Under the pieces are notes generated by a model. That model saw only the letters and a program-made list of their open reading frames with translations, did no database searches and was not told the origin of the DNA. Position numbers and translations under genes: made by a program. Below are positions 1 through 58,109 of a stretch of 58,109 bases of DNA, piece after piece. Numbering within the stretch: position 1 is the stretch's first letter; each line of letters begins with the position of its first letter. Source of the stretch: Gammaproteobacteria bacterium (GTDB lineage Bacteria > Pseudomonadota > Gammaproteobacteria > Steroidobacterales > Steroidobacteraceae); assembly GCA_028871705.1 (NCBI GenBank), contig JAGWMP010000001.1:1-58109 (forward strand). The letters run 5' to 3'.

Positions 1-1
1 G

Positions 2-1576
2 TTCTCGGTGCGTAACCCGGCGCACGAGCTGCGCGCGCGGGACTGCATCCGCGCGCTGTGCGACCGGCCCGTGACCTGCAGCTATGAGCTCTCCTCGCAG
101 CTCGACGCGCCGAAGCGGGCGCTGACGGCGGCGCTCAACGCGCGCCTCACACCGCAGATCCGTGCGCTGCTCGAAGCACTCGACCGCGTGCTCGTGCGGG
201 AAGGGATCGGTGCGCCGGTGATGGTCGTCAAGGGCGACGGCACGCTGATCCGGGCCGAAGTCGCACTCGAATATCCGGTGGAGACGGTGCTCTCGGGTCC
301 GGCGGCGAGCGTGGTCGGCGCGGGGTTCCTGAGCGGGCTCACCGACTTCGTCGTTGCGGACATGGGCGGCACGACCACCGACGTCGCCGTCGTGATCGGC
401 GGCCGCCCGGTGGTGCGCGAGGAGGGCGCGGTGATCGCCGGCTGGCGCACGATGGTCGAAGCGATCGACGTGCGCACTTGCGGCCTCGGCGGCGACAGCG
501 AGGTGCACCTCGACCGCGACGGGCGTCTCAAGGTCGGGCCGCGCAAGGCCATGCCGCTGGCGCTGCTCGCGGCGCGGTTCCCCGCGGTGCTCGATGAGCT
601 GGGCAAGCTCGCCGCGAGTGAGCGGCTGCCGCCCTTCGCCGGGAGCTTCGCGTACCGCAATCCCGGGCGCGATCCCGGTGGCGAGCTCGACCGGCTCGAG
701 CGGCGGGTATGGGAGATGCTCGGCGAATCGCCGCGGTGTCTCGGGGATGCCGCGCGCACCACCCAGGGAGTGGAGGCGGTGCGGCGGCTCGTCGATCGCG
801 GGCTCGCGACCGTCGCGGGATTCACGCCGAGCGATGCGATGCACGTGCTCGGCCGGCAGCGCGACTGGAACGCCGCAGCGGCGCGGCTCGGGGCGGCGAT
901 TCTCGCGACCGAGGAGCGCAACATCCGCGCCCGCGCACAGCCCGAGACACCCGAGGCAATCTGCGAGCGGACCTATGAGCACGTCGTGCGGGAGGCGGCC
1001 CGCGTGGTGCTGCAGTGCGCACTCGCGCACGATCCGGGCATCGAGGCGCGTGACGGCCGCTGGGGCCCGCTCGGAGCGCTGCTCGAGGACACGGTGGCGG
1101 GGCGCCCCTTCTCGAAGCTCCTGGACGCCTCGCTCCACCTGGCGTTGCCGCTGATCGCCGTCGGCGCGCCGGCGAGTGCTTACTACCCCGAGGTGGCGCG
1201 CCGGCTCGCAGCATCGCTCACGATCCCCGAGCACGCCGCGGCCTGCAATGCCGTGGGGGCGGTTGCCGGGGTGGTGTCCGAGACCCGCGAGATCCTCGTC
1301 AACCAACCCTCGCTCGATGTGTTCCGCGTGCACGATCCTGCGGGTAATCAGGACTATCGCGACGCGCAGCAGGCGATCGAGCACGCCCGGCGCGTCTCGC
1401 GCGAGCTGGCACTCGCGGCCGCACGGCGTGCCGGCGCGAGCGACCCACACGTCGAGACTTCGGTGTTGGAGCGGCGCGCGCAGGCGGGCGCGGGGGGCGG
1501 CTCGCAGGTCGACTATCTCGCCGAAGCCACGGTGCGCTCGCGTGCCACCGGGCGGCCCGCGAGTCACGCGCGCTGA
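2..1576 (+). CDS. Hydantoinase/oxoprolinase-family protein, 5'-truncated by the window edge
   Basis: The frame is open from nt 2, and the GTG at 8 is probably internal. It carries the ASKHA-type motif ADMGGTTTDVAVV and the sequence VKGDGTLI...SGPAASVVGA typical of the hydantoinase A family. Stop codon ends at 1576. Confidence 0.75.
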   Translation, partial: FSVRNPAHELRARDCIRALCDRPVTCSYELSSQLDAPKRALTAALNARLTPQIRALLEALDRVLVREGIGAPVMVVKGDGTLIRAEVALEYPVETVLSGPAASVVGAGFLSGLTDFVVADMGGTTTDVAVVIGGRPVVREEGAVIAGWRTMVEAIDVRTCGLGGDSEVHLDRDGRLKVGPRKAMPLALLAARFPAVLDELGKLAASERLPPFAGSFAYRNPGRDPGGELDRLERRVWEMLGESPRCLGDAARTTQGVEAVRRLVDRGLATVAGFTPSDAMHVLGRQRDWNAAAARLGAAILATEERNIRARAQPETPEAICERTYEHVVREAARVVLQCALAHDPGIEARDGRWGPLGALLEDTVAGRPFSKLLDASLHLALPLIAVGAPASAYYPEVARRLAASLTIPEHAAACNAVGAVAGVVSETREILVNQPSLDVFRVHDPAGNQDYRDAQQAIEHARRVSRELALAAARRAGASDPHVETSVLERRAQAGAGGGSQVDYLAEATVRSRATGRPASHAR

Positions 1577-1601
1577 GCGCTCCGGCTGGGCCCCCCTCGT
1601 C

Positions 1602-3194
1602 ATGGCGACTGACTACGACGTGATCGTCATCGGATCGGGGCACAACGGGCTCACCTGCGGCGCTTATCTCGCGAAAGCGGGCTTGAGGACGCTGGTGGTC
1701 GAGCGGCGCGAGCTGGTGGGGGGCGCCGCGGTGACCGAGGAATTCGTGCCGGGCTTTCGCGCCTCGCGCTTCTCCTATGTGATGAGTCTGCTGCACCCGC
1801 GCGTGATCCGCGATCTGGAGCTGGGCGCCTGCGGGCTCGAGGTGCTGCCGGCCAACGATCTTTTCTGCCCCCTGGGAGGCGACGACTACATCGTCTACAG
1901 CGACGACTCGAGGAAGACCCAGGCGGAGTTCGCACGCTTCTCGCGGCGCGACGCCGAAATCTACCCGGAGTTCTCCCGTCATCTGGAGGAGGCGGCGCAG
2001 CTCGTGCGCGGGCTGCTCTTCGAGACGCCGGTCGACCCTACCCGCCGCCGCTGGCGCAACTTCCGTGATTCAGCCTCGCTCCTGTGGCGGCAGCGGACCA
2101 TCGGCGACCGGATGTACCGTCTCATCGACCTGCTCACCCAAAGCGCCTACGACTACCTGTCGGTGTGGTTCGAGAGCGACGTGGTCAAGTCGGTCCTGGG
2201 CTACTACGCCTGCATCGGCACTTTCGCCGGCCCGCGCTCGCCGGGCACCGCCTATGTGATCCTGCATCACCTGATGGGCGAGCACGCCGGCGCGGGCGGC
2301 TGGGGATTCATCCGCGGCGGCATGGGCGCGATCACCCAGGCGATCGCGCGCTCCGGGCAACGCTTCGGCATGCAGGTTCTGACCAGCGCCCCGGTCGCGG
2401 AGGTGCTGGTCGCCGACGGCAGGGCGCGCGGCATCCGCACCGTCGACGGGCGCGAGTTCCGCGCGCGCGTAGTGGTCTCGAATGCCGATGCGAAGACGCT
2501 GTTCCGGCAGCTGGTGGCGCCGCAGCACTTGCCCGCCGGGCTGCTCGCGGATGTCGATGCGTTCCGCACCTTCTCCAGCGCCTTCAAGATGAACATCGCC
2601 GCCGAGGCGCCGCCCGCCTATCGCGCCTTCGATCCCAGGCGCACCGGCTTCGCCTACCCGACGTACGTGCACCTGGCGCCGGGCATCGACTACCTCGAGC
2701 GCGCCTACGACGATGCCAAGTACGGCTGGTATTCGCGCCAGCCGTTCCTCACTCCGGTGGTGCCGACCTTCGTCGACGATTCGCTCGCGCCGCCGGGCAA
2801 GCACGTGGTCAACGTGTTCGGCGGGCACGCGCCCTACGTGCTCAAAGGCGGTGCCGAGTGGGCCGAGGAGAAACCCAATCTGGCGCGCGCCGCGTTCGCC
2901 GTCATCGACGAGATGGCGCCGGGCTTTTCCCAACAGGTGATCGATTTCGAGCTGCTGGTGCCGCCCGACCTCGAACGCATCGTCGGCTTGCCGCAGGGAC
3001 ACATCTTTCATGGGGAGCTGAGCGCCGATCAGCTCTTCTGGCAGCGTCCGGTGCCGCACTGGGCCGATTACCGCACTCCGGTACGCGGCCTTTACCAATG
3101 CGGCTCTTCGACCCATCCGGGGGGCGGGGTTTCCGGGATCCCCGGGCACAACGCGGCGCGCGAGATTCTGCGCGACTGGAGAACCTTGCGGTGA
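1602..3194 (+). CDS. NAD(P)/FAD-dependent oxidoreductase, phytoene-desaturase/amine-oxidase fold (CrtI/PYROXD2-like), paralog 1 of 3
   Basis: ATG at 1602 is in frame with track ORF 1176..3194. N-terminal dinucleotide-binding motif DYDVIVIGSGHNGL. C-terminal motif GLYQCGSSTHPGGGVSG is shared with the ORFs at 28986 and 30575. It starts 25 nt after the upstream stop. Confidence 0.8.
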   Translation: MATDYDVIVIGSGHNGLTCGAYLAKAGLRTLVVERRELVGGAAVTEEFVPGFRASRFSYVMSLLHPRVIRDLELGACGLEVLPANDLFCPLGGDDYIVYSDDSRKTQAEFARFSRRDAEIYPEFSRHLEEAAQLVRGLLFETPVDPTRRRWRNFRDSASLLWRQRTIGDRMYRLIDLLTQSAYDYLSVWFESDVVKSVLGYYACIGTFAGPRSPGTAYVILHHLMGEHAGAGGWGFIRGGMGAITQAIARSGQRFGMQVLTSAPVAEVLVADGRARGIRTVDGREFRARVVVSNADAKTLFRQLVAPQHLPAGLLADVDAFRTFSSAFKMNIAAEAPPAYRAFDPRRTGFAYPTYVHLAPGIDYLERAYDDAKYGWYSRQPFLTPVVPTFVDDSLAPPGKHVVNVFGGHAPYVLKGGAEWAEEKPNLARAAFAVIDEMAPGFSQQVIDFELLVPPDLERIVGLPQGHIFHGELSADQLFWQRPVPHWADYRTPVRGLYQCGSSTHPGGGVSGIPGHNAAREILRDWRTLR

Positions 3195-3206
3195 CGGCGC
3201 GCGCAC

Positions 3207-3227
3207 GCCACCCCGACTGGGGCTGGC
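3207..3227. terminator. Weak imperfect hairpin between convergent genes
   Basis: gccaCCCCgactGGGGctggc lies in the 33-nt gap between the stops at 3194 (+) and 3228 (-). There is no T-tract and the stem is imperfect. Confidence 0.25.
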
Positions 3228-4847
3228 TCAGTGCCGGGCGAGCGCGGTGTGGAAGTCCACAGCGCGCACTTCCACGAGCGTCGGACCGCGCGCGCTGAGC
3301 GCGCGCCCAATGGCAGCGCTCAAGGCCTCGGGCCCGCGCACGCGCAGCGCCTCGGCGCCGAGGGCGGCGGCCAGGGCCTCGAAATCGGGATTACGGCCCT
3401 CGACTCCGACGGGCTCGATTCCGGCGGCCACCATGTCGTCGCGGATCTGCTTGAGGGCCGAGTTGTTCCACACCACGACGGGCAGCGGTAGTTGCAGCTC
3501 GGCCGCGGTCAGCAGCTCCTGCAGCGTGAACTGCACGCCGAAGTCTCCTGCCAGCGCCACGACCGGGCGTTCGGGCTGGGCGATCTTCGCCCCGATCGCC
3601 GCCGGCAGGGCGAAGCCGAGCGTGCCGTACCCGCAGGGATGAAACCAGCTGTCCGGACGGTCGGCGGCAAAGGCGTAATTGCCGGTGTAGGCGACCTGGG
3701 TCATGTCGCTGAACACGACGCCGTCGGCGGGCAGTGCGGCGCGCAGCGAACGCACCACGCCGAGCAGAGTGCCCCCGTGCTCGCCGATCTGCGCCTCGAT
3801 CGTTGCACGCCTGGGGCCGGCATCGCCCTGCGCGCAGCGCCATCCGCGCCGGCTCGGCAGACCATCGGCGAGCGCCGCGAGCGCCGCGCCCGCGTCGGCG
3901 TGGATCGCGACCTCCTGTGTGGCCGGCTCGGCGAGCTGCGCCGCGTCGATGTCGATGCGAATCACCTTACCCGGTACCGTGACGCGCACCGTCGTATAGA
4001 TGTCGGTCTCGGCGAGCTCGGTACCGGCGGCCACCACGACGTCGGCGGCGGCGAGCAACTCCTGCGTGGCGCGATACGGGAGGCTCGCGCCGAGATTCGC
4101 CGGGTGGCTCTCGGGGATGACGCCCTTGGCGGCGACGGTGGTGACGAGATAGCCATCGAGCGCCTCGAGCAGCCGCGTGAGCGCGGCCCCGGCGTGGCGT
4201 GCGCCGCCGCCGGCGATGATGAGCGGGCGTTCGGCGCTCTCGAGCAGCCTGCGCGCGGCCGCGAGTGCCGGCGGATTCGCCTGCGGCGCGCGGCTCGCGG
4301 CGGCGAAGCGCTCGGGCCGCAGCTCCGTGATCTCGGCGAGCAGGTCGAGGGGAATACCGAGGTATACCGGCCGCCGCCGGCCGCCCGCGAGATCGGCGAA
4401 CGCCGCCGCGAGGTGTGCGCGCACCTCGGCCGCGGAATTGGCGTGCAGCGCGAGCCGTGTGACGCCCGCGGCGAGTGCGCGCTGATCGGGGAGCTCGTGC
4501 AGCACGCCCCAGCGCCGGCCGAGTGAGGCGCGCACCGGGGTGCTGGCGATGACCAGCATTGGAATCGAGTCGGAGTACGCCTGGGCGATCGCGGTCAGGG
4601 CGTTGCTCAGGCCCGGCCCGGAGATCACCAGGACCGCCGCGGGGCGGCCGCTGGTGCGTGCATAGCCGTCGGCGGCGAAGGCGGCGTTCTGCTCGTGGCG
4701 TGCGAGTACGTGGCGCAGGCGCGCGGCCCCGACACCGCGATACAGCTCGATGTTGTGCACGCCGGGAATGCCGAAGGCGGTGTCGATGCCGTTTGCCGCT
4801 ACGGTCTCGATGACGTAGCGGCCGACGGTCCACGGGACGTTGCTCAT
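3228..4847 (-). CDS. aruI: Thiamine-diphosphate enzyme, most likely 5-guanidino-2-oxopentanoate (2-ketoarginine) decarboxylase
   Basis: 539 aa. FGIPGVHNIELYRG, RHEQNAAFAADGYARTSGRP and LHELPDQR match my recollection of P. aeruginosa AruI. It lies next to an aruH-like gene. Confidence 0.7.
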   Translation of the reverse strand: MSNVPWTVGRYVIETVAANGIDTAFGIPGVHNIELYRGVGAARLRHVLARHEQNAAFAADGYARTSGRPAAVLVISGPGLSNALTAIAQAYSDSIPMLVIASTPVRASLGRRWGVLHELPDQRALAAGVTRLALHANSAAEVRAHLAAAFADLAGGRRRPVYLGIPLDLLAEITELRPERFAAASRAPQANPPALAAARRLLESAERPLIIAGGGARHAGAALTRLLEALDGYLVTTVAAKGVIPESHPANLGASLPYRATQELLAAADVVVAAGTELAETDIYTTVRVTVPGKVIRIDIDAAQLAEPATQEVAIHADAGAALAALADGLPSRRGWRCAQGDAGPRRATIEAQIGEHGGTLLGVVRSLRAALPADGVVFSDMTQVAYTGNYAFAADRPDSWFHPCGYGTLGFALPAAIGAKIAQPERPVVALAGDFGVQFTLQELLTAAELQLPLPVVVWNNSALKQIRDDMVAAGIEPVGVEGRNPDFEALAAALGAEALRVRGPEALSAAIGRALSARGPTLVEVRAVDFHTALARH

Positions 4848-4887
4848 GTGCTTGAAATGTTAGCACCGGCCACGCACAGTTAGCCGC

Positions 4888-6075
4888 GTGAAATTCTCCC
4901 CACTCACCGGCAGGATCGGCGGTACGGGCGCGGATGCCTGGCTGACGCATTACGAGGCGGTGGCTGCCCTGGAGCGCGGCGAGGACGTGATCATCCTCAG
5001 CGTCGGTGATCCCGATATCGCGACCCCGGCGCCGGTGCTCGAGCGGGCCATCGAGCGGTTGCGCCGCGGCGATACCCACTACGTGGCGGCGGCCGGGCGC
5101 CTCGCGCTGCGCCAGGCGATCGCCCGCAGCCATGCCGCGCGCACCGGACAGGCGGTCACGGCCGAGAACGTCGTGTACCTCGCCGGCGCGCAGAACGCGC
5201 TGTTCGTCGCCTCGCTGTGCATCGCGGGCCCCGGGGACGAGGTCATCACCTTCGAGCCTCTGTACCCGACCTACCCGGCAACGCTCGAGGTCGGCGGGGC
5301 GCGGCTGGTGCGCGCGCCGGCGGATGCGGCGCTGCGGCCCGATGTCGGCACGCTTGCCGGGCTCATCACCAGCCGTACGCGCGCCATCGTCTGGGCGAGC
5401 CCCAACAACCCGAGCGGCCTCATCTTCAACGCCGCGGAGCTTGCGGCCATCGGTGCGCTGGCGCGCCGGCACGACCTGTGGCTCATCGTCGATGAGGTGT
5501 ACGCGGGGCTTGCGCCCGGCGGACGTGTGCCGAGCCTCGCCGCCGAGCTGCCCGAGCGGGTGGTGACGCTCGGCAGTCTGTCGAAGTCCCATGCCATGAC
5601 GGGATGGCGCACCGGCTGGCTGGTGGGTCCGCGCGAGCTCGCGGTGAAGGCCGAACTCCTCGCCATGTGCATGCTGTTCGGCCTGCCGGGTTTCGTGCAG
5701 GAGGCGGCGATCACCGCGCTCGAGATTGCCGCCGACGCCGAGCGGCGCGCGCGCGAGTTCTGCCGCGTGCGGCAGCAGCGTTTCAGCGCGGGGCTGCGCG
5801 GGGTGCCGGGACTGAAGCTCCTCGAGCCGGAGGCCGGTATGTTCATGCTGATCGATGTCGGCGCGACCGGTCTCTCGGGGGAAGGGTTCGTGCGCGCGCT
5901 GTACGCCTCGCAGAAGGTCTCGGTCATGGACGGCGCGGCGTTCGGCAGCGCGACCGCGGGCTGTGTGCGCGTGTGCTTTGCCACCGACGAAGCGCGCCTC
6001 GAGGCCGCGTGCGCGCGCATCCGTCGCTTCTGCACCGCGGAGCTCTCAGGGGGACGTGCGGCGCTCCGGCGCTGA
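4888..6075 (+). CDS. aruH: Class I/II PLP aminotransferase, most likely arginine:pyruvate transaminase
   Basis: GTG start. MKFSPLTGRIGGTGADAW..ILSVGDPD, SLSKSHAMTGWRTGW (PLP lysine motif) and the overall collinearity resemble P. aeruginosa AruH as I recall it. Confidence 0.75.
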   Translation: MKFSPLTGRIGGTGADAWLTHYEAVAALERGEDVIILSVGDPDIATPAPVLERAIERLRRGDTHYVAAAGRLALRQAIARSHAARTGQAVTAENVVYLAGAQNALFVASLCIAGPGDEVITFEPLYPTYPATLEVGGARLVRAPADAALRPDVGTLAGLITSRTRAIVWASPNNPSGLIFNAAELAAIGALARRHDLWLIVDEVYAGLAPGGRVPSLAAELPERVVTLGSLSKSHAMTGWRTGWLVGPRELAVKAELLAMCMLFGLPGFVQEAAITALEIAADAERRAREFCRVRQQRFSAGLRGVPGLKLLEPEAGMFMLIDVGATGLSGEGFVRALYASQKVSVMDGAAFGSATAGCVRVCFATDEARLEAACARIRRFCTAELSGGRAALRR

Positions 6076-7521
6076 GGCGGTGCGCAGGCGCGAGTGCCCG
6101 CGCCCGTACGCCGCGTAGATGACGAGTCCCAGCGCGCTCCAGAGGAGCAGCTGTAGCCAGGTCGCCGCCGGCAGACTCAGCATGAGCACGCCGCAGCTCG
6201 CTACCCCGAGCAGCGGCACCAGCGGTACCCACGGCGTGCGGAACGGCCGCCGCGCCGCCGGGTCGATTCGCCGCAGTACCAGCACGCCGACGCACACCAT
6301 GGCAAAGGCGAGCAGCGTACCGAGGGAGATCAGCTCCCCGAGCGCGGCGAGCGGCACCACCCCGGCGATCAGCGCCGCCACGACGCCGGTGGCGAGCGTC
6401 GCGGCGACCGGCGTGCCGTGCGGGCCGCTCACCCGGCCGAGCGCCGGCGGCAGGAGGCCGTCGCGCGCCATCGAATAGAAGATGCGCACCTGGCCGACGA
6501 TGCAGGCCAACACCACCGACACGAGACCGACGATGGCCACCACGCTCACCAGGACTTTGACCGGGCCGAGCGGCACGTGCGCCGCCGAGAGTGCGTAGTA
6601 AAGCGGATCGGGGACCCCGAGCGAGCGGTAATCGGCGAGTCCGGTGACGGTGAGGCTCACCGCGAGATAAAGCACGGCGCAGACGATCAGCGAGGCGAAC
6701 AGGCTCCAGGGGAGCGTGCGCTGCGGGTTGCGCGCATCCTCGGCGAGCGTCGAGACGCCGTCGAAACCGAGGTAGGCGAAGAACAGGATTCCGGTACCCC
6801 GCGCCACGCCGGACCAGCCGAACTCGCCGAAGCTGCCCGAGTTCGCCGGGATGAACGGCCGCCAGTGGGCCGGGTGCACGTAAGGCGCCGCTGCGGCAAC
6901 CAGCACGATCAGCACCACGACCTTGGTCAGCACGATCGCGGTGTTGACCGCCGCGGAGGTGCGCGTGCCGGCGAGCAGCAGGGCGGTGCAGCCGAGCACC
7001 ACGCCGGCCGCCGGCAGATCGAGCCATGCGCCGGTCGGGATGAGGTGATGCCGGGGGTCGAGCGTGAACGGCGCCTGTGACAGCGGCGCCGGCAAGCCGA
7101 CGCCGAGAGCGTGCAGCGCGGCTTGCGCGTATCCCGACCAGCTGATCGCCACCAGCGAGGCGGAAAAGAGCCACTCGAGCACGAGGCTCCAGCCGATGAC
7201 CCAGGCGGCGAGCTCGCCGAGGGTCACGTACGCGTAGGAATAGGCGCTGCCGGAGATCGGCACCAGCGCCGCAAACTCCGCGTAGCACAAGCCCGCCAGG
7301 AAGCAGGCGATGCTCGCGAGCACGAACGCGAGCGACACCGCCGGTCCCGCCTGGTGAGCGGCGACCTCGCCGGTGAGCGAGAAGATGCCGGCGCCGATGG
7401 TGCAGCCGACGCCGAAGGCCGTAAGGCTCCAGAAGCCGAGCGTGCGCTTGAGGTGCGGCCCGCGCTCGCCGCGGCTCTCGGCGATGCACAGCGCCACCGG
7501 CTTGCGGGACCAGACGCTCAC
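6046..7521 (-). CDS. APC-family amino-acid permease (cationic amino-acid transporter type)
   Basis: 491 aa and strongly hydrophobic across multiple spans. N-terminal motif LTAFGVGCTIGAGIF. Its 3' end overlaps the aruH 3' end by 30 nt. Confidence 0.85.
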   Translation of the reverse strand: MSVWSRKPVALCIAESRGERGPHLKRTLGFWSLTAFGVGCTIGAGIFSLTGEVAAHQAGPAVSLAFVLASIACFLAGLCYAEFAALVPISGSAYSYAYVTLGELAAWVIGWSLVLEWLFSASLVAISWSGYAQAALHALGVGLPAPLSQAPFTLDPRHHLIPTGAWLDLPAAGVVLGCTALLLAGTRTSAAVNTAIVLTKVVVLIVLVAAAAPYVHPAHWRPFIPANSGSFGEFGWSGVARGTGILFFAYLGFDGVSTLAEDARNPQRTLPWSLFASLIVCAVLYLAVSLTVTGLADYRSLGVPDPLYYALSAAHVPLGPVKVLVSVVAIVGLVSVVLACIVGQVRIFYSMARDGLLPPALGRVSGPHGTPVAATLATGVVAALIAGVVPLAALGELISLGTLLAFAMVCVGVLVLRRIDPAARRPFRTPWVPLVPLLGVASCGVLMLSLPAATWLQLLLWSALGLVIYAAYGRGHSRLRTASAPERRTSP

Positions 7522-7593
7522 GGCAACCGCACATCCATAAAGAAAGCGGGGCGGCTCGTGCCGCCCCGCGCGCTCACTTCAGCCGGAGGATCA

Positions 7594-9519
7594 TCAGAAC
7601 CCGAGACCCCGCAGCGCCTCGAGAAGATTCGCGACGTCCGGGACGCCGGCGCCGGTGGTCTGGTCGTAGCCCTTGTGTGCATAGAAGTACCAGTTGTCGC
7701 CGTCCGCGATGTCACGCAGCGGCGCGTTGCGGCCCTGGTACGCGCCGCCCTGACGCAGCAGCCGGTAGAGCGGCACATTGAGGAGCCCCACACGGTGGCG
7801 TGTACCCTGCGCCAGCAGCGCCGTCACGCCGTTCAGCTGCGGCGCCGCGAAGCTGGTGCCGCCCCAGAAGTCCTCGACGCTGAAGCCGCTGGCGCTGGAG
7901 GTGTACCAGACCGCATAGCCGGTCTCGGGATCGGAATTCACCGAGACATCGGGGAGGTTGCGCCCCGGGAAGCCGGCCGGAAGCGCCGCGATCAGCGCCG
8001 GCGGGTTCTGCGACTCGTCGTAGAGCTTCTGGTGCGGCTCGGTGTTCACCATGCCGGGCACCCCCAACTGATAGAAGGGCCGCGGGAAGTAGATACTGAC
8101 GCCGCCACCGGTGCCCGCCGGGTAGATGCCACAGAGCGATCCGAGCGGATCGAGGCCGAGCGCCTCGCACAGCGGAATCAGGTAGTCCCAGGTCCAGGCC
8201 TGCTCGGCGGCGATGTCGACGCTGAACCCCGGCGGGTCGGAGAAGGTCTGCACGCCGGGGAGCGTGGTGCCGCCGGCGGTTGTCAGGAACGGCTGCGCCG
8301 CCGGATCGTCGACCGAGAGCACCTGCGTGTAGTTCGGCGGCAGCTCGTCCTGCTCATCGTAGGCGCCGTTGTCGCCCGCGGCCGCGAAGAAGCTCTGTCC
8401 CTGCAGCGCGGCCTGCGCGAGCAGATCGTAGAGCGCGGTCAGGGTACTGGTGTCGGTGCCGGTCACGGGGTTGGCGATCGGGCCGTTGCCGAAGGGATTG
8501 AGCGAGTCGAACAGCTCCCACTCGCCCCAGCTGCACGAGACCGTGTCGGCGATGTCGTCGTCGATCGCCTGGGCGAACGCGTCGATGAAGGCCTGGTTGG
8601 TGTTGGGAGCGAGGTATACCTGCATGCGCGCGCCCGGGGCGATACCGCCCGACTGCTCGACGTCGAGCGTCGTCTCGAGCGAGCCGCAGTCATCGCATAC
8701 CGGGCCCGGGCCACCGTCGACGTTCACGACGTTGATGCGGTTGGGGTTGAAGTTGAGTCCGAGCGAGCTCCAGTACCCGAGCGCGTCGCCCGGAGTGAAG
8801 GCGGCGAGACTGATGATGCCGATGGTGCGGCCGCGGCCGTCGATGCCGCTGCGGTAGAGCGGCTTGACGTCGTACCAGTCGGCGAAGTCGGCCACGGTCC
8901 AGGCGCCGGGCGGATCCGGGGTGTTGGGCACGCCGCCCTGATGCCGCGGACGCAGCGCCGCCCGGTGCGCGTGCGGGAAGAGGCGCGGGCGATTGTCGAG
9001 CCCGAACACGCCGCGCACCGCGGGTGCGAGCGCCGCCGGCAGCTGCGGCGCGGCGAGCGGCGCATGGTAGCGATAGCCGGATGAGGTGCCGGCGGCCGCC
9101 ACGGCGTAGGTGTGCAGTTGCACGCCGAAGGCGCGCTCGATCGCGGCCGGGCTGCCGCTGACGCGCAGGTGCGCCGTGGCGCTGCGCGTCACGGTGAGAC
9201 CCGCCGCGGTAAAGTGCCGGGTCACCGCGGCGAGCGTCGCCGCATCCGGCGCGAAGCGCTCCGCAAACTGCTGTGCGCTGAGGAACTGGTGATACTGCGG
9301 CGCGCCTTGCGTATAGACCGCCTCGAGCAGCGGTTCGACCTGCGCGGCGTTGCCGAGCGTGAGTGCCACCGTGACGGTGATCGGCTCGGAGGCGGCGACG
9401 GCGGTGGTCGCGCCGACATCGGTGGCGGCTGCCAGGCGGCCGTGCTGTGGATACGGGACGGCGCCGGCGGTGCCGGCCGCCGCGAGCGTCAGGGCGAAGA
9501 GAAGCGCGCGAAGCGTCAT
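7594..9519 (-). CDS. Secreted S53 (sedolisin/kumamolisin-like) serine-carboxyl peptidase with pro-domain
   Basis: Signal peptide MTLRALLFALTLAAAGTAGA. ETTLDVEQSGGIAPGARMQVYLAPN supplies the Glu/Asp of the SED triad. GGTSFAAPQLNG carries the catalytic Ser. A Shine-Dalgarno AAGGAG lies just upstream of the start on the coding strand (about 9523-9528). Confidence 0.85.
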   Translation of the reverse strand: MTLRALLFALTLAAAGTAGAVPYPQHGRLAAATDVGATTAVAASEPITVTVALTLGNAAQVEPLLEAVYTQGAPQYHQFLSAQQFAERFAPDAATLAAVTRHFTAAGLTVTRSATAHLRVSGSPAAIERAFGVQLHTYAVAAAGTSSGYRYHAPLAAPQLPAALAPAVRGVFGLDNRPRLFPHAHRAALRPRHQGGVPNTPDPPGAWTVADFADWYDVKPLYRSGIDGRGRTIGIISLAAFTPGDALGYWSSLGLNFNPNRINVVNVDGGPGPVCDDCGSLETTLDVEQSGGIAPGARMQVYLAPNTNQAFIDAFAQAIDDDIADTVSCSWGEWELFDSLNPFGNGPIANPVTGTDTSTLTALYDLLAQAALQGQSFFAAAGDNGAYDEQDELPPNYTQVLSVDDPAAQPFLTTAGGTTLPGVQTFSDPPGFSVDIAAEQAWTWDYLIPLCEALGLDPLGSLCGIYPAGTGGGVSIYFPRPFYQLGVPGMVNTEPHQKLYDESQNPPALIAALPAGFPGRNLPDVSVNSDPETGYAVWYTSSASGFSVEDFWGGTSFAAPQLNGVTALLAQGTRHRVGLLNVPLYRLLRQGGAYQGRNAPLRDIADGDNWYFYAHKGYDQTTGAGVPDVANLLEALRGLGF

Positions 9520-9661
9520 GCCACTCCTTTTCGTGATTGATTACGGGCCGGATCGGCCGGCGCGCCGCCGGCAGCGCTCACCTTGCACCGCGATCCCAGG
9601 CAATGCAAGACGAGCGCGGCGCGCGGGCCCGCACTGACAATGTGTTGCAAATCGGTGTGGC

Positions 9662-9997
9662 TTACTTCGCGGGCAGCGTTCCCCCGGGTGTCAGCTTGTC
9701 GATGGCGGCCGGCAGCGCCTGGGAGAGTTTCGCCGCGAGATCCTGCGGGCTGAGGCCCGTCTTGGCGGCGAGCTGGCCGAGGATCGGGCTGCTGCCGAAT
9801 ATCCGGGTGATTTCATCGGGCGAGATCGCCTGATTGGCACCGCTCGACACCCAGGAACGCGCCGTGGCACCCAGGCCCTGGCTCTCGAGCTGGCCGACGA
9901 TCCCCTGCACGCCGCCGTGCTGCTGGATGAAGGTGTTCACTACGCTCGCCATCTCGGCGCCGACGACGCCGCCAATCAGTCCGTCGAGCAGTCCCAT
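9662..9997 (-). CDS. yidB: YidB-family protein (DUF937)
   Basis: 111 aa. MGLLDGLIGG...GLGATARSWVSSGANQAISPDEI...LSQALPAAIDKLTPGG is the typical YidB pattern. AGGAG lies upstream. Confidence 0.7.
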   Translation of the reverse strand: MGLLDGLIGGVVGAEMASVVNTFIQQHGGVQGIVGQLESQGLGATARSWVSSGANQAISPDEITRIFGSSPILGQLAAKTGLSPQDLAAKLSQALPAAIDKLTPGGTLPAK

Positions 9998-10125
9998 GGG
10001 GTCTCCTGTCGTGATCGTGGGTTGCGGGGGAGGCCATTGTGCGCGCCCGCGGCGGCGCGGCTCAAGCGCGGGGCGCGTCGCCGCCCGCGTTGCAGGCGCC
10101 GCGGCGGCGGTGCGCCGCGCGCCGG

Positions 10126-10155
10126 TTTATTATATTATTACGACAACATTAAAAA
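10126..10155 (+). promoter_or_regulatory. AT-rich box containing TATATTATTA, upstream of the carnitine dehydrogenase gene
   Basis: tttatTATATTATTAcgacaacattaaaaa stands out in an otherwise GC-rich spacer. The 10-mer at 10131-10140 recurs in coding orientation upstream of the BKACE operon (21207-21216). Confidence 0.4.
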
Positions 10156-10186
10156 GACCGCCTGAGGCGGGATGGTGCCCTGAATC

Positions 10187-11686
10187 ATGAGACAGGTGAA
10201 GACGCTGGGGTTGCTCGGCACGGGTGTGATCGGCGGCGGCTGGGCGGCGCGGGCGCTGCACTTCGGCATCGACGTCGTGGCCGCCGACGTCAAGGGCGAG
10301 ATGGAGGCCTGGATCCGCGGTGCGGTCGAGAATGCCGAAGGCGCGCTGTCGCGCCTCACCTTTGCGCCGCTGCCGCCGAAGGGCAAGCTCTCATTCACGA
10401 CCGACCTCAACCTCATGGCGGGCTCGGTCGACTTCATCCAGGAGAACATCCCGGAGCAGCTCGAGTTGAAGCAGCGCATCCTCGCGCAGGTGAGCCGCCA
10501 TGCGCCGCGCGACGTGTTGATCGCCTCCAGCACCTCGGGGCTCATGCCGAGCGATCTGCAGCGCGACCTGCAGCATCCCGAGCGGCTGCTGGTCGGCCAC
10601 CCCTTCAATCCCGTATACCTGCTGCCGCTGGTGGAGCTCGTGGGCGGCAAGACAACCTCCGCGGACGCCCTCGAGGCGGCCGCACGTTTCTACCGCTACA
10701 TCGGCATGCACCCGCTCAAAGTGCGCCGCGAGGTGCCCGGGCATCTCACCGACCGGCTGCAGGAGGCGCTGTGGCGCGAGATCCTGCACATGGTGAACGA
10801 CGGCGTCGCCACGACCGGCGAGCTCGACGAGTCGATCATCTACGGCCCGGGGCTGCGCTGGGCCGGGATGGGCACCAACCTCATCTATCACCTCGCGGGC
10901 GGTGAAACCGGCATGCGCCACATGCTGCGGCAGTTCGGTCCCTGTCTGAAATGGCCGTGGACGAAGCTCGAGGCGCCTGAGCTTACCGAGGAGCTCATCG
11001 ACCGCATGGTGGAGGGCACCCAGGAGCAGGCCGCCGGGCGCTCGATCCGCGAGCTCGAGCGGCTGCGCGACGACTACCTGGTGGCGATCCAGCAGGTGCT
11101 GCGGCAGTTCAACCTCGGCGCGGGCGCGACGCTGCGTGCGCTCGAGGAGCGCCTGTACGAGGAGGGCGCGGCGAATGCGCGCCCGGCCCTCGAGGCCGCG
11201 GCCGTGGGCGCATCGACGCCGGCGGTGCTCAGGCTCGTCGAAACCCAGGTGCGCCCCGAGTGGGTCGACTACAACGGACACATGACCGATTCACGCTACC
11301 TGCAGGTCTTCGGCGATGCCACCGACGCGCTGCTGCGTTACGCCGGAGTCGACGATGTCTATCGGCGCTCCGGGCGCGCGCTCTACACGGTCGAGACGCA
11401 CGTGACGCACCAGGCCGAGGCCCGCGCGCTCGAGCCGCTGTACGTCGCGAGCCGCGTGCTCGAGGTCGATGCCAAGCGCGTGCGGCTGTTCCATGCGCTG
11501 CACCGGCGGCGCGATGACGTGCAGGTGGCCACAGCGGAGCAGCTCTACCTGCACGTCAACTCGACGGCGGGGAAAGCCGCGCCCATGGATCCGGAAGTGC
11601 AGGCGCGTCTCGCGGCGCTGCAGGCGGCGCAGGCACCGCTGCCGCTCCCCCGCGAAGCCGGCCGGCTCGCCCGGGGCGCGCACTGA
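10187..11686 (+). CDS. lcdH: L-carnitine dehydrogenase fused to a C-terminal hotdog-fold thioesterase domain
   Basis: The N-terminal 320 aa or so are collinear with P. aeruginosa CdhA as recalled (GTGVIGGGWAAR, SSTSGLMPS, GHPFNPVYLLPLVE, GMRHMLRQFGP). The C-terminal 160 aa or so (PEWVDYNGHMTDSRY...) are paralogous to the stand-alone thioesterase at 19749..20234. Confidence 0.85.
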   Translation: MRQVKTLGLLGTGVIGGGWAARALHFGIDVVAADVKGEMEAWIRGAVENAEGALSRLTFAPLPPKGKLSFTTDLNLMAGSVDFIQENIPEQLELKQRILAQVSRHAPRDVLIASSTSGLMPSDLQRDLQHPERLLVGHPFNPVYLLPLVELVGGKTTSADALEAAARFYRYIGMHPLKVRREVPGHLTDRLQEALWREILHMVNDGVATTGELDESIIYGPGLRWAGMGTNLIYHLAGGETGMRHMLRQFGPCLKWPWTKLEAPELTEELIDRMVEGTQEQAAGRSIRELERLRDDYLVAIQQVLRQFNLGAGATLRALEERLYEEGAANARPALEAAAVGASTPAVLRLVETQVRPEWVDYNGHMTDSRYLQVFGDATDALLRYAGVDDVYRRSGRALYTVETHVTHQAEARALEPLYVASRVLEVDAKRVRLFHALHRRRDDVQVATAEQLYLHVNSTAGKAAPMDPEVQARLAALQAAQAPLPLPREAGRLARGAH

Positions 11687-11705
11687 GGCGCGCGGGGAGC
11701 GCCGC

Positions 11706-12353
11706 TTGCCCAAGATCGTCGATCACGAGCGCCGGCGCGACGAGATCGCCCTGGTCGCCTGCCGGGTGGTCGCCGCGTGCGGGTTCGACCGGGCCACCAT
11801 CGTGCGCATCGCGCGCGAGGCCGGCTACACCACCGGCATGGTGGCGCACTATTTCGACACCAAGCAGGAGATCGTCATCGCGGCGCTGCGGTTGATCCTG
11901 CGGCGCATCGAGGAGCGGCTCAGCGCGGCGGCCGGCGGCGGCGAGCGCGAGTTGCTCGCGCTCTTGAGCGAAGCGCTGCCGCTCGATGCGACGCGCTTCA
12001 CCGAGTGCGCATTCTGGGCGGCATTCTGGGGCCAGGTGTCGGCCGACCGCCGCCTGAAGCGCGTCAACGGCTGGATGCACCGCGAATACCTCAGGATCTT
12101 CGAGCGTTGCCTGGCGCGCGGCTGGCGCGAATGGCGGGACTGGCCGCCCGCGCTGCGCGCGCAGCTGCTGCGCTCGGTGGTCACCTTCATCAACGGTCTG
12201 ACGGCGAGCGTGGTGGCGAGCCCGCGCGACTGGCCGCCCGCGCGCCAGAGCGAGCAGCTGCGTCTGCAGCTCGACATGCTGCATGCCTGGGCGGCAGAGG
12301 CCGCAGGCGCGGTGAAGCTGCGGGCCGGACGCAGAAGCGGCCAGGCGGCCTGA
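11706..12353 (+). CDS. TetR-family transcriptional regulator
   Basis: TTG start at 11706 is in frame with track ORF 11469..12353. HTH segment ATIVRIAREAGYTTGMVAHYFDTKQEI. It starts 19 nt after the lcdH stop. Confidence 0.8.
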   Translation: MPKIVDHERRRDEIALVACRVVAACGFDRATIVRIAREAGYTTGMVAHYFDTKQEIVIAALRLILRRIEERLSAAAGGGERELLALLSEALPLDATRFTECAFWAAFWGQVSADRRLKRVNGWMHREYLRIFERCLARGWREWRDWPPALRAQLLRSVVTFINGLTASVVASPRDWPPARQSEQLRLQLDMLHAWAAEAAGAVKLRAGRRSGQAA

Positions 12354-12355
12354 GC

Positions 12356-15300
12356 TCAGCTGCCGCGCCGCGCAAGCATGGCCGCCAGCTTGCGCGCGTC
12401 GACCGGTCGACTGTGCAGGTAACCCTGCCACTGGTCGCAGCGCAACTTGCGTAACATCGCAAGCTGCGCGCGGGTCTCGACGCCTTCCGCGACGGTGACC
12501 AGCCTGAAAGCGGCTGCCAGGCTGATGATGCTGGAGGTCAGGCTGATGCTCGCCGCGTCATCGGGCAGGCCAGTGACGAAGCTGCGATCGATCTTGAGGG
12601 AGTCGACCGGCAGCTTCGACAGCAATCCCAACGATGAATAACCGGTGCCGAAATCGTCCAGGGCGACCCGGATCCCGGCGGCGCGCAGCTCACGCAGCTT
12701 GCGGTTCGTGCCGTCGAGGTCCTGGAGCAGCGCGCTCTCGGTGATCTCGAGGTCAAGGTGAAATCCCGCCTCCGTGAGGGCGGGGCTCGTCAACACGCCG
12801 AGTACCCGCGCCACGAAGTCGCGCCGGCGCAGCTGCAGCGCCGAGACGTTGACCGCCACTCGCAGCGGCGCCGCGCCGAGGCTGTGCCAGAGCTCGCAAT
12901 CGCGCGCCACCTGCTCGAGCACCCAGTGCCCCACGTTGATGATCAGGCCGGAGGATTCGAGCACGCGCAGGAAGGCGCCGGGCGCCAGCAGTCCCTCGGT
13001 CGGCTCGTTCCAGCGCAGCAGAGCCTCGACCGACTCGATCCGCCCGGAACGGATGCCGAGCTGCGGCTGGTAGTGGACGGTGAATTGCCGCTGATCGATG
13101 GCATTTCTCAAGCGGTGCTCGAGGGACAGTTGCGCGGCGAGCTCGCTGTGCATCTCGAGCTGGTAATGCAGATACTGCTCGCCGGTATCCTTGGCGCGTT
13201 TCAGTGCCGCCTCCGCTTTCTCGAGCAGCGTGCTGCAGTTGCGGCCGTCGGTGGGGAAGCGCGCCACCCCGGACCTGCATGACACGCGCATCGTGCGCCC
13301 CTCGATCGCAAACGGCTCGCCGAATACACCGTCGAGCAGCAGGTTGAGGCTCTCCTCGGAGCCGGGCGGCGTGAACTGCAGCAGCGCGAAAGTGCCGCCG
13401 CCGAGGCGCCCGATGCAGTCGTCGTTGCGCACCGACCCCTTGAGCCGCTCGGCGACCGCCTGCAGCAGCAGATCGCCGAAACGGCGTCCGAAGCTGTCGT
13501 TGATGTGACTCAGCTGATGAATGTCGACTACGCCGACGGCGGGCGCCTGCGCCGCGCCGCGGCCTTCGTGCAGCAGTCCGTCGACTCGCTGACAGAAGAG
13601 CATGCGCCGCGCGAGTCCGGTCGAGGGATCGTAGGTCTCGAGGAACTTGGCGACACTCGCCTGACGCTGTGTACGCAGCGCGAACGCCAGGCTGAGCATG
13701 ATGTCCTCGAGCAGCTGCAGCTCCTCGTCGCGCACCAGGTTCGGGTCGCGCGAGGCCAGCATCAGCGCGCCGATCTTGGCGCCCTCGACGACGAGCGGCA
13801 ATGCGACCATCACCTTGAAGCCGAGCCGGATGAGCGCCGCCCGCATGCTGATGGGCGGCTCAGACTGGGTGAGATCGTTGACGATCTCGATCTTGCCGGT
13901 GCGCAACGCCCGGCTGGTGAGACTCTTGTCCGGCTCATCGCCGTCGGAGATCTCGACTCGCTCCGGCACCGGGAAGTCGGCGCCCGGTCCGGCGCTGAAG
14001 CGCGGCGTCGCGCTGCGGCCGTCGTCATTGACGATGGAGACGACCGCCCGGTCGAAGCCGCCGACGTCGACGGCAATCCGGCACGCCTCCTGCAGCAGTT
14101 CGTCGCGATCGGCAATCCGCAGGACCGCGGCGTTGATGGCGCTCTGCATGCGCAGCAGCCGCCCGAGGCGCGCGATCAGCTCCTGCTGGCGCTTGCGCTC
14201 GGTGATGTCGCGCGCCACGCTGACCAGGTAGCGGCCCTCCTCCTGCTCGACGTAGCTCAGACTGACCTCGACCGGCACCAGCTCCCCGTTCCTGGAGCGG
14301 TGCTGCGTCTCGATCATGGTCGAGCCGGCCACGCGCACCGCGTCGAGCCGCTCGGGCCAGGGGGCCGCCGCCGCACTCACGGAGAAGTCCGTGACCTTCA
14401 TCTTGAGCAGCTCGCCGCGGCTGTAGCCGAGGCGCCGCGAGACCGCGTCGTTGGCGTCGAGGATTGCGCCGCTGGCCGCGTCGATCACGTAGACCAGGTC
14501 GTTGGTGCGATCGAGAAGACCGCGGAACGTCTGCAAGCGGCTCTCGGCGCGCTGGTGCCTGACCCGGGTGCGCAAGGCCTCGATGCCGTAGGCGAGGTCC
14601 GCGGCGAGGCCCGCGAGCAGCAGCTCTTCCTCGTCGCGGAAGTCGTCCTCTACGGCCGAGTAGATGTTGAGCGCTCCGATGCAGTGCCTGCCGGCGAGCA
14701 GCGGGATGGCGATCGAGGAGGCATAACCGCGCTTGAGGGACTCGCTGCGCCAGGGCTCGAAGGCGACCTCGCGCTCGATCCACCGGGCGCGCTGCGGTTT
14801 GCCGCTGCGGATGGCATTGCCGGTGGGTCCGCGGCCGCGGGGAGACTCGTCCCAGGCGATCTGCACGCTGGTGAGATACCCGTCTTCGTGGCCGGCATGG
14901 GCCATCGGCCGGACGCGGTACGTGTCATCGTCCTCGACATAGCCGACCCAGGCGAAGCGGTAACGTCCGGTGTCGACGATGAGCCGGCAGACGTGCCGCA
15001 GCAGCTCCTGCTCGTCGGTCGCGCGCGTGAGGGCGGCGCTGCACGCGCTCAGAACACGGAGGCTGCGGTTCAGCGTCAGCAGCGCCGACTCGGCCGCCTT
15101 GCGCGCGGAGACATCGACGCCGCTCAGCACCACGTGCTGGATCCGGCCGCGGGAGTCGCGCTGCGGACTGAAGGTAGTGTCGATGACGCCGGTGCGACCG
15201 GTGGCAAGCCGGGCAGCCAGCTCGCGGTGCACGACTTCGCCGCGGCGGGCGCGCTTGAGCGCGTCGACGAGGACGGCGCGATCCTCGGGCGATGGCCACA

Positions 15301-15661
15301 GCCCCGGAATCTCGCTGAGGCGCTTGCCGAGCATCTCCTTGCGTCGAAATCCGGTGCCGCGGAAGGCCGCAAGGTTGCCCTCGAGGAGGACGCCGTCGAC
15401 CGTGCATATCCCGGCGAACACGCTGATGCCATCGAGGAGGTGCCGTAAGTGCCGCGCGTCGGCAGCCGCGCGCGGCGGCACGCGCTGCGGCTTGCGGCGC
15501 GCAGTTCTGACGCGGGGCTTACCGGTTGGCATCAGCTGTTCCGTGCTTTGTGCGTGCGGATCGCGGCCGCGAAAGGCCTGCAGCAGAGTTAAGTGCATGG
15601 CGAGCGGGCAGGCAAGCGGATTTTCCGCGGTCCGCGGCGCTGCGCGGCGCCCGCTGCGCAC
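12356..15661 (-). CDS. PAS-GAF-PAS-GAF-GGDEF(degenerate)-EAL signalling protein, predicted c-di-GMP phosphodiesterase
   Basis: EAL-domain motifs are intact: E-A-L at 13019-13027, then DDFGTGYSSL, EITES, KIDRSF, AEGVE and QGY. The GGDEF active site is degenerate, reading GGGTF (13388-13402). Alternative starts exist at 15598 and 15532. Confidence 0.9.
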   Translation of the reverse strand: MRSGRRAAPRTAENPLACPLAMHLTLLQAFRGRDPHAQSTEQLMPTGKPRVRTARRKPQRVPPRAAADARHLRHLLDGISVFAGICTVDGVLLEGNLAAFRGTGFRRKEMLGKRLSEIPGLWPSPEDRAVLVDALKRARRGEVVHRELAARLATGRTGVIDTTFSPQRDSRGRIQHVVLSGVDVSARKAAESALLTLNRSLRVLSACSAALTRATDEQELLRHVCRLIVDTGRYRFAWVGYVEDDDTYRVRPMAHAGHEDGYLTSVQIAWDESPRGRGPTGNAIRSGKPQRARWIEREVAFEPWRSESLKRGYASSIAIPLLAGRHCIGALNIYSAVEDDFRDEEELLLAGLAADLAYGIEALRTRVRHQRAESRLQTFRGLLDRTNDLVYVIDAASGAILDANDAVSRRLGYSRGELLKMKVTDFSVSAAAAPWPERLDAVRVAGSTMIETQHRSRNGELVPVEVSLSYVEQEEGRYLVSVARDITERKRQQELIARLGRLLRMQSAINAAVLRIADRDELLQEACRIAVDVGGFDRAVVSIVNDDGRSATPRFSAGPGADFPVPERVEISDGDEPDKSLTSRALRTGKIEIVNDLTQSEPPISMRAALIRLGFKVMVALPLVVEGAKIGALMLASRDPNLVRDEELQLLEDIMLSLAFALRTQRQASVAKFLETYDPSTGLARRMLFCQRVDGLLHEGRGAAQAPAVGVVDIHQLSHINDSFGRRFGDLLLQAVAERLKGSVRNDDCIGRLGGGTFALLQFTPPGSEESLNLLLDGVFGEPFAIEGRTMRVSCRSGVARFPTDGRNCSTLLEKAEAALKRAKDTGEQYLHYQLEMHSELAAQLSLEHRLRNAIDQRQFTVHYQPQLGIRSGRIESVEALLRWNEPTEGLLAPGAFLRVLESSGLIINVGHWVLEQVARDCELWHSLGAAPLRVAVNVSALQLRRRDFVARVLGVLTSPALTEAGFHLDLEITESALLQDLDGTNRKLRELRAAGIRVALDDFGTGYSSLGLLSKLPVDSLKIDRSFVTGLPDDAASISLTSSIISLAAAFRLVTVAEGVETRAQLAMLRKLRCDQWQGYLHSRPVDARKLAAMLARRGS

Positions 15662-15697
15662 GCGATGACGCAGCGCAGCAAAGCGGGGCGAGGGCGC

Positions 15698-16861
15698 TCA
15701 GCCCCCCAGCGGCCGCAGCAGCGCGCGCGAGATGATGTGCCGCTGCACTTCGCTGGTACCGTCCCTGATGCGCTCGATGCGCGCGTCGCGCCAGATGCGC
15801 TCGAGCGGCAGGTCGCTCATGAGTCCCATCCCGCCGTGAATCTGCAGCGCCTCGTCCGCCACCATCGCCAGCATCTCGGTGGCTTTGAGCTTGGCGATCG
15901 CCATGTCCATGTCGGTCGCGGTCTTGCGCCCGAGCTTCCACGCCGCCTCGAGGGTGAGGAGCTCCGCGGCGCGCAGCTCGACCGCCATGTCGGCGAGCTT
16001 GAAGGCGACGCCCTGGAACTTGCCGATCTGCTGGCCGAACTGCCGCCGATCGACCGCCCATTGCGTCGCGAGCGCGAGCGCGCGCTCGGCACGCCCGAGG
16101 CAGTTGGCCGCGACCTGCAGGCGCGTGGCCCCGAGCCAGGTATTGGCCACCTCGAACCCCTGGTGCAGCTCGCCGAGCACCGCCGACTTCGGCACGCGGC
16201 AGTCGGTGAACTCGAGGATGCTGTTGGTGTAGCCGCGGTGCGAGACGTTCTGATAGCCCGGGCGCACTTCGAAGCCGGGGGTGCCCGTGTCGATGAGGAA
16301 GGCGGTGATGAGCTTGCGGCGGCCACGCGGCCCGTCCTCCTCGCCGCTGGCGGCGAACAGGATGACGAAATCGGCATGATCGGCGTGGCTGATGAAGTGC
16401 TTGGTGCCGTTGATGACGAAGTCGCCGCCCCGTTGCGTCGCCGTGGTCTTCATGCTGCGCAGGTCCGATCCCGCCTGAGGCTCGGTCATGGCGAGACATT
16501 CGGTGCGCTCGCCGCGCACCGTCGCCAGCAGGTAGCGGTCGCGCTGCTCACCCTGGCAGGCGAGCAGGATGTTCGAGGGCCGTGCCACACACCCGTACTG
16601 CAGCGCATAGCCGGTGTGGCCGAGCTCCTTCTCGTAGAGCACCCAGGCGATGCCGTCGAGCCCGCCGCCGCCGACCTCGACCGGCATGTTGGCGGCATAC
16701 AAGCCCGCGGCGATCGCCCTGGCCTTCAATTCGCGCTGCAGTTCTGTGGGCAGGGTGCCGCTGGCCTCCACTTCGCGTTCATGGGGCACGAGCTCCTCGC
16801 GCACGAAGCGGCGCGTGGCGGCGACGATGAGCTGCTGCTCTTCGGTGAGACTGAAATCCAT
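15698..16861 (-). CDS. Acyl-CoA dehydrogenase (candidate gamma-butyrobetainyl-CoA dehydrogenase)
   Basis: 387 aa. MDFSLTEEQQ.., AMTEPQAGSD and IHGGMG..ERIWRDARI are classic ACAD features. Confidence 0.9.
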   Translation of the reverse strand: MDFSLTEEQQLIVAATRRFVREELVPHEREVEASGTLPTELQRELKARAIAAGLYAANMPVEVGGGGLDGIAWVLYEKELGHTGYALQYGCVARPSNILLACQGEQRDRYLLATVRGERTECLAMTEPQAGSDLRSMKTTATQRGGDFVINGTKHFISHADHADFVILFAASGEEDGPRGRRKLITAFLIDTGTPGFEVRPGYQNVSHRGYTNSILEFTDCRVPKSAVLGELHQGFEVANTWLGATRLQVAANCLGRAERALALATQWAVDRRQFGQQIGKFQGVAFKLADMAVELRAAELLTLEAAWKLGRKTATDMDMAIAKLKATEMLAMVADEALQIHGGMGLMSDLPLERIWRDARIERIRDGTSEVQRHIISRALLRPLGG

Positions 16862-16892
16862 GGCCGACTCCCTCGGTGCGGGTCGCCGCCGT

Positions 16893-17690
16893 CTAGCGGC
16901 CCTGCCACACTGGTTTTCTCTTCTCCGCGAACGCGCGGGTGCCTTCCTTCAGGTCCTCGGAGCGGATCACCTTCTGCACGGCATTCAGCGCGTCATGGAC
17001 CTCGAAGGCCTGGTGCTCCGGAATCATCTCGGTGTGGCGCAGCAGCTGCTTGATCGCGGGGAACAGCAGCGGCGGGCCGTCGGCGAGCTGCTGCGCGATC
17101 TCGCGCGCCTTCGCGAGACCCGCGCCCTTCGGCACGACGTGGTTGGCGAGGCCCCAGTGTTTGGCCTCCGCGGCGTCCATCCAGCGGCCGGTCATGAGGA
17201 ACTCCACCGCCACGTGGTAGGGGATGCGGCGGCGCAGCTTGATGGTGCCGGCATCGGCCAGCACCCCCACGTTGATCTCCGGCAGCGCGAAGCGGGCGTG
17301 CTCCTCCATCACGATGATGTCGGTGCCGAGCACCAGCTCCATGCCGCCCCCGCAGGCGATGCCGTTGACCGCCGCGATGATCGGCTTGTCGAGATTGCGC
17401 GGGTAGTTCAAACCTCCGAAGCCGGCGGCGCCCCAGTCGGTGTCGGATTCCTCGCCCGCGGCGGCGCCCTTCAGGTCCCACCCGGCGCTGAAGAAGCGCT
17501 CCCCGCCGCCGGTCAGGATCGCAGTGCGCAGCGTCGGCTCGTCGCGGAACCGCTCGAACACCCTGTTGAGGTGGCGGCTCGCGGCGAGATCGATGGCGTT
17601 CGCCTTGGGGCGATCGAGGGTCACCTCGAGTACCGCACCGTTGACCTTGGTATAGACGCCCCCGGAGGAGCTGTTGCTGAGGTCCGACAT
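16893..17690 (-). CDS. caiD: Crotonase-family enzyme closely resembling carnitinyl-CoA dehydratase
   Basis: LEVTLDRPKANAID, FFSAGWDLK, DKPIIAAVNG and AFAEKRKPVWQGR are near-collinear with E. coli CaiD as recalled. Confidence 0.8.
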   Translation of the reverse strand: MSDLSNSSSGGVYTKVNGAVLEVTLDRPKANAIDLAASRHLNRVFERFRDEPTLRTAILTGGGERFFSAGWDLKGAAAGEESDTDWGAAGFGGLNYPRNLDKPIIAAVNGIACGGGMELVLGTDIIVMEEHARFALPEINVGVLADAGTIKLRRRIPYHVAVEFLMTGRWMDAAEAKHWGLANHVVPKGAGLAKAREIAQQLADGPPLLFPAIKQLLRHTEMIPEHQAFEVHDALNAVQKVIRSEDLKEGTRAFAEKRKPVWQGR

Positions 17691-17697
17691 GTCGCTG

Positions 17698-19752
17698 TTA
17701 CTCCGTCAGGCGAATCAGGGCATCGACCGCCACCGCCCCGGACCCCGCGGGCCGCACGATGACGGGATTGATGTCGAGCTCCGCCAGTGTATCGAGGTGG
17801 GCCTGCGCATAGCGGGCGCAGGCGAGCGCGGTCTCGATGAGCGCCGGCAGATCGCCGGCCGGGCGGCCGCGAAAGCCGCCGAGGAGCCTGGTGATGCGCA
17901 GGCTGCGCAGCGCAGCCTCGATGGCCGCCGCATCGAAGGGCGGCAGCAGCGTGACCGAATCGCGCAGCAGCTCGGTGAGCACGCCGCCGGCGCCGAGCAC
18001 CAGCAGCTGGCCGAACTGGGGATCCACGGTGATGCCGATGAGCACTTCGGCGACTCCATCGCGCACCATCTCCTCGATGAGGAGCGAGTCCGACAGCCGT
18101 GCCAGCCGCTGCGCGGCGGCGCTGGCCTCGGCGGCGCTGCGCACGTCGAGGACCACGCCGCCGACTTCCGACTTATGCTCGAGCGCGGTGCCTACGGCCT
18201 TGATGACCACCGGGAAGCCGAGCGCCTCGGCGGCGCCGGCGGCATCGCCGCTGCGCACCACCGCCGAGCGCGGCACGCGAATCCCGAAGGCCGAGAGCGC
18301 CGCCTTGGCCTCGTGCTCGGTGAGTGCCCGCGCACGGTCGGCGGATGAGCGGGGCCGGCGCAGCTCGATGCGTGCGCCGTTGCGCCAGGCGGCGCCGACG
18401 CTGCCGGCGAGGTCGAGCGCCTCGAGCGCCTCGCGCTGGCCTTGCAACGGCACGACGCCGGCGGCGAGGCACTGCTCGCGCGTCGGCGCCGCCAGCGATT
18501 CCGGGAGCGAGGAGATGACGGCCGCGCGGCTCGCCGCCCCGGGGCTCGCCGCGATGAATTCCTCGATGCCGTGCAGGTAGGCGCTGGCGTCGGCCTGCTC
18601 CGCGGGCGGGCAGTCGATCATGAACCCCACGGCATCGTAGCCGGCGCGCTGCGCCACGGAGAACATCGCGCGCATGCGCGGGCGGTCGAACCAGACGTAG
18701 GTCTGGAAATCGAACGGATTGGCGATGGCCACCCGCTCCGAGAGGATCCCGGTCAGGCTCGCGGCGCTCGCGGCCGGCACGGGCGCGAAATCGAGGCCCA
18801 GCTGGCGGGCGTTGTCGGCCGTCATGGCCATGTCGCCGCCGGAGGCGCCCATGACCAGCACGCGCTTGCCGCCGAGCGGACCGCCGCAGTGAAACACCTT
18901 GAGCGTCTCGCACAGCGTCGCGAGCGAGTCGCAGCGGGCGATGCCCGCCTGGCGGCAGAAGGCATCGAAGGCGGCGTCGGCGCCGGCGAGCGCGCCGGTG
19001 TGTGTGTGCGCGGTGCGGGCGGCCGCGGCGGTACGGCCGGCCTTGACCAGCGCGACCGCTTTGCCGGCGGCGCGCGCGGCCGCCACGGCGCGCGCGAAGC
19101 GCTCGACGTCCTTGACCCCCTCGAGGTAGAGCCCGAAGGCAGTGACGCGCTCGTCCAGCGCGAGCAGCTCGATGAGGTCCTCGGCCGCGAGGCGCGTCTG
19201 GTTGCCGACGGTGACGATGAGACCGATCGGCAGCGAGCGGTCGTTGAAGAGGAGATTGAGCGAGATCGTGCCGCTCTGGCAGATGAGCGCCACGCCGCGC
19301 TCGCGCCGTGCGCCTACCACCTGGTCGGGCCAGAGCGCGACGCCGTCGAAGAAGTTGATGAAGCCGTAGCAGTTGGGCCCGAAGAAGGGCAGCTCGCCCG
19401 CGCTCTCGAGCAGCTCCGCGGTCAGCCGCCGGCCTTCGGCCGTGCCGGTCTCGGAGAAGCCGGCGGCAAAGCACACGAAGCCACCGGCGCCGCGCGCCGC
19501 GAGTGCCGCGGCGATGGCCGGTACCTCGCGATTCGGGGCGGCGAGGAACGCCGCGTCGGGCGCGGCGGGTAACTCCTCCACCGAGCGGAAGTAATGCTGC
19601 GCCGGCGTCGAGGGGCGCGCTGGGTGGACGCGCCACAGCTCGCCCGTGTAGCCGATCTTGCGGCTGCCGGCGGCGACGGCGTCCGCCCAGTCGCCGCCGA
19701 ACAGTGCGACGCTGCGCGGGGCGAGCAGCCGTGCGACGCCCGAGCGGCTCAT
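17698..19752 (-). CDS. ADP-forming acyl-CoA synthetase (CoA-binding, succinyl-CoA-synthetase-like and ATP-grasp domains)
   Basis: 684 aa. CoA-binding N-terminus (SVALFGG..), a HTHTGALAG phosphohistidine loop and a C-terminal ATP-grasp domain (FPVVIKA..). Its start overlaps the upstream thioesterase stop by 4 nt. Confidence 0.8.
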   Translation of the reverse strand: MSRSGVARLLAPRSVALFGGDWADAVAAGSRKIGYTGELWRVHPARPSTPAQHYFRSVEELPAAPDAAFLAAPNREVPAIAAALAARGAGGFVCFAAGFSETGTAEGRRLTAELLESAGELPFFGPNCYGFINFFDGVALWPDQVVGARRERGVALICQSGTISLNLLFNDRSLPIGLIVTVGNQTRLAAEDLIELLALDERVTAFGLYLEGVKDVERFARAVAAARAAGKAVALVKAGRTAAAARTAHTHTGALAGADAAFDAFCRQAGIARCDSLATLCETLKVFHCGGPLGGKRVLVMGASGGDMAMTADNARQLGLDFAPVPAASAASLTGILSERVAIANPFDFQTYVWFDRPRMRAMFSVAQRAGYDAVGFMIDCPPAEQADASAYLHGIEEFIAASPGAASRAAVISSLPESLAAPTREQCLAAGVVPLQGQREALEALDLAGSVGAAWRNGARIELRRPRSSADRARALTEHEAKAALSAFGIRVPRSAVVRSGDAAGAAEALGFPVVIKAVGTALEHKSEVGGVVLDVRSAAEASAAAQRLARLSDSLLIEEMVRDGVAEVLIGITVDPQFGQLLVLGAGGVLTELLRDSVTLLPPFDAAAIEAALRSLRITRLLGGFRGRPAGDLPALIETALACARYAQAHLDTLAELDINPVIVRPAGSGAVAVDALIRLTE

Positions 19753-20234
19753 GCGCCGCGCGCCGCCGGGCGCAGCGCGAGCGCGCGCGAGCCCGGGCCG
19801 AAGCCGGCGGCGGGAGCGGCGGCGCTGAGAGCGGCGATCCGGGCCGCGACTTCGGATGGAAAGGGTGTGGACGCGGGCTTGGCGCCCTGCTGCACGTGCA
19901 GCAGCATCATCTCGACCGTCGCCGCGACGGTCGCGGTCGGTGCGCTGGTGAGGGTGAAGCCGGCGTGCAGACGCTTCGCGTCGGCGCCGAGAACGCTCAC
20001 CGCGACCGCGACGCGCCCGGTCGACTTCACCTCATTGAGGAAGTGCACATGCATCTCGAGCGTATAGAGCGTGCAGTGCGTGCGCGCGCGGTAGGCGGCA
20101 TCGATGCCCAGGCGATCCATGAGCGCATCGCAGGCGCTGCTCGCGATGACGCCGTAGTACGCATCGCGCACGTGACCGTTATAGTCGATCCACTCGGGCA
20201 GGACCGGAGTTTCGTAGATGGAGATCCCGGCCAC
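19749..20234 (-). CDS. Hotdog-fold thioesterase (BKACE-associated type)
   Basis: 161 aa. PEWIDYNGHVRDAYY..TLEMHVHFL is paralogous to the C-terminal domain of the lcdH fusion. Confidence 0.75.
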   Translation of the reverse strand: MAGISIYETPVLPEWIDYNGHVRDAYYGVIASSACDALMDRLGIDAAYRARTHCTLYTLEMHVHFLNEVKSTGRVAVAVSVLGADAKRLHAGFTLTSAPTATVAATVEMMLLHVQQGAKPASTPFPSEVAARIAALSAAAPAAGFGPGSRALALRPAARGA

Positions 20235-20256
20235 GATGTGCTGGCGTGCGGCGCGC

Positions 20257-21156
20257 TCAGCCGAGCTTGAGACGGTCGCGCGCTTCGGCGGCGCTCACGA
20301 TCCGCGCGCCCATCGCCTCGATGATGCCGCGGGCTTTCTCCACCAGCTGTGCGTTGCTCGCGTAGACACCGCGACTGAGATACAGGTTGTCCTCGAGCCC
20401 CACGCGCACGTTGCCGCCGAGCAGCACGGACTGCGCCACCCACGGCATCTGCATGCGGCTCACCCCGAAGGAGGTCCACACGCAGTCCGGCGGCAGGTAG
20501 TTGACCATCGCGAGCAGGTGGCCTGGGTCGGCCGGCACGCCCCAGGGAATGCCGCAGCACAGCTGGATGAGCGCCGGCGCGTCGATCAGCCCTTCCTTGA
20601 TGAGCTGCTTCACGAACCACAGGTTACCGGTATCGAAGATCTCGAGCTCGGGCTTCACGCGCAGCTCGCGCAGGATCGCCGCGCCCTTGCGCAGGTAGTT
20701 GGGCGTCGACACGTAGGCCCGGTTGACGTCGCCGAAGTTGAGCGAGCCGCAGTCGAGGGTCGCGATGTCGGGGCGATAGAGCCCCTCCTGGCACAGGTCG
20801 ATCACGTGCCGCATGCGGTCTTCCTGGCTGACGAAGTCGCTCCCCGGCGCCGGGGTGTCGGTGAGGCCGTGGTCGCCGACGTAGATGTAGCCGCCCATGC
20901 CGCAGGTGAGGTTGACGATCACGTCGACCTTGCTCTCGCGGATGCGCTTGACCACCTCGCGGTAGTGCCGGGTCGCCATGCTGAAGGCGCCGGTCTCCGG
21001 ATCGCGCACGTGGATGTGGACGATCGCCGCTCCGGCCCGCGCCGCCTCGACGGCGGAAGCGGCGATCTGCTCGGGGGTGATCGGGCAGTGCGGACTCTTG
21101 GTAACCTTGGTGTCGTCGCCGGTGATGGCGCAGGTGATCATGACGTCGGAGTTCAT
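20257..21156 (-). CDS. BKACE-family (3-keto-5-aminohexanoate cleavage enzyme-like, DUF849) enzyme, candidate dehydrocarnitine cleavage enzyme
   Basis: The internal ATG at 21156 gives MNSDVMITCAITGD...PITPEQIA..AGAAIVHIHVRDPETG, the typical BKACE N-terminus. The 69-aa upstream extension in the track ORF runs through the AT-rich promoter region. Confidence 0.8.
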   Translation of the reverse strand: MNSDVMITCAITGDDTKVTKSPHCPITPEQIAASAVEAARAGAAIVHIHVRDPETGAFSMATRHYREVVKRIRESKVDVIVNLTCGMGGYIYVGDHGLTDTPAPGSDFVSQEDRMRHVIDLCQEGLYRPDIATLDCGSLNFGDVNRAYVSTPNYLRKGAAILRELRVKPELEIFDTGNLWFVKQLIKEGLIDAPALIQLCCGIPWGVPADPGHLLAMVNYLPPDCVWTSFGVSRMQMPWVAQSVLLGGNVRVGLEDNLYLSRGVYASNAQLVEKARGIIEAMGARIVSAAEARDRLKLG

Positions 21157-21192
21157 GGCGGCCCCCCGGGGCTTTGAGCGCGGATGACGTGG

Positions 21193-21216
21193 TAATATTA
21201 TGGCGATAATAATATA
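21193..21216. promoter_or_regulatory. AT-rich divergent control region: TAATATTA palindrome plus TATATTATTA (minus strand)
   Basis: TAATATTAtggcgaTAATAATATA lies between the BKACE start (21156, -) and the patD start (21269, +). The 10-mer is identical to the one at 10131-10140. Confidence 0.4.
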
Positions 21217-21268
21217 GCGGGGCGGCGTGGCGCGGCAAGCTCGCGCCGCGTCTGCGAGGAGCGCAACG

Positions 21269-22692
21269 ATGCAGACCCAGATGTTGATCGGCGGACGGCT
21301 GGTGGGCGGCGAGGGTCCCCCGGAGACGGTGCTGGATGCCGCGAGCGGTGCGCCGCTCGCCACGGTCGCCGCGGCGAGCGCCCGGCAGGTCGAGGCCGCG
21401 GTGGCGGCGGCGGAGGCGGCTTTCGACGGCTGGGCGGGAACGGCGCCGCGCGACCGTGGCGCGGCTTTGCTCAGGATCGCGGATGCGCTCGAGCGCGAGG
21501 CGGGCGCCTATGCCAGCCTCGAGTCGCGCAATACCGGCAAGCCGCTCGCCGCGATGCTCAACGACGAGATGCCGGGATCGCCGACCTGTTCCGCTATTTC
21601 GCCGGTGCCTGCCGCATCCCCCAGGGGCTGGCGGCCGGGGAATACCTGCCGGGACACACCAGCATGATCCGCCGCGACCCGGTCGGCGTCGTCGGCTCGA
21701 TCGCCCCCTGGAACTACCCGCTGATGATGGCGGCCTGGAAGATCGCCCCGGCGATCGCCGCCGGCAACACCCTGGTGCTCAAGCCTTCCGAGATGACGCC
21801 GCTCACGGTGCTGAAGCTCGGCGAGCAGCTGCGTGAGCTCCTGCCCGCGGGCGTCGTCAACATCGTGTGCGGCCGCGGGGAGCCCGTCGGCTCGGCCATC
21901 ACCGGACACCCGCGCGTGCGCATGGTGTCCCTCACCGGCGATGTCGGCACGGGGCAGAAGGTGCTGGCGGCGGCCGCCGGGAACCTGAAGCGTACGCATC
22001 TCGAGCTCGGCGGCAAGGCGCCGGTGATCGTGTTCGACGATGCGGATCTGGAGTCGGTGGTGGCCGGAGTGCGCACCTTCGCGTTCTACAACGCGGGGCA
22101 GGAGTGCACCGCGGCCAGCCGGCTCTATGCCGGCGAGCGCATCTACGAGCGCCTGGTGGCCGATCTCACCAGCGCGGTGCGCACCATCCGTCTCGGTACG
22201 CAGCAGGAAGCCGGGGTGGAGATGGGCCCGCTCATCTCCGAGCGGCAGCGCGAGCGCGTCGCCGGCATGGTGGAGCGCGCGGCGGCGGTGCCGCACATCG
22301 AGGTCACCACCGGCGGCAGGAAGCGCGCCGGCAGCGGCTTCTTCTACGAGCCGACCGTGATCGCCGGCGCCCGTCAGCAGGATGAGATCGTGCAGCGCGA
22401 GGTGTTCGGTCCGGTGGTCTCCGTCACGCGCGTCAGCGATGCAAGCGAAGCGGTGCGCTGGGCGAATGACTCGGAGTACGGCCTGGCATCCTCGGTGTGG
22501 ACCCGCGACGTCGGCCGCGCCATGCAGGTCGCCGCGAAGCTGCAGTACGGCGCCACCTGGATCAATACCCACTTCGCCACCGTGAGCGAGATGCCGCACG
22601 GCGGATTCAAGCGTTCCGGCTACGGCAAGGATCTCTCGGTCTATGCGCTCGAGGACTACACCGTGGTGCGGCACGTGATGGTGAAACTCTAG
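21269..22692 (+). pseudogene. patD: Gamma-aminobutyraldehyde dehydrogenase (PatD/ALDH9-like) interrupted by a 1-nt deletion near 21575
   Basis: Both track ORFs (21227..21667 and 21664..22692) are collinear with E. coli PatD. Reading switches frame at ccgGG|atc (21572-21579). Restoring one G gives ..[39 protein letters not shown] lies upstream of the ATG at 21269. Confidence 0.8.
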
Positions 22693-23804
22693 TGCGCGCC
22701 GGCGGGCGCCTCGCGCTCGCGGCGCTGCTCGGCGCCCTCGGCCTCGCCGGCTGCGGGCGCGGAGCGCACGGCGGCGCCGAGGAGCCGGTGCTGCACGTCT
22801 ACAACTGGGCCGACTACATCGGCAAGGATACGATCGCCGACTTCGAGCGCACCACCGGCATCCGGGTCGATTACGACACTTACGATTCGGATGAGACCCT
22901 CGAGGCCAAGATGATGGCCGGGGATTCGGGTTACGACGTGGTGAGCACCTCCACCGACTACTTCGCGCGGCAGATCAAGGCCGGCATCTACCGGCCGCTC
23001 GACCGCACCAGGCTCACCAACTGGAAGAATCTCGATCCCCACGTGCTCGCCATCGAGGCGGCGGCCGATCCCGGCAACGCCCACGCGGTGCCGTATCTGC
23101 ACGCCGTCAACGGCTTCGCCTACAACATCGACCAGGTGAAGGCGCGCATGCCCGACGCGCCGGTCGACAGCCTCGATCTGATCTTCAAGCCCGAGCTGAT
23201 CGCGCGCTTCGCCGACTGCGGCGTCTCCTTCCTCGATTCCCCCGAGGATGTACTGCAGCTCGCGCTCAACTACCTGCACCTCGACCCCAACAGCCAGAGC
23301 GCCGCCGATTACCAGCAGGCGGAGAAGCTGCTGATGAGCGTGCGCCAGTACGTGAAGGCCTTCGACTCCTCGGAGTACATGAACGGCCTGATCAACGGCG
23401 AGTTCTGCATCTCCATGTCCTGGTCCGCCGACTACTCCACCTCGCGCGACCGGGCACGCGCCGCCGGGGTCGACGTGCATCTCGCCTTCACCGTGCCGAA
23501 GGAGGGCGCCAACGGCACCTACGACGCGCTGCTCATTCCGGCGGATGCGCCGCATCCCGGCAATGCCCTGAAGTTCCTCAATTTCATCCTCGAGCCGAAG
23601 GTGATCGCCGCCATCACCAACGAGATCCACTACGGCAACGACAACCGCGCGGCCGACCCGTACGTCGACCCGCGGATCCTCGACGATCCGACCATCTATC
23701 CGACGCCCGCGGTCGAGGCGCGCCTCTATTACGCGCAGGAGGTGCCGCCGGCGCTCGAGCGTATCCGCACGCGCACCTGGACGCGCATCAAGACGACATT
23801 GTGA
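22692..23804 (+). CDS. Polyamine-type (PotF/PotD-family) periplasmic substrate-binding lipoprotein
   Basis: GTG at 22692 shares its G with the patD TAG stop. Lipobox LAGC. VLHVYNWADYI..DYDTYDSDE..DVV is the PotF/PotD signature. Confidence 0.85.
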   Translation: MRAGGRLALAALLGALGLAGCGRGAHGGAEEPVLHVYNWADYIGKDTIADFERTTGIRVDYDTYDSDETLEAKMMAGDSGYDVVSTSTDYFARQIKAGIYRPLDRTRLTNWKNLDPHVLAIEAAADPGNAHAVPYLHAVNGFAYNIDQVKARMPDAPVDSLDLIFKPELIARFADCGVSFLDSPEDVLQLALNYLHLDPNSQSAADYQQAEKLLMSVRQYVKAFDSSEYMNGLINGEFCISMSWSADYSTSRDRARAAGVDVHLAFTVPKEGANGTYDALLIPADAPHPGNALKFLNFILEPKVIAAITNEIHYGNDNRAADPYVDPRILDDPTIYPTPAVEARLYYAQEVPPALERIRTRTWTRIKTTL

Positions 23805-23810
23805 TCATCG

Positions 23811-23833
23811 GCCCGCCACCTGCGGTGGCGGGC
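23811..23833. terminator. Perfect 10-bp stem / 3-nt loop hairpin between convergent genes
   Basis: GCCCGCCACC tgc GGTGGCGGGC begins 7 nt after the stop of the potF-like gene and lies 34 nt before the potI-like stop. There is no obvious U-tract. Confidence 0.5.
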
Positions 23834-23867
23834 ATTGCCCCGTGCCGGGCGCGAGATCGCGCGCCGT

Positions 23868-24698
23868 TCAACGTCCCGCGAGCTGGATCTCGAGCGCGCG
23901 GCGGCGCTCGGCGCGCCGCATCAGCCACCCGGCCGTGATGATGAGCGCGCCCACGCCGCAGACGATGAGGCTCGCGAGCGCGTTGATGTCGGGGCTCACT
24001 CCGAGCTTGACCTTCGAATAGATCACCATCGGCAGGGTGCTGGCGCCGGGTCCGGACACGAAGCTGGAGATGACGAGGTCATCGAGCGACAGCGTGAAGC
24101 ACAAGAGCCAGCTCGAGACGATCGCCGGGGCGATGATCGGCAACGTGATCTCGAGGAAGGCGCGCGCGGGGCCGGCTCCGAGATCCATCGCGGCTTCCTC
24201 CAGCGCGCGGTCGGCGCTCGCGAGGCGCGCCTGCACCGTGATGGTCACGTAGGCGGTGCAGAAGGTCACGTGCGAGATCACGATGGTGGTGAAGCCGCGA
24301 TGCGGCCAGGAGATGAGCTGCACCATCGACACGAACAGCAGCAGCTGCGTGATGCCGGTGATGATCTCGGGCATGACGAGCGGCGCGTTCACCATGCCGG
24401 TGAGCAGGAGTCGGCCGGGGAAGCGGGTGAAGCGCACCAGGGCGACGGCCGCCAGCGTGCCGAGGATCACCGCGCCGGTGGAGGCGCTCACCGCCACCTC
24501 GAGCGACAACAGCGCCGCATCCAGCAGCTGGCGGTTGTGCCACAGCGTGCCGTACCACGCGGTGGAGAAGCCTCCCCAGACGTTGACCAGCGGCGAGGCG
24601 TTGAAGGAGTAGGCGATCAGCACCAGGATCGGGATGTAGAGGATCGCGATGCCGAAGCACAGCACCGTGAAGGGAAAGAGCGAGCCGTGCCTTTCCAC
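23868..24698 (-). CDS. ABC transporter permease (PotI/PotC type)
   Basis: 276 aa with six hydrophobic spans. The EAA-loop-like sequence EEAAMDLGAGPARAF is present. Confidence 0.85.
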   Translation of the reverse strand: MERHGSLFPFTVLCFGIAILYIPILVLIAYSFNASPLVNVWGGFSTAWYGTLWHNRQLLDAALLSLEVAVSASTGAVILGTLAAVALVRFTRFPGRLLLTGMVNAPLVMPEIITGITQLLLFVSMVQLISWPHRGFTTIVISHVTFCTAYVTITVQARLASADRALEEAAMDLGAGPARAFLEITLPIIAPAIVSSWLLCFTLSLDDLVISSFVSGPGASTLPMVIYSKVKLGVSPDINALASLIVCGVGALIITAGWLMRRAERRRALEIQLAGR

Positions 24699-24704
24699 CG
24701 GACT

Positions 24705-25595
24705 TCAGGCCTCGAGCTGGCGCACGTTGTAGTACTGGTAGATCGCGATCGGACCCACCAGCAGCAGCAGGAATGCGATCGAGACCGCGGCCGCCACCGG
24801 CCAGTCGTGGTTGCCGAAGAACTCATCCCACAGCACCCGCCCGATCATGAGATTGTTGGGCCCGCCGAGGAGCGAGGGGATGACGAACTCGCCCACCGCC
24901 GGGATGAACACCAGCATGGAGCCGGCGATCACGCCCGGCACCGAGAGCGGCAGCGTAATGTCGCGGAACGCGCGCCACGGCGTGCTGCCGAGATCGGCGG
25001 CCGCCTCGAGCAGCGTCGGGTCGAGCTTCTCGAGCGTCGCGAACAGCGGCAGCACCATGAACGGCAGGTAGGAGTAGATGATGCCGAGGTAGACGGCGAG
25101 GTTGGTGCGCATGATGCGCAGCGGCTCGTGGATCAGGCCGAGGTGCAGCAGCACCGTGTTGAGCAGGCCGTTGTCGCGGATGATGCCCTCGAGCGCGTAA
25201 ACGCGCAGCAGGAACGAGGTCCAGAACGGCAGCATGATGACCAGCAGCAGCACGCTCTGCGTGGCGCGCGGCGCACGGGCGATCGCGTAGGCCATCGGGT
25301 AGCCGAGCGCCAGACACACGAGCGTCGCGAAGAAGGCGGTGCGCAGCGAGAAGAGGTATGCGACCCCGTACACCTCATCGGTCAGCAGGTAGCGGTAGTT
25401 GGCGAGCGTCGCGGCGATCTTCAGGTGATGATCGGGCGTGAACACCAGCACGTCGGTGAAGGGCGGCACGTGTGCCGCGGCTTCGGCGAAACTGATCTTG
25501 AAGGCGAAGGCGAACGGAACCAGGAAGAACACGAGCAGGAACACGAGCGGCGGCAGGATGATGAGCCAGCGCCTGGGAGTGCCGCCTGTTTTCAT
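24705..25595 (-). CDS. ABC transporter permease (PotH/PotB type)
   Basis: The internal ATG at 25595 gives MKTGGTPRRWLIILPPLVFL... The EAA loop LEAAADLGSTPWRAF is present. It ends 6 nt before the next permease gene. Confidence 0.85.
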   Translation of the reverse strand: MKTGGTPRRWLIILPPLVFLLVFFLVPFAFAFKISFAEAAAHVPPFTDVLVFTPDHHLKIAATLANYRYLLTDEVYGVAYLFSLRTAFFATLVCLALGYPMAYAIARAPRATQSVLLLVIMLPFWTSFLLRVYALEGIIRDNGLLNTVLLHLGLIHEPLRIMRTNLAVYLGIIYSYLPFMVLPLFATLEKLDPTLLEAAADLGSTPWRAFRDITLPLSVPGVIAGSMLVFIPAVGEFVIPSLLGGPNNLMIGRVLWDEFFGNHDWPVAAAVSIAFLLLLVGPIAIYQYYNVRQLEA

Positions 25596-25659
25596 GATGC
25601 GCGCGCTTCGCCTCGGGCCGTGGCGCGCTATTCTGCGGGAAAAGTGCGCGTACCGGTAC

Positions 25660-26328
25660 TCACCGCCCGCGGCGCGCGCGCTGCGCCACGGGTCCGGGGA
25701 ACTGTCCCGGGAAGACCGAGCGCAGATAGGCGAGGGCGCGCGCCACCAGCGCGCGCCGGTCGATGTTCTCCTCGCTCTGGAAGGCGATGCCCTGCCAGAG
25801 CACCTCGAGCACACCGATCAGCCCCAGGGCGACGCCGTCGGCGTCCAGATGCCGGGCGCCGGTCTGCGCGATCAGCGTGCCGACCAGCTCGCGCACCAGG
25901 CGGGCGAAGTCCTCGTCCTTGCCGCCGCAGATGTCGAGGTACTCCTGGCGCGAGCTCGCCTCGCCCCAGAAGGAGTACCACACCGATACCTTGCGCGGAC
26001 TCGCGATCTCGGGGTCGAGATAGAGCTCGACCAGCAGCCCGAGCGCCACCACCGGGGAATGCTTGAGCGCAGTCACCGGCTTGAGTACCCGCTCGCCGAA
26101 CTCGGAGGCGAGATATTCGAGCGCCGCGACCAGCAGCGCGGCCTTGGAGTTGAAGTAGAAGCGCACGATGCCGGGGGAGAGCCCGGCGATCGCGACCACC
26201 CGGCTTACCGTGGTGCGCGAGGGGCCGTAGATATGCAGCGCCGAGATGCATGCCTCGATCAGGCGCTGCCGGGCGCGCGTGCGCCGCGCATCGTCCGCGG
26301 CGGCGGCGCTCGGGGCCGCTGCCGCCAT
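25660..26328 (-). CDS. TetR-family transcriptional regulator
   Basis: ATG at 26328 is in frame with track ORF 25660..26952. HTH segment TTVSRVVAIAGLSPGIVRFYFNSKAAL. It starts 23 nt downstream of the Rieske gene stop. Confidence 0.8.
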   Translation of the reverse strand: MAAAAPSAAAADDARRTRARQRLIEACISALHIYGPSRTTVSRVVAIAGLSPGIVRFYFNSKAALLVAALEYLASEFGERVLKPVTALKHSPVVALGLLVELYLDPEIASPRKVSVWYSFWGEASSRQEYLDICGGKDEDFARLVRELVGTLIAQTGARHLDADGVALGLIGVLEVLWQGIAFQSEENIDRRALVARALAYLRSVFPGQFPGPVAQRARRGR

Positions 26329-26351
26329 GCGGGCCGCGGTGCGCGCCTGGC

Positions 26352-27521
26352 TCAAGCGAAGCGCACCGGCGCGCTGGGCAGGCGCACCTCGGGGATGCGC
26401 GCGCGCAGCAGGTTGTGAAATTCGAGCATCCAGGTCTCGATCGTCGAGAGCGGCCCCGGCCGGTAGGCGCTGTCGGCGATGCCGCGCTGCAGCCGCTCGC
26501 ACAGCTCGCGGTCCTCGTTGTTCACCTGCATGTTGATGCGGTTGCCGAGCCAGCGCACCAGGCGCATCTCGCGCCGGTCGTCGGCAAGTCCGAAGGAGGC
26601 GCTCCTGATCAGCGCCTTGCCGGGGCCGCGCGGCAGCACCTGGAAGAAATCCATCTGCTCCGGAAAGATGTCGATGCCATGGTTCGGCAGGTAGCTGTAG
26701 AAGCGCCAGCTGCGCCGCTCGCCCTCCGGCAGGTGCGGCGCGGTCACCGCACTCACGTGCTTCTGATAGACGCGCTCGCTCCAGTGCGGCGAGGGTGCCG
26801 CGCGCATCCAGCTGATGCCGCGGCCGATGCCGGGCGCGCCGCGCTGATCCTCGTAGTCCGGGGTGAACATGCGATTCAGGCCCGGGTGGCCGATCGGCAC
26901 GTGGTAGGACTCGAGGTAGTTGTCCATCGCGATCTTCCAGTCGACCTCCCACTCCTCGCGGAACAGCGGCTGGATCGGCACCAGCTCATCGAGCCGGTAG
27001 GGCGCGAGCTCCTCCATGAACGGCGCCCAGGCCACCGAGGGCGGCGGCGGCGGCTCCGCGCCGAGGCATACCCACACGAACCCGAGCGCCGTCTCGTGCG
27101 GCACGGTGCCGAGGCTGTGCACGCGCAGATCGAGGTCCGGGAAGCTATCGCGTGCCGGCGTCGCGAGCAGCGAGCCGTCGTAGCGATAGGTCCAGCCGTG
27201 ATATGGGCAGGTGATGCGGCCGGTGCAATGCCCGCTCCCCTCGAGGAGCCGCGTGCCGCGGTGGCGGCAGGTGTTGCGCAGCGCGCGGATCGCGCCGTTC
27301 GCATCCCGCAGCACGATGACGCTGTCCCCGGCGAGCTCGTAAGTGACGAAGTCCCCGGCGCGCGGAAGCTGGCTCACGTGGCAGGCGATCTGCCAGCTCG
27401 GCTTGAGGATCCGTTCGAGCTCGAGCCGGGTCATCTCGGGGTGGTTGTACACCCAGGCCGGCAGCGAATGCGGCGGCGTGGCCGGAGGGGCTTCGACGGT
27501 GCGGGCGGTAGCAGGGCTCAT
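26352..27521 (-). CDS. Rieske [2Fe-2S] non-haem-iron oxygenase alpha subunit, GbcA/CntA/choline-monooxygenase-like
   Basis: Rieske motif CRHRGTRL..(17)..CPYHGWTY. Mononuclear iron motif DNYLESYHVPIGHP. Domain order matches GbcA as recalled. Confidence 0.85.
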   Translation of the reverse strand: MSPATARTVEAPPATPPHSLPAWVYNHPEMTRLELERILKPSWQIACHVSQLPRAGDFVTYELAGDSVIVLRDANGAIRALRNTCRHRGTRLLEGSGHCTGRITCPYHGWTYRYDGSLLATPARDSFPDLDLRVHSLGTVPHETALGFVWVCLGAEPPPPPSVAWAPFMEELAPYRLDELVPIQPLFREEWEVDWKIAMDNYLESYHVPIGHPGLNRMFTPDYEDQRGAPGIGRGISWMRAAPSPHWSERVYQKHVSAVTAPHLPEGERRSWRFYSYLPNHGIDIFPEQMDFFQVLPRGPGKALIRSASFGLADDRREMRLVRWLGNRINMQVNNEDRELCERLQRGIADSAYRPGPLSTIETWMLEFHNLLRARIPEVRLPSAPVRFA

Positions 27522-27571
27522 GGCGGCGGTCCCGGGCTGATTTATACGCTTGTTTAATTTTAGCCTAAAAA

Positions 27572-27589
27572 ACTATATGATCATATAGT
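27572..27589. promoter_or_regulatory. Perfect 18-bp palindrome, candidate operator in a divergent promoter region
   Basis: ACTATATGA|TCATATAGT sits in the AT-rich 110-bp spacer between the Rieske start (27521, -) and the aminotransferase start (27632/27647, +). It overlaps -10-like hexamers (TATATG, TATAGT). Confidence 0.5.
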
Positions 27590-27646
27590 CAGTTACCGCA
27601 GCGGCCGGTCGCCTGTCCCGGCCTCTTCACTATGGGAGCGAGTGCC

Positions 27647-28975
27647 ATGGCGAGAACCATGACGAAGAACCAGGAGCATTTCCGGCGAGCGCTGACCAGG
27701 CTGCCGCTCGGCGTGGCGTCGAATTTCCGCTACTGGGGCGAGGACCGCACCATCTACGTGAAGGAAGGGCGCGGAGCGCGCATTACCGACCTCGACGGCA
27801 ACGTCTACGTCGACTACCGCATGGGCTACGGGCCCTCGATCCTGGGATACGCCGATGAGCGCGTGGACGCCGCGGCCCGCGAGGGCATGAAGGTCGGCGG
27901 CGTGTTCGCACTCTCCACCGAAGGCGAGTACGAGGTCGCGACGCGCATCTCGAACATGGTGCCCGCCGCGCAGCTCGTACGCTTCTCCAACTCCGGTACC
28001 GAGGCGGTGATGGCGGCGCTGCGCCTGGCGCGCGCATTCACGAAGCGCGACGACTACGTGATCCTCGAGGGCAGCTACCACGGCCTCTTCGATGCCGCCA
28101 TGTGGTACACGCCCATGGACAAGTGGCAGCAGGTGGGCGACCCCGAGGTGCACCCCTACAGCGAGGGCGTGCCGCTCGCGACGCGCCATTTCGCCCACTT
28201 CGTGCAGGCGAACGATGCCAACCAGCTCGAGGACGTCCTCAAGCGCCACGGCGACCGCATCGCCTGTCTGCTGGTCGAGCCGATCATGGGCAATTGCCTG
28301 GGCATCGCCGCCGAGCCCGAGTACGTGCGTGCGGCGCGGGCGCTCTGCGACCGCTATGGCGTGGTGATGATCATCGACGAGGTGAAGACCGGCTTTCGCG
28401 TGGCACGCGGCGGCGTGCAGGAGCTCTACGGCGTGCGCGCCGACCTCTGTACCTTCGCCAAGGCGGTCGCCAACGGCTATCCGATCTCGGTGCTCGCCGG
28501 GCGCGAGGACATCATGCGCAAGCTCGGCAAGGGCGTGGCCCACGGCGGCACTTACACCGCGCACCCGGTGTCGCTGGCGGCGGCGGCCAAGACCCTCGAG
28601 ATCCTGGCCGAGACCGACGCGCTCGCCTCGCTCGCCGCCTACGGTACGCGCCTCAGGAGTGGCATGAGCCAGATCCTCAAAGCCCGCGGCATCGCCCACA
28701 GCTTCGTCGGCCACCCCTCCATGAGCGGCCTGTACTTCGCCCACGATCCGCCGCGCACCTACCGCGACTGGAAGGGGAGCGATTACACCTTCTACGACGC
28801 CACCGCGAAGGTGCTGCACGATGAGTGCATCCTGTGCGAGCCGGATTCGCGCGAGCCGTGGTTCGTGTCCGCGGCCCACGACGAGTCGTGCCTCAAGGAC
28901 ACGCTCGGCGCCTTCGAGATCGCCATCGACCGCACCCTGAGCTCCCTCGGCACGACCCGCCGGGTTCCGGCCTGA
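27647..28975 (+). CDS. Class-III PLP aminotransferase, glutamate-1-semialdehyde aminomutase-like
   Basis: YVDYRMGYGPSILGY, RFSNSGTEAVMAALRLAR, IIDEVKTGFR (PLP Lys) and GGTYTAHP. GGGAG lies 8 nt upstream of the ATG at 27647. An alternative start is at 27632. Confidence 0.85.
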   Translation: MARTMTKNQEHFRRALTRLPLGVASNFRYWGEDRTIYVKEGRGARITDLDGNVYVDYRMGYGPSILGYADERVDAAAREGMKVGGVFALSTEGEYEVATRISNMVPAAQLVRFSNSGTEAVMAALRLARAFTKRDDYVILEGSYHGLFDAAMWYTPMDKWQQVGDPEVHPYSEGVPLATRHFAHFVQANDANQLEDVLKRHGDRIACLLVEPIMGNCLGIAAEPEYVRAARALCDRYGVVMIIDEVKTGFRVARGGVQELYGVRADLCTFAKAVANGYPISVLAGREDIMRKLGKGVAHGGTYTAHPVSLAAAAKTLEILAETDALASLAAYGTRLRSGMSQILKARGIAHSFVGHPSMSGLYFAHDPPRTYRDWKGSDYTFYDATAKVLHDECILCEPDSREPWFVSAAHDESCLKDTLGAFEIAIDRTLSSLGTTRRVPA

Positions 28976-28985
28976 CGAGCGCACC

Positions 28986-30578
28986 GTGCGCAGCCGGCAC
29001 GACGTCATCGTGGTGGGCGCCGGGCACAACGGCCTGGTGACCGCCTGCTACCTGGCGCGCGCGGGCCTCGACGTGCTGGTGCTCGAGCGCAACGCCTACG
29101 TCGGCGGCGCGGCGGTGAGCCGCAGTCTCTATGACGGCTTTACCTACTCGAACTGCTCGTACGTCTGCAGTCTGCTGCGCACCGAGATCATCCGCACGCT
29201 CGAGCTGCCGCGCTTCGGCCTGCAGATCATTCCCTACGAGGGCGGCTGCACGCTGATGCGCGGCGGCGGTCATCTGGCGCTCTACGACAACCACGACGCG
29301 CTGCGGCGCGAGTTCGCGCGCCACTCGCGCCGCGATGCGGAAAGCTATGACCGCTTCGTGCGCGACATGCTGCGCCATTGCCGCTTCATCAAGCCGCTGC
29401 TGCTGCGCACGCCGCCAGATCCCACCTCGTTGCGCACGCGCGACCTGCGCGAGCTCATGTGGCTCGGCGGACACTTCAACCGCCTGGGCGAGGAGCGCCT
29501 CTACGACACGCTGCGCTTCTTCACCATGAGCTGCGCCGACATGCTCGAGGAATACTTCGAGAGCGAGATCGTCAAGGCGCACCTCGCCGGCAGCTCCATC
29601 ATCGGCACGGCGCTCGGGCCGCGTTCGCCGGGCAGCGCCTACGTGCTGCTGCACCACTACATGGGCAGCATCGACGGCGCAGTCGGCGCCTGGGGCTTCG
29701 CCCGCGGCGGCATGGGCGCGATCACGCGCGCGCTCGCCGCATCGCTCGAGGCGAGCGGCGGCGCGGTGCGCGCCGACGCGCCGGTGGAGCGGATCCTCGC
29801 GCGCAACGGCCGCGCCACCGGGGTGGTGCTCGCGGGCGGCGAGGAGATTCGCGCTGCGGTCGTGGTGTCCAACCTCGACGTGAAGCGCACTTTTCTCGAG
29901 AGCATCGAGGCGAAGGAGCTGCCGGGGGAGTTCCTCGAGCAGGTGCGCAACTTCAAGATCCGCGGCTCCTCCGGCAAGCTCAACATCGCGCTCGACGGGC
30001 TGCCGCTCTTTCCGGCGATCCCGCAGGACTCGCCCGCGACGCGCGGCGACATGCACGTGACCGACACGCTCGACATGCTCGAGCGCGGCTACGACGACTG
30101 GAAGGAAGGGCGCTGGTCGCGTTCGCCGTACGTCGACATGCTGATCCCTTCGCAGATCGATCCCACCATGGCGCCCGACGGCAAGCATTACATGTCGGTG
30201 TTCGTGCAGTACTGCCCGTACCGCCTCGCGGACGGCGCATGGACGGCAGAGAAGCGCCAGGCCTTCGGCAACACCGTGATCGATGCGATTGCGCGCCACA
30301 GCCCGAACTTCCGCGATCTGATCCTGCACGCGGAGATCCGCACCCCGCAGGACATCGAGAACGAGGTGGGACTCACGGAGGGCAATATCTTCCAGGGCGA
30401 GCTGACCTTCGATCAACTGCTGTTCAACCGTCCCATTCCCGGCTATGCGCAGTACCGCGCGCCGCTCGCCGGGCTGTACCTGTGTGGCGCCAGTACCCAT
30501 CCGGGCGGCGGCGTCATGGGCGCGCCCGGCGCCAACGCCGCGCGCGAGATCCTGCGCGACCTCGGGAGGGACTTGTGA
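28986..30578 (+). CDS. NAD(P)/FAD-dependent oxidoreductase, CrtI/PYROXD2-like, paralog 2
   Basis: GTG start. HDVIVVGAGHNGL. C-terminal GLYLCGASTHPGGGVMG. 530 aa, the same length as paralog 1. Confidence 0.8.
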   Translation: MRSRHDVIVVGAGHNGLVTACYLARAGLDVLVLERNAYVGGAAVSRSLYDGFTYSNCSYVCSLLRTEIIRTLELPRFGLQIIPYEGGCTLMRGGGHLALYDNHDALRREFARHSRRDAESYDRFVRDMLRHCRFIKPLLLRTPPDPTSLRTRDLRELMWLGGHFNRLGEERLYDTLRFFTMSCADMLEEYFESEIVKAHLAGSSIIGTALGPRSPGSAYVLLHHYMGSIDGAVGAWGFARGGMGAITRALAASLEASGGAVRADAPVERILARNGRATGVVLAGGEEIRAAVVVSNLDVKRTFLESIEAKELPGEFLEQVRNFKIRGSSGKLNIALDGLPLFPAIPQDSPATRGDMHVTDTLDMLERGYDDWKEGRWSRSPYVDMLIPSQIDPTMAPDGKHYMSVFVQYCPYRLADGAWTAEKRQAFGNTVIDAIARHSPNFRDLILHAEIRTPQDIENEVGLTEGNIFQGELTFDQLLFNRPIPGYAQYRAPLAGLYLCGASTHPGGGVMGAPGANAAREILRDLGRDL

Positions 30579-32158
30579 GTGCGGCGCGGCCGGCGCGCGG
30601 CGCGCGCTACGACTGCATCGTCGTCGGCGGCGGCCACAACGGACTCACCTGCGCGGCTTATCTCGCCCGCGCCGGCCGGTCGGTGCTGGTGCTCGAGGCG
30701 GCGGACCGGGTGGGCGGCGCGGCGGTGACGCGCGAGTTCGCGCCGGGCTTTCGCGTCTCGGCCTGCGCCCACCTGCTGCATCTGATGCCCGGCAAGCTCA
30801 TCGCCGAGCTGAACCTGAGCGCGCACGGACTGAAGCTCGCCGCCGCGCAGCTGCCGACCACCGCGTTGTCGGCCGACGATGCGCACCTGCCGCTCGGTCC
30901 CGAGGGCGCGGCGGTACTCGCCGCGCAGTCCGCGCACGATGCGGCCGCGTACCCCGCCTATGGCGCGCGCCTCGCGCGGCTTGCGGCACGGTTGCGTCCC
31001 ATCCTCGGCGCGACGCCGCCGCGGCTCGGCACGGCGGGCTGGCGCGACCGGGCGGCGCTGCTCGGGCTCGGCCTGCGGCTGCGCGCGCTCGGCCGCCGCG
31101 ACATGCGGGAGCTCCTGCGCATCGGCCCGATGTGCGTGCAGGATCTGCTCGATGAGCACTTCGAGTCCCCGCTCCTCAAGGGGGCGCTCGGCTTCGATGC
31201 GGTGCTCGGCACCAACTACGGACCGCGCTCGCCGGGCACGGTCTTCACGCTGCTCTATCGGCTGGCGGCGGCAGGGGAGGAGGGCGGCGGCCTCGCGCAA
31301 CCGCTCGGCGGGCTCGGCGCGCTCTCCGAGGCGCTCGCCGGTGCGGCGCGCGCGGCGGGCGCGCAGGTGCGCACCGGCGCGGTGGTGAAGCGCATCCTGG
31401 TGCGCGACGACCGCGCGGCCGGCGTCGTGCTCGCGAGCGGCGAGGAGCTCGCAGCGGGCGCCGTGGTCTCGAGCGCCGACCCGAAGACCACCTTCCTCGG
31501 CCTCCTCGGAGCTGAGCATCTCGATGCGGGCTTCGTGCGCCGCATCGTGCACCTGCGCGCGCGCGGACTCGCGGCGAAGCTGCACCTGGCGCTGGACGCG
31601 GCGCCGCGGTTCGCAGGACTCGATCCCGCCGCGCTCAGGGGCCGGCTGCTGTGGGCGCCGTCGCCCGAGCACATCGAGCGCGCCTTCAATCACGCCAAGT
31701 ACGGCGAATTCTCCGCGAGCCCGATACTCGAGATCACCGTGCCGACGGTGTCCGACCCGGCGCTCGCGCCCGCGGGCGCCCACGTGCTCTCGGTGGTCGC
31801 TCAATACGCGCCTTTCGCGCTCGCGGGAGGCTGGGCCGAGGGCCGCCGGCGCTTCACGGAGCTCCTCATCGACACGCTCACGGCGCTCGCGCCCGGGCTG
31901 CGGGCGCAGGTGCGGCACGCCGAGCTGCTGAGTCCCGAGGACCTCGAGCGCGAGTTCCGCATCACGGGCGGGCACTGGCATCACGCCGAGCTCGCACTGG
32001 ATCAGTTCTTCATGCTGCGCCCGGTGCCGGGCGTTGCGCAGTACCGCGCGCCGGTCGGCGGGCTGTATCTGTGCGGCGCGGGCTGCCACCCGGGCGGCGG
32101 CGTCATGGGGCTCGCCGGGCGCAACGCCGCGCGCGAGGTCGTGAGAGAGGCGGCGTAA
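30575..32158 (+). CDS. NAD(P)/FAD-dependent oxidoreductase, CrtI/PYROXD2-like, paralog 3
   Basis: GTG at 30575 overlaps the upstream TGA (GTGA). YDCIVVGGGHNGL. C-terminal GLYLCGAGCHPGGGVMG. The remaining N-terminal part of track ORF 29378..32158 is a shadow frame. Confidence 0.8.
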   Translation: MSAARPARGARYDCIVVGGGHNGLTCAAYLARAGRSVLVLEAADRVGGAAVTREFAPGFRVSACAHLLHLMPGKLIAELNLSAHGLKLAAAQLPTTALSADDAHLPLGPEGAAVLAAQSAHDAAAYPAYGARLARLAARLRPILGATPPRLGTAGWRDRAALLGLGLRLRALGRRDMRELLRIGPMCVQDLLDEHFESPLLKGALGFDAVLGTNYGPRSPGTVFTLLYRLAAAGEEGGGLAQPLGGLGALSEALAGAARAAGAQVRTGAVVKRILVRDDRAAGVVLASGEELAAGAVVSSADPKTTFLGLLGAEHLDAGFVRRIVHLRARGLAAKLHLALDAAPRFAGLDPAALRGRLLWAPSPEHIERAFNHAKYGEFSASPILEITVPTVSDPALAPAGAHVLSVVAQYAPFALAGGWAEGRRRFTELLIDTLTALAPGLRAQVRHAELLSPEDLEREFRITGGHWHHAELALDQFFMLRPVPGVAQYRAPVGGLYLCGAGCHPGGGVMGLAGRNAAREVVREAA

Positions 32159-32160
32159 GC

Positions 32161-33372
32161 ATGGCGACGACCAGCGAACCGCACTATCGCCGGCCGCTGC
32201 TGCCGACGCCGTTCCACGCGCGCGCCCGTGCCCTCGCGCAGTCGGACGCCTTCATCCCCTGGGCGGGCTATACCACGGTCGACGTGTTCACGACCGCGGA
32301 GCAGGAATACTTCGCGATCCGCAACGCCGCCTCGGTCTACGACCTGACGCCGATGGTCAAGTACCGCATCGCCGGCGCCGATGCGCTGCGCTTCCTCAAC
32401 CGCCTGCTGACGCGCGACATCGGCAAGCTGCGCCCCGGGCGCGTGGCCTACGGCGTGTGGTGCAACGACGCCGGTCACCTGATCGACGACGGCACGGTCT
32501 TCTGCCTCGGCGCGGGCGAATATCGCCTCTGCACCGCCGAGCGGCAGCTCGACTGGCTGCTCGACTCGGCGATCGGCTTCGACGTTGCGATCAGCGAGGT
32601 CACCGAGGAAGTCGCGGCGCTCGCGCTCCAGGGTCCGACCTCCTACTCCGTACTGCGCAAGGCCGGAGTCGCCGGCGTCGAACGTCTCAAGCCCTTCGAG
32701 CTCGGCAACTTTACGGTGCCGGCGGCCGGCGATGCGCCGCTCATGGTGTCGCGTACCGGCTTCACCGGGGACCTGGGGTACGAGCTGTGGATGCAACCTA
32801 AGGACGCCGCGGCGGTGTGGGACGTCCTCATGGAGGCCGGCCGCACCCGTGGCATCCGCGCGATCGGCTCGCGCGCTCTCAACATCGCGCGCATCGAGGC
32901 GGGGTTCGTGCTGCCGAACGTGGACTTCATTCCGAGCGAGCGGACTGTGTTCATCGGCACCGAGCGCTCGCCGCTCGAACTCGGCCTCGCCTGGCTGGTC
33001 GACTTCGGCAAGGGACACTTCACCGGGCGGCGGGCGCTGCTCGAGGAACAGCGCCGCGGCAGCCGCCGGCGCCTCGTCGGCCTCGACATCGAGGGCACCA
33101 AGCCCGCCCACAACGCGCTGCTCTATAGCGATCGCGCGCTGCGCCGCCAGGCCGGCAGCGTGACGTCCGCGGCGTGGTCGCCCACCACCAAGCGTAACCT
33201 CGCGCTCGCCATGGTGGATGCACCGCACTTCTCGACCGGGAGTACGCTGTGGGCCGAGATCTATCTGAATCGCGAGCTGGTGTGGGAGCGGCGCGTGGTG
33301 CGTGCGCGGGTCGTCGAGCGGCCGTTCTTCGCCCCCGAGCGCCGCCGCGTTACGCCACCCGCCGAGTTCTGA
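32161..33372 (+). CDS. Aminomethyltransferase-fold (GcvT-like, folate-binding) protein
   Basis: ATG falls 2 nt after the upstream TAA. EYFAIRNAASVYDLTPMVKYRIAG.DA..FLN, ALQGP and SRTGFTGDLGYELW are GcvT-family signatures. Confidence 0.75.
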   Translation: MATTSEPHYRRPLLPTPFHARARALAQSDAFIPWAGYTTVDVFTTAEQEYFAIRNAASVYDLTPMVKYRIAGADALRFLNRLLTRDIGKLRPGRVAYGVWCNDAGHLIDDGTVFCLGAGEYRLCTAERQLDWLLDSAIGFDVAISEVTEEVAALALQGPTSYSVLRKAGVAGVERLKPFELGNFTVPAAGDAPLMVSRTGFTGDLGYELWMQPKDAAAVWDVLMEAGRTRGIRAIGSRALNIARIEAGFVLPNVDFIPSERTVFIGTERSPLELGLAWLVDFGKGHFTGRRALLEEQRRGSRRRLVGLDIEGTKPAHNALLYSDRALRRQAGSVTSAAWSPTTKRNLALAMVDAPHFSTGSTLWAEIYLNRELVWERRVVRARVVERPFFAPERRRVTPPAEF

Positions 33373-33388
33373 GCGAAGGAGCCGCGCC

Positions 33389-34534
33389 GTGATCGCGACC
33401 CAGCAGAAGCAGAATGCCGACCGCCCCTGGCTCGATCCCGCCGCCACGCCGCAGATCGTCATCGACGGCGTCAGCAAGGCCTACGCCGGCTTCACCGCCG
33501 TCGATGCGGTGAGCCTCAGCATCTACAAGGGCGAGATGTTCGCCCTCGTCGGCGCCTCCGGCTGCGGCAAGACGACGCTGCTGCGGATGCTGGCGGGGTT
33601 CGTCGAGCCGACCGGCGGCCGCATCCTCATCGACGGCGTGCCGATGAGCGGCGTGCCGCCGCACGAGCGGCCGGTGAACATGATGTTCCAGTCCTACGCG
33701 CTGTTCCCGCACATGACGGTCGAGCGCAACGTCGGCTACGGCATCAGCCGCATGAAGATGGACGCCGCGACACGCAAGAGCCGCATTCTCGAGGCGCTCG
33801 AGATGGTGCAGCTTACGCACGTCGCCGCGCGCAAACCGCATCAGTTGTCCGGCGGGCAGCGCCAGCGCGTGGCGCTGGCGCGGGCACTGATCCGCCGGCC
33901 CAAGGTGCTGCTGCTCGATGAGCCGCTGTCGGCGCTCGACAAGAAGCTGCGCGAGCAGACGCAGTTCGAGCTGATGGACCTGCAGTACAAGGTTGGGATC
34001 ACCTTCATCGTCGTGACCCACGATCAGGACGAGGCCATGGCGCTCGCTAGCCGCATCGCCGTGATGGACCACGGCAAGGTGGTGCAGGTGGGCACTCCGT
34101 CCGAGATCTACGAATTTCCGGCGAGCCGCTTCGTCGCCGACTTCGTCGGCACCACCAACCTCTTCGAAGGGACGGTGACGCGCTGCGAGCCGGGTTTGAT
34201 CACCGTGCATTGCCCCGAGACCGGCGGCGAGCTGCTGGTGGACGAGGACGGGCGTTTCGCGCCCGGACAGCGCGTCTGGGTGGCGCTGCGGCCGGAGAAG
34301 ATCCGCCTCGGCAAGGAGCCCCCGAGCGGCGCGCGCGTCAACCAGCTGCGCGGCATGGTGTGGGAGCTCGGCTATCTCGGCAACCGCTCCACCTATCACA
34401 TCAAGACCACCAGCGGCAAAGTGGTGATGGCGTTCTCGCAGAACGAGCGGCGTACGTCGGAGTGGGCGATCGACTGGAGCGACGAGGTATACGTGAGCTG
34501 GGATGCGGACGCCGCGGTGCTGCTGCAATCCTAG
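33389..34534 (+). CDS. ABC transporter ATPase, PotA/PotG type
   Basis: GTG at 33389 follows AAGGAG. Walker [10 protein letters not shown], signature LSGGQRQR and Walker B LLLDEP, plus a C-terminal TOBE-like domain. Confidence 0.9.
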
Positions 34535-34568
34535 GGTTTGCAAAAACGAAGACAGGGGAGAGTGGCCT

Positions 34569-37118
34569 ATGTATACATCCGGATATTCGCCGATCGTCGT
34601 GGGCGCACTGGCATTGGGCTTTGCGGCGCTGCTGCCGTCCGGGATCCTGCGCGCCGAGGAGGCCGCGGCCGGGCCGGCCGCACCGGCGAGCACTCAGAGC
34701 GCGAGCCAGCCCGAGCATCCGCTCGAGGAGATCGTGGTGACCGCGACGCGGCGCGAGGAGTCGCTCAGCAAGATCCCGGTCAGCGTCACCGCGCTCACCC
34801 AGGCGGACATGGACGACAAGGGCATCAAGGATTTCCTCGACGTGGCCCGGTTCACCCCCGGCGTGTCGATCGATAACTCGGCGACCAACGCCATCTCGAT
34901 CCGCGGCATCTCCTCCTCGGGCGGTGCCGGCACGACCGGCATCTACATCGACGACACGCCTATTCAGATGCGCTCGGTGGGGTTCAACCCCGACGACACG
35001 CTGCCGAAGACCTTCGACCTCGAGCGCGTCGAGATCCTGCGCGGCCCGCAAGGCACCCTGTTCGGCGCCGGCTCCGAGGGCGGCGCCGTGCGCTACATCC
35101 TCACCCAGCCGAGCGTCAGCAGCTCGAGCACCTACATGCGCAGCGAGGTCTCCTATACGCAGTACGGGCAGCCCAACGAAGAGCTGGGGATAGCCCACGG
35201 CGCGCCGATCATCGACGGGACGCTGGGCTTTCGCGCGAGCGCCTGGTACCGCGAGGACGGCGGCTGGATCAACCGCGTCGACCCCACTTCCGCCGCCGTG
35301 GTGGACCGCAACATCAATCGCAGCGGCACTTTCGTCGGGCGCCTGGCGGCGGTGTGGCAGCCGGCGAGCTCGGTCAGCGTCACGCCGAGCATGCTCTACC
35401 AGCACCAGAAGAAGGACGACGACTCGACCTACTGGCCGGCCTACTCCAATCCGGGCGCGGGGCAGTTCAACACCGCCACCCCGGAGCGCATTCCCAATGA
35501 CGACGAGTACTACCTGCCGGCGGTGAAGCTGCAGTGGGATCTCGGCGGCAGTCAGTTCATCGCCAACGCGTCCTACTTCCACCGCAAGCAGATCACCGCC
35601 TATCAGGGCACGGTCTACGACCTGAGCTACTACCAGACAGCCGGCGAATACTTCGGTGTCGGCTGCGAGGCCACCGGGGCGCCGGTCGGCTGCCCGTGGT
35701 TTCCGCTGCTCGACGGCAGCGGCATCCACCTGCCCCCGGGCTTCAGCGGCTACAACACGCCCAACGTCATGACCAACACGCAGCAGAGCTATACGGGAGA
35801 AGCGCGCTGGCAGTCGGCTGACGACAGCTCCAGGCTCCGCTGGACGATCGGCGCGTTCTGGCAGCTCGCCAAGGAAGGCAGCATCGAGGAGCTCAAGGAC
35901 ACCCAGATCGTCCCGTTCTTCCAGTACCTGTACGGGATCGACCCGACTGACCCGGCCTATTACGGTCCGTACTACTCGTGTCCGACCAACGCCAACTACA
36001 CGGCGATTCCGGCGTGCGACATCTACTACAACGCCAATACCACCTTCGATCGGCAGATCGCCGGCTACGGGGAGCTGAGCTACGCCTTTACCGACTGGTT
36101 CCGGCTGACCCTCGGGGAGCGCGTCGCGCATACCGAGTTCACCATGACGCACTACTCGGATGGCCTCGAGAACTTCGGTCCGAGCCCGGCCACTGCCGCG
36201 CAGAGCGAGACCCCCAACACGCCGAAGGCGACTCTGTCCTTTCAGGTCGATCCCAACGATCTCTACTATGCCACCTACGCCAAGGGTTTCAGGGTCGGCG
36301 GCGGCAACGCACCGCTGCCGGCGTACTGCGACGCGGATCTGGCGGCCGCCGGCTACCCGAACGGCGCACCGCTCACCTACAAGTCCGATTCGACGCAGAG
36401 TTACGAGATCGGCTCCAAGAACCTGTTCGGCGATTCGTTGCGGATCGCGACCAGCGTCTATTACATCAAGTGGGACAGCATCCAGCAGAGCGTGTACGTG
36501 GCGGGTGCCTGCGGACTGCAGTTCACAGACAACCTGGGAACCGCGGTCGCCTGGGGCGGCGATCTGCAGGCGCAGATGGCGCTCGGGCCGCTCAACATCG
36601 ATTTCGGCACCGGCTACACCAGTGCGCGCTATACGAAGGATTCCCCGCTCGGCTGCCAGAGCGGCCCGTTGGCGGTGCCGTGCAAGTCGAGCAACGGGGA
36701 TGCGATCTCCGGGCAGGCGGCCATCGACTACGCGCCGGGGCTCAATTCGCCGTTCACCGTGGCGCTCGGCGTCGAGTACGGTTTCAACCTCGGGCAGCAT
36801 ACGGCCTTCGTGCGCGCCGACTGGGAGTACGAGAGCCGCAATCCCTGGCTGTCTACCCTGCAGAATCCCAACGACACCGCGCAGTACAACCCATTCACCT
36901 ACACCCTGCCGTCGACCAGCTTTACCTCGCTGCGCGCCGGCGTGAACCTCGGCGAGTGGCAGATCGCGGCCTTCCTCGACAATCTGTTCGATTCACACAC
37001 GGTGACCAACTACGCGCTCGGCCAACCCGCCGGAGCGGCCACCGTGCAGGAGAACGACTACACGTTCCGGCCGCGCACCATCGGCATCACCGCCACCTGG
37101 CATGCGCACGGCCACTAG
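34569..37118 (+). CDS. TonB-dependent outer-membrane receptor
   Basis: Signal peptide, then plug-domain start EEIVVTATRREESL..IPVSV and VEILRGPQGTLFG, followed by a long beta-barrel rich in Y/G/N/T. It starts 34 nt after the ATPase gene. Confidence 0.85.
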   Translation: MYTSGYSPIVVGALALGFAALLPSGILRAEEAAAGPAAPASTQSASQPEHPLEEIVVTATRREESLSKIPVSVTALTQADMDDKGIKDFLDVARFTPGVSIDNSATNAISIRGISSSGGAGTTGIYIDDTPIQMRSVGFNPDDTLPKTFDLERVEILRGPQGTLFGAGSEGGAVRYILTQPSVSSSSTYMRSEVSYTQYGQPNEELGIAHGAPIIDGTLGFRASAWYREDGGWINRVDPTSAAVVDRNINRSGTFVGRLAAVWQPASSVSVTPSMLYQHQKKDDDSTYWPAYSNPGAGQFNTATPERIPNDDEYYLPAVKLQWDLGGSQFIANASYFHRKQITAYQGTVYDLSYYQTAGEYFGVGCEATGAPVGCPWFPLLDGSGIHLPPGFSGYNTPNVMTNTQQSYTGEARWQSADDSSRLRWTIGAFWQLAKEGSIEELKDTQIVPFFQYLYGIDPTDPAYYGPYYSCPTNANYTAIPACDIYYNANTTFDRQIAGYGELSYAFTDWFRLTLGERVAHTEFTMTHYSDGLENFGPSPATAAQSETPNTPKATLSFQVDPNDLYYATYAKGFRVGGGNAPLPAYCDADLAAAGYPNGAPLTYKSDSTQSYEIGSKNLFGDSLRIATSVYYIKWDSIQQSVYVAGACGLQFTDNLGTAVAWGGDLQAQMALGPLNIDFGTGYTSARYTKDSPLGCQSGPLAVPCKSSNGDAISGQAAIDYAPGLNSPFTVALGVEYGFNLGQHTAFVRADWEYESRNPWLSTLQNPNDTAQYNPFTYTLPSTSFTSLRAGVNLGEWQIAAFLDNLFDSHTVTNYALGQPAGAATVQENDYTFRPRTIGITATWHAHGH

Positions 37119-37156
37119 CTCGCACCGCAACCCGCCAGGTGATACCGTGACGGCGC

Positions 37157-38797
<1,641 letters not shown>

Positions 38798-38849
38798 AGC
38801 CGGCGGCTGTCCAATGAGTCACTGCGCGCGCCGCGGCGCGCGAGGGACG

Positions 38850-38869
38850 CATTCAGCCCACATTCAGCC
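38850..38869 (+). repeat. Tandem direct repeat CATTCAGCC-N2-CATTCAGCC (11-bp period)
   Basis: The copies occupy 38850-38858 and 38861-38869, 23-42 nt upstream of the OMP ATG. Confidence 0.3.
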
Positions 38870-38891
38870 GCAGCACAGGAAGATCCGAGCC

Positions 38892-39545
38892 ATGAAAACG
38901 TCATTGCGTGTCGCCGCTCCTCTGATGCTCGCCGCCGTGGCCGCGCCGGCGCTCGCCCAGAACTATCAGTACCCGGGCCCGGGGGACCGGCCGGTGCAGT
39001 TCTTCGTGGACGGCGGCGCCAGCATCACCGAGGGCGATGCGGCAAGCGATTTCAACAACGGCTTCACGTTCGGCGGGGGCGTGAACATCAATCCTCAGCC
39101 GGGCGTCCCCGTCGGGTTGCGCTTCGAAGTCAACTACGCGCGCTCCTGGGCTACCAGCGGCTTCATCAACGCCAATGAGGCCGCGACCGGCACGCCGATC
39201 GACGACGGCTCGATGCAGACCCTCACCGGGTTCGCGGATGGGGTGGTGCGCATGCCGATCAACCCGTGGGTGCACGTCTATGCGCTCGGCGGAGTCGGAC
39301 TCGGTTACCGGCGCATCGAGCTCACCCAGAACGGCTTCTACTGCGACGTCTTCTTTTGCGGGCCGGGCGGCGGACGCGACATCGTCGCCAGCAGCGACGT
39401 GACCAGGTTTGCGTGGAACGCGGGCGCCGGCATCGACTTCGCGCTGCCGAACGGTCAGTCGTGGTTCGTCGAGGCACGCTACGAGCGCATCGAGACCGAC
39501 ACCCCGACCGAGTTCATTCCGATCCGCGTCGGCTTGCGCTTCTAG
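38892..39545 (+). CDS. Small outer-membrane beta-barrel protein (OmpW/OmpA-barrel-like)
   Basis: Signal peptide ..AAPALA|QN, alternating beta-strand pattern and a C-terminal ..IRVGLRF with terminal Phe. Confidence 0.65.
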   Translation: MKTSLRVAAPLMLAAVAAPALAQNYQYPGPGDRPVQFFVDGGASITEGDAASDFNNGFTFGGGVNINPQPGVPVGLRFEVNYARSWATSGFINANEAATGTPIDDGSMQTLTGFADGVVRMPINPWVHVYALGGVGLGYRRIELTQNGFYCDVFFCGPGGGRDIVASSDVTRFAWNAGAGIDFALPNGQSWFVEARYERIETDTPTEFIPIRVGLRF

Positions 39546-40376
39546 TCAGCCGCGCGCGAAGCGCACACACTCCTCGAGCAGCCGCTGCAGCAGCGAGCGC
39601 AGCGGGGCAGCGAGCGCCTCGTCGTAGGGGCAGGGCCAGTCGCCCTCGCGCACGCTCCCGCCGGGCTCGCGCAGATACCCGCGGCAGGCGAGCTCCATCT
39701 GCAGCGCATGCACACCTTCGCCCGGGCGGCCGTAGTGGCGCGTGGTGTAGCCGCCCTTGAAGCGCCCGTTGGTGACGCGCGTAAAGCCGCTGCCATCGGC
39801 GAGCGCCTCGAGGCGCGCCGTCAGCTCCGGGGCGCAGCTCGCCCCCGAGTGGGTGCCGAGATTCAGATTGGGCAGGACGCCGGCGAACAGCCGCGGGATC
39901 TGCGAGCGGATCGAGTGGCAGTCATAGAGCACGACCCGCGGATGGCGCTGACGCAGCCGGTCGATCTCGGCGGCGATGGCACGGTGATAGGGCTCGAACC
40001 AGCGGGTGAGGCGCGCGCCGATCTCCTCGGCAGCGGGCGCGGCCCCCGGGCGGTAGAGCGGCTCACCGTCGAACGTGGTGGTGGGGCACAGTTCCGTCGT
40101 CGCCTGTCCCGGGTAGAGCGAGCGGCCGGAAGGATCGCGGTTCGCGTCGATCACGGTGCGTGAGATGCGCGTGCGAATGAGCGTCGCGCCGACCCCGGGG
40201 GCGAAATCGTAGAGCCGGTCGATCCACCAGTCGGTGTCCTTGCGCGCCAGCCACAGCGACCGCAGACGCGGCTCGAGCTCGGCGGGAATCTCGGCGCCGG
40301 TGTGCGGCATCGACACGACCAGGGGGGCGGCACCGCGCGTCACCTCGAGCCATGGCAGGGGTTGGGACGGGATCAT
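39546..40376 (-). CDS. hutG: N-formylglutamate amidohydrolase
   Basis: PLVVSMPHTG, DTDWWIDRLYDF, VIDANRD, YDCHSIRS, NLGT and NGRFKGGYTTRHYG resemble P. aeruginosa HutG as recalled. An alternative start is at 40394. Confidence 0.8.
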   Translation of the reverse strand: MIPSQPLPWLEVTRGAAPLVVSMPHTGAEIPAELEPRLRSLWLARKDTDWWIDRLYDFAPGVGATLIRTRISRTVIDANRDPSGRSLYPGQATTELCPTTTFDGEPLYRPGAAPAAEEIGARLTRWFEPYHRAIAAEIDRLRQRHPRVVLYDCHSIRSQIPRLFAGVLPNLNLGTHSGASCAPELTARLEALADGSGFTRVTNGRFKGGYTTRHYGRPGEGVHALQMELACRGYLREPGGSVREGDWPCPYDEALAAPLRSLLQRLLEECVRFARG

Positions 40377-40392
40377 CCATATAATGTACGCC

Positions 40393-41784
40393 ATGGCGAC
40401 CCTGTGGTTTGAGTCGGCGCTCCTGCCCGGCGGCTGGTCAGGCGGCGTGCGGCTCGCGGTGCAAGGGGGGCGAATCGCACGCCTCGAGAGCGGCGTCGCA
40501 CCCGGCGCCGGCGACGAGCGGCACGGCATCGCGCTCCCCGGGCTCGGCAACCTCCACAGCCATGCCTTCCAGCGCGGCCTCGCCGGCCTCACCGAACGCC
40601 GCGGGCGCGAGGGCGACGGCCAGGGCAACGGCGCGGGCGACAGCTTCTGGACCTGGCGTGAGCTCATGTACCGCTTCGTCGGGCGTATCGACCCCGATGA
40701 GCTCGAGGCGCTTGCCGCGTATGCCTACGCCGAGATGCTCGAAGGCGGCTTCACCCACGTCGGCGAGTTCCACTACCTGCATCACAGCCGCGACGGCACC
40801 CCTTACACCGATCCCGCCGAGCTCGCCGGGCGCGTGGCCGCGGCGGCGGCCGCCTCCGGGATCGGCCTGACGCTGCTGCCGACGCTTTACGCCCACGGCG
40901 GCTTCGGCGGTGCGGCGCCGGGCACGCGGCAGCGCCGCTTCCTCAACGATCCGGAGCGCTTTGCCCGCATCGTCGAGGGCAGCCGCGCCGCGGTGCGTCC
41001 GCTCGCGGGTGCGAGCGTCGGGGTGGCCGCTCATAGTCTGCGCGCCGTCACCCCCGAGGAACTCGCCACGGTGGTGTCCCTCGCCGGCAGTGGCGTGATC
41101 CACATCCACATCGCCGAGCAGCAGCGCGAGGTCGAGGAGTGCCGCGCCTGGTGCGGACTGCGGCCCATCGAGTGGCTGCTCGCGAATGCCCCGCTCGATG
41201 AGCGCTGGTGCCTGGTGCACGCGACCCACGCCGCGCCCGCCGAGCTCACCGGGATCGCCGCGCGCGGTGCCGTCGTTGGGCTCTGTCCCATCACCGAATC
41301 GAGCCTCGGGGACGGCATCTTCCCGGCGGCGCAGTTCCTCCTCTGCCGGGGCCGCACGGGCATCGGCAGCGATTCGAATCTCAGGCTCGATGCCGCCGAG
41401 GAGCTGCGCACGCTCGAATACTCGCAGCGCCTCGCCCTCCAGGCACGCAACGTGCTTGCGAGCGGTGCGGGGACATCGACGGGACGCAGCCTGTTCGAGG
41501 CGGCGCTCGGCGGCGGCGCACGGGCGCTCCTCCCGGGCGGGACGGCCGCAGCGGGGCTCGCCGTCGGCGCCTCATGCGATGTGGTCACGCTCAACGCCGC
41601 GCACCCCGTACTCGCCGGGCGCAGCGGGGACGCGCTCCTCGACAGCTGGATATTCGCCGGCGACCGGGGCCTGATCGACTGCGTGTGGCGTGCGGGTGTG
41701 AAGCGTGTGAGCGGCGGGCGGCACGTCGAGCGCAGCGCGCTCGAAGCGCGCTATCTGCGCGCGCTGCGGGCGCTGCTCGCCTAG
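40393..41784 (+). CDS. hutF: Formimidoylglutamate deiminase
   Basis: MATLWFESALLPGGW...LPGLGNLHSHAFQR (amidohydrolase HxH) resembles HutF. An alternative start is at 40384. Confidence 0.8.
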   Translation: MATLWFESALLPGGWSGGVRLAVQGGRIARLESGVAPGAGDERHGIALPGLGNLHSHAFQRGLAGLTERRGREGDGQGNGAGDSFWTWRELMYRFVGRIDPDELEALAAYAYAEMLEGGFTHVGEFHYLHHSRDGTPYTDPAELAGRVAAAAAASGIGLTLLPTLYAHGGFGGAAPGTRQRRFLNDPERFARIVEGSRAAVRPLAGASVGVAAHSLRAVTPEELATVVSLAGSGVIHIHIAEQQREVEECRAWCGLRPIEWLLANAPLDERWCLVHATHAAPAELTGIAARGAVVGLCPITESSLGDGIFPAAQFLLCRGRTGIGSDSNLRLDAAEELRTLEYSQRLALQARNVLASGAGTSTGRSLFEAALGGGARALLPGGTAAAGLAVGASCDVVTLNAAHPVLAGRSGDALLDSWIFAGDRGLIDCVWRAGVKRVSGGRHVERSALEARYLRALRALLA

Positions 41785-41884
41785 CGCGGCGCACCATGAG
41801 GACCTGGAGGCCGCGGAAGGCTTCGGAAATGCTAGAATTCTCTGCTTTGCTGGCCGCGCCGCTGCGCGCTGTTCGAGGACGGTT

Positions 41885-42946
41885 ATGGCATTGAAGATCA
41901 TGATTCTGGGCGTCAACGGCTTCATCGGCACCGCCCTCACCGCTGCGATACTGCGTACCCGGGACTGGGAGGTCTATGGCATGGACCTCTCCGACAACAA
42001 GCTCGGGGATCTGCCGCAGAACGACCGTTTCCACTTCGTGGAAGGCGACATCACCATCAACAAGGAGTGGGTCGAGTACCACGTCAAGAAGTGCGATGTG
42101 ATCGTGCCGCTGGTGGCGATCGCCAATCCCGCACAGTACGTGACCCATCCGCTCAAGGTGTTCGAGCTCGACTTCGAGGCCAACCTCGCCGTGGTGCGCC
42201 AGTGCGTCAAGTACGGCAAGCGGCTCATCTTCCCCTCGACCTCCGAGGTCTACGGCATGTCGCCCGACTCGGTGCTCGACGAGGAGTCGAGCCCGCTCAC
42301 TTACGGTCCGATCAACAAGCAGCGCTGGATCTACGCCTGCTCGAAGCAGATGCTGGATCGGGTCATCTACGCCTACGGCGTGCGCGACAACCTCGACTAC
42401 ACGCTGTTCCGGCCCTTCAACTTCATCGGCCCGAACCTCGATAACCCCGAGGAGCCCAAGGAGGGCAGCTCGCGGGTGTTCACCCAGTTTCTCTCGAACG
42501 TGCTCTACAAGCGCCCGATCAAACTGGTCGACGGCGGGAGCCAGAAGCGCTCCTTCACCTACATCGACGATGCGATCGAGTGCATGCTGATCATCCTCGA
42601 GAACGAGAACCGGCGCGCCAGCCAGCGCATCTTCAACATCGGCAACCCCGGCAACTGCATCTCCATCCGCGATCTGGCCGAGCGCACCATCCGCATAGCC
42701 CAGGAATTCCCGGTGCTGCGCGACAACGCGCGCGCCACGCAGATCGTCGACGTGACGGCGGGCGAGTACTACGGCAAGTTCTACCAGGACATCCAGGTGC
42801 GCGTGCCGAACGTCGAAGCGGCGAAACGCGATCTCGGCTGGCAGCCCACGACCGACATGGACACCGCCATGCGCCGCACCATCGACTACTACGTGAAGCA
42901 GCCGGGCTTTGGCTCGCGCGCGGCGGCGCTCGCCGCCGGGATCTAG
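41885..42946 (+). CDS. arnA: UDP-glucuronate oxidative decarboxylase, stand-alone ArnA C-terminal (dehydrogenase) domain
   Basis: ILGVNGFIG, FVEGDITINKEWVEYHVKKCDVIVPLVAIA, FPSTSEVYGM and WIYACSK are near-identical in pattern to the ArnA C-terminal domain. Confidence 0.85.
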   Translation: MALKIMILGVNGFIGTALTAAILRTRDWEVYGMDLSDNKLGDLPQNDRFHFVEGDITINKEWVEYHVKKCDVIVPLVAIANPAQYVTHPLKVFELDFEANLAVVRQCVKYGKRLIFPSTSEVYGMSPDSVLDEESSPLTYGPINKQRWIYACSKQMLDRVIYAYGVRDNLDYTLFRPFNFIGPNLDNPEEPKEGSSRVFTQFLSNVLYKRPIKLVDGGSQKRSFTYIDDAIECMLIILENENRRASQRIFNIGNPGNCISIRDLAERTIRIAQEFPVLRDNARATQIVDVTAGEYYGKFYQDIQVRVPNVEAAKRDLGWQPTTDMDTAMRRTIDYYVKQPGFGSRAAALAAGI

Positions 42947-42968
42947 GCCTCAGTCCGCCGCCCAGCGC

Positions 42969-44633
42969 ATGGCGAGCGAGGCGGCGCAGGCGCGCACGGC
43001 GCGCGGATCGAAGTGGCTCGCATGGCTGGTCCTGGCGGTGGCCTGGTTCGCCACCTCGCCGGTGCGCCCGCTCCTCGACCCCGACGAGGGCCGCTACGCC
43101 GAGATTCCGCGCGAGATGCTCGCGAGCGGCGACTGGCTGACGCCGCGCTTCGACGGGCTCAAATACTTCGAGAAGCCGCCGCTGCAGTACTGGGCGACCG
43201 CGGCCGTCTATACGGTCGCCGGGGTGAGCGAGTGGAGCTCGCGCGTGTGGTCGGTCGGCCTTGCATTCGGTTGCCTGGTGCTCACGTTCCTGTGGACGCA
43301 GTCCCTCTACGGGCGCGGCGCGGCGCTCGCGGCGCTCGTGGCGCTCGCGGTGAGTCCGTATTTTCTACTGATCGGACACCTGAACCTGCTCGACGCCGGG
43401 TTCACGTTCTGGCTGACGGCGGCGGTGTTCGCCTTCACCCGCGGGCAGTGCTCGCCGGCGGCCTCGCTCGCGGAGCGGCGCTGGATGCTCGCCGCCTGGG
43501 GCGCCGCGGCGCTCGCGGTGCTGTCGAAGGGCATCGTCGTCGGGGTACTCGCGGGGGGCGCACTCATTCTCTATAGCCTCATCGGGCGCGATGCGCGTCC
43601 CTGGCGGCGGCTGCACCCGCTGCCCGGTCTCGCGCTGTTTCTGGCCGTTGCCGCGCCCTGGTTCGTCGCGGTCTCGCTGCGCAACCCGGGTTTCGCCACT
43701 TTCTTCTTCGTGCACGAGCACTTCGCGCGCTTCCTCACCACGGTGCACCAGCGGGTCGAGCCCTGGTGGTACTTCCTGCCGCTGCTGGCGGTCGGAGTGC
43801 TCCCCTGGCTCGTGCCGCTCGGGCGCGCCGTGCCGAGCGCCTGGCGGGAGGAGCCGGATGCCGCTGGCGCGGTGGCTGCGGCGGAGCGGTTCCGGCCGCG
43901 GCGGTTTCTCCTGATCTTCGCCGGCCTGACGCTCGTGTTCTTCTCCGCGTCGGGGTCGAAGCTCGCGCCCTACATCCTGCCGATGTTCCCGCCGCTCGCG
44001 GCCGTGGTCGGCAGCCGCAGCACGGACCTGCGCGGATTCGCCGCGACCGCGGCGCGCGCCGGCCTGGGGCTCACGGTCCTCATCGCGGTCGCCGGGCTCA
44101 TCTACAGCGCCCGGCGCAATAACTTCGTACCGGGCGAGGCGCTCGCGTGGATCGCGGCGGCCGCGGCGCTCGCGTTGGCCGCGGCGGTCCTGACACTGCC
44201 GCGCCTCGGACTGGCACCGGCGCGGGCCGCGGCCGCCAGCGCCCTGGCGGCGGTGCTCCTGTGGCAGTGCCTCCTGTGTGCCTACGCGGTCATCCCGCCG
44301 GCGCGCTCGGCGCGTGCGCTGGTGGCGGCCGTGCGCCCGGCGATCGGCCGGGAGACCCGTCTCTACAGCGTCGGCCAGTATCGTGAGACGGTTTCCCCCT
44401 ATCTCGGCCGCACCCTGACACTGGTCGACTACCAGGGCGAGCTCGCCTTCGGGCTGGCCGCCGAGCCCGGCCGGGGGTCCCTGAGCAACACCGCCTTTCA
44501 GCTGGCCTGGAGCGCGAGCCGCGACGCCGTGGCATTCTTCGACCCGAACATCTGGGACGCCTGGCGCCGGCAGGGGTTTCCGGGGCGGGTGATCGCCGCC
44601 GATAACTACACCGTCGCAGTGAGCCGCCTGTGA
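42969..44633 (+). CDS. arnT: Undecaprenyl-phosphate-L-Ara4N:lipid A transferase (GT83)
   Basis: DPDEGRYAEIPREML.SGDWLTP..G..YFEKPPLQYW is the ArnT/PMT_2 signature. The protein is multi-pass. Confidence 0.8.
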   Translation: MASEAAQARTARGSKWLAWLVLAVAWFATSPVRPLLDPDEGRYAEIPREMLASGDWLTPRFDGLKYFEKPPLQYWATAAVYTVAGVSEWSSRVWSVGLAFGCLVLTFLWTQSLYGRGAALAALVALAVSPYFLLIGHLNLLDAGFTFWLTAAVFAFTRGQCSPAASLAERRWMLAAWGAAALAVLSKGIVVGVLAGGALILYSLIGRDARPWRRLHPLPGLALFLAVAAPWFVAVSLRNPGFATFFFVHEHFARFLTTVHQRVEPWWYFLPLLAVGVLPWLVPLGRAVPSAWREEPDAAGAVAAAERFRPRRFLLIFAGLTLVFFSASGSKLAPYILPMFPPLAAVVGSRSTDLRGFAATAARAGLGLTVLIAVAGLIYSARRNNFVPGEALAWIAAAAALALAAAVLTLPRLGLAPARAAAASALAAVLLWQCLLCAYAVIPPARSARALVAAVRPAIGRETRLYSVGQYRETVSPYLGRTLTLVDYQGELAFGLAAEPGRGSLSNTAFQLAWSASRDAVAFFDPNIWDAWRRQGFPGRVIAADNYTVAVSRL

Positions 44634-45001
44634 AACTGACCGATTTCTCGATCCTGTGCTGTGGAGTGCTGCTGAACGCACTCGCCCAACTCGGCCTCAA
44701 GGCCGCCACGCGCGTGACCGGGCCGCTACTCGCGACCGACAGCGGCGTATGGCGCCGGGGGCTCGAGCTCCTCAGCGTCCCGCCGCTCTGGTACGCGCTG
44801 TTCGCCTATGGGCTCAGCGTCATCGTGTGGCTGGTCGGGCTGTCGCGCGTGCCGGTGAGCCAGGCATACCCGCTGCTGTCGCTCGGCTACGTGATCAACA
44901 TCGGACTCGCCTGGTGGCTGCTCGGCGAGGTACCCAACGTGCAGCGCGTGGCCGGCATTGGCATCATCGTGCTGGGAGTGGTCGTGGTGGCACGCTCATG
45001 A
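44630..45001 (+). CDS. Small EamA/SMR-like membrane protein, candidate ArnE/ArnF flippase subunit
   Basis: 123 aa with four hydrophobic helices. GTGA overlap with the arnT stop and ATGA overlap with the arnB start. Confidence 0.65.
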   Translation: MKLTDFSILCCGVLLNALAQLGLKAATRVTGPLLATDSGVWRRGLELLSVPPLWYALFAYGLSVIVWLVGLSRVPVSQAYPLLSLGYVINIGLAWWLLGEVPNVQRVAGIGIIVLGVVVVARS

Positions 45002-46146
45002 ACGATACGGTAAAGCCCGTGGAAAGATTCCTGCCCTTCACCCGGCCGACCATCGATGAGGAGACCATCGCCTCGGTGGCCGAGGTACTGCGCTCCGGAT
45101 GGCTCGCCTCCGGGCCGAAGGTCGCGGCGTTCGAGACCGCGCTGTCGGATTACCTCGGCGGCCGGCCGGTACGCAGCCAGACCTCCGCGACCGCCGGGCT
45201 CGAGATGGCGCTGCTCGCCTGCGGCATCGGGCCGGGGGACGAGGTCATCACGCCGGCGCTGAGCTTCGTCGCGACCGCCAACGTGATCGTGCGGGTCGGT
45301 GCCCGGCCGGTGTTCGTGGACGTGGGGCTGGATTCCCGCAACCTCGATCTCGGCCAGGTGGAAGAGGCCATCACGCCGCGCACCCGCGCCATCATGCCGG
45401 TGCATTTCGCGGGCTTGCCGGTGGATATGGAGCGGCTGTACGCGATCGCCGGCCGGCACCGCCTGCGGGTGATCGAGGACGCCGCGCACGCCATCGGCTC
45501 CTCGTGGCGCGGTAAGCGCATCGGCAGCTTCGGCGACCTGGTGGTGTTCAGCTTCCACCCCAACAAGAACATCACGAGCATCGAGGGCGGGGCGATCTCG
45601 GGCGGCTCCGCCGCGGAGCTGCGCAGCATCGAGCTCCACCGCTGGCACGGCCAGGTCAAGTCCGGGCCCGATTCCTTCGACACGCTGATCGCCGGCGGCA
45701 AGTACAACCTGTCGGACGTCGCGGCGGCGGTGGGCCTCGGGCAGTTGAAGCGCCTCGAGGAGTTCAACGCGCGGCGGCGCGTGCTGGTGGCGCGCTACTT
45801 CGAGCTGTGGGGCACGGAGGCGCCGGTGCGGCTGCCGGAGCGCGGCGACGTCGGCCACAGCTGGCACGTGTTCACGCCGCTGCTGCCGCTCGCCGAGCCC
45901 GGCATCACGCGGCTCGCCTTCATCGAGGCGATGAAGGAGCGCGGCATCGGCGTCGGCGTGCACTACCCGGCGATCCACACCTTCAGCGCCTACCGGGCGC
46001 TCGGCTACCGCGAGGGGCAGTTCCCCAACGCCGAGCGCATCGGGCGCGAGACCGTGACGCTGCCGCTGTACGCCGGCATGGAGCTCGCCGACGTCGAGCG
46101 GGTGGTCAGGGCGGTGAACGAGATCCTGCGCGGAGCGCGCAAATGA
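44998..46146 (+). CDS. arnB: UDP-4-amino-4-deoxy-L-arabinose:2-oxoglutarate aminotransferase (DegT/DnrJ/EryC1 family)
   Basis: FLPFTRP.I.EE, SATAGLE, HP.KN and VTLPLY motifs, in arn operon context. Confidence 0.85.
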   Translation: MNDTVKPVERFLPFTRPTIDEETIASVAEVLRSGWLASGPKVAAFETALSDYLGGRPVRSQTSATAGLEMALLACGIGPGDEVITPALSFVATANVIVRVGARPVFVDVGLDSRNLDLGQVEEAITPRTRAIMPVHFAGLPVDMERLYAIAGRHRLRVIEDAAHAIGSSWRGKRIGSFGDLVVFSFHPNKNITSIEGGAISGGSAAELRSIELHRWHGQVKSGPDSFDTLIAGGKYNLSDVAAAVGLGQLKRLEEFNARRRVLVARYFELWGTEAPVRLPERGDVGHSWHVFTPLLPLAEPGITRLAFIEAMKERGIGVGVHYPAIHTFSAYRALGYREGQFPNAERIGRETVTLPLYAGMELADVERVVRAVNEILRGARK

Positions 46147-47177
46147 ACCCGGACGTGTCGGTCGTCATCCCGGTATTCAACGAGCAGCAGGGGCTGCCGC
46201 AGCTGTTCGCGCGGCTGTACCCGGCGCTCGATGCGCTCGGGCGCAGCTACGAGGTCGTGTTCGTGGACGACGGCAGCGCCGATGGCTCGGTGGCGGCGCT
46301 GCGCGAGCAGTACCAGCGGCGTCCGGAGGTGACGCGCGTGGTGGTGCTGGCGCGCAACGCCGGCCAGCATCGCGCGATCCTCGCCGCCTTCACCTACACC
46401 CGCGGCCGCTATGTGATCACTCTCGATGCGGATCTGCAGAACCCGCCCGAGGAGATCGCCAAGCTGGTCGCGGCGATGGACGCGGGCGCCGACTACGTCG
46501 GTACGATCCGCCTGCGCCGTCAGGACGTGCTGTGGCGCAAGGCCGCCTCGCGCCTCATGAACCGCCTGCGCGAGGGCACCACCTCGATCCGCATCACCGA
46601 CCAGGGTTGCATGTTGCGCGGCTACGACCGCAGCGTCATCGACGCGGTGAATCGCTGCACCGAAGTGAGCACCTACGTGCCGGCACTCGCCTACACCTTC
46701 GCGCGCCATCCGGTCGAGATCGAGGTGGCGCATGCCGAACGCACCGTCGGGGAGTCGAAGTACTCGCTGCTGCGGCTCATCCGCCTCAATTTCGACCTCA
46801 TGACCGGCTTCTCGGTGGCGCCGCTGCAGTTCTTCTCCATGAGCGGCATCGTCATCGCCGTCCTGTCACTCGCGTTCGTGGCCTACCTCGCCATCCGCCG
46901 CCTGATCGTCGGACCGGAGGCCGAGGGCGTGTTCACGCTGTTCGGTATCGCCTTCTTCCTGATCGGCATGGCGCTGCTCGGGCTCGGGGTCGTGGGCGAA
47001 TATGTGGGCCGCATCTACGAGCAGGTGCGCCAGCGCCCGCGCTATCTGGTGGGCGCGGTCCTCGGCGGCGAGACCGGGCCGGCGGAACTGCCGGAGCGCC
47101 GGCGCTCCGAGATCGCCGCGGAGGTCACGGCGCTGCCGCCGCCGCCCGTGCAGCGCGCGGGAGGAGGGCAGGAGTGA
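46143..47177 (+). CDS. arnC: Undecaprenyl-phosphate 4-deoxy-4-formamido-L-arabinose transferase (GT2)
   Basis: VSVVIPVFNE, VFVDDGS.DGS and TLDADLQNPPEEI, plus two C-terminal TM helices. Confidence 0.85.
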   Translation: MNPDVSVVIPVFNEQQGLPQLFARLYPALDALGRSYEVVFVDDGSADGSVAALREQYQRRPEVTRVVVLARNAGQHRAILAAFTYTRGRYVITLDADLQNPPEEIAKLVAAMDAGADYVGTIRLRRQDVLWRKAASRLMNRLREGTTSIRITDQGCMLRGYDRSVIDAVNRCTEVSTYVPALAYTFARHPVEIEVAHAERTVGESKYSLLRLIRLNFDLMTGFSVAPLQFFSMSGIVIAVLSLAFVAYLAIRRLIVGPEAEGVFTLFGIAFFLIGMALLGLGVVGEYVGRIYEQVRQRPRYLVGAVLGGETGPAELPERRRSEIAAEVTALPPPPVQRAGGGQE

Positions 47178-48100
47178 GCGGCCCCACGGCCGTCGTCTTC
47201 GCCTACCACGACGTCGGAGTCCGCTGCTTGAAGGCGCTGCTCTCGGCGCGCGTGCAGGTGCCACTGGTCGTGACCGTGGCCGACGATCCGCAGGAGAACC
47301 GTTGGTACGCGAGCGTGGCGCAGACCGCCGCGGACTACGGACTCGAGACGCTGACGCCCGCGACGGCTGCGCTGCCGCAGCTCGCGACACGGCTCGCCGC
47401 CCTCGAGCCCGATTTCCTCTTCTCCTTTTATTACCGCTCGCTGCTTCCGGCACCGCTGCTGCGCGCCGCGCGGCGCGGCGCGCTCAACATGCACGGCTCG
47501 CTCCTGCCCCGCTACCGGGGCAGGGCACCGGTCAACTGGGCGATTCTCAAGGGCGAGCGCGAGACCGGCGCGACGCTGCACTACATGGTGGAGCGGGCGG
47601 ACGCCGGCGACATCGTCGACCAGCTCGCCGTTCCGATCCTCATCGATGACGACGCACGCGAGGTGTTCGCCAAGGTGACCGTCGCCGCCGAAAGCATCCT
47701 CGTGCGCTCGTTGCCGCAGCTGATCGCGGGCACCGCACCGCGGCGGACGCAGCCGATTCTCCCCGGAGAGTACTTCGGGCGGCGGACTCCCGCGGACGGG
47801 CGGATCGACTGGACGAGGCCGGCGCGGGAGATCCACGACCTGGTGCGCGCCGTCGCACCGCCGTTCCCGGGCGCCTTTGCGCAAGTCGGCGGCGAGCGCT
47901 GGGACATCCACCGCACGCGCCTGAGCGAGCGGCCGGCGCCGCGGGCCGGCGCGTGGCTTTTCGGGGCCGGCGGCTCTGTCTACGCCGCCTGCGGTGGAGG
48001 CGGTGTGGTGCAGATCCTCGCCGCGGCGGATGCGCGTGGGCCGCTCGACCTCGGGCGCGTTGCGCAATCCCTCGGCACGCGGCCTGTGCCGCTCGGCTGA
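47174..48100 (+). CDS. arnA: UDP-L-Ara4N formyltransferase, stand-alone ArnA N-terminal domain
   Basis: AVVFAYHDVG, NMHGSLLPRYRGRAPVNWAI and GATLHYM form the formyltransferase catalytic His/Asn/Asp context. GTGA overlap with the arnC stop. Confidence 0.85.
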   Translation: MSGPTAVVFAYHDVGVRCLKALLSARVQVPLVVTVADDPQENRWYASVAQTAADYGLETLTPATAALPQLATRLAALEPDFLFSFYYRSLLPAPLLRAARRGALNMHGSLLPRYRGRAPVNWAILKGERETGATLHYMVERADAGDIVDQLAVPILIDDDAREVFAKVTVAAESILVRSLPQLIAGTAPRRTQPILPGEYFGRRTPADGRIDWTRPAREIHDLVRAVAPPFPGAFAQVGGERWDIHRTRLSERPAPRAGAWLFGAGGSVYAACGGGGVVQILAAADARGPLDLGRVAQSLGTRPVPLG

Positions 48101-48108
48101 CGGGTCCC

Positions 48109-49020
48109 GTGGCGCTCATCGCCCTCAAGGTGGACGTCGATACCTTTCGCGGGACACGCGAGGGTGCGGTGCGGCTCGCGGACCTCCTCGAGCGCATCGA
48201 TGCGCGGGCCACCTTCCTCTTCAGCCTGGGGCCGGACCACACCGGCCGGGCGATCAAACGCGTGTTCCGCCGCGGCTTCCTCGGCAAGGTGAAGCGCACC
48301 TCGGTGCTCGAGCACTACGGCTTGAAGACGCTGCTCTACGGCGTGCTGCTCCCGGGGCCGCGCATCGGCCGGCGCTGCGGCTCCGTCATGCGGGAGATCG
48401 CCCGCCGCGGGTTCGAGGTGGGCGTGCACACCTGGGACCACATCCGCTGGCAGGATGGCGTGGCGCGCGCGAGCGAGCCGTGGACGCGCCGCGAGCTGGC
48501 GCTCGCGGCGAATGAGTTCGCCGAGATCTTCGGGCGGTCCGCCGCGGTGCATGGGGCGGCGGGCTGGCAGATGAACCGCTTCGTGCCGGCGCTCGAGGGA
48601 GAGTTCGGGTTCCGCTATGCCTCCGACACGCGGGGCCGCGCGCCCTTCCTGCCGGCGCACGGGGCCGGCGCTGACCCCGTCCCGCAGCTGCCGACGACGC
48701 TGCCGACCTTCGACGAGCTCATCGGCCGCGAGGATCTCGGCGGGGAGGACCCCGTGGATCATCTGCTCGCGCTCACCGCGGCCGAGGGTCAGCGCGACCA
48801 GGTGTTCACCCTGCACGCCGAGCTCGAGGGCGGCGCCTACCTCGCATCCTTCGAGCGGCTGCTGCGCGAGTGGCGGGCCCGGGGGGCCCGCCTCACCGAT
48901 CTTGCGACCTATATGGCTGAGCTCGACCTGACCGCGCTGCCGCGCTGCAGCATCGAAGCCGGAACCGTCGCGGGCCGTTCCGGGACCCTCGCCGTGCAGG
49001 GCAGCGCCGCCGGCGCCTGA
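48109..49020 (+). CDS. arnD: 4-deoxy-4-formamido-L-arabinose-phosphoundecaprenol deformylase (polysaccharide deacetylase fold)
   Basis: ALKVDVDT..G, FLFSLGPD, GVHTWDH and QLPTT motifs. GTG lies 8 nt after the upstream stop. Confidence 0.8.
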   Translation: MALIALKVDVDTFRGTREGAVRLADLLERIDARATFLFSLGPDHTGRAIKRVFRRGFLGKVKRTSVLEHYGLKTLLYGVLLPGPRIGRRCGSVMREIARRGFEVGVHTWDHIRWQDGVARASEPWTRRELALAANEFAEIFGRSAAVHGAAGWQMNRFVPALEGEFGFRYASDTRGRAPFLPAHGAGADPVPQLPTTLPTFDELIGREDLGGEDPVDHLLALTAAEGQRDQVFTLHAELEGGAYLASFERLLREWRARGARLTDLATYMAELDLTALPRCSIEAGTVAGRSGTLAVQGSAAGA

Positions 49021-49095
49021 CGGTCCGGCACGCCGCCGCCGCTCGAGCCGCGTGTCGGGCCGACAATATTCCCCCGCCCTGGTGCGTCTTCTCTC

Positions 49096-49674
49096 GTGGA
49101 GATGGACGCCGTCGCGATCAGCAACCGCATGAGTCAGGACCGGCAGATCGCCGCCCTCGTGCTGCGCGAGCGCGACCGGCTGCTGCGGTTCATCCGGCGG
49201 CGGATCGACGATGCCAGCGAGGCCGAGGACATCCTGCAGGAGGCCCTCACGGAGCTCGTCGCCGCCGAGCGCCTGGCGCAGCCGATCGAACAGGCCGGCG
49301 CCTGGCTCATGCGCGTGGCGCGCAACCGCATCATCGACCGCTTCCGCCGCAAGCGTCCGCTGCCCCTGGCTGAGCAGGCGGTGGATGCCGATGAGGAGCG
49401 GATGCTCGAGGAGCTGCTGCCGGCCGCGGACGGCACGCCGGAGACCGCGGCGATGCGCGCGGTACTGCTGGAAGAGATCGAGGCGGCGCTCGCCGCGCTG
49501 CCGCCCGAGCAACGCGAGGTATTCATCGCCCAGGAGCTCGACGGACTCACGTTCCGGGAGCTGGCGGAACGCTCGGGCGTCAGCATCAACACGCTGCTGT
49601 CGCGCAAGCGCTATGCGGTGCGCCAGCTGCGCGCGCACCTGCAGACGGTTTACGACGAGTGGCTGGCGGAGTGA
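49096..49674 (+). CDS. ECF-type RNA polymerase sigma-70 family factor
   Basis: Region 2 (AEDILQEA...WLMRVARNRIIDRFRR) and region 4 (REVFIAQELDGLTFRELAERSGVSINTLLSRKRYA). Alternative starts are at 49102 and 49129. Confidence 0.8.
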   Translation: MEMDAVAISNRMSQDRQIAALVLRERDRLLRFIRRRIDDASEAEDILQEALTELVAAERLAQPIEQAGAWLMRVARNRIIDRFRRKRPLPLAEQAVDADEERMLEELLPAADGTPETAAMRAVLLEEIEAALAALPPEQREVFIAQELDGLTFRELAERSGVSINTLLSRKRYAVRQLRAHLQTVYDEWLAE

Positions 49675-49724
49675 CGGGCGCCGCGGACTATCGGTCAACA
49701 ATTCGGTTTATCGAGGAGAGAGCT

Positions 49725-50084
49725 GTGAGAAATCCGGTAGGTTGGGTCGTGAGGGGCGTGGCCAGGGGGGTCGCGATCGCGGCGGCCGTGGTGGTCTTCG
49801 TCGGGGTGTTCAGTTGGGCCGTGATGCTCCTGTGGAACTACGTCGTGCCGGCGCTGTTCCATGGGCCGCTCATCGGCTACTGGCAGGCGTTAGCCCTGCT
49901 GGTGCTGTCGCGGATCCTGTTCGGCGGGTTGCGCGGCTGGCGCGGGGCCCACGGGCACTGGCACCGGCACGCGTGGCGGGAGCGCTGGGAGAGCCTGACA
50001 CCCGAGGAGCGCACGCGGCTGCGCGAGCGGTTCTGCGGACATGGGCCGGGAGCATCGGCGACCGAGGAGCGGGCACAGCCCTGA
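49725..50084 (+). CDS. Small two-TM membrane protein with a His/Arg/Trp-rich tail (possible sigma-factor partner)
   Basis: GTG at 49725 follows GAGGAGAG. Two hydrophobic helices are followed by RGAHGHWHRHAWRERWESLTPEER. The track start at 49659 would overlap the sigma gene by 16 nt. Confidence 0.5.
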   Translation: MRNPVGWVVRGVARGVAIAAAVVVFVGVFSWAVMLLWNYVVPALFHGPLIGYWQALALLVLSRILFGGLRGWRGAHGHWHRHAWRERWESLTPEERTRLRERFCGHGPGASATEERAQP

Positions 50085-50165
50085 CACCGCGCCGACGGCG
50101 GTCACACCCGCCGGTTGACGCGCGAGCGCGCGCCAACGCAACATTCGCGGGTGCTGCCGGTAAAC

Positions 50166-51143
50166 ATGACGGCGATCGAGATCCGCGAGCCGGGCCCGCC
50201 ACAGGTGCTGCGCGCGGTACGCCGTCCGCTCCCGCAGCCGAAGGCCGGCGAGGTGTTGATCCGAGTCGCGGCCGCGGGCGTCAACCGCCCCGACGTGCTG
50301 CAGCGCAAGGGGCTGTATCCGGCGCCCCCCGGCGCGAGCGATATTCCCGGTCTCGAGGTCGCCGGCGTGGTGGTGGCGGTCGGCGAAGGCGTGACCGACC
50401 CGGCGCTCGGTGCGCGGGTGTGTGCGCTGCTCGCCGGCGGGGGCTACGCCGAATATGCCACGGCGCCCGCGGTGCAGTGCCTGCCGGCACCCACCCAGCT
50501 GTCGCTCGAGGAGGCCGCGGCGCTGCCCGAGACCTTCTTCACCGTATGGTTCAACGTGTTCGAGCGGGCACGGCTGCGCTCCGGTGAGACGCTGCTGGTG
50601 CACGGCGGCGCGAGCGGCATCGGCACCAGCGCGATCCTTCTTGGCAAGGCCTTCGGCGCGCGCCTGATCGTCACCGCCGGCACCGCCGCCAAGTGCGCCG
50701 CGTGCCGCGAGCTCGGCGCCGATCACGCCATCAACTACCACGAGCAGGATTTCGTCGAGGCGACGCTGCGCGCGACCGACGGACGCGGCGCCGACGTGAT
50801 CCTCGACATGGTCGGAGGCGATTACGTCGCGCGCAACATCGCCGCCGCGGCCACCAACGCCCGCATCGCCGTGATCGCCCACCAGGGAGGCGCCAAGGCG
50901 GAGATCGATCTGCGCCCCCTGATGGTGAAGCGGCTGACGATCAGCGCCTCGACGCTGCGGGCGCAGTCGGTGGAGAGCAAGGGGCGGCTCGCCGCGGCGC
51001 TGCGCCAGCAGGTGTGGCCGCTGTTCGCCACCAAGCGCCTGAAGCCGCTCATCCATGCGCGCTTCCCGCTGGCCGATGCCGCCTCCGCCCATAAGCTGAT
51101 GGAGTCCGACGCCCACATCGGCAAGATCGTCCTCGACGCTTAG
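50166..51143 (+). CDS. qor: NAD(P)H:quinone oxidoreductase, zeta-crystallin/PIG3-type MDR
   Basis: GVNRPDVLQRKGLYP.PPGAS.IPGLE.AG and VHGGASGIG motifs. Confidence 0.8.
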   Translation: MTAIEIREPGPPQVLRAVRRPLPQPKAGEVLIRVAAAGVNRPDVLQRKGLYPAPPGASDIPGLEVAGVVVAVGEGVTDPALGARVCALLAGGGYAEYATAPAVQCLPAPTQLSLEEAAALPETFFTVWFNVFERARLRSGETLLVHGGASGIGTSAILLGKAFGARLIVTAGTAAKCAACRELGADHAINYHEQDFVEATLRATDGRGADVILDMVGGDYVARNIAAAATNARIAVIAHQGGAKAEIDLRPLMVKRLTISASTLRAQSVESKGRLAAALRQQVWPLFATKRLKPLIHARFPLADAASAHKLMESDAHIGKIVLDA

Positions 51144-51248
51144 AAAGCGTGACGGCCGACGGCGCCGGGGGGCGAAAAAGTCGCCCGACCTCACGGAATT
51201 GCGTACCCTACGCCGCCACACTAACCATAAGAATCCGACGGAGAACCC

Positions 51249-52421
51249 ATGAGTCTCTCCCCGTACGGTCTCATCGAGCTGCCCTGGTGGGGATACGTGC
51301 TGGTGACCTTCGTCACCATCGAGACGATGTTCCTCGGCGTCACGCTCTACCTGCATCGCGACCAGTCGCACGGCGGGCTGATCCTGCACCCGGCGCTGCG
51401 GCACGTATTTCGCTTCTGGCTGTGGTTCAGCTCCGGCGCCGTGACGCGCGAGTGGGTGGCCGTACACCGCAAGCATCATGCCTGCGCCGATCGCGAAGGC
51501 GACCCGCACAGCCCGGTGGTGTTCGGGTTGAGGCGCGTGCTGTTCGAGGGGTTCGAGCTCTATCGCGCGGCGGGCCGCGATCCGGACACGCTGCGCAACT
51601 ACGGCCGCGGCACCCCCGATGACTGGCTCGAGCGGCACGTCTACAGCCGCCATGCCTTCGTCGGCATCGCGTTGTTCGTGCTCGCGCATCTCGTGCTGTT
51701 CGGCGTTCCCGGCATCATCATGATCGCCGTGCACCTCTCGGCTCAGCCATTCTTCGCCGGCGGCGTCATCAACGGACTCGGCCACGCGGTCGGCTATCGC
51801 AGCTTCGAGATGCCATCGACCGCCACCAACCTCGTGCCGTGGGCGCTGCTGCTCGGGGGTGAGGAGCTGCACAACAATCACCATGCCTTCCCGCGCTCGG
51901 CGCGCTTCGCGGTCCAGCGCTGGGAGCTCGACGTCGGTTGGCTGTGGATACGGTTGTTCCGCGCGCTCGGGCTGGCGCAGGTGCGCTGGGTTGCGCCGCG
52001 GCCGCATCTCGAGCGCCGCCGCCGCGAGCTCGACGCCGACACGGTGCAGGCGCTATTCACCAACCGCATGCACGTACTGCGCGACTACGCGCGGCGCGTG
52101 GTGCTGCCGGTCTGCCGCGAGCTCAAACGCCGCGAGCCGCAGGGCACGCTACCGGCGATCGCGCCGCAGCTGCTGATCCGCCATCCCACGCTCCTCGCCG
52201 AGGAGGCGCGGCGGCGTTTGCGCGAGCTCCTCGAGCGCTACGAAGTGCTGCGCCACGTGATCGAATATCGCGACGGACTGCAGCAGGCGTGGGAGGAGGC
52301 CTCGGCGAGCCGCGCCCTGGCGCAGCTCAACGAGTGGCGCCGCGGCGCCGAGGCCAGCGGGATCGGTGCGCTGCGCGAGTTCGCGCGGGCGCTGCCCGCC
52401 TATGCGCCGGCGCGAGGCTGA
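51249..52421 (+). CDS. Membrane fatty-acid desaturase (DesA-like)
   Basis: Histidine boxes HRDQSH, HRKHHACAD and HNNHHAFP. N-terminal TM helices and a C-terminal helical extension. Confidence 0.85.
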   Translation: MSLSPYGLIELPWWGYVLVTFVTIETMFLGVTLYLHRDQSHGGLILHPALRHVFRFWLWFSSGAVTREWVAVHRKHHACADREGDPHSPVVFGLRRVLFEGFELYRAAGRDPDTLRNYGRGTPDDWLERHVYSRHAFVGIALFVLAHLVLFGVPGIIMIAVHLSAQPFFAGGVINGLGHAVGYRSFEMPSTATNLVPWALLLGGEELHNNHHAFPRSARFAVQRWELDVGWLWIRLFRALGLAQVRWVAPRPHLERRRRELDADTVQALFTNRMHVLRDYARRVVLPVCRELKRREPQGTLPAIAPQLLIRHPTLLAEEARRRLRELLERYEVLRHVIEYRDGLQQAWEEASASRALAQLNEWRRGAEASGIGALREFARALPAYAPARG

Positions 52422-52428
52422 GCGCCGC

Positions 52429-52890
52429 TCATCTCTCGGGCAGCGAGCGCGAGCGCGTCACGGTGCGCATCGCGAAGCTCGACTGCACGCGCGCCACGCT
52501 CGGCAGCCGCGTGAGATGCTGGTTGTGGATGCGCTCGAAGTCGGCGAGGTCGGTGACCACGAGCCGCAGCAGGTAATCGTGCTCGCCGGTCATCAGATAG
52601 CACTCCATCACCTCCGGCACGCCCCGTACCGCGCTCTCGAAGGCCTCGAGTCCTGTCTGACTCTGGCGGTCGAGCGTGATGCTCACGAACACGTTGACCG
52701 GGAATCCGGCGCGCTGCTGATCGACCAGCGCCGTGTAGCCCTCGATCAACCCTGATTCCTCGAGCGCGCGTACGCGGCGCAGCGTGGCGGACTCCGACAG
52801 ACTGACCCGCGAGGCGAGTGCCGAGTTGGTGGTGCGCGCGTCCTGTTGCAGCAGGCGCAGGATGGCGCGATCGTAGCGGTCGAGCTCCAT
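52429..52890 (-). CDS. Lrp/AsnC-family transcriptional regulator
   Basis: 153 aa. LDRYDRAILRLLQQDART.N..LA..V.LS.S...RRV..LE..G.I plus a C-terminal RAM domain. Confidence 0.85.
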   Translation of the reverse strand: MELDRYDRAILRLLQQDARTTNSALASRVSLSESATLRRVRALEESGLIEGYTALVDQQRAGFPVNVFVSITLDRQSQTGLEAFESAVRGVPEVMECYLMTGEHDYLLRLVVTDLADFERIHNQHLTRLPSVARVQSSFAMRTVTRSRSLPER

Positions 52891-52896
52891 GGCGCA

Positions 52897-52934
52897 AGAA
52901 TCCTTCTAAAAATAAGAGATTAAAGACGGATTCT
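52897..52934. promoter_or_regulatory. Inverted repeat AGAATCC-N24-GGATTCT flanking an AT-rich core in the Lrp/ald divergent spacer
   Basis: Seen directly at 52897-52903 and 52928-52934. The core is ttctaaaaataagagattaaagac. Confidence 0.3.
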
Positions 52935-53040
52935 GCCATACCGGCGGCGTTCCGGGCCGGGATTACGCAAACGCGCGCGCCCGGCGCTGCGCTTAAATCC
53001 TCCCGGCTCGGTGAAGGCACAAGAACGGGGGAGATTCGCC

Positions 53041-54147
<1,107 letters not shown>

Positions 54148-54228
54148 CTCCCTATAAAGGAGAGTGGCCGCGGCCCCGGGCGAGGGCGTAGGCTAGCCGC
54201 CCCTTACCTGAGCAACGTCGGAGGATCC

Positions 54229-54807
54229 GTGATAAAAGTTGCGCTACCGGTCGCCGTGGCGAGTCTCGCCATGGGCTCCGCTCTCGCCGCGCCGGTCACC
54301 TACCAGGTCGATCCGGGCCACACCTACCCGAGCTTCGAGGCCGATCACTTCGGCGGCATGTCGGTGTGGCGCGGCAAGTTCGACAGCTCCTCCGGCACCA
54401 TCGTGCTCGACAAGGCGGCCGGAACCGGCACCGTCGAGATCACGGTCGACACGTCCTCGATCGACTTCGGCCATCCCAAGCTCAACGAGCACGCGAAGTC
54501 CGCCGAGATGTTCGACGTGCAGAAGTACCCGACCGCGGTCTACAAGGGCACGCTCACCAACTTCAAGAACGGCGCGCCCACCGAGGCGCACGGGGAGCTG
54601 ACGCTGCACGGCGTGACCAAGCCGCTGAATCTCACCATCAAAAGCTTCCTCTGCAAGATGACGCCGATGTCGAAGAAGGAGCGCTGCGGCGCGGATGCCG
54701 CGGCGACGCTCAACCGTGCCGATTACGGCATCAACTACGGGGAGAAGTACGGCTTCAACATGCAGGTGAAGCTCGCCATCCAGGTGGAGGCCGAGCCCAC
54801 CGGCTGA
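54229..54807 (+). CDS. yceI: YceI-family periplasmic (polyisoprenoid-binding) protein
   Basis: Signal peptide, then Y.VDP.HT...F...H.G.S...G.F and ..L.L.GVTKP, the typical YceI pattern. Confidence 0.8.
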   Translation: MIKVALPVAVASLAMGSALAAPVTYQVDPGHTYPSFEADHFGGMSVWRGKFDSSSGTIVLDKAAGTGTVEITVDTSSIDFGHPKLNEHAKSAEMFDVQKYPTAVYKGTLTNFKNGAPTEAHGELTLHGVTKPLNLTIKSFLCKMTPMSKKERCGADAAATLNRADYGINYGEKYGFNMQVKLAIQVEAEPTG

Positions 54808-54834
54808 GCCGGCGGCCGCTGCTGCCACCACTCT

Positions 54835-55926
54835 CTAGAGCATCCCGGCCACCAGCTCCGCGATCGCGAGCGAGCTGGTGAGTCCGGGGGACTCGATTCC
54901 GTAGAGCTGCACCAGGCCGCGCACGCCGTGCGCGGTCTGCCCGTCGATACGAAAGTCCGCCTGCGGCTCTCCGGGCCCGGTGATCTTCGGGCGGATGCCG
55001 GAATAGCCGGGCTCGAGCGCGCCGTCGGGCAGCGCCGGCCACCAGCTGCGGATCGCGCTGTAGAAGCTCGCCGCGCGCGCCGGGTCCACCTCGTAGCGCC
55101 GCTCCGCCACCCATTCGACGTCCGGTCCGAAACGCGCCCGTCCGGCGAGGTCGAGCGTCAGATGCACGCCGAGTCCGCCCGGCACCGGCAGCGGATAGAT
55201 GAGCCGGCTGAACGGCGAGCGGCCGCCGAGGGTGAAGTAGCTGCCCTTGGCGAGGTGCGCGGCCGGAACCCGCGCGGGTGGAAAGCCATCCATGAGACGC
55301 GCCACCGCCGGGGCATCGAGTCCGGCGCTGTTGACCAGCGCCCGTGCCCGCAGCGCCGGCGCCTCGCCGTTCACCCCGATGAGGAAGGCATCCTCGCGCA
55401 GCGCCACCGCCGTGACGGCGCTCTCGCAGGCGAGCTGCGCCCCGTGGCTCTCGGCCTCGCCCAGCAGCGCGAGCATGTAGGCGTGGGCGTCGATGATCCC
55501 GGTGAGCGGGGAGTGCAGCGCCGCGGCGCACTCGAGCTGCGGCTCGAGTGCATGCGCCGCGGCACCGCTCAGGGCGGTGAGCTCGACGCCGTTGGCGAGC
55601 GCACCGGCGCGGATCCGCTCGAGCTCCGCTGCCTGGGCCGCCGTGCCCGCCACGATCAGCTTGCCGTAGCGACGATGCGGGATGCCGTGCGCGGCGCAGT
55701 AGGCATAGAGGAGGTCGCGTCCCGTGACGCACAGGCGCGCCCGCAGCGAGCCGCGCGGGTAGTAGATGCCGGCGTGGATGACCTCGCTGTTGCGCGAGCT
55801 GACACCGCTGCCGAAGCGCTCGGCGGCCTCGAGGATCAGCACCTCGCGCCCGCGCAGAGCGAGCGCCCGCGCGACCGCGAGCCCGACCACCCCCGCGCCG
55901 ATCACCACCACATCCACGCTGTCCAT
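54835..55926 (-). CDS. FAD-dependent oxidoreductase (DAO family, L-2-hydroxyglutarate oxidase/dehydrogenase-like)
   Basis: [30 protein letters not shown] and ESPGLT motifs. Confidence 0.75.
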
Positions 55927-56020
55927 GCGGCCAAGTGTAATTCAAGTCCGTACAATGCCCGGGTTCCGGGGCGCCGCCCTCAGGCAGGCGCGGCTCGAGA
56001 GGAATTGAGGAGAGCAGCGC

Positions 56021-58109
56021 GTGTCCGCAGTCAACTACCGCCTCGCCGGCGACGTCGCCATCCTCGAGATCGCCAATCCGCCGGTCAACGCGTTGAGCCT
56101 CGCCGTGCGCGAAGGCCTGATGGAGGGACTCGAGCGCGCGGCGGCCGATCCGGCCGTGGTGGGCGTGGTGATCGCCGGTGCCGGCGGCGCCTTTCCCGCG
56201 GGCGCCGACATCAACGAGATCGCTTCCGGGCTCGCGCTCAAGGCGCCGATGATCCTCGACGTGCAGGCGCGCATGGAGGCGATGCGCAAACCGCTGGTTG
56301 CAGCGCTCGAGGGCAACGCGCTCGGCGGCGGCTTCGAGCTGGCACTCACCTGCCACTGGCGCGTGGCGACGCCCGCCACCCGCGTCGGCCTCCCGGAGGT
56401 GAAGCTCGGGCTCATTCCGGGGGCGGGCGGCACGCAGCGCTTCACGCGCCTCGCCGGACCGGAGGCGGCGCTCGATGCGATCACCTCCGGCGCGCAGCTC
56501 CCGGCGGCGCGCGCCCACGCGCTCGGGCTCGTCGATGCGCTGGCCGCGGATGCCGTCACCGCCGCCGCCGGGCTCGCCCGCCAGGCCGTGCGCGAAGGCT
56601 GGCCGCTGCGCCTGGCGAGCGATGTGGACGAGCGCATCCGCGAGGTGAGCGGCGCGCCGTTCAGCGCCTTTCGCCAGAAGCTCGCCACGCGCGCCCGCGG
56701 GCAGCTGGCGCCCTGGAAGATCATCGACTGCATCGAGGCGGCCTGCACGCGCGCGAAGGCCGAGGCGTTTCGCTTCGAGCGCGATTGCTTCATCGAATGC
56801 CGCGACAGCCCGCAGCGGCGCGCGCTCACCCACCTGTTCTTCGCCGAGCGCGAGGCGCGGCGGATTCCGGGCGTCGGGCCCGAGGTGAGGCCGCGCGGCA
56901 TCGCGAGCGCCGCGGTGATCGGCGCGGGCACCATGGGTGGGGGCATCGCCATGTGCTTCGCCAACGCGGGCATCCCGGTGCGGCTGCTGGAGGTGTCGGC
57001 GGAGGCGCTCGAGCGCGGTCTCGCGCTGATCCGCAAGAACTACGCCGCCTCGGTGTCGCGCGGCAGCCTCACGCCCGAGCGCGCCGAGCGTGCGCTGGCG
57101 CTCATCCAGGGGGTCACCGACTACGGTGCGCTCGGGAGCGCCGACATCATCATCGAGGCGGTGTTCGAGGACATGCAGGTCAAGCGGGAGGTGTTCGCGC
57201 GTCTCGACCGCGTCGCGGGCGCGCAGGCCATTCTCGCCACCAACACCTCCACGCTCGACATCGATGCGATCGCCGCGGCGACCGCGCGGCCGCAGCAGGT
57301 GGTGGGCACGCACTTCTTCAGCCCGGCGAACGTCATGAAGCTGCTCGAGAACGTGCGCGGCACGGCGAGCTCGCCCGAGACGCTCGCCACCGTCATGGCG
57401 CTCGGCAAGACCCTCGGCAAGGTCGCCGTGCTCGCCGGCAACTGCGACGGCTTCATCGGCAACCGCATGCTGATGTACTACGGCTCCGAATCCGAATTCC
57501 TGCTCGAGGAGGGCGCGACGCCCGAGCAGATCGACCGGGTGATGGAAGGCTTTGGCTTCGCCATGGGCCCGCTCGCGGTGCGCGACCTCGCCGGCAACGA
57601 CGTCGGCTTCCTCATCCGCAAGGGCCGCAAGCTCCCCCCCGACGAGCGCTTCTCGCCGATTCTCGAGCGGCTGGTGGCGGCGGGGCGGCTCGGTCAGAAG
57701 GCGGGCAAGGGGTTTTACCGCTACGAGGGCCGCACACGCCATGCCGATCCCGAGGTGCTCGCCCTCATCGAGGGCGTGTCGCGGGACCTCGGCATCCGGC
57801 GCCGGCAGATCGCCGATGAGGAGATTCTCGATCGCCTGCTGCACCCGCTGGTCAACGAGGGCGCAAAGATCGTCGCCGAAGGGATCGCGCTGCGCAGCGG
57901 CGACATCGACGTCGTGTACGTGAACGGCTACGGCTTTCCGGCCTGGCGCGGCGGGCCCATGTACTGGGCCGAGCAGGCGGGTCTCACGCGCGTGGTGGAG
58001 ACCATGCGGCGGCTCGCGCCGCTGCGCGGGGCGCGCTGGCGGCCGGCGCCGCTGCTCGAGCGGCTGGCGGCGGCGGGGCAGGGATGGAGCGGCGCAGCGG
58101 CGCGCGGCT
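56021..58109 (+). CDS. Multifunctional enoyl-CoA hydratase / 3-hydroxyacyl-CoA dehydrogenase (FadB/FadJ-like), 3'-truncated
   Basis: This gene is not in the ORF track because no stop occurs before the window end. Hand translation from the GTG at 56021 (in-frame TGA at 56006, GAGGAG upstream) gives VSAVNYRLAGDVAILEIANPPVNAL...GGGFELALTCH..VGLPEVKLGLIPGAGGTQR (crotonase). It continues with VIGAGTMGGGIAMCFANAGIPV (NAD-binding). Confidence 0.85.
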   Translation, partial: MSAVNYRLAGDVAILEIANPPVNALSLAVREGLMEGLERAAADPAVVGVVIAGAGGAFPAGADINEIASGLALKAPMILDVQARMEAMRKPLVAALEGNALGGGFELALTCHWRVATPATRVGLPEVKLGLIPGAGGTQRFTRLAGPEAALDAITSGAQLPAARAHALGLVDALAADAVTAAAGLARQAVREGWPLRLASDVDERIREVSGAPFSAFRQKLATRARGQLAPWKIIDCIEAACTRAKAEAFRFERDCFIECRDSPQRRALTHLFFAEREARRIPGVGPEVRPRGIASAAVIGAGTMGGGIAMCFANAGIPVRLLEVSAEALERGLALIRKNYAASVSRGSLTPERAERALALIQGVTDYGALGSADIIIEAVFEDMQVKREVFARLDRVAGAQAILATNTSTLDIDAIAAATARPQQVVGTHFFSPANVMKLLENVRGTASSPETLATVMALGKTLGKVAVLAGNCDGFIGNRMLMYYGSESEFLLEEGATPEQIDRVMEGFGFAMGPLAVRDLAGNDVGFLIRKGRKLPPDERFSPILERLVAAGRLGQKAGKGFYRYEGRTRHADPEVLALIEGVSRDLGIRRRQIADEEILDRLLHPLVNEGAKIVAEGIALRSGDIDVVYVNGYGFPAWRGGPMYWAEQAGLTRVVETMRRLAPLRGARWRPAPLLERLAAAGQGWSGAAARG

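Follow-up and report, generated by a model that had tools for sequence, protein, structure and literature searches.

The genes around two tandem flavoproteins (FP1 and FP2) in the window, by which we mean the whole 58,109-nucleotide stretch of DNA analysed here, form a real bacterial gene set, conserved widely and apparently unstudied, that most likely serves to import a methylated amine, to demethylate it with enzymes in a new combination and finally to remove its amino group. Gene content, conservation, operators and active-site signatures were observed directly for the cluster, and comparative genomics favours a single functional system. As the earlier note had supposed, the set is nowhere described in the searchable literature; NCBIfam yielded no function assignment for it, and RefSeq product names in cultured relatives were generic only. 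None of the components scores up to the curated cut-offs for gbcA, crtI, gcvT or the potFGHI equivalogs.

Gene content and organisation

All genes named in the earlier note were recovered at, or close to, the positions it had assigned them. Position 21157, where its range begins, is the first base of the BKACE/ALDH spacer and not the start of the aldehyde dehydrogenase (ALDH) gene, and the functional unit reaches further upstream than the note's limits, to the BKACE-TE-CoA ligase-ECH-ACAD operon and CDH. The features are as follows.

10187-11686, plus: carnitine 3-dehydrogenase-like gene (CDH), HADH and thioesterase domains; NCBIfam NF005716, 578 bits (cut-off 592)
11706-12353, plus: second BetI-type TetR regulator (TetR2), adjoining CDH, start codon approximate; BetI models, E 5e-17
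15698-21156, minus: carnitine/gamma-butyrobetaine-type operon; NCBIfam matches for it and its five genes, which follow
15698-16861, minus: acyl-CoA dehydrogenase (ACAD)
16893-17690, minus: crotonobetainyl-CoA hydratase-like ECH
17698-19752, minus: ADP-forming CoA ligase
19749-20234, minus: 4HBT thioesterase (TE)
20257-21156, minus: BKACE
21193-21214, unstranded: operator B, AT-rich near-palindrome TAATATTAT-GGCG-ATAATAATA in the BKACE/ALDH spacer
21269-22692, plus: PatD/ALDH9-type aminoaldehyde dehydrogenase (ALDH), frameshifted; NF010000 match of the C-terminal part
22692-23804, plus: PotF-like substrate-binding lipoprotein (SBP); PotF model, 388 bits (cut-off 636)
23811-23835, unstranded: GC-rich hairpin GCCCGCCACC-TGC-GGTGGCGGGC between the convergent SBP and PotI genes, read from the sequence
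23868-24698, minus: PotI-like permease; NCBIfam PotI, 331 bits (cut-off 476)
24705-25595, minus: PotH-like permease; NCBIfam PotH, 357 bits (cut-off 489)
25660-26328, minus: BetI-type TetR regulator within the Rieske-PotHI operon; Pfam TetR_N and TetR_C_6, BetI models E 3e-19
26352-27521, minus: Rieske non-haem-iron oxygenase alpha subunit, CntA/Stc2/GbcA group; Pfam Rieske and Ring_hydroxyl_A
27572-27589, unstranded: operator A, perfect 18-bp palindrome ACTATATGATCATATAGT in the Rieske/aminotransferase spacer
27632-28975, plus: class-III (GSAM/GntE-like) aminotransferase, first gene of the plus-strand operon; GntE model, 437 bits (cut-off 525)
28986-30578, plus: FP1, CrtI/amine-oxidase-superfamily FAD protein; Pfam Amino_oxidase, DAO and NAD_binding_8
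30575-32158, plus: FP2, CrtI-family flavoprotein, FP1 paralogue (41% identical)
32161-33372, plus: stand-alone GcvT-like folate-binding protein; Pfam GCV_T and GCV_T_C
33389-34534, plus: PotG-like ABC ATPase, TOBE domain; PotG model, 452 bits (cut-off 613)
34569-37118, plus: TonB-dependent receptor, last gene of the plus-strand unit; plug and barrel models match

A tblastn search with each Pot protein over the whole 58 kb found SBP, PotH, PotI and PotG only once each, in agreement with the proposal of a single Pot importer split over three transcription units. The ATPase also scored 389 bits against the potA subfamily model (cut-off 356). The SBP carries an LAGC lipobox, is about 50% identical to Escherichia coli PotF and is translationally coupled to the ALDH, as had been stated, its GTG overlapping the ALDH TAG by 1 nt; FP2 is also translationally coupled to FP1, through a GTGA overlap. 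The hairpin behind the SBP gene looks like a bidirectional terminator, although it has no T-run and was not called by the terminator scan.

The description of the ALDH as PatD-like was upheld, its C-terminal 372 aa scoring 652.8 bits against NF010000 (PatD subfamily, cut-off 615); a score above the PatD cut-off supports an aminoaldehyde step. For the ALDHs of the system the SSADH models give only about 300 bits, with cut-offs near 650. Its reading frame is nevertheless broken in the window, where the 102 codons of the N-terminal part (21269-21574) and the 372 of the C-terminal part (21574-22692) lie in different frames, which counts against the reading favoured below. The cause is a -1 frameshift at 21574-21576, where a GGGG run has lost one G to become GGG (CCGGG-AT in the window, CCGGGGAT in the 95%-identical relative L004); the gene is intact, at 474-476 aa, in relatives L002 and L003.

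Conservation of the set in Proteobacteria

At least 590 genomes at species level, from Gamma-, Beta- and Alphaproteobacteria, contain relatives. Co-conservation was counted over 47 related loci with full flanks, in all of which (47/47) FP1, FP2 and GcvT occur together, accompanied by the aminotransferase and PotG in 46 each, the Rieske oxygenase in 45, PotH and PotI in 43 each and TetR in 42; the neighbourhood conservation that the earlier note had proposed to check is thus borne out. The TonB-dependent receptor is lineage-specific, occupying the same position in 17 of the 47. FP1 is the most conserved gene of the system, with more than 120 protein clusters at least 81% identical and alphaproteobacterial copies that are 62-66% identical. 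In Fuscovulum ytuae the order is TetR, then aminotransferase-FP1-FP2-GcvT-Rieske-Rieske-SBP-ATPase-permease-permease in one operon, and the genes also lie together in Shinella, Rhizobium SL42, Ensifer, Parasedimentitalea and Comamonadaceae and Rhodospirillales MAGs. In these latter groups non-orthologous enzymes stand in for both the class-III aminotransferase and the ALDH, a replacement which argues that both steps are required; in other clades the ALDH is replaced by a PuuC/BADH-like one.

An arrangement that recurs in dozens of independent genomes points to more than chance. It could still be held that there is no single system, and that a normal route for taking up and transaminating putrescine (PotFGHI, aminotransferase and PatD) is interleaved with unrelated oxidoreductase genes, since no annotation in the region is stronger than the similarities to Pot and PatD and two different operators serve the three units. 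We regard this as very improbable: the interleaving is kept in dozens of genomes and becomes a single operon in Fuscovulum, PotG starts 16 nt behind the GcvT gene and is translationally close to it, and the aminotransferase of this lineage is not of the PatA/SpuC type. Five related loci with PotG within the FP operon, but with the SBP and PotHI not within 10 kb, do count against the reading favoured below.

Operators and the linked carnitine genes

The divergent Rieske and aminotransferase units had been said to share a palindrome-bearing spacer, and operator A, which occurs once in the window and had a match in 0 of 100 shuffles, is that palindrome. Its core, TATATG-N2-CATATA, lies about 60 bp upstream of the aminotransferase gene in about 55 related loci, often in two copies, and in relatives further copies border an MttB-superfamily gene as well as an OYE-type (DgcA/StcD-like) flavoprotein. 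The ALDH-SBP promoter lacks operator A, so the parts of the importer are not under one control, which counts against the reading favoured below. That unit bears a second conserved element, operator B, which overlaps promoter-like hexamers on both strands and is kept in the BKACE/ALDH spacer of L002-L004, L006, L009, L010, L014, L015 and L022; an operator-B-like element also stands upstream of CDH in other loci, and TTATTATATTATTA upstream of CDH in the window. These elements define two predicted regulons, ALDH-SBP with the operator of the carnitine genes and the remaining two units with a different conserved palindrome, and the two BetI-type repressors may control the two operator types. The earlier note's single functional unit is supported by the joint conservation of the enzymes and Pot genes in three classes of Proteobacteria, with the three transcription units forming two regulons rather than one.

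Genes of carnitine and gamma-butyrobetaine metabolism are recurrently linked to the system. Those of the carnitine-type operon lie near the FP1 operon in three or more distinct arrangements, CDH (outside the range first considered) has orthologues directly behind PotG in about 26 related loci, CDH, TetR2 and ACAD are adjacent in relatives, and a TmpA-like dioxygenase and carnitine genes are linked to the system in several arrangements. In this genome the cluster is connected with the adjacent genes for the route from gamma-butyrobetaine through carnitine to glycine betaine.

Predicted chemistry and candidate substrates

In our best, though tentative, reading, an imported methylated diamine-like compound, probably quaternary, is oxidatively N-demethylated step by step, with capture of the C1 units by folate, and is then transaminated; like all reactions and substrates named below, it is predicted from sequence. 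The oxidative demethylation and transamination proposed earlier agreed with every test run, from the Rieske signature to the relationships of the GcvT-like protein, and remain predictions. The TonB-dependent receptor and the PotF/G/H/I-like importer would take up the compound. The SBP keeps the PotF ligand residues W37, D39, Y40, S85, W244, D247, D278 and Y314, with 4/4 acidic and 4/5 aromatic residues retained and the pocket changes E185D, S38A, F276T and S87D, which supports diamine-like import.

The Rieske oxygenase would then release a methyl of a trimethylammonium group as formaldehyde. It scores 154 bits against the GbcA model (cut-off 670), its best PDB matches are Stc2 (3VCA, 4QUP, 3N0Q) and CntA (6Y8J), and its motif WKiamDNYlEsYHvpigHP, aligned with WKvivDNYmEcYHcgpaHP of CntA, carries the E-x-Y-H-x4-H-P iron/bridge signature of CntA/Stc2 active sites. 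This alignment is one signal of a quaternary amine; others are the BetI-type regulators, the operator A copies beside MttB-superfamily and OYE-type genes, and the linked carnitine genes and TmpA-like dioxygenase. The reaction would need a reductase encoded elsewhere, and that no Rieske reductase gene lies nearby counts against our reading.

FP1 and FP2, FAD proteins that are probably paired, would oxidise the remaining N-methyl groups, and the GcvT-like protein would convert the C1 units to 5,10-methylene-tetrahydrofolate. Its best PDB match is the C-terminal domain of TMAO demethylase (2.8e-54), followed by T-proteins, DMGDH, SoxA and DMGO; this proximity to the folate-binding C1-capture modules of N-demethylases supports C1 capture. 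The triad would follow the logic of dimethylglycine and sarcosine oxidases, but with different flavoprotein parts of its own. FP1 and FP2 are closer to CrtI-type desaturases than to proven amine oxidases, which speaks against our reading: the best PDB match is the phytoene desaturase CrtI (4DGK, 7e-18), and FP1 scores 285 bits against CrtO (cut-off 1000) and 125 against crtI_fam (cut-off 238). To our knowledge, no member of the FP1/FP2 family works with a GcvT module.

FP1 and FP2 might instead be CrtI-like enzymes that desaturate or isomerise an acyl-CoA or an unsaturated amine, or polyamine dehydrogenases that cleave C-N bonds of spermidine-like secondary amines, with a different folate-linked role for GcvT. 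Besides the CrtI resemblance, this would suit the ADP-forming CoA ligase and acyl-CoA dehydrogenase found alongside the triad in all three classes, which recall the logic of DmdABCD (a GcvT-type demethylase, a CoA ligase, an ACAD and a hydratase), and the polyamine-type genes (acetylpolyamine-amidohydrolase-like, GNAT, gamma-glutamyltransferase) of some relatives. We consider it improbable, as every GcvT-family protein known to us transfers a C1 unit, the partners are N-methyl-specific types (CntA/Stc2-like Rieske, MttB, OYE/DgcA-like), and no carotenoid or lipid genes were found nearby.

Under our demethylation reading, the aminotransferase would convert a primary amino group to an aldehyde and the PatD/ALDH9-type dehydrogenase an amino- or trimethylammonio-aldehyde to the acid. 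In its fullest version a trimethylated putrescine-like amine would pass through 4-trimethylaminobutanal, gamma-butyrobetaine, carnitine and glycine betaine to glycine; were demethylation to come first, an order not separable from the other, the products would be putrescine, 4-aminobutanal and GABA. We know of no natural omega-amino-alkyl-trimethylammonium compound that is an abundant substrate, which counts against this reading. The aminotransferase (352 bits against the HemL subfamily, cut-off 398) retains the PLP lysine and a counterpart of GSAM Arg32, a carboxylate-binding residue more in keeping with an amino acid as substrate than with a diamine, which likewise counts against this reading.

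That arginine suits a different proposal, the total demethylation of imported omega-trimethylammonio acids (gamma-butyrobetaine, carnitine, beta-alanine betaine or delta-valerobetaine) by the Rieske oxygenase and FP1/FP2/GcvT to an omega-amino acid (GABA, GABOB or beta-alanine), which the aminotransferase would turn into a semialdehyde and the ALDH into a dicarboxylate. Class-III aminotransferase and ALDH are the classical omega-amino-acid pair (GabT/GabD, DavT/DavD), a pattern matched here, and the tight linkage to gamma-butyrobetaine/carnitine genes and the carnitine-type operator at ALDH-SBP point the same way. Such a route, distinct from the known aerobic and anaerobic routes of gamma-butyrobetaine (PMC8604678), would save the C1 units without setting trimethylamine free. 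We nonetheless find it unlikely: the 4/4 acidic residues and S87D of the window SBP are unfavourable to a carboxylate ligand, the ALDHs are aminoaldehyde types (PatD, PuuC/BADH) rather than GabD-type, and the adjacent CoA-dependent gamma-butyrobetaine route would be duplicated.

Of the two substrate hypotheses of the earlier note, neither could be selected, although the PotF-like pocket favours a methylated diamine. The first of them, in which the Rieske oxygenase and FP1/FP2/GcvT would offer another way of demethylating glycine betaine to dimethylglycine, sarcosine and finally glycine, would be fed from carnitine (CDH, BKACE, thioesterase), by a betaine-aldehyde-type ALDH and by the TmpA/TmpB-like pair of relatives. 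Three kinds of glycine-betaine-forming genes do surround the core in varying arrangements, the Rieske paralogues are the closest GbcA relatives in NCBIfam (one family in relatives scoring 273 bits over its full length), and the flavoprotein plus GcvT module has the dimethylglycine/sarcosine oxidase design. It seems improbable all the same, leaving without a role both the aminotransferase, present in 46/47 loci and non-orthologously replaced, and a Pot-type importer with a diamine-like pocket; the alphaproteobacterial versions have no glycine-betaine-forming genes nearby, and Rhizobiaceae normally possess Bmt, DMGDH and Sox.

The SBP pockets vary among clades, so substrates may vary too, a point against our reading. 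Position 276 is Trp in beta- and alphaproteobacterial orthologues, giving an aromatic cage, and Rhizobiaceae-type SBPs have lost 3/4 acidic residues and have an aromatic cage, like betaine binders, which speaks for the omega-trimethylammonio-acid route.

Gene organization and the split importer

Since the window has a G+C content of approximately 70%, genes were called by third-position G+C and then assigned through family searches, which placed the following features in the region of interest:

21193-21214: operator B, a conserved AT-rich palindrome (AATATTAT-N4-ATAATAAT) in the spacer between the BKACE gene of the neighbouring carnitine-type operon and the ALDH gene
21269-22692, plus strand: PatD-type aldehyde dehydrogenase (ALDH)
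22692-23804, plus strand: PotF-like substrate-binding lipoprotein (SBP), whose GTG start shares one base with the ALDH stop codon
23868-25595, minus strand: PotI- and PotH-like permeases
25660-26328, minus strand: BetI-type TetR regulator
26352-27521, minus strand: Rieske oxygenase
27572-27589: operator A, a perfect 18-bp palindrome in the spacer between the Rieske and aminotransferase genes
27632-28975, plus strand: class-III aminotransferase (AT)
28986-30578, plus strand: FP1, an FAD protein and paralogue of FP2
30575-32158, plus strand: FP2, with a GTGA overlap with FP1
32161-33372, plus strand: GcvT-like protein
33389-34534, plus strand: PotG-like ATPase
34569-37118, plus strand: TonB-dependent receptor

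The earlier note had described one polyamine-type importer whose parts are distributed among three transcription units. This core observation was confirmed, since tblastn of each protein returned exactly one copy of each Pot component in the whole window and the palindrome between the Rieske and AT genes is likewise unique in it. Contiguity of the transporter genes is found in Fuscovulum, while three units occur in the window and in most Steroidobacterales relatives.

The SBP is approximately 50% identical to Escherichia coli PotF and, among the 11 putrescine contacts of the latter (W37, S38, D39, Y40, S85, E185, W244, D247, F276, D278, Y314), eight are identical and one is conservatively replaced (E185D). 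Of the putrescine-site residues it thereby retains the four acidic ones and all but one of the five aromatic ones, the remaining changes being S38A and F276T together with an extra acidic residue introduced by S87D. As read from these residues, the pocket is diamine-like but altered, and sequence comparison shows that SBP pockets vary among clades. A 63-nt gap separates the convergent SBP and PotI genes and contains a GC-rich hairpin (23811-23835, GCCCGCCACC-TGC-GGTGGCGGGC), which was not called by the terminator scan because it has no T-run; the scan returned nothing useful.

The ALDH gene is split over two frames because one G is absent from a GGGG run (a -1 frameshift at 21574-21576, GGG against GGGG in a 95%-identical relative), which would be an assembly error within the homopolymer or else a pseudogene specific to this strain; intact genes of 474-476 aa are carried by L002 and L003, two of the relatives (L-numbers denote related loci from other genomes). 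Its C-terminal 372 aa alone score 652.8 bits with the PatD subfamily model NF010000 (cut-off 615), the only curated cut-off of a named enzyme passed by the proteins of this system, and the ALDH reaches 617.6 bits with the TIGR03374 equivalog (cut-off 909). Profile searches placed the AT in the GSAM/GntE branch of class III, and both the PLP lysine and the arginine with which GSAM binds a substrate carboxylate are conserved in it.

In its four transporter components, diamine-type pocket, class-III aminotransferase and PatD-subfamily ALDH, the system thus resembles the putrescine importer PotFGHI with the transaminase route of PatA/PatD (YgjG/YdcW). It differs, however, in that the genes of the transporter are distributed over three units and score below every NCBIfam equivalog cut-off (388, 452, 357 and 331 bits for the PotF-, PotG-, PotH- and PotI-like proteins, against 636, 613, 489 and 476), in that the AT is GSAM/GntE-like rather than PatA-like, and in that the set is embedded with demethylating enzymes. 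Among the Pot models, only the broad potA subfamily was passed (389 bits against 356).

Conservation and regulation of the gene set

FP1, the first of the paired CrtI-family flavoproteins, has an identity of 81% or higher to over 120 protein clusters, for which soil and peat MAGs of Steroidobacteraceae are the main source. With each species represented by a single genome, a scan recovered at least 590 confirmed FP1 relatives, from which the best 80 loci were kept, and co-occurrence was counted in the 47 of these with 10 kb on both sides. Within these 47 loci, drawn from the best 80 of at least 590, FP2 and the GcvT-like gene always follow FP1 (47/47), and the set further includes the aminotransferase and PotG (46 each), the Rieske gene (45), PotH and PotI (43 each), TetR (42), the SBP (35) and the ALDH (30). 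The split layout of the transporter is itself kept in Steroidobacterales. That no single system exists here is contradicted by this conservation and is very improbable.

The set also occurs in cultured strains, namely Fuscovulum ytuae YMD61, Shinella zoogloeoides ATCC 19623, Ensifer adhaerens, Rhizobium sp. SL42 and Parasedimentitalea marina W43, and is therefore directly testable. Fuscovulum ytuae carries a single operon beside a TetR gene, in the order AT, FP1, FP2, GcvT, two Rieske genes, SBP, ATPase and two permeases, while Shinella, Rhizobium sp. SL42, Ensifer and Parasedimentitalea have TetR and FP1-FP2-GcvT beside a Pot-type transporter and one to three Rieske genes, with an AT of a different class-III type (PRK07036). 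All RefSeq names of these alphaproteobacterial versions are generic. MAGs of Comamonadaceae, Burkholderiaceae and Rhodospirillales have the same set with an ADP-forming CoA ligase and an acyl-CoA dehydrogenase. The ALDH is PatD-like in the window and PuuC/BADH-like elsewhere, and this non-orthologous replacement of both AT and ALDH argues that the pathway includes both steps. Against plasmids, megablast of the core returned short matches to the ATPase and a single 73% match in Ensifer, and nothing else.

The core of operator A (TATATG-N2-CATATA) recurs, often twice, approximately 60 bp upstream of the AT gene in about 55 related loci among the best 80 of at least 590. No further copy was found in the window, including the ALDH-SBP promoter, and a single operator common to all three units was consequently rejected. 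The ALDH-SBP promoter carries operator B, distinct from operator A and overlapping promoter-like hexamers, so that the three units form two regulons. A related AT-rich element (10126-10145), also distinct from operator A, lies upstream of CDH, a carnitine 3-dehydrogenase-like gene; together with the position of operator B between BKACE and ALDH, this indicates that the SBP is expressed together with the carnitine genes.

These results bear on the proposal of the earlier note that a shared importer ties all the enzymes into one functional unit. Conservation of the neighbourhood, which it had named as a check, was borne out, both in the 47 full-flank loci (from the best 80 of at least 590) and in cultured Alphaproteobacteria, and the transporter parts do belong together, with the caveat that in five loci among the best 80 of at least 590 PotG lies in the operon while the SBP and PotHI are absent within 10 kb. 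The importer parts are not under one control, given that operator A is absent from the ALDH-SBP promoter.

An extra copy of operator A was observed in three relatives (L036, ~15659-21400; L044, ~15546-21162; L078, ~15637-19377), between the gene for an OYE-type NADH:flavin oxidoreductase of approximately 700 aa (DgcA/StcD-like) and an MttB-superfamily gene, which are probably further members of the same regulon. OYE-type flavoproteins of the DgcA/StcD kind and members of the MttB superfamily are enzyme types that demethylate methylated amines.

The operon upstream of ALDH and divergent from it encodes BKACE, a thioesterase, an ADP-forming CoA ligase, a crotonobetainyl-CoA-hydratase-like protein (ECH) and an acyl-CoA dehydrogenase (ACAD); further upstream lie CDH and a second BetI-type regulator (TetR2). 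CDH and this operon match the families of carnitine/gamma-butyrobetaine catabolism (CDH, the dehydrocarnitine-cleaving BKACE, betainyl-CoA thioesterase, bco-type CoA ligase, ACAD and hydratase), and the operon shares a divergent promoter and operator with ALDH-SBP. These genes nevertheless lie outside the core delimited in the earlier note and all score under the equivalog cut-offs, CDH coming nearest (578 bits against 592 for carnitine 3-dehydrogenase); BKACE scores 228 bits with the Kce model (cut-off 382), and no dehydrocarnitine-specific model was among the models returned. Judged by family, CDH and the BKACE operon together match a putative route that converts gamma-butyrobetaine to glycine betaine via carnitine. 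Relatives show at least three layouts in which carnitine genes are joined to the FP1 operon, with BKACE beside the Rieske gene, with CDH-TetR2-ACAD behind PotG, or as in the window.

A 1113-aa PAS-GGDEF-EAL protein is encoded between CDH-TetR2 and ACAD (12356-15697, minus strand) and looks inserted into the carnitine cluster, because CDH, TetR2 and ACAD are adjacent in relatives. Genes for a sedolisin-like (pro-kumamolisin/S8) peptidase (7594-9540, minus strand) and a YidB-like protein (9662-10126, minus strand), with no evident link to amine genes, separate CDH from an APC amino-acid permease (6046-7578, minus strand). The latter is preceded by a ThDP decarboxylase (3228-4859, minus strand), which passes the 5-guanidino-2-oxopentanoate decarboxylase model (576 bits against 500), and by a fold-type-I aminotransferase in divergent orientation (4864-6075), for which the top match is GntC-like. 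Decarboxylase, aminotransferase and permease resemble a module of the arginine-transaminase type for some cationic amino acid, strengthening the impression of a cationic-nitrogen catabolic island. The genes 3' of the TonB-dependent receptor (murJ, hut and arn) are unrelated.

Enzyme families and their relation to known demethylation systems

The best solved relatives of the Rieske protein are the stachydrine demethylase Stc2 and the carnitine monooxygenase CntA. It contains the motif CRHRG...CPYHGW, and its segment DNYlEsYHvpigHP aligns column for column with DNYmEcYHcgpaHP of CntA and ENnrEcYHcssnHP of Stc2, the three having in common D/E-N-x-x-E-x-Y-H-x4-H-P, which includes the iron ligands and the bridging glutamate. 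The signature of the CntA/Stc2/GbcA group is thus present (CxH...CxxH, a 2-His iron site, and E-x-Y-H-x4-H with glutamate in place of the canonical bridging aspartate), the glutamate presumably having the meaning attached to it in structural work on CntA. The protein falls into the same sequence group as the enzymes of stachydrine (Stc2/StcD) and hydroxyproline-betaine (HpbBC/HpbA) demethylation and the carnitine monooxygenase CntAB, with the active-site motif in common, and StcD-like OYE-type flavoproteins were found in some related clusters. Only about 200 N-terminal residues align well, however, substrate pockets are not comparable, and the window has no CntB- or Stc3/4-type reductase gene. 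In L052 (5582-7228) and its orthologues in about 44 loci, a BetI-type TetR sequence continues into a Rieske-domain region as one ORF of approximately 548 aa, representing either a fusion of regulator and Rieske protein or a pair of genes with no stop codon between them.

FP1 and FP2 belong to the CrtI/amine-oxidase superfamily (PF01593/CrtI type), and their matches to DAO are partial and confined to the dinucleotide-binding site, the motif of which is retained in both translations. They score far under the cut-offs of carotenoid enzymes (125 and 130 bits, respectively, with the CrtI model TIGR02734, cut-off 238; 285 and 245 bits with the CrtO model, cut-off 1000), and no carotenoid genes were found among the annotated genes in the window. 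For FP1, AlphaFold2 run on 35 close homologues yielded a model of poor quality (mean pLDDT 57). On PYROXD2, with which the earlier note had compared these flavoproteins, the literature searched (open-access papers) contained no relevant entry.

The GcvT-like protein has the GcvT fold (PF01571 and PF08669) and scores 165 bits with TIGR00528 (cut-off 236) and 217 bits with PRK00389 (cut-off 300); neither gcvH nor gcvP is in the window. Its best PDB match is the C-terminal domain of trimethylamine N-oxide (TMAO) demethylase (2.8e-54), also its best NCBIfam match (263 bits), followed by T-proteins and then by domains of dimethylglycine dehydrogenase, sarcosine oxidase and dimethylglycine oxidase. 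The likeness to TMAO demethylase (Tdm) is limited to that domain, since the N-terminal (DUF1989-type) catalytic domain is absent in the window and the score is far under the Tdm cut-off of 1100. With dimethylglycine oxidase and dehydrogenase (DMGO/DMGDH), heterotetrameric sarcosine oxidase and 4-methylaminobutyrate oxidase (MABO), whose GcvT-like domains match the protein in the PDB at 1e-22 to 1e-28, the system has in common the logic of FAD-dependent amine oxidation coupled to a tetrahydrofolate-binding GcvT-fold module. In those enzymes, however, a DAO-family FAD domain is joined, covalently or stably, to the GcvT-like domain, whereas here the flavin part consists of two paralogues of approximately 530 aa from another FAD family and the folate module is a separate gene.

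The same logic links the system to glycine betaine demethylation by GbcAB-DgcAB-SoxBDAG in Pseudomonas and Chromohalobacter, in which a Rieske enzyme acts on the quaternary amine, flavoproteins act on the tertiary and secondary ones, the C1 unit is captured by a folate module of the GcvT type (as in SoxA), and regulators sense betaines. The differences are several: with 154 bits (GbcA cut-off 670) in an alignment covering the N-terminal half only, the Rieske protein is no orthologue of GbcA, no ferredoxin-reductase-type (GbcB) gene occurs among the annotated genes of the 58 kb, the flavoproteins are of the CrtI/amine-oxidase superfamily instead of OYE (DgcA) or DAO (SoxB), the GcvT module is a separate protein, and the system includes as integral components a Pot-type importer, an aminoaldehyde dehydrogenase and an aminotransferase. 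We therefore agree with the earlier note that the cluster is not gbcAB. Its exclusion of the puu/spu/pau polyamine routes also stands, PuuA/PauA, PuuB and a SpuC-type aminotransferase being unmatched among the annotated genes of the window and the AT being GSAM/GntE-like.

Other candidates were discarded. PbfB/C/D are FAD enzymes that oxidise N-methyl-aminoethylphosphonate and are inactive on the trimethyl compound, and neither a Rieske nor an aminomethyltransferase component is mentioned with them (PMC10590968); they were excluded as the known counterpart. MtgB of marine glycine betaine demethylation (PMC12478193) is unrelated to FP1.

NCBIfam (release 20) and Pfam gave generic assignments only, and no description of the FP1-FP2-GcvT/Rieske/Pot gene set was found in the full-text literature (open-access papers). 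The logic is that of GbcAB/DgcAB/Sox, Stc2/StcD and the flavoprotein-GcvT fusions, yet membership of each fails on the features compared. We regard the cluster, which is widespread, as a probable N-demethylation pathway made up partly of new enzyme families.

A candidate pathway for methylated amines

Five kinds of part form the conserved core: an importer with a diamine-like pocket, at least one Rieske oxygenase of the quaternary-amine group, paired flavoproteins of the amine-oxidase superfamily, a folate module for C1 capture, and an omega-type aminotransferase, usually with an aminoaldehyde dehydrogenase. Some system of N-demethylation and transamination is probably encoded. The simplest chemistry, to which we give slightly less than an even chance and whose reactions we infer throughout, would be the stepwise oxidative N-demethylation of an imported methylated, diamine-like compound followed by transamination. 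The Rieske oxygenase would carry out the quaternary demethylation, FP1/FP2 with the GcvT-like protein the tertiary and secondary ones, after which the primary amino group would be transaminated and the aminoaldehyde oxidised. Given that the ALDH is of the PatD/ALDH9 type and is co-regulated, like the SBP, with the carnitine genes, the aldehyde may be 4-trimethylaminobutanal, which would feed the sequence gamma-butyrobetaine, carnitine, glycine betaine. In an alternative order, demethylation would come first and lead to putrescine and GABA.

This demethylation-transamination pathway has weak points. An abundant natural omega-aminoalkyl-trimethylammonium compound is not known to us, the neighbourhood lacks a Rieske reductase gene, and SBP pockets depend on the clade. 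FP1 and FP2 are, moreover, nearer to CrtI than to proven amine oxidases, and that they are not demethylases at all is a rival we regard as improbable. The carboxylate-binding arginine of the AT, as well as the betaine-like SBP pockets of Rhizobiaceae, would fit a route in which omega-trimethylammonio acids are fully demethylated to omega-amino acids before the AT and ALDH act, but the acidic SBP pocket of the window and the type of its ALDH do not, and we consider this route unlikely. The earlier suggestion of a route from glycine betaine by way of dimethylglycine and sarcosine draws on the clustering of genes that would form glycine betaine; as it leaves the aminotransferase and the importer without a role, we hold it to be rather improbable. 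Release of trimethylamine by a CntA-like reaction, followed by its oxidation, was set aside because it, too, assigns the aminotransferase no role. A Dmd-like catabolism of DMSP or DMSP-amine was also rejected, the GcvT-like protein reaching 123 bits against the DmdA cut-off of 410 and the carnitine genes being unexplained.

Genes accompanying the core in relatives were recorded as well. Behind the SBP gene, eight relatives (L013, L017, L019-L021, L030, L033 and L061; ~650-3900 in each) have a TmpA-like Fe/2OG dioxygenase (361-363 bits against a cut-off of 400; PDB 6NPB at 3e-62), and 28 relatives among the best 80 of at least 590 have an HD-domain protein weakly similar to PhnZ/TmpB, about 20 of them without the TmpA-like gene. 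TmpA and the HD-domain oxygenase TmpB, which define the trimethyl-aminoethylphosphonate pathway, are both absent from the window. These genes suggest that some relatives also convert a trimethylammonio-phosphonate-like compound. In 19 loci (L027-L063, ~15400-16900 in each) a secreted protein of the alkaline-phosphatase/sulfatase superfamily, of approximately 400 aa, is encoded between PotG and CDH, where the window has the TonB-dependent receptor; it may free the substrate from an extracellular ester. Phosphonate catabolism, considered on account of these genes, was rejected as a general explanation because neither the window nor the alphaproteobacterial versions have them, no PhnS model is matched by the SBPs, and PhnW, PhnX and PhnA are lacking. 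Together with the carnitine genes, every one of these accessory genes points towards trimethylammonium compounds.

Amines that are quaternary or methylated, such as carnitine, gamma-butyrobetaine, betaines and methylated polyamines, serve as major sources of nitrogen and C1 units and are precursors of trimethylamine. We tentatively propose, as a possibility short of an even chance, that FP1-FP2-GcvT constitutes a three-protein, folate-linked N-methylamine dehydrogenase built on CrtI-family flavoproteins and distributed over hundreds of Proteobacteria from soils, fresh waters and the sea. Working with a Rieske oxygenase of the CntA/Stc2 type and an aminotransferase, it would fully demethylate a trimethylammonium compound (a trimethylated diamine or a gamma-butyrobetaine-type compound, of overlooked environmental importance), keeping all C1 units and releasing no trimethylamine. 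If folate-linked methyl removal by the cluster holds true, the trio, named in no library, would represent a new enzyme family for amine demethylation, provide a sink for quaternary and methylated amines in soils and waters that forms no trimethylamine, and give a function to thousands of proteins now known only as 'NAD(P)/FAD-dependent oxidoreductase' or 'aminomethyltransferase family protein'.

The window also encodes a third flavoprotein of the CrtI family (1602-3194), which shares 44% identity with FP1 and 41% with FP2. Its gene stands directly behind a hydantoinase/oxoprolinase-type gene cut by the start of the window (region 2-3194), and the protein may be another member of the FP1/FP2 family acting in a different pathway.
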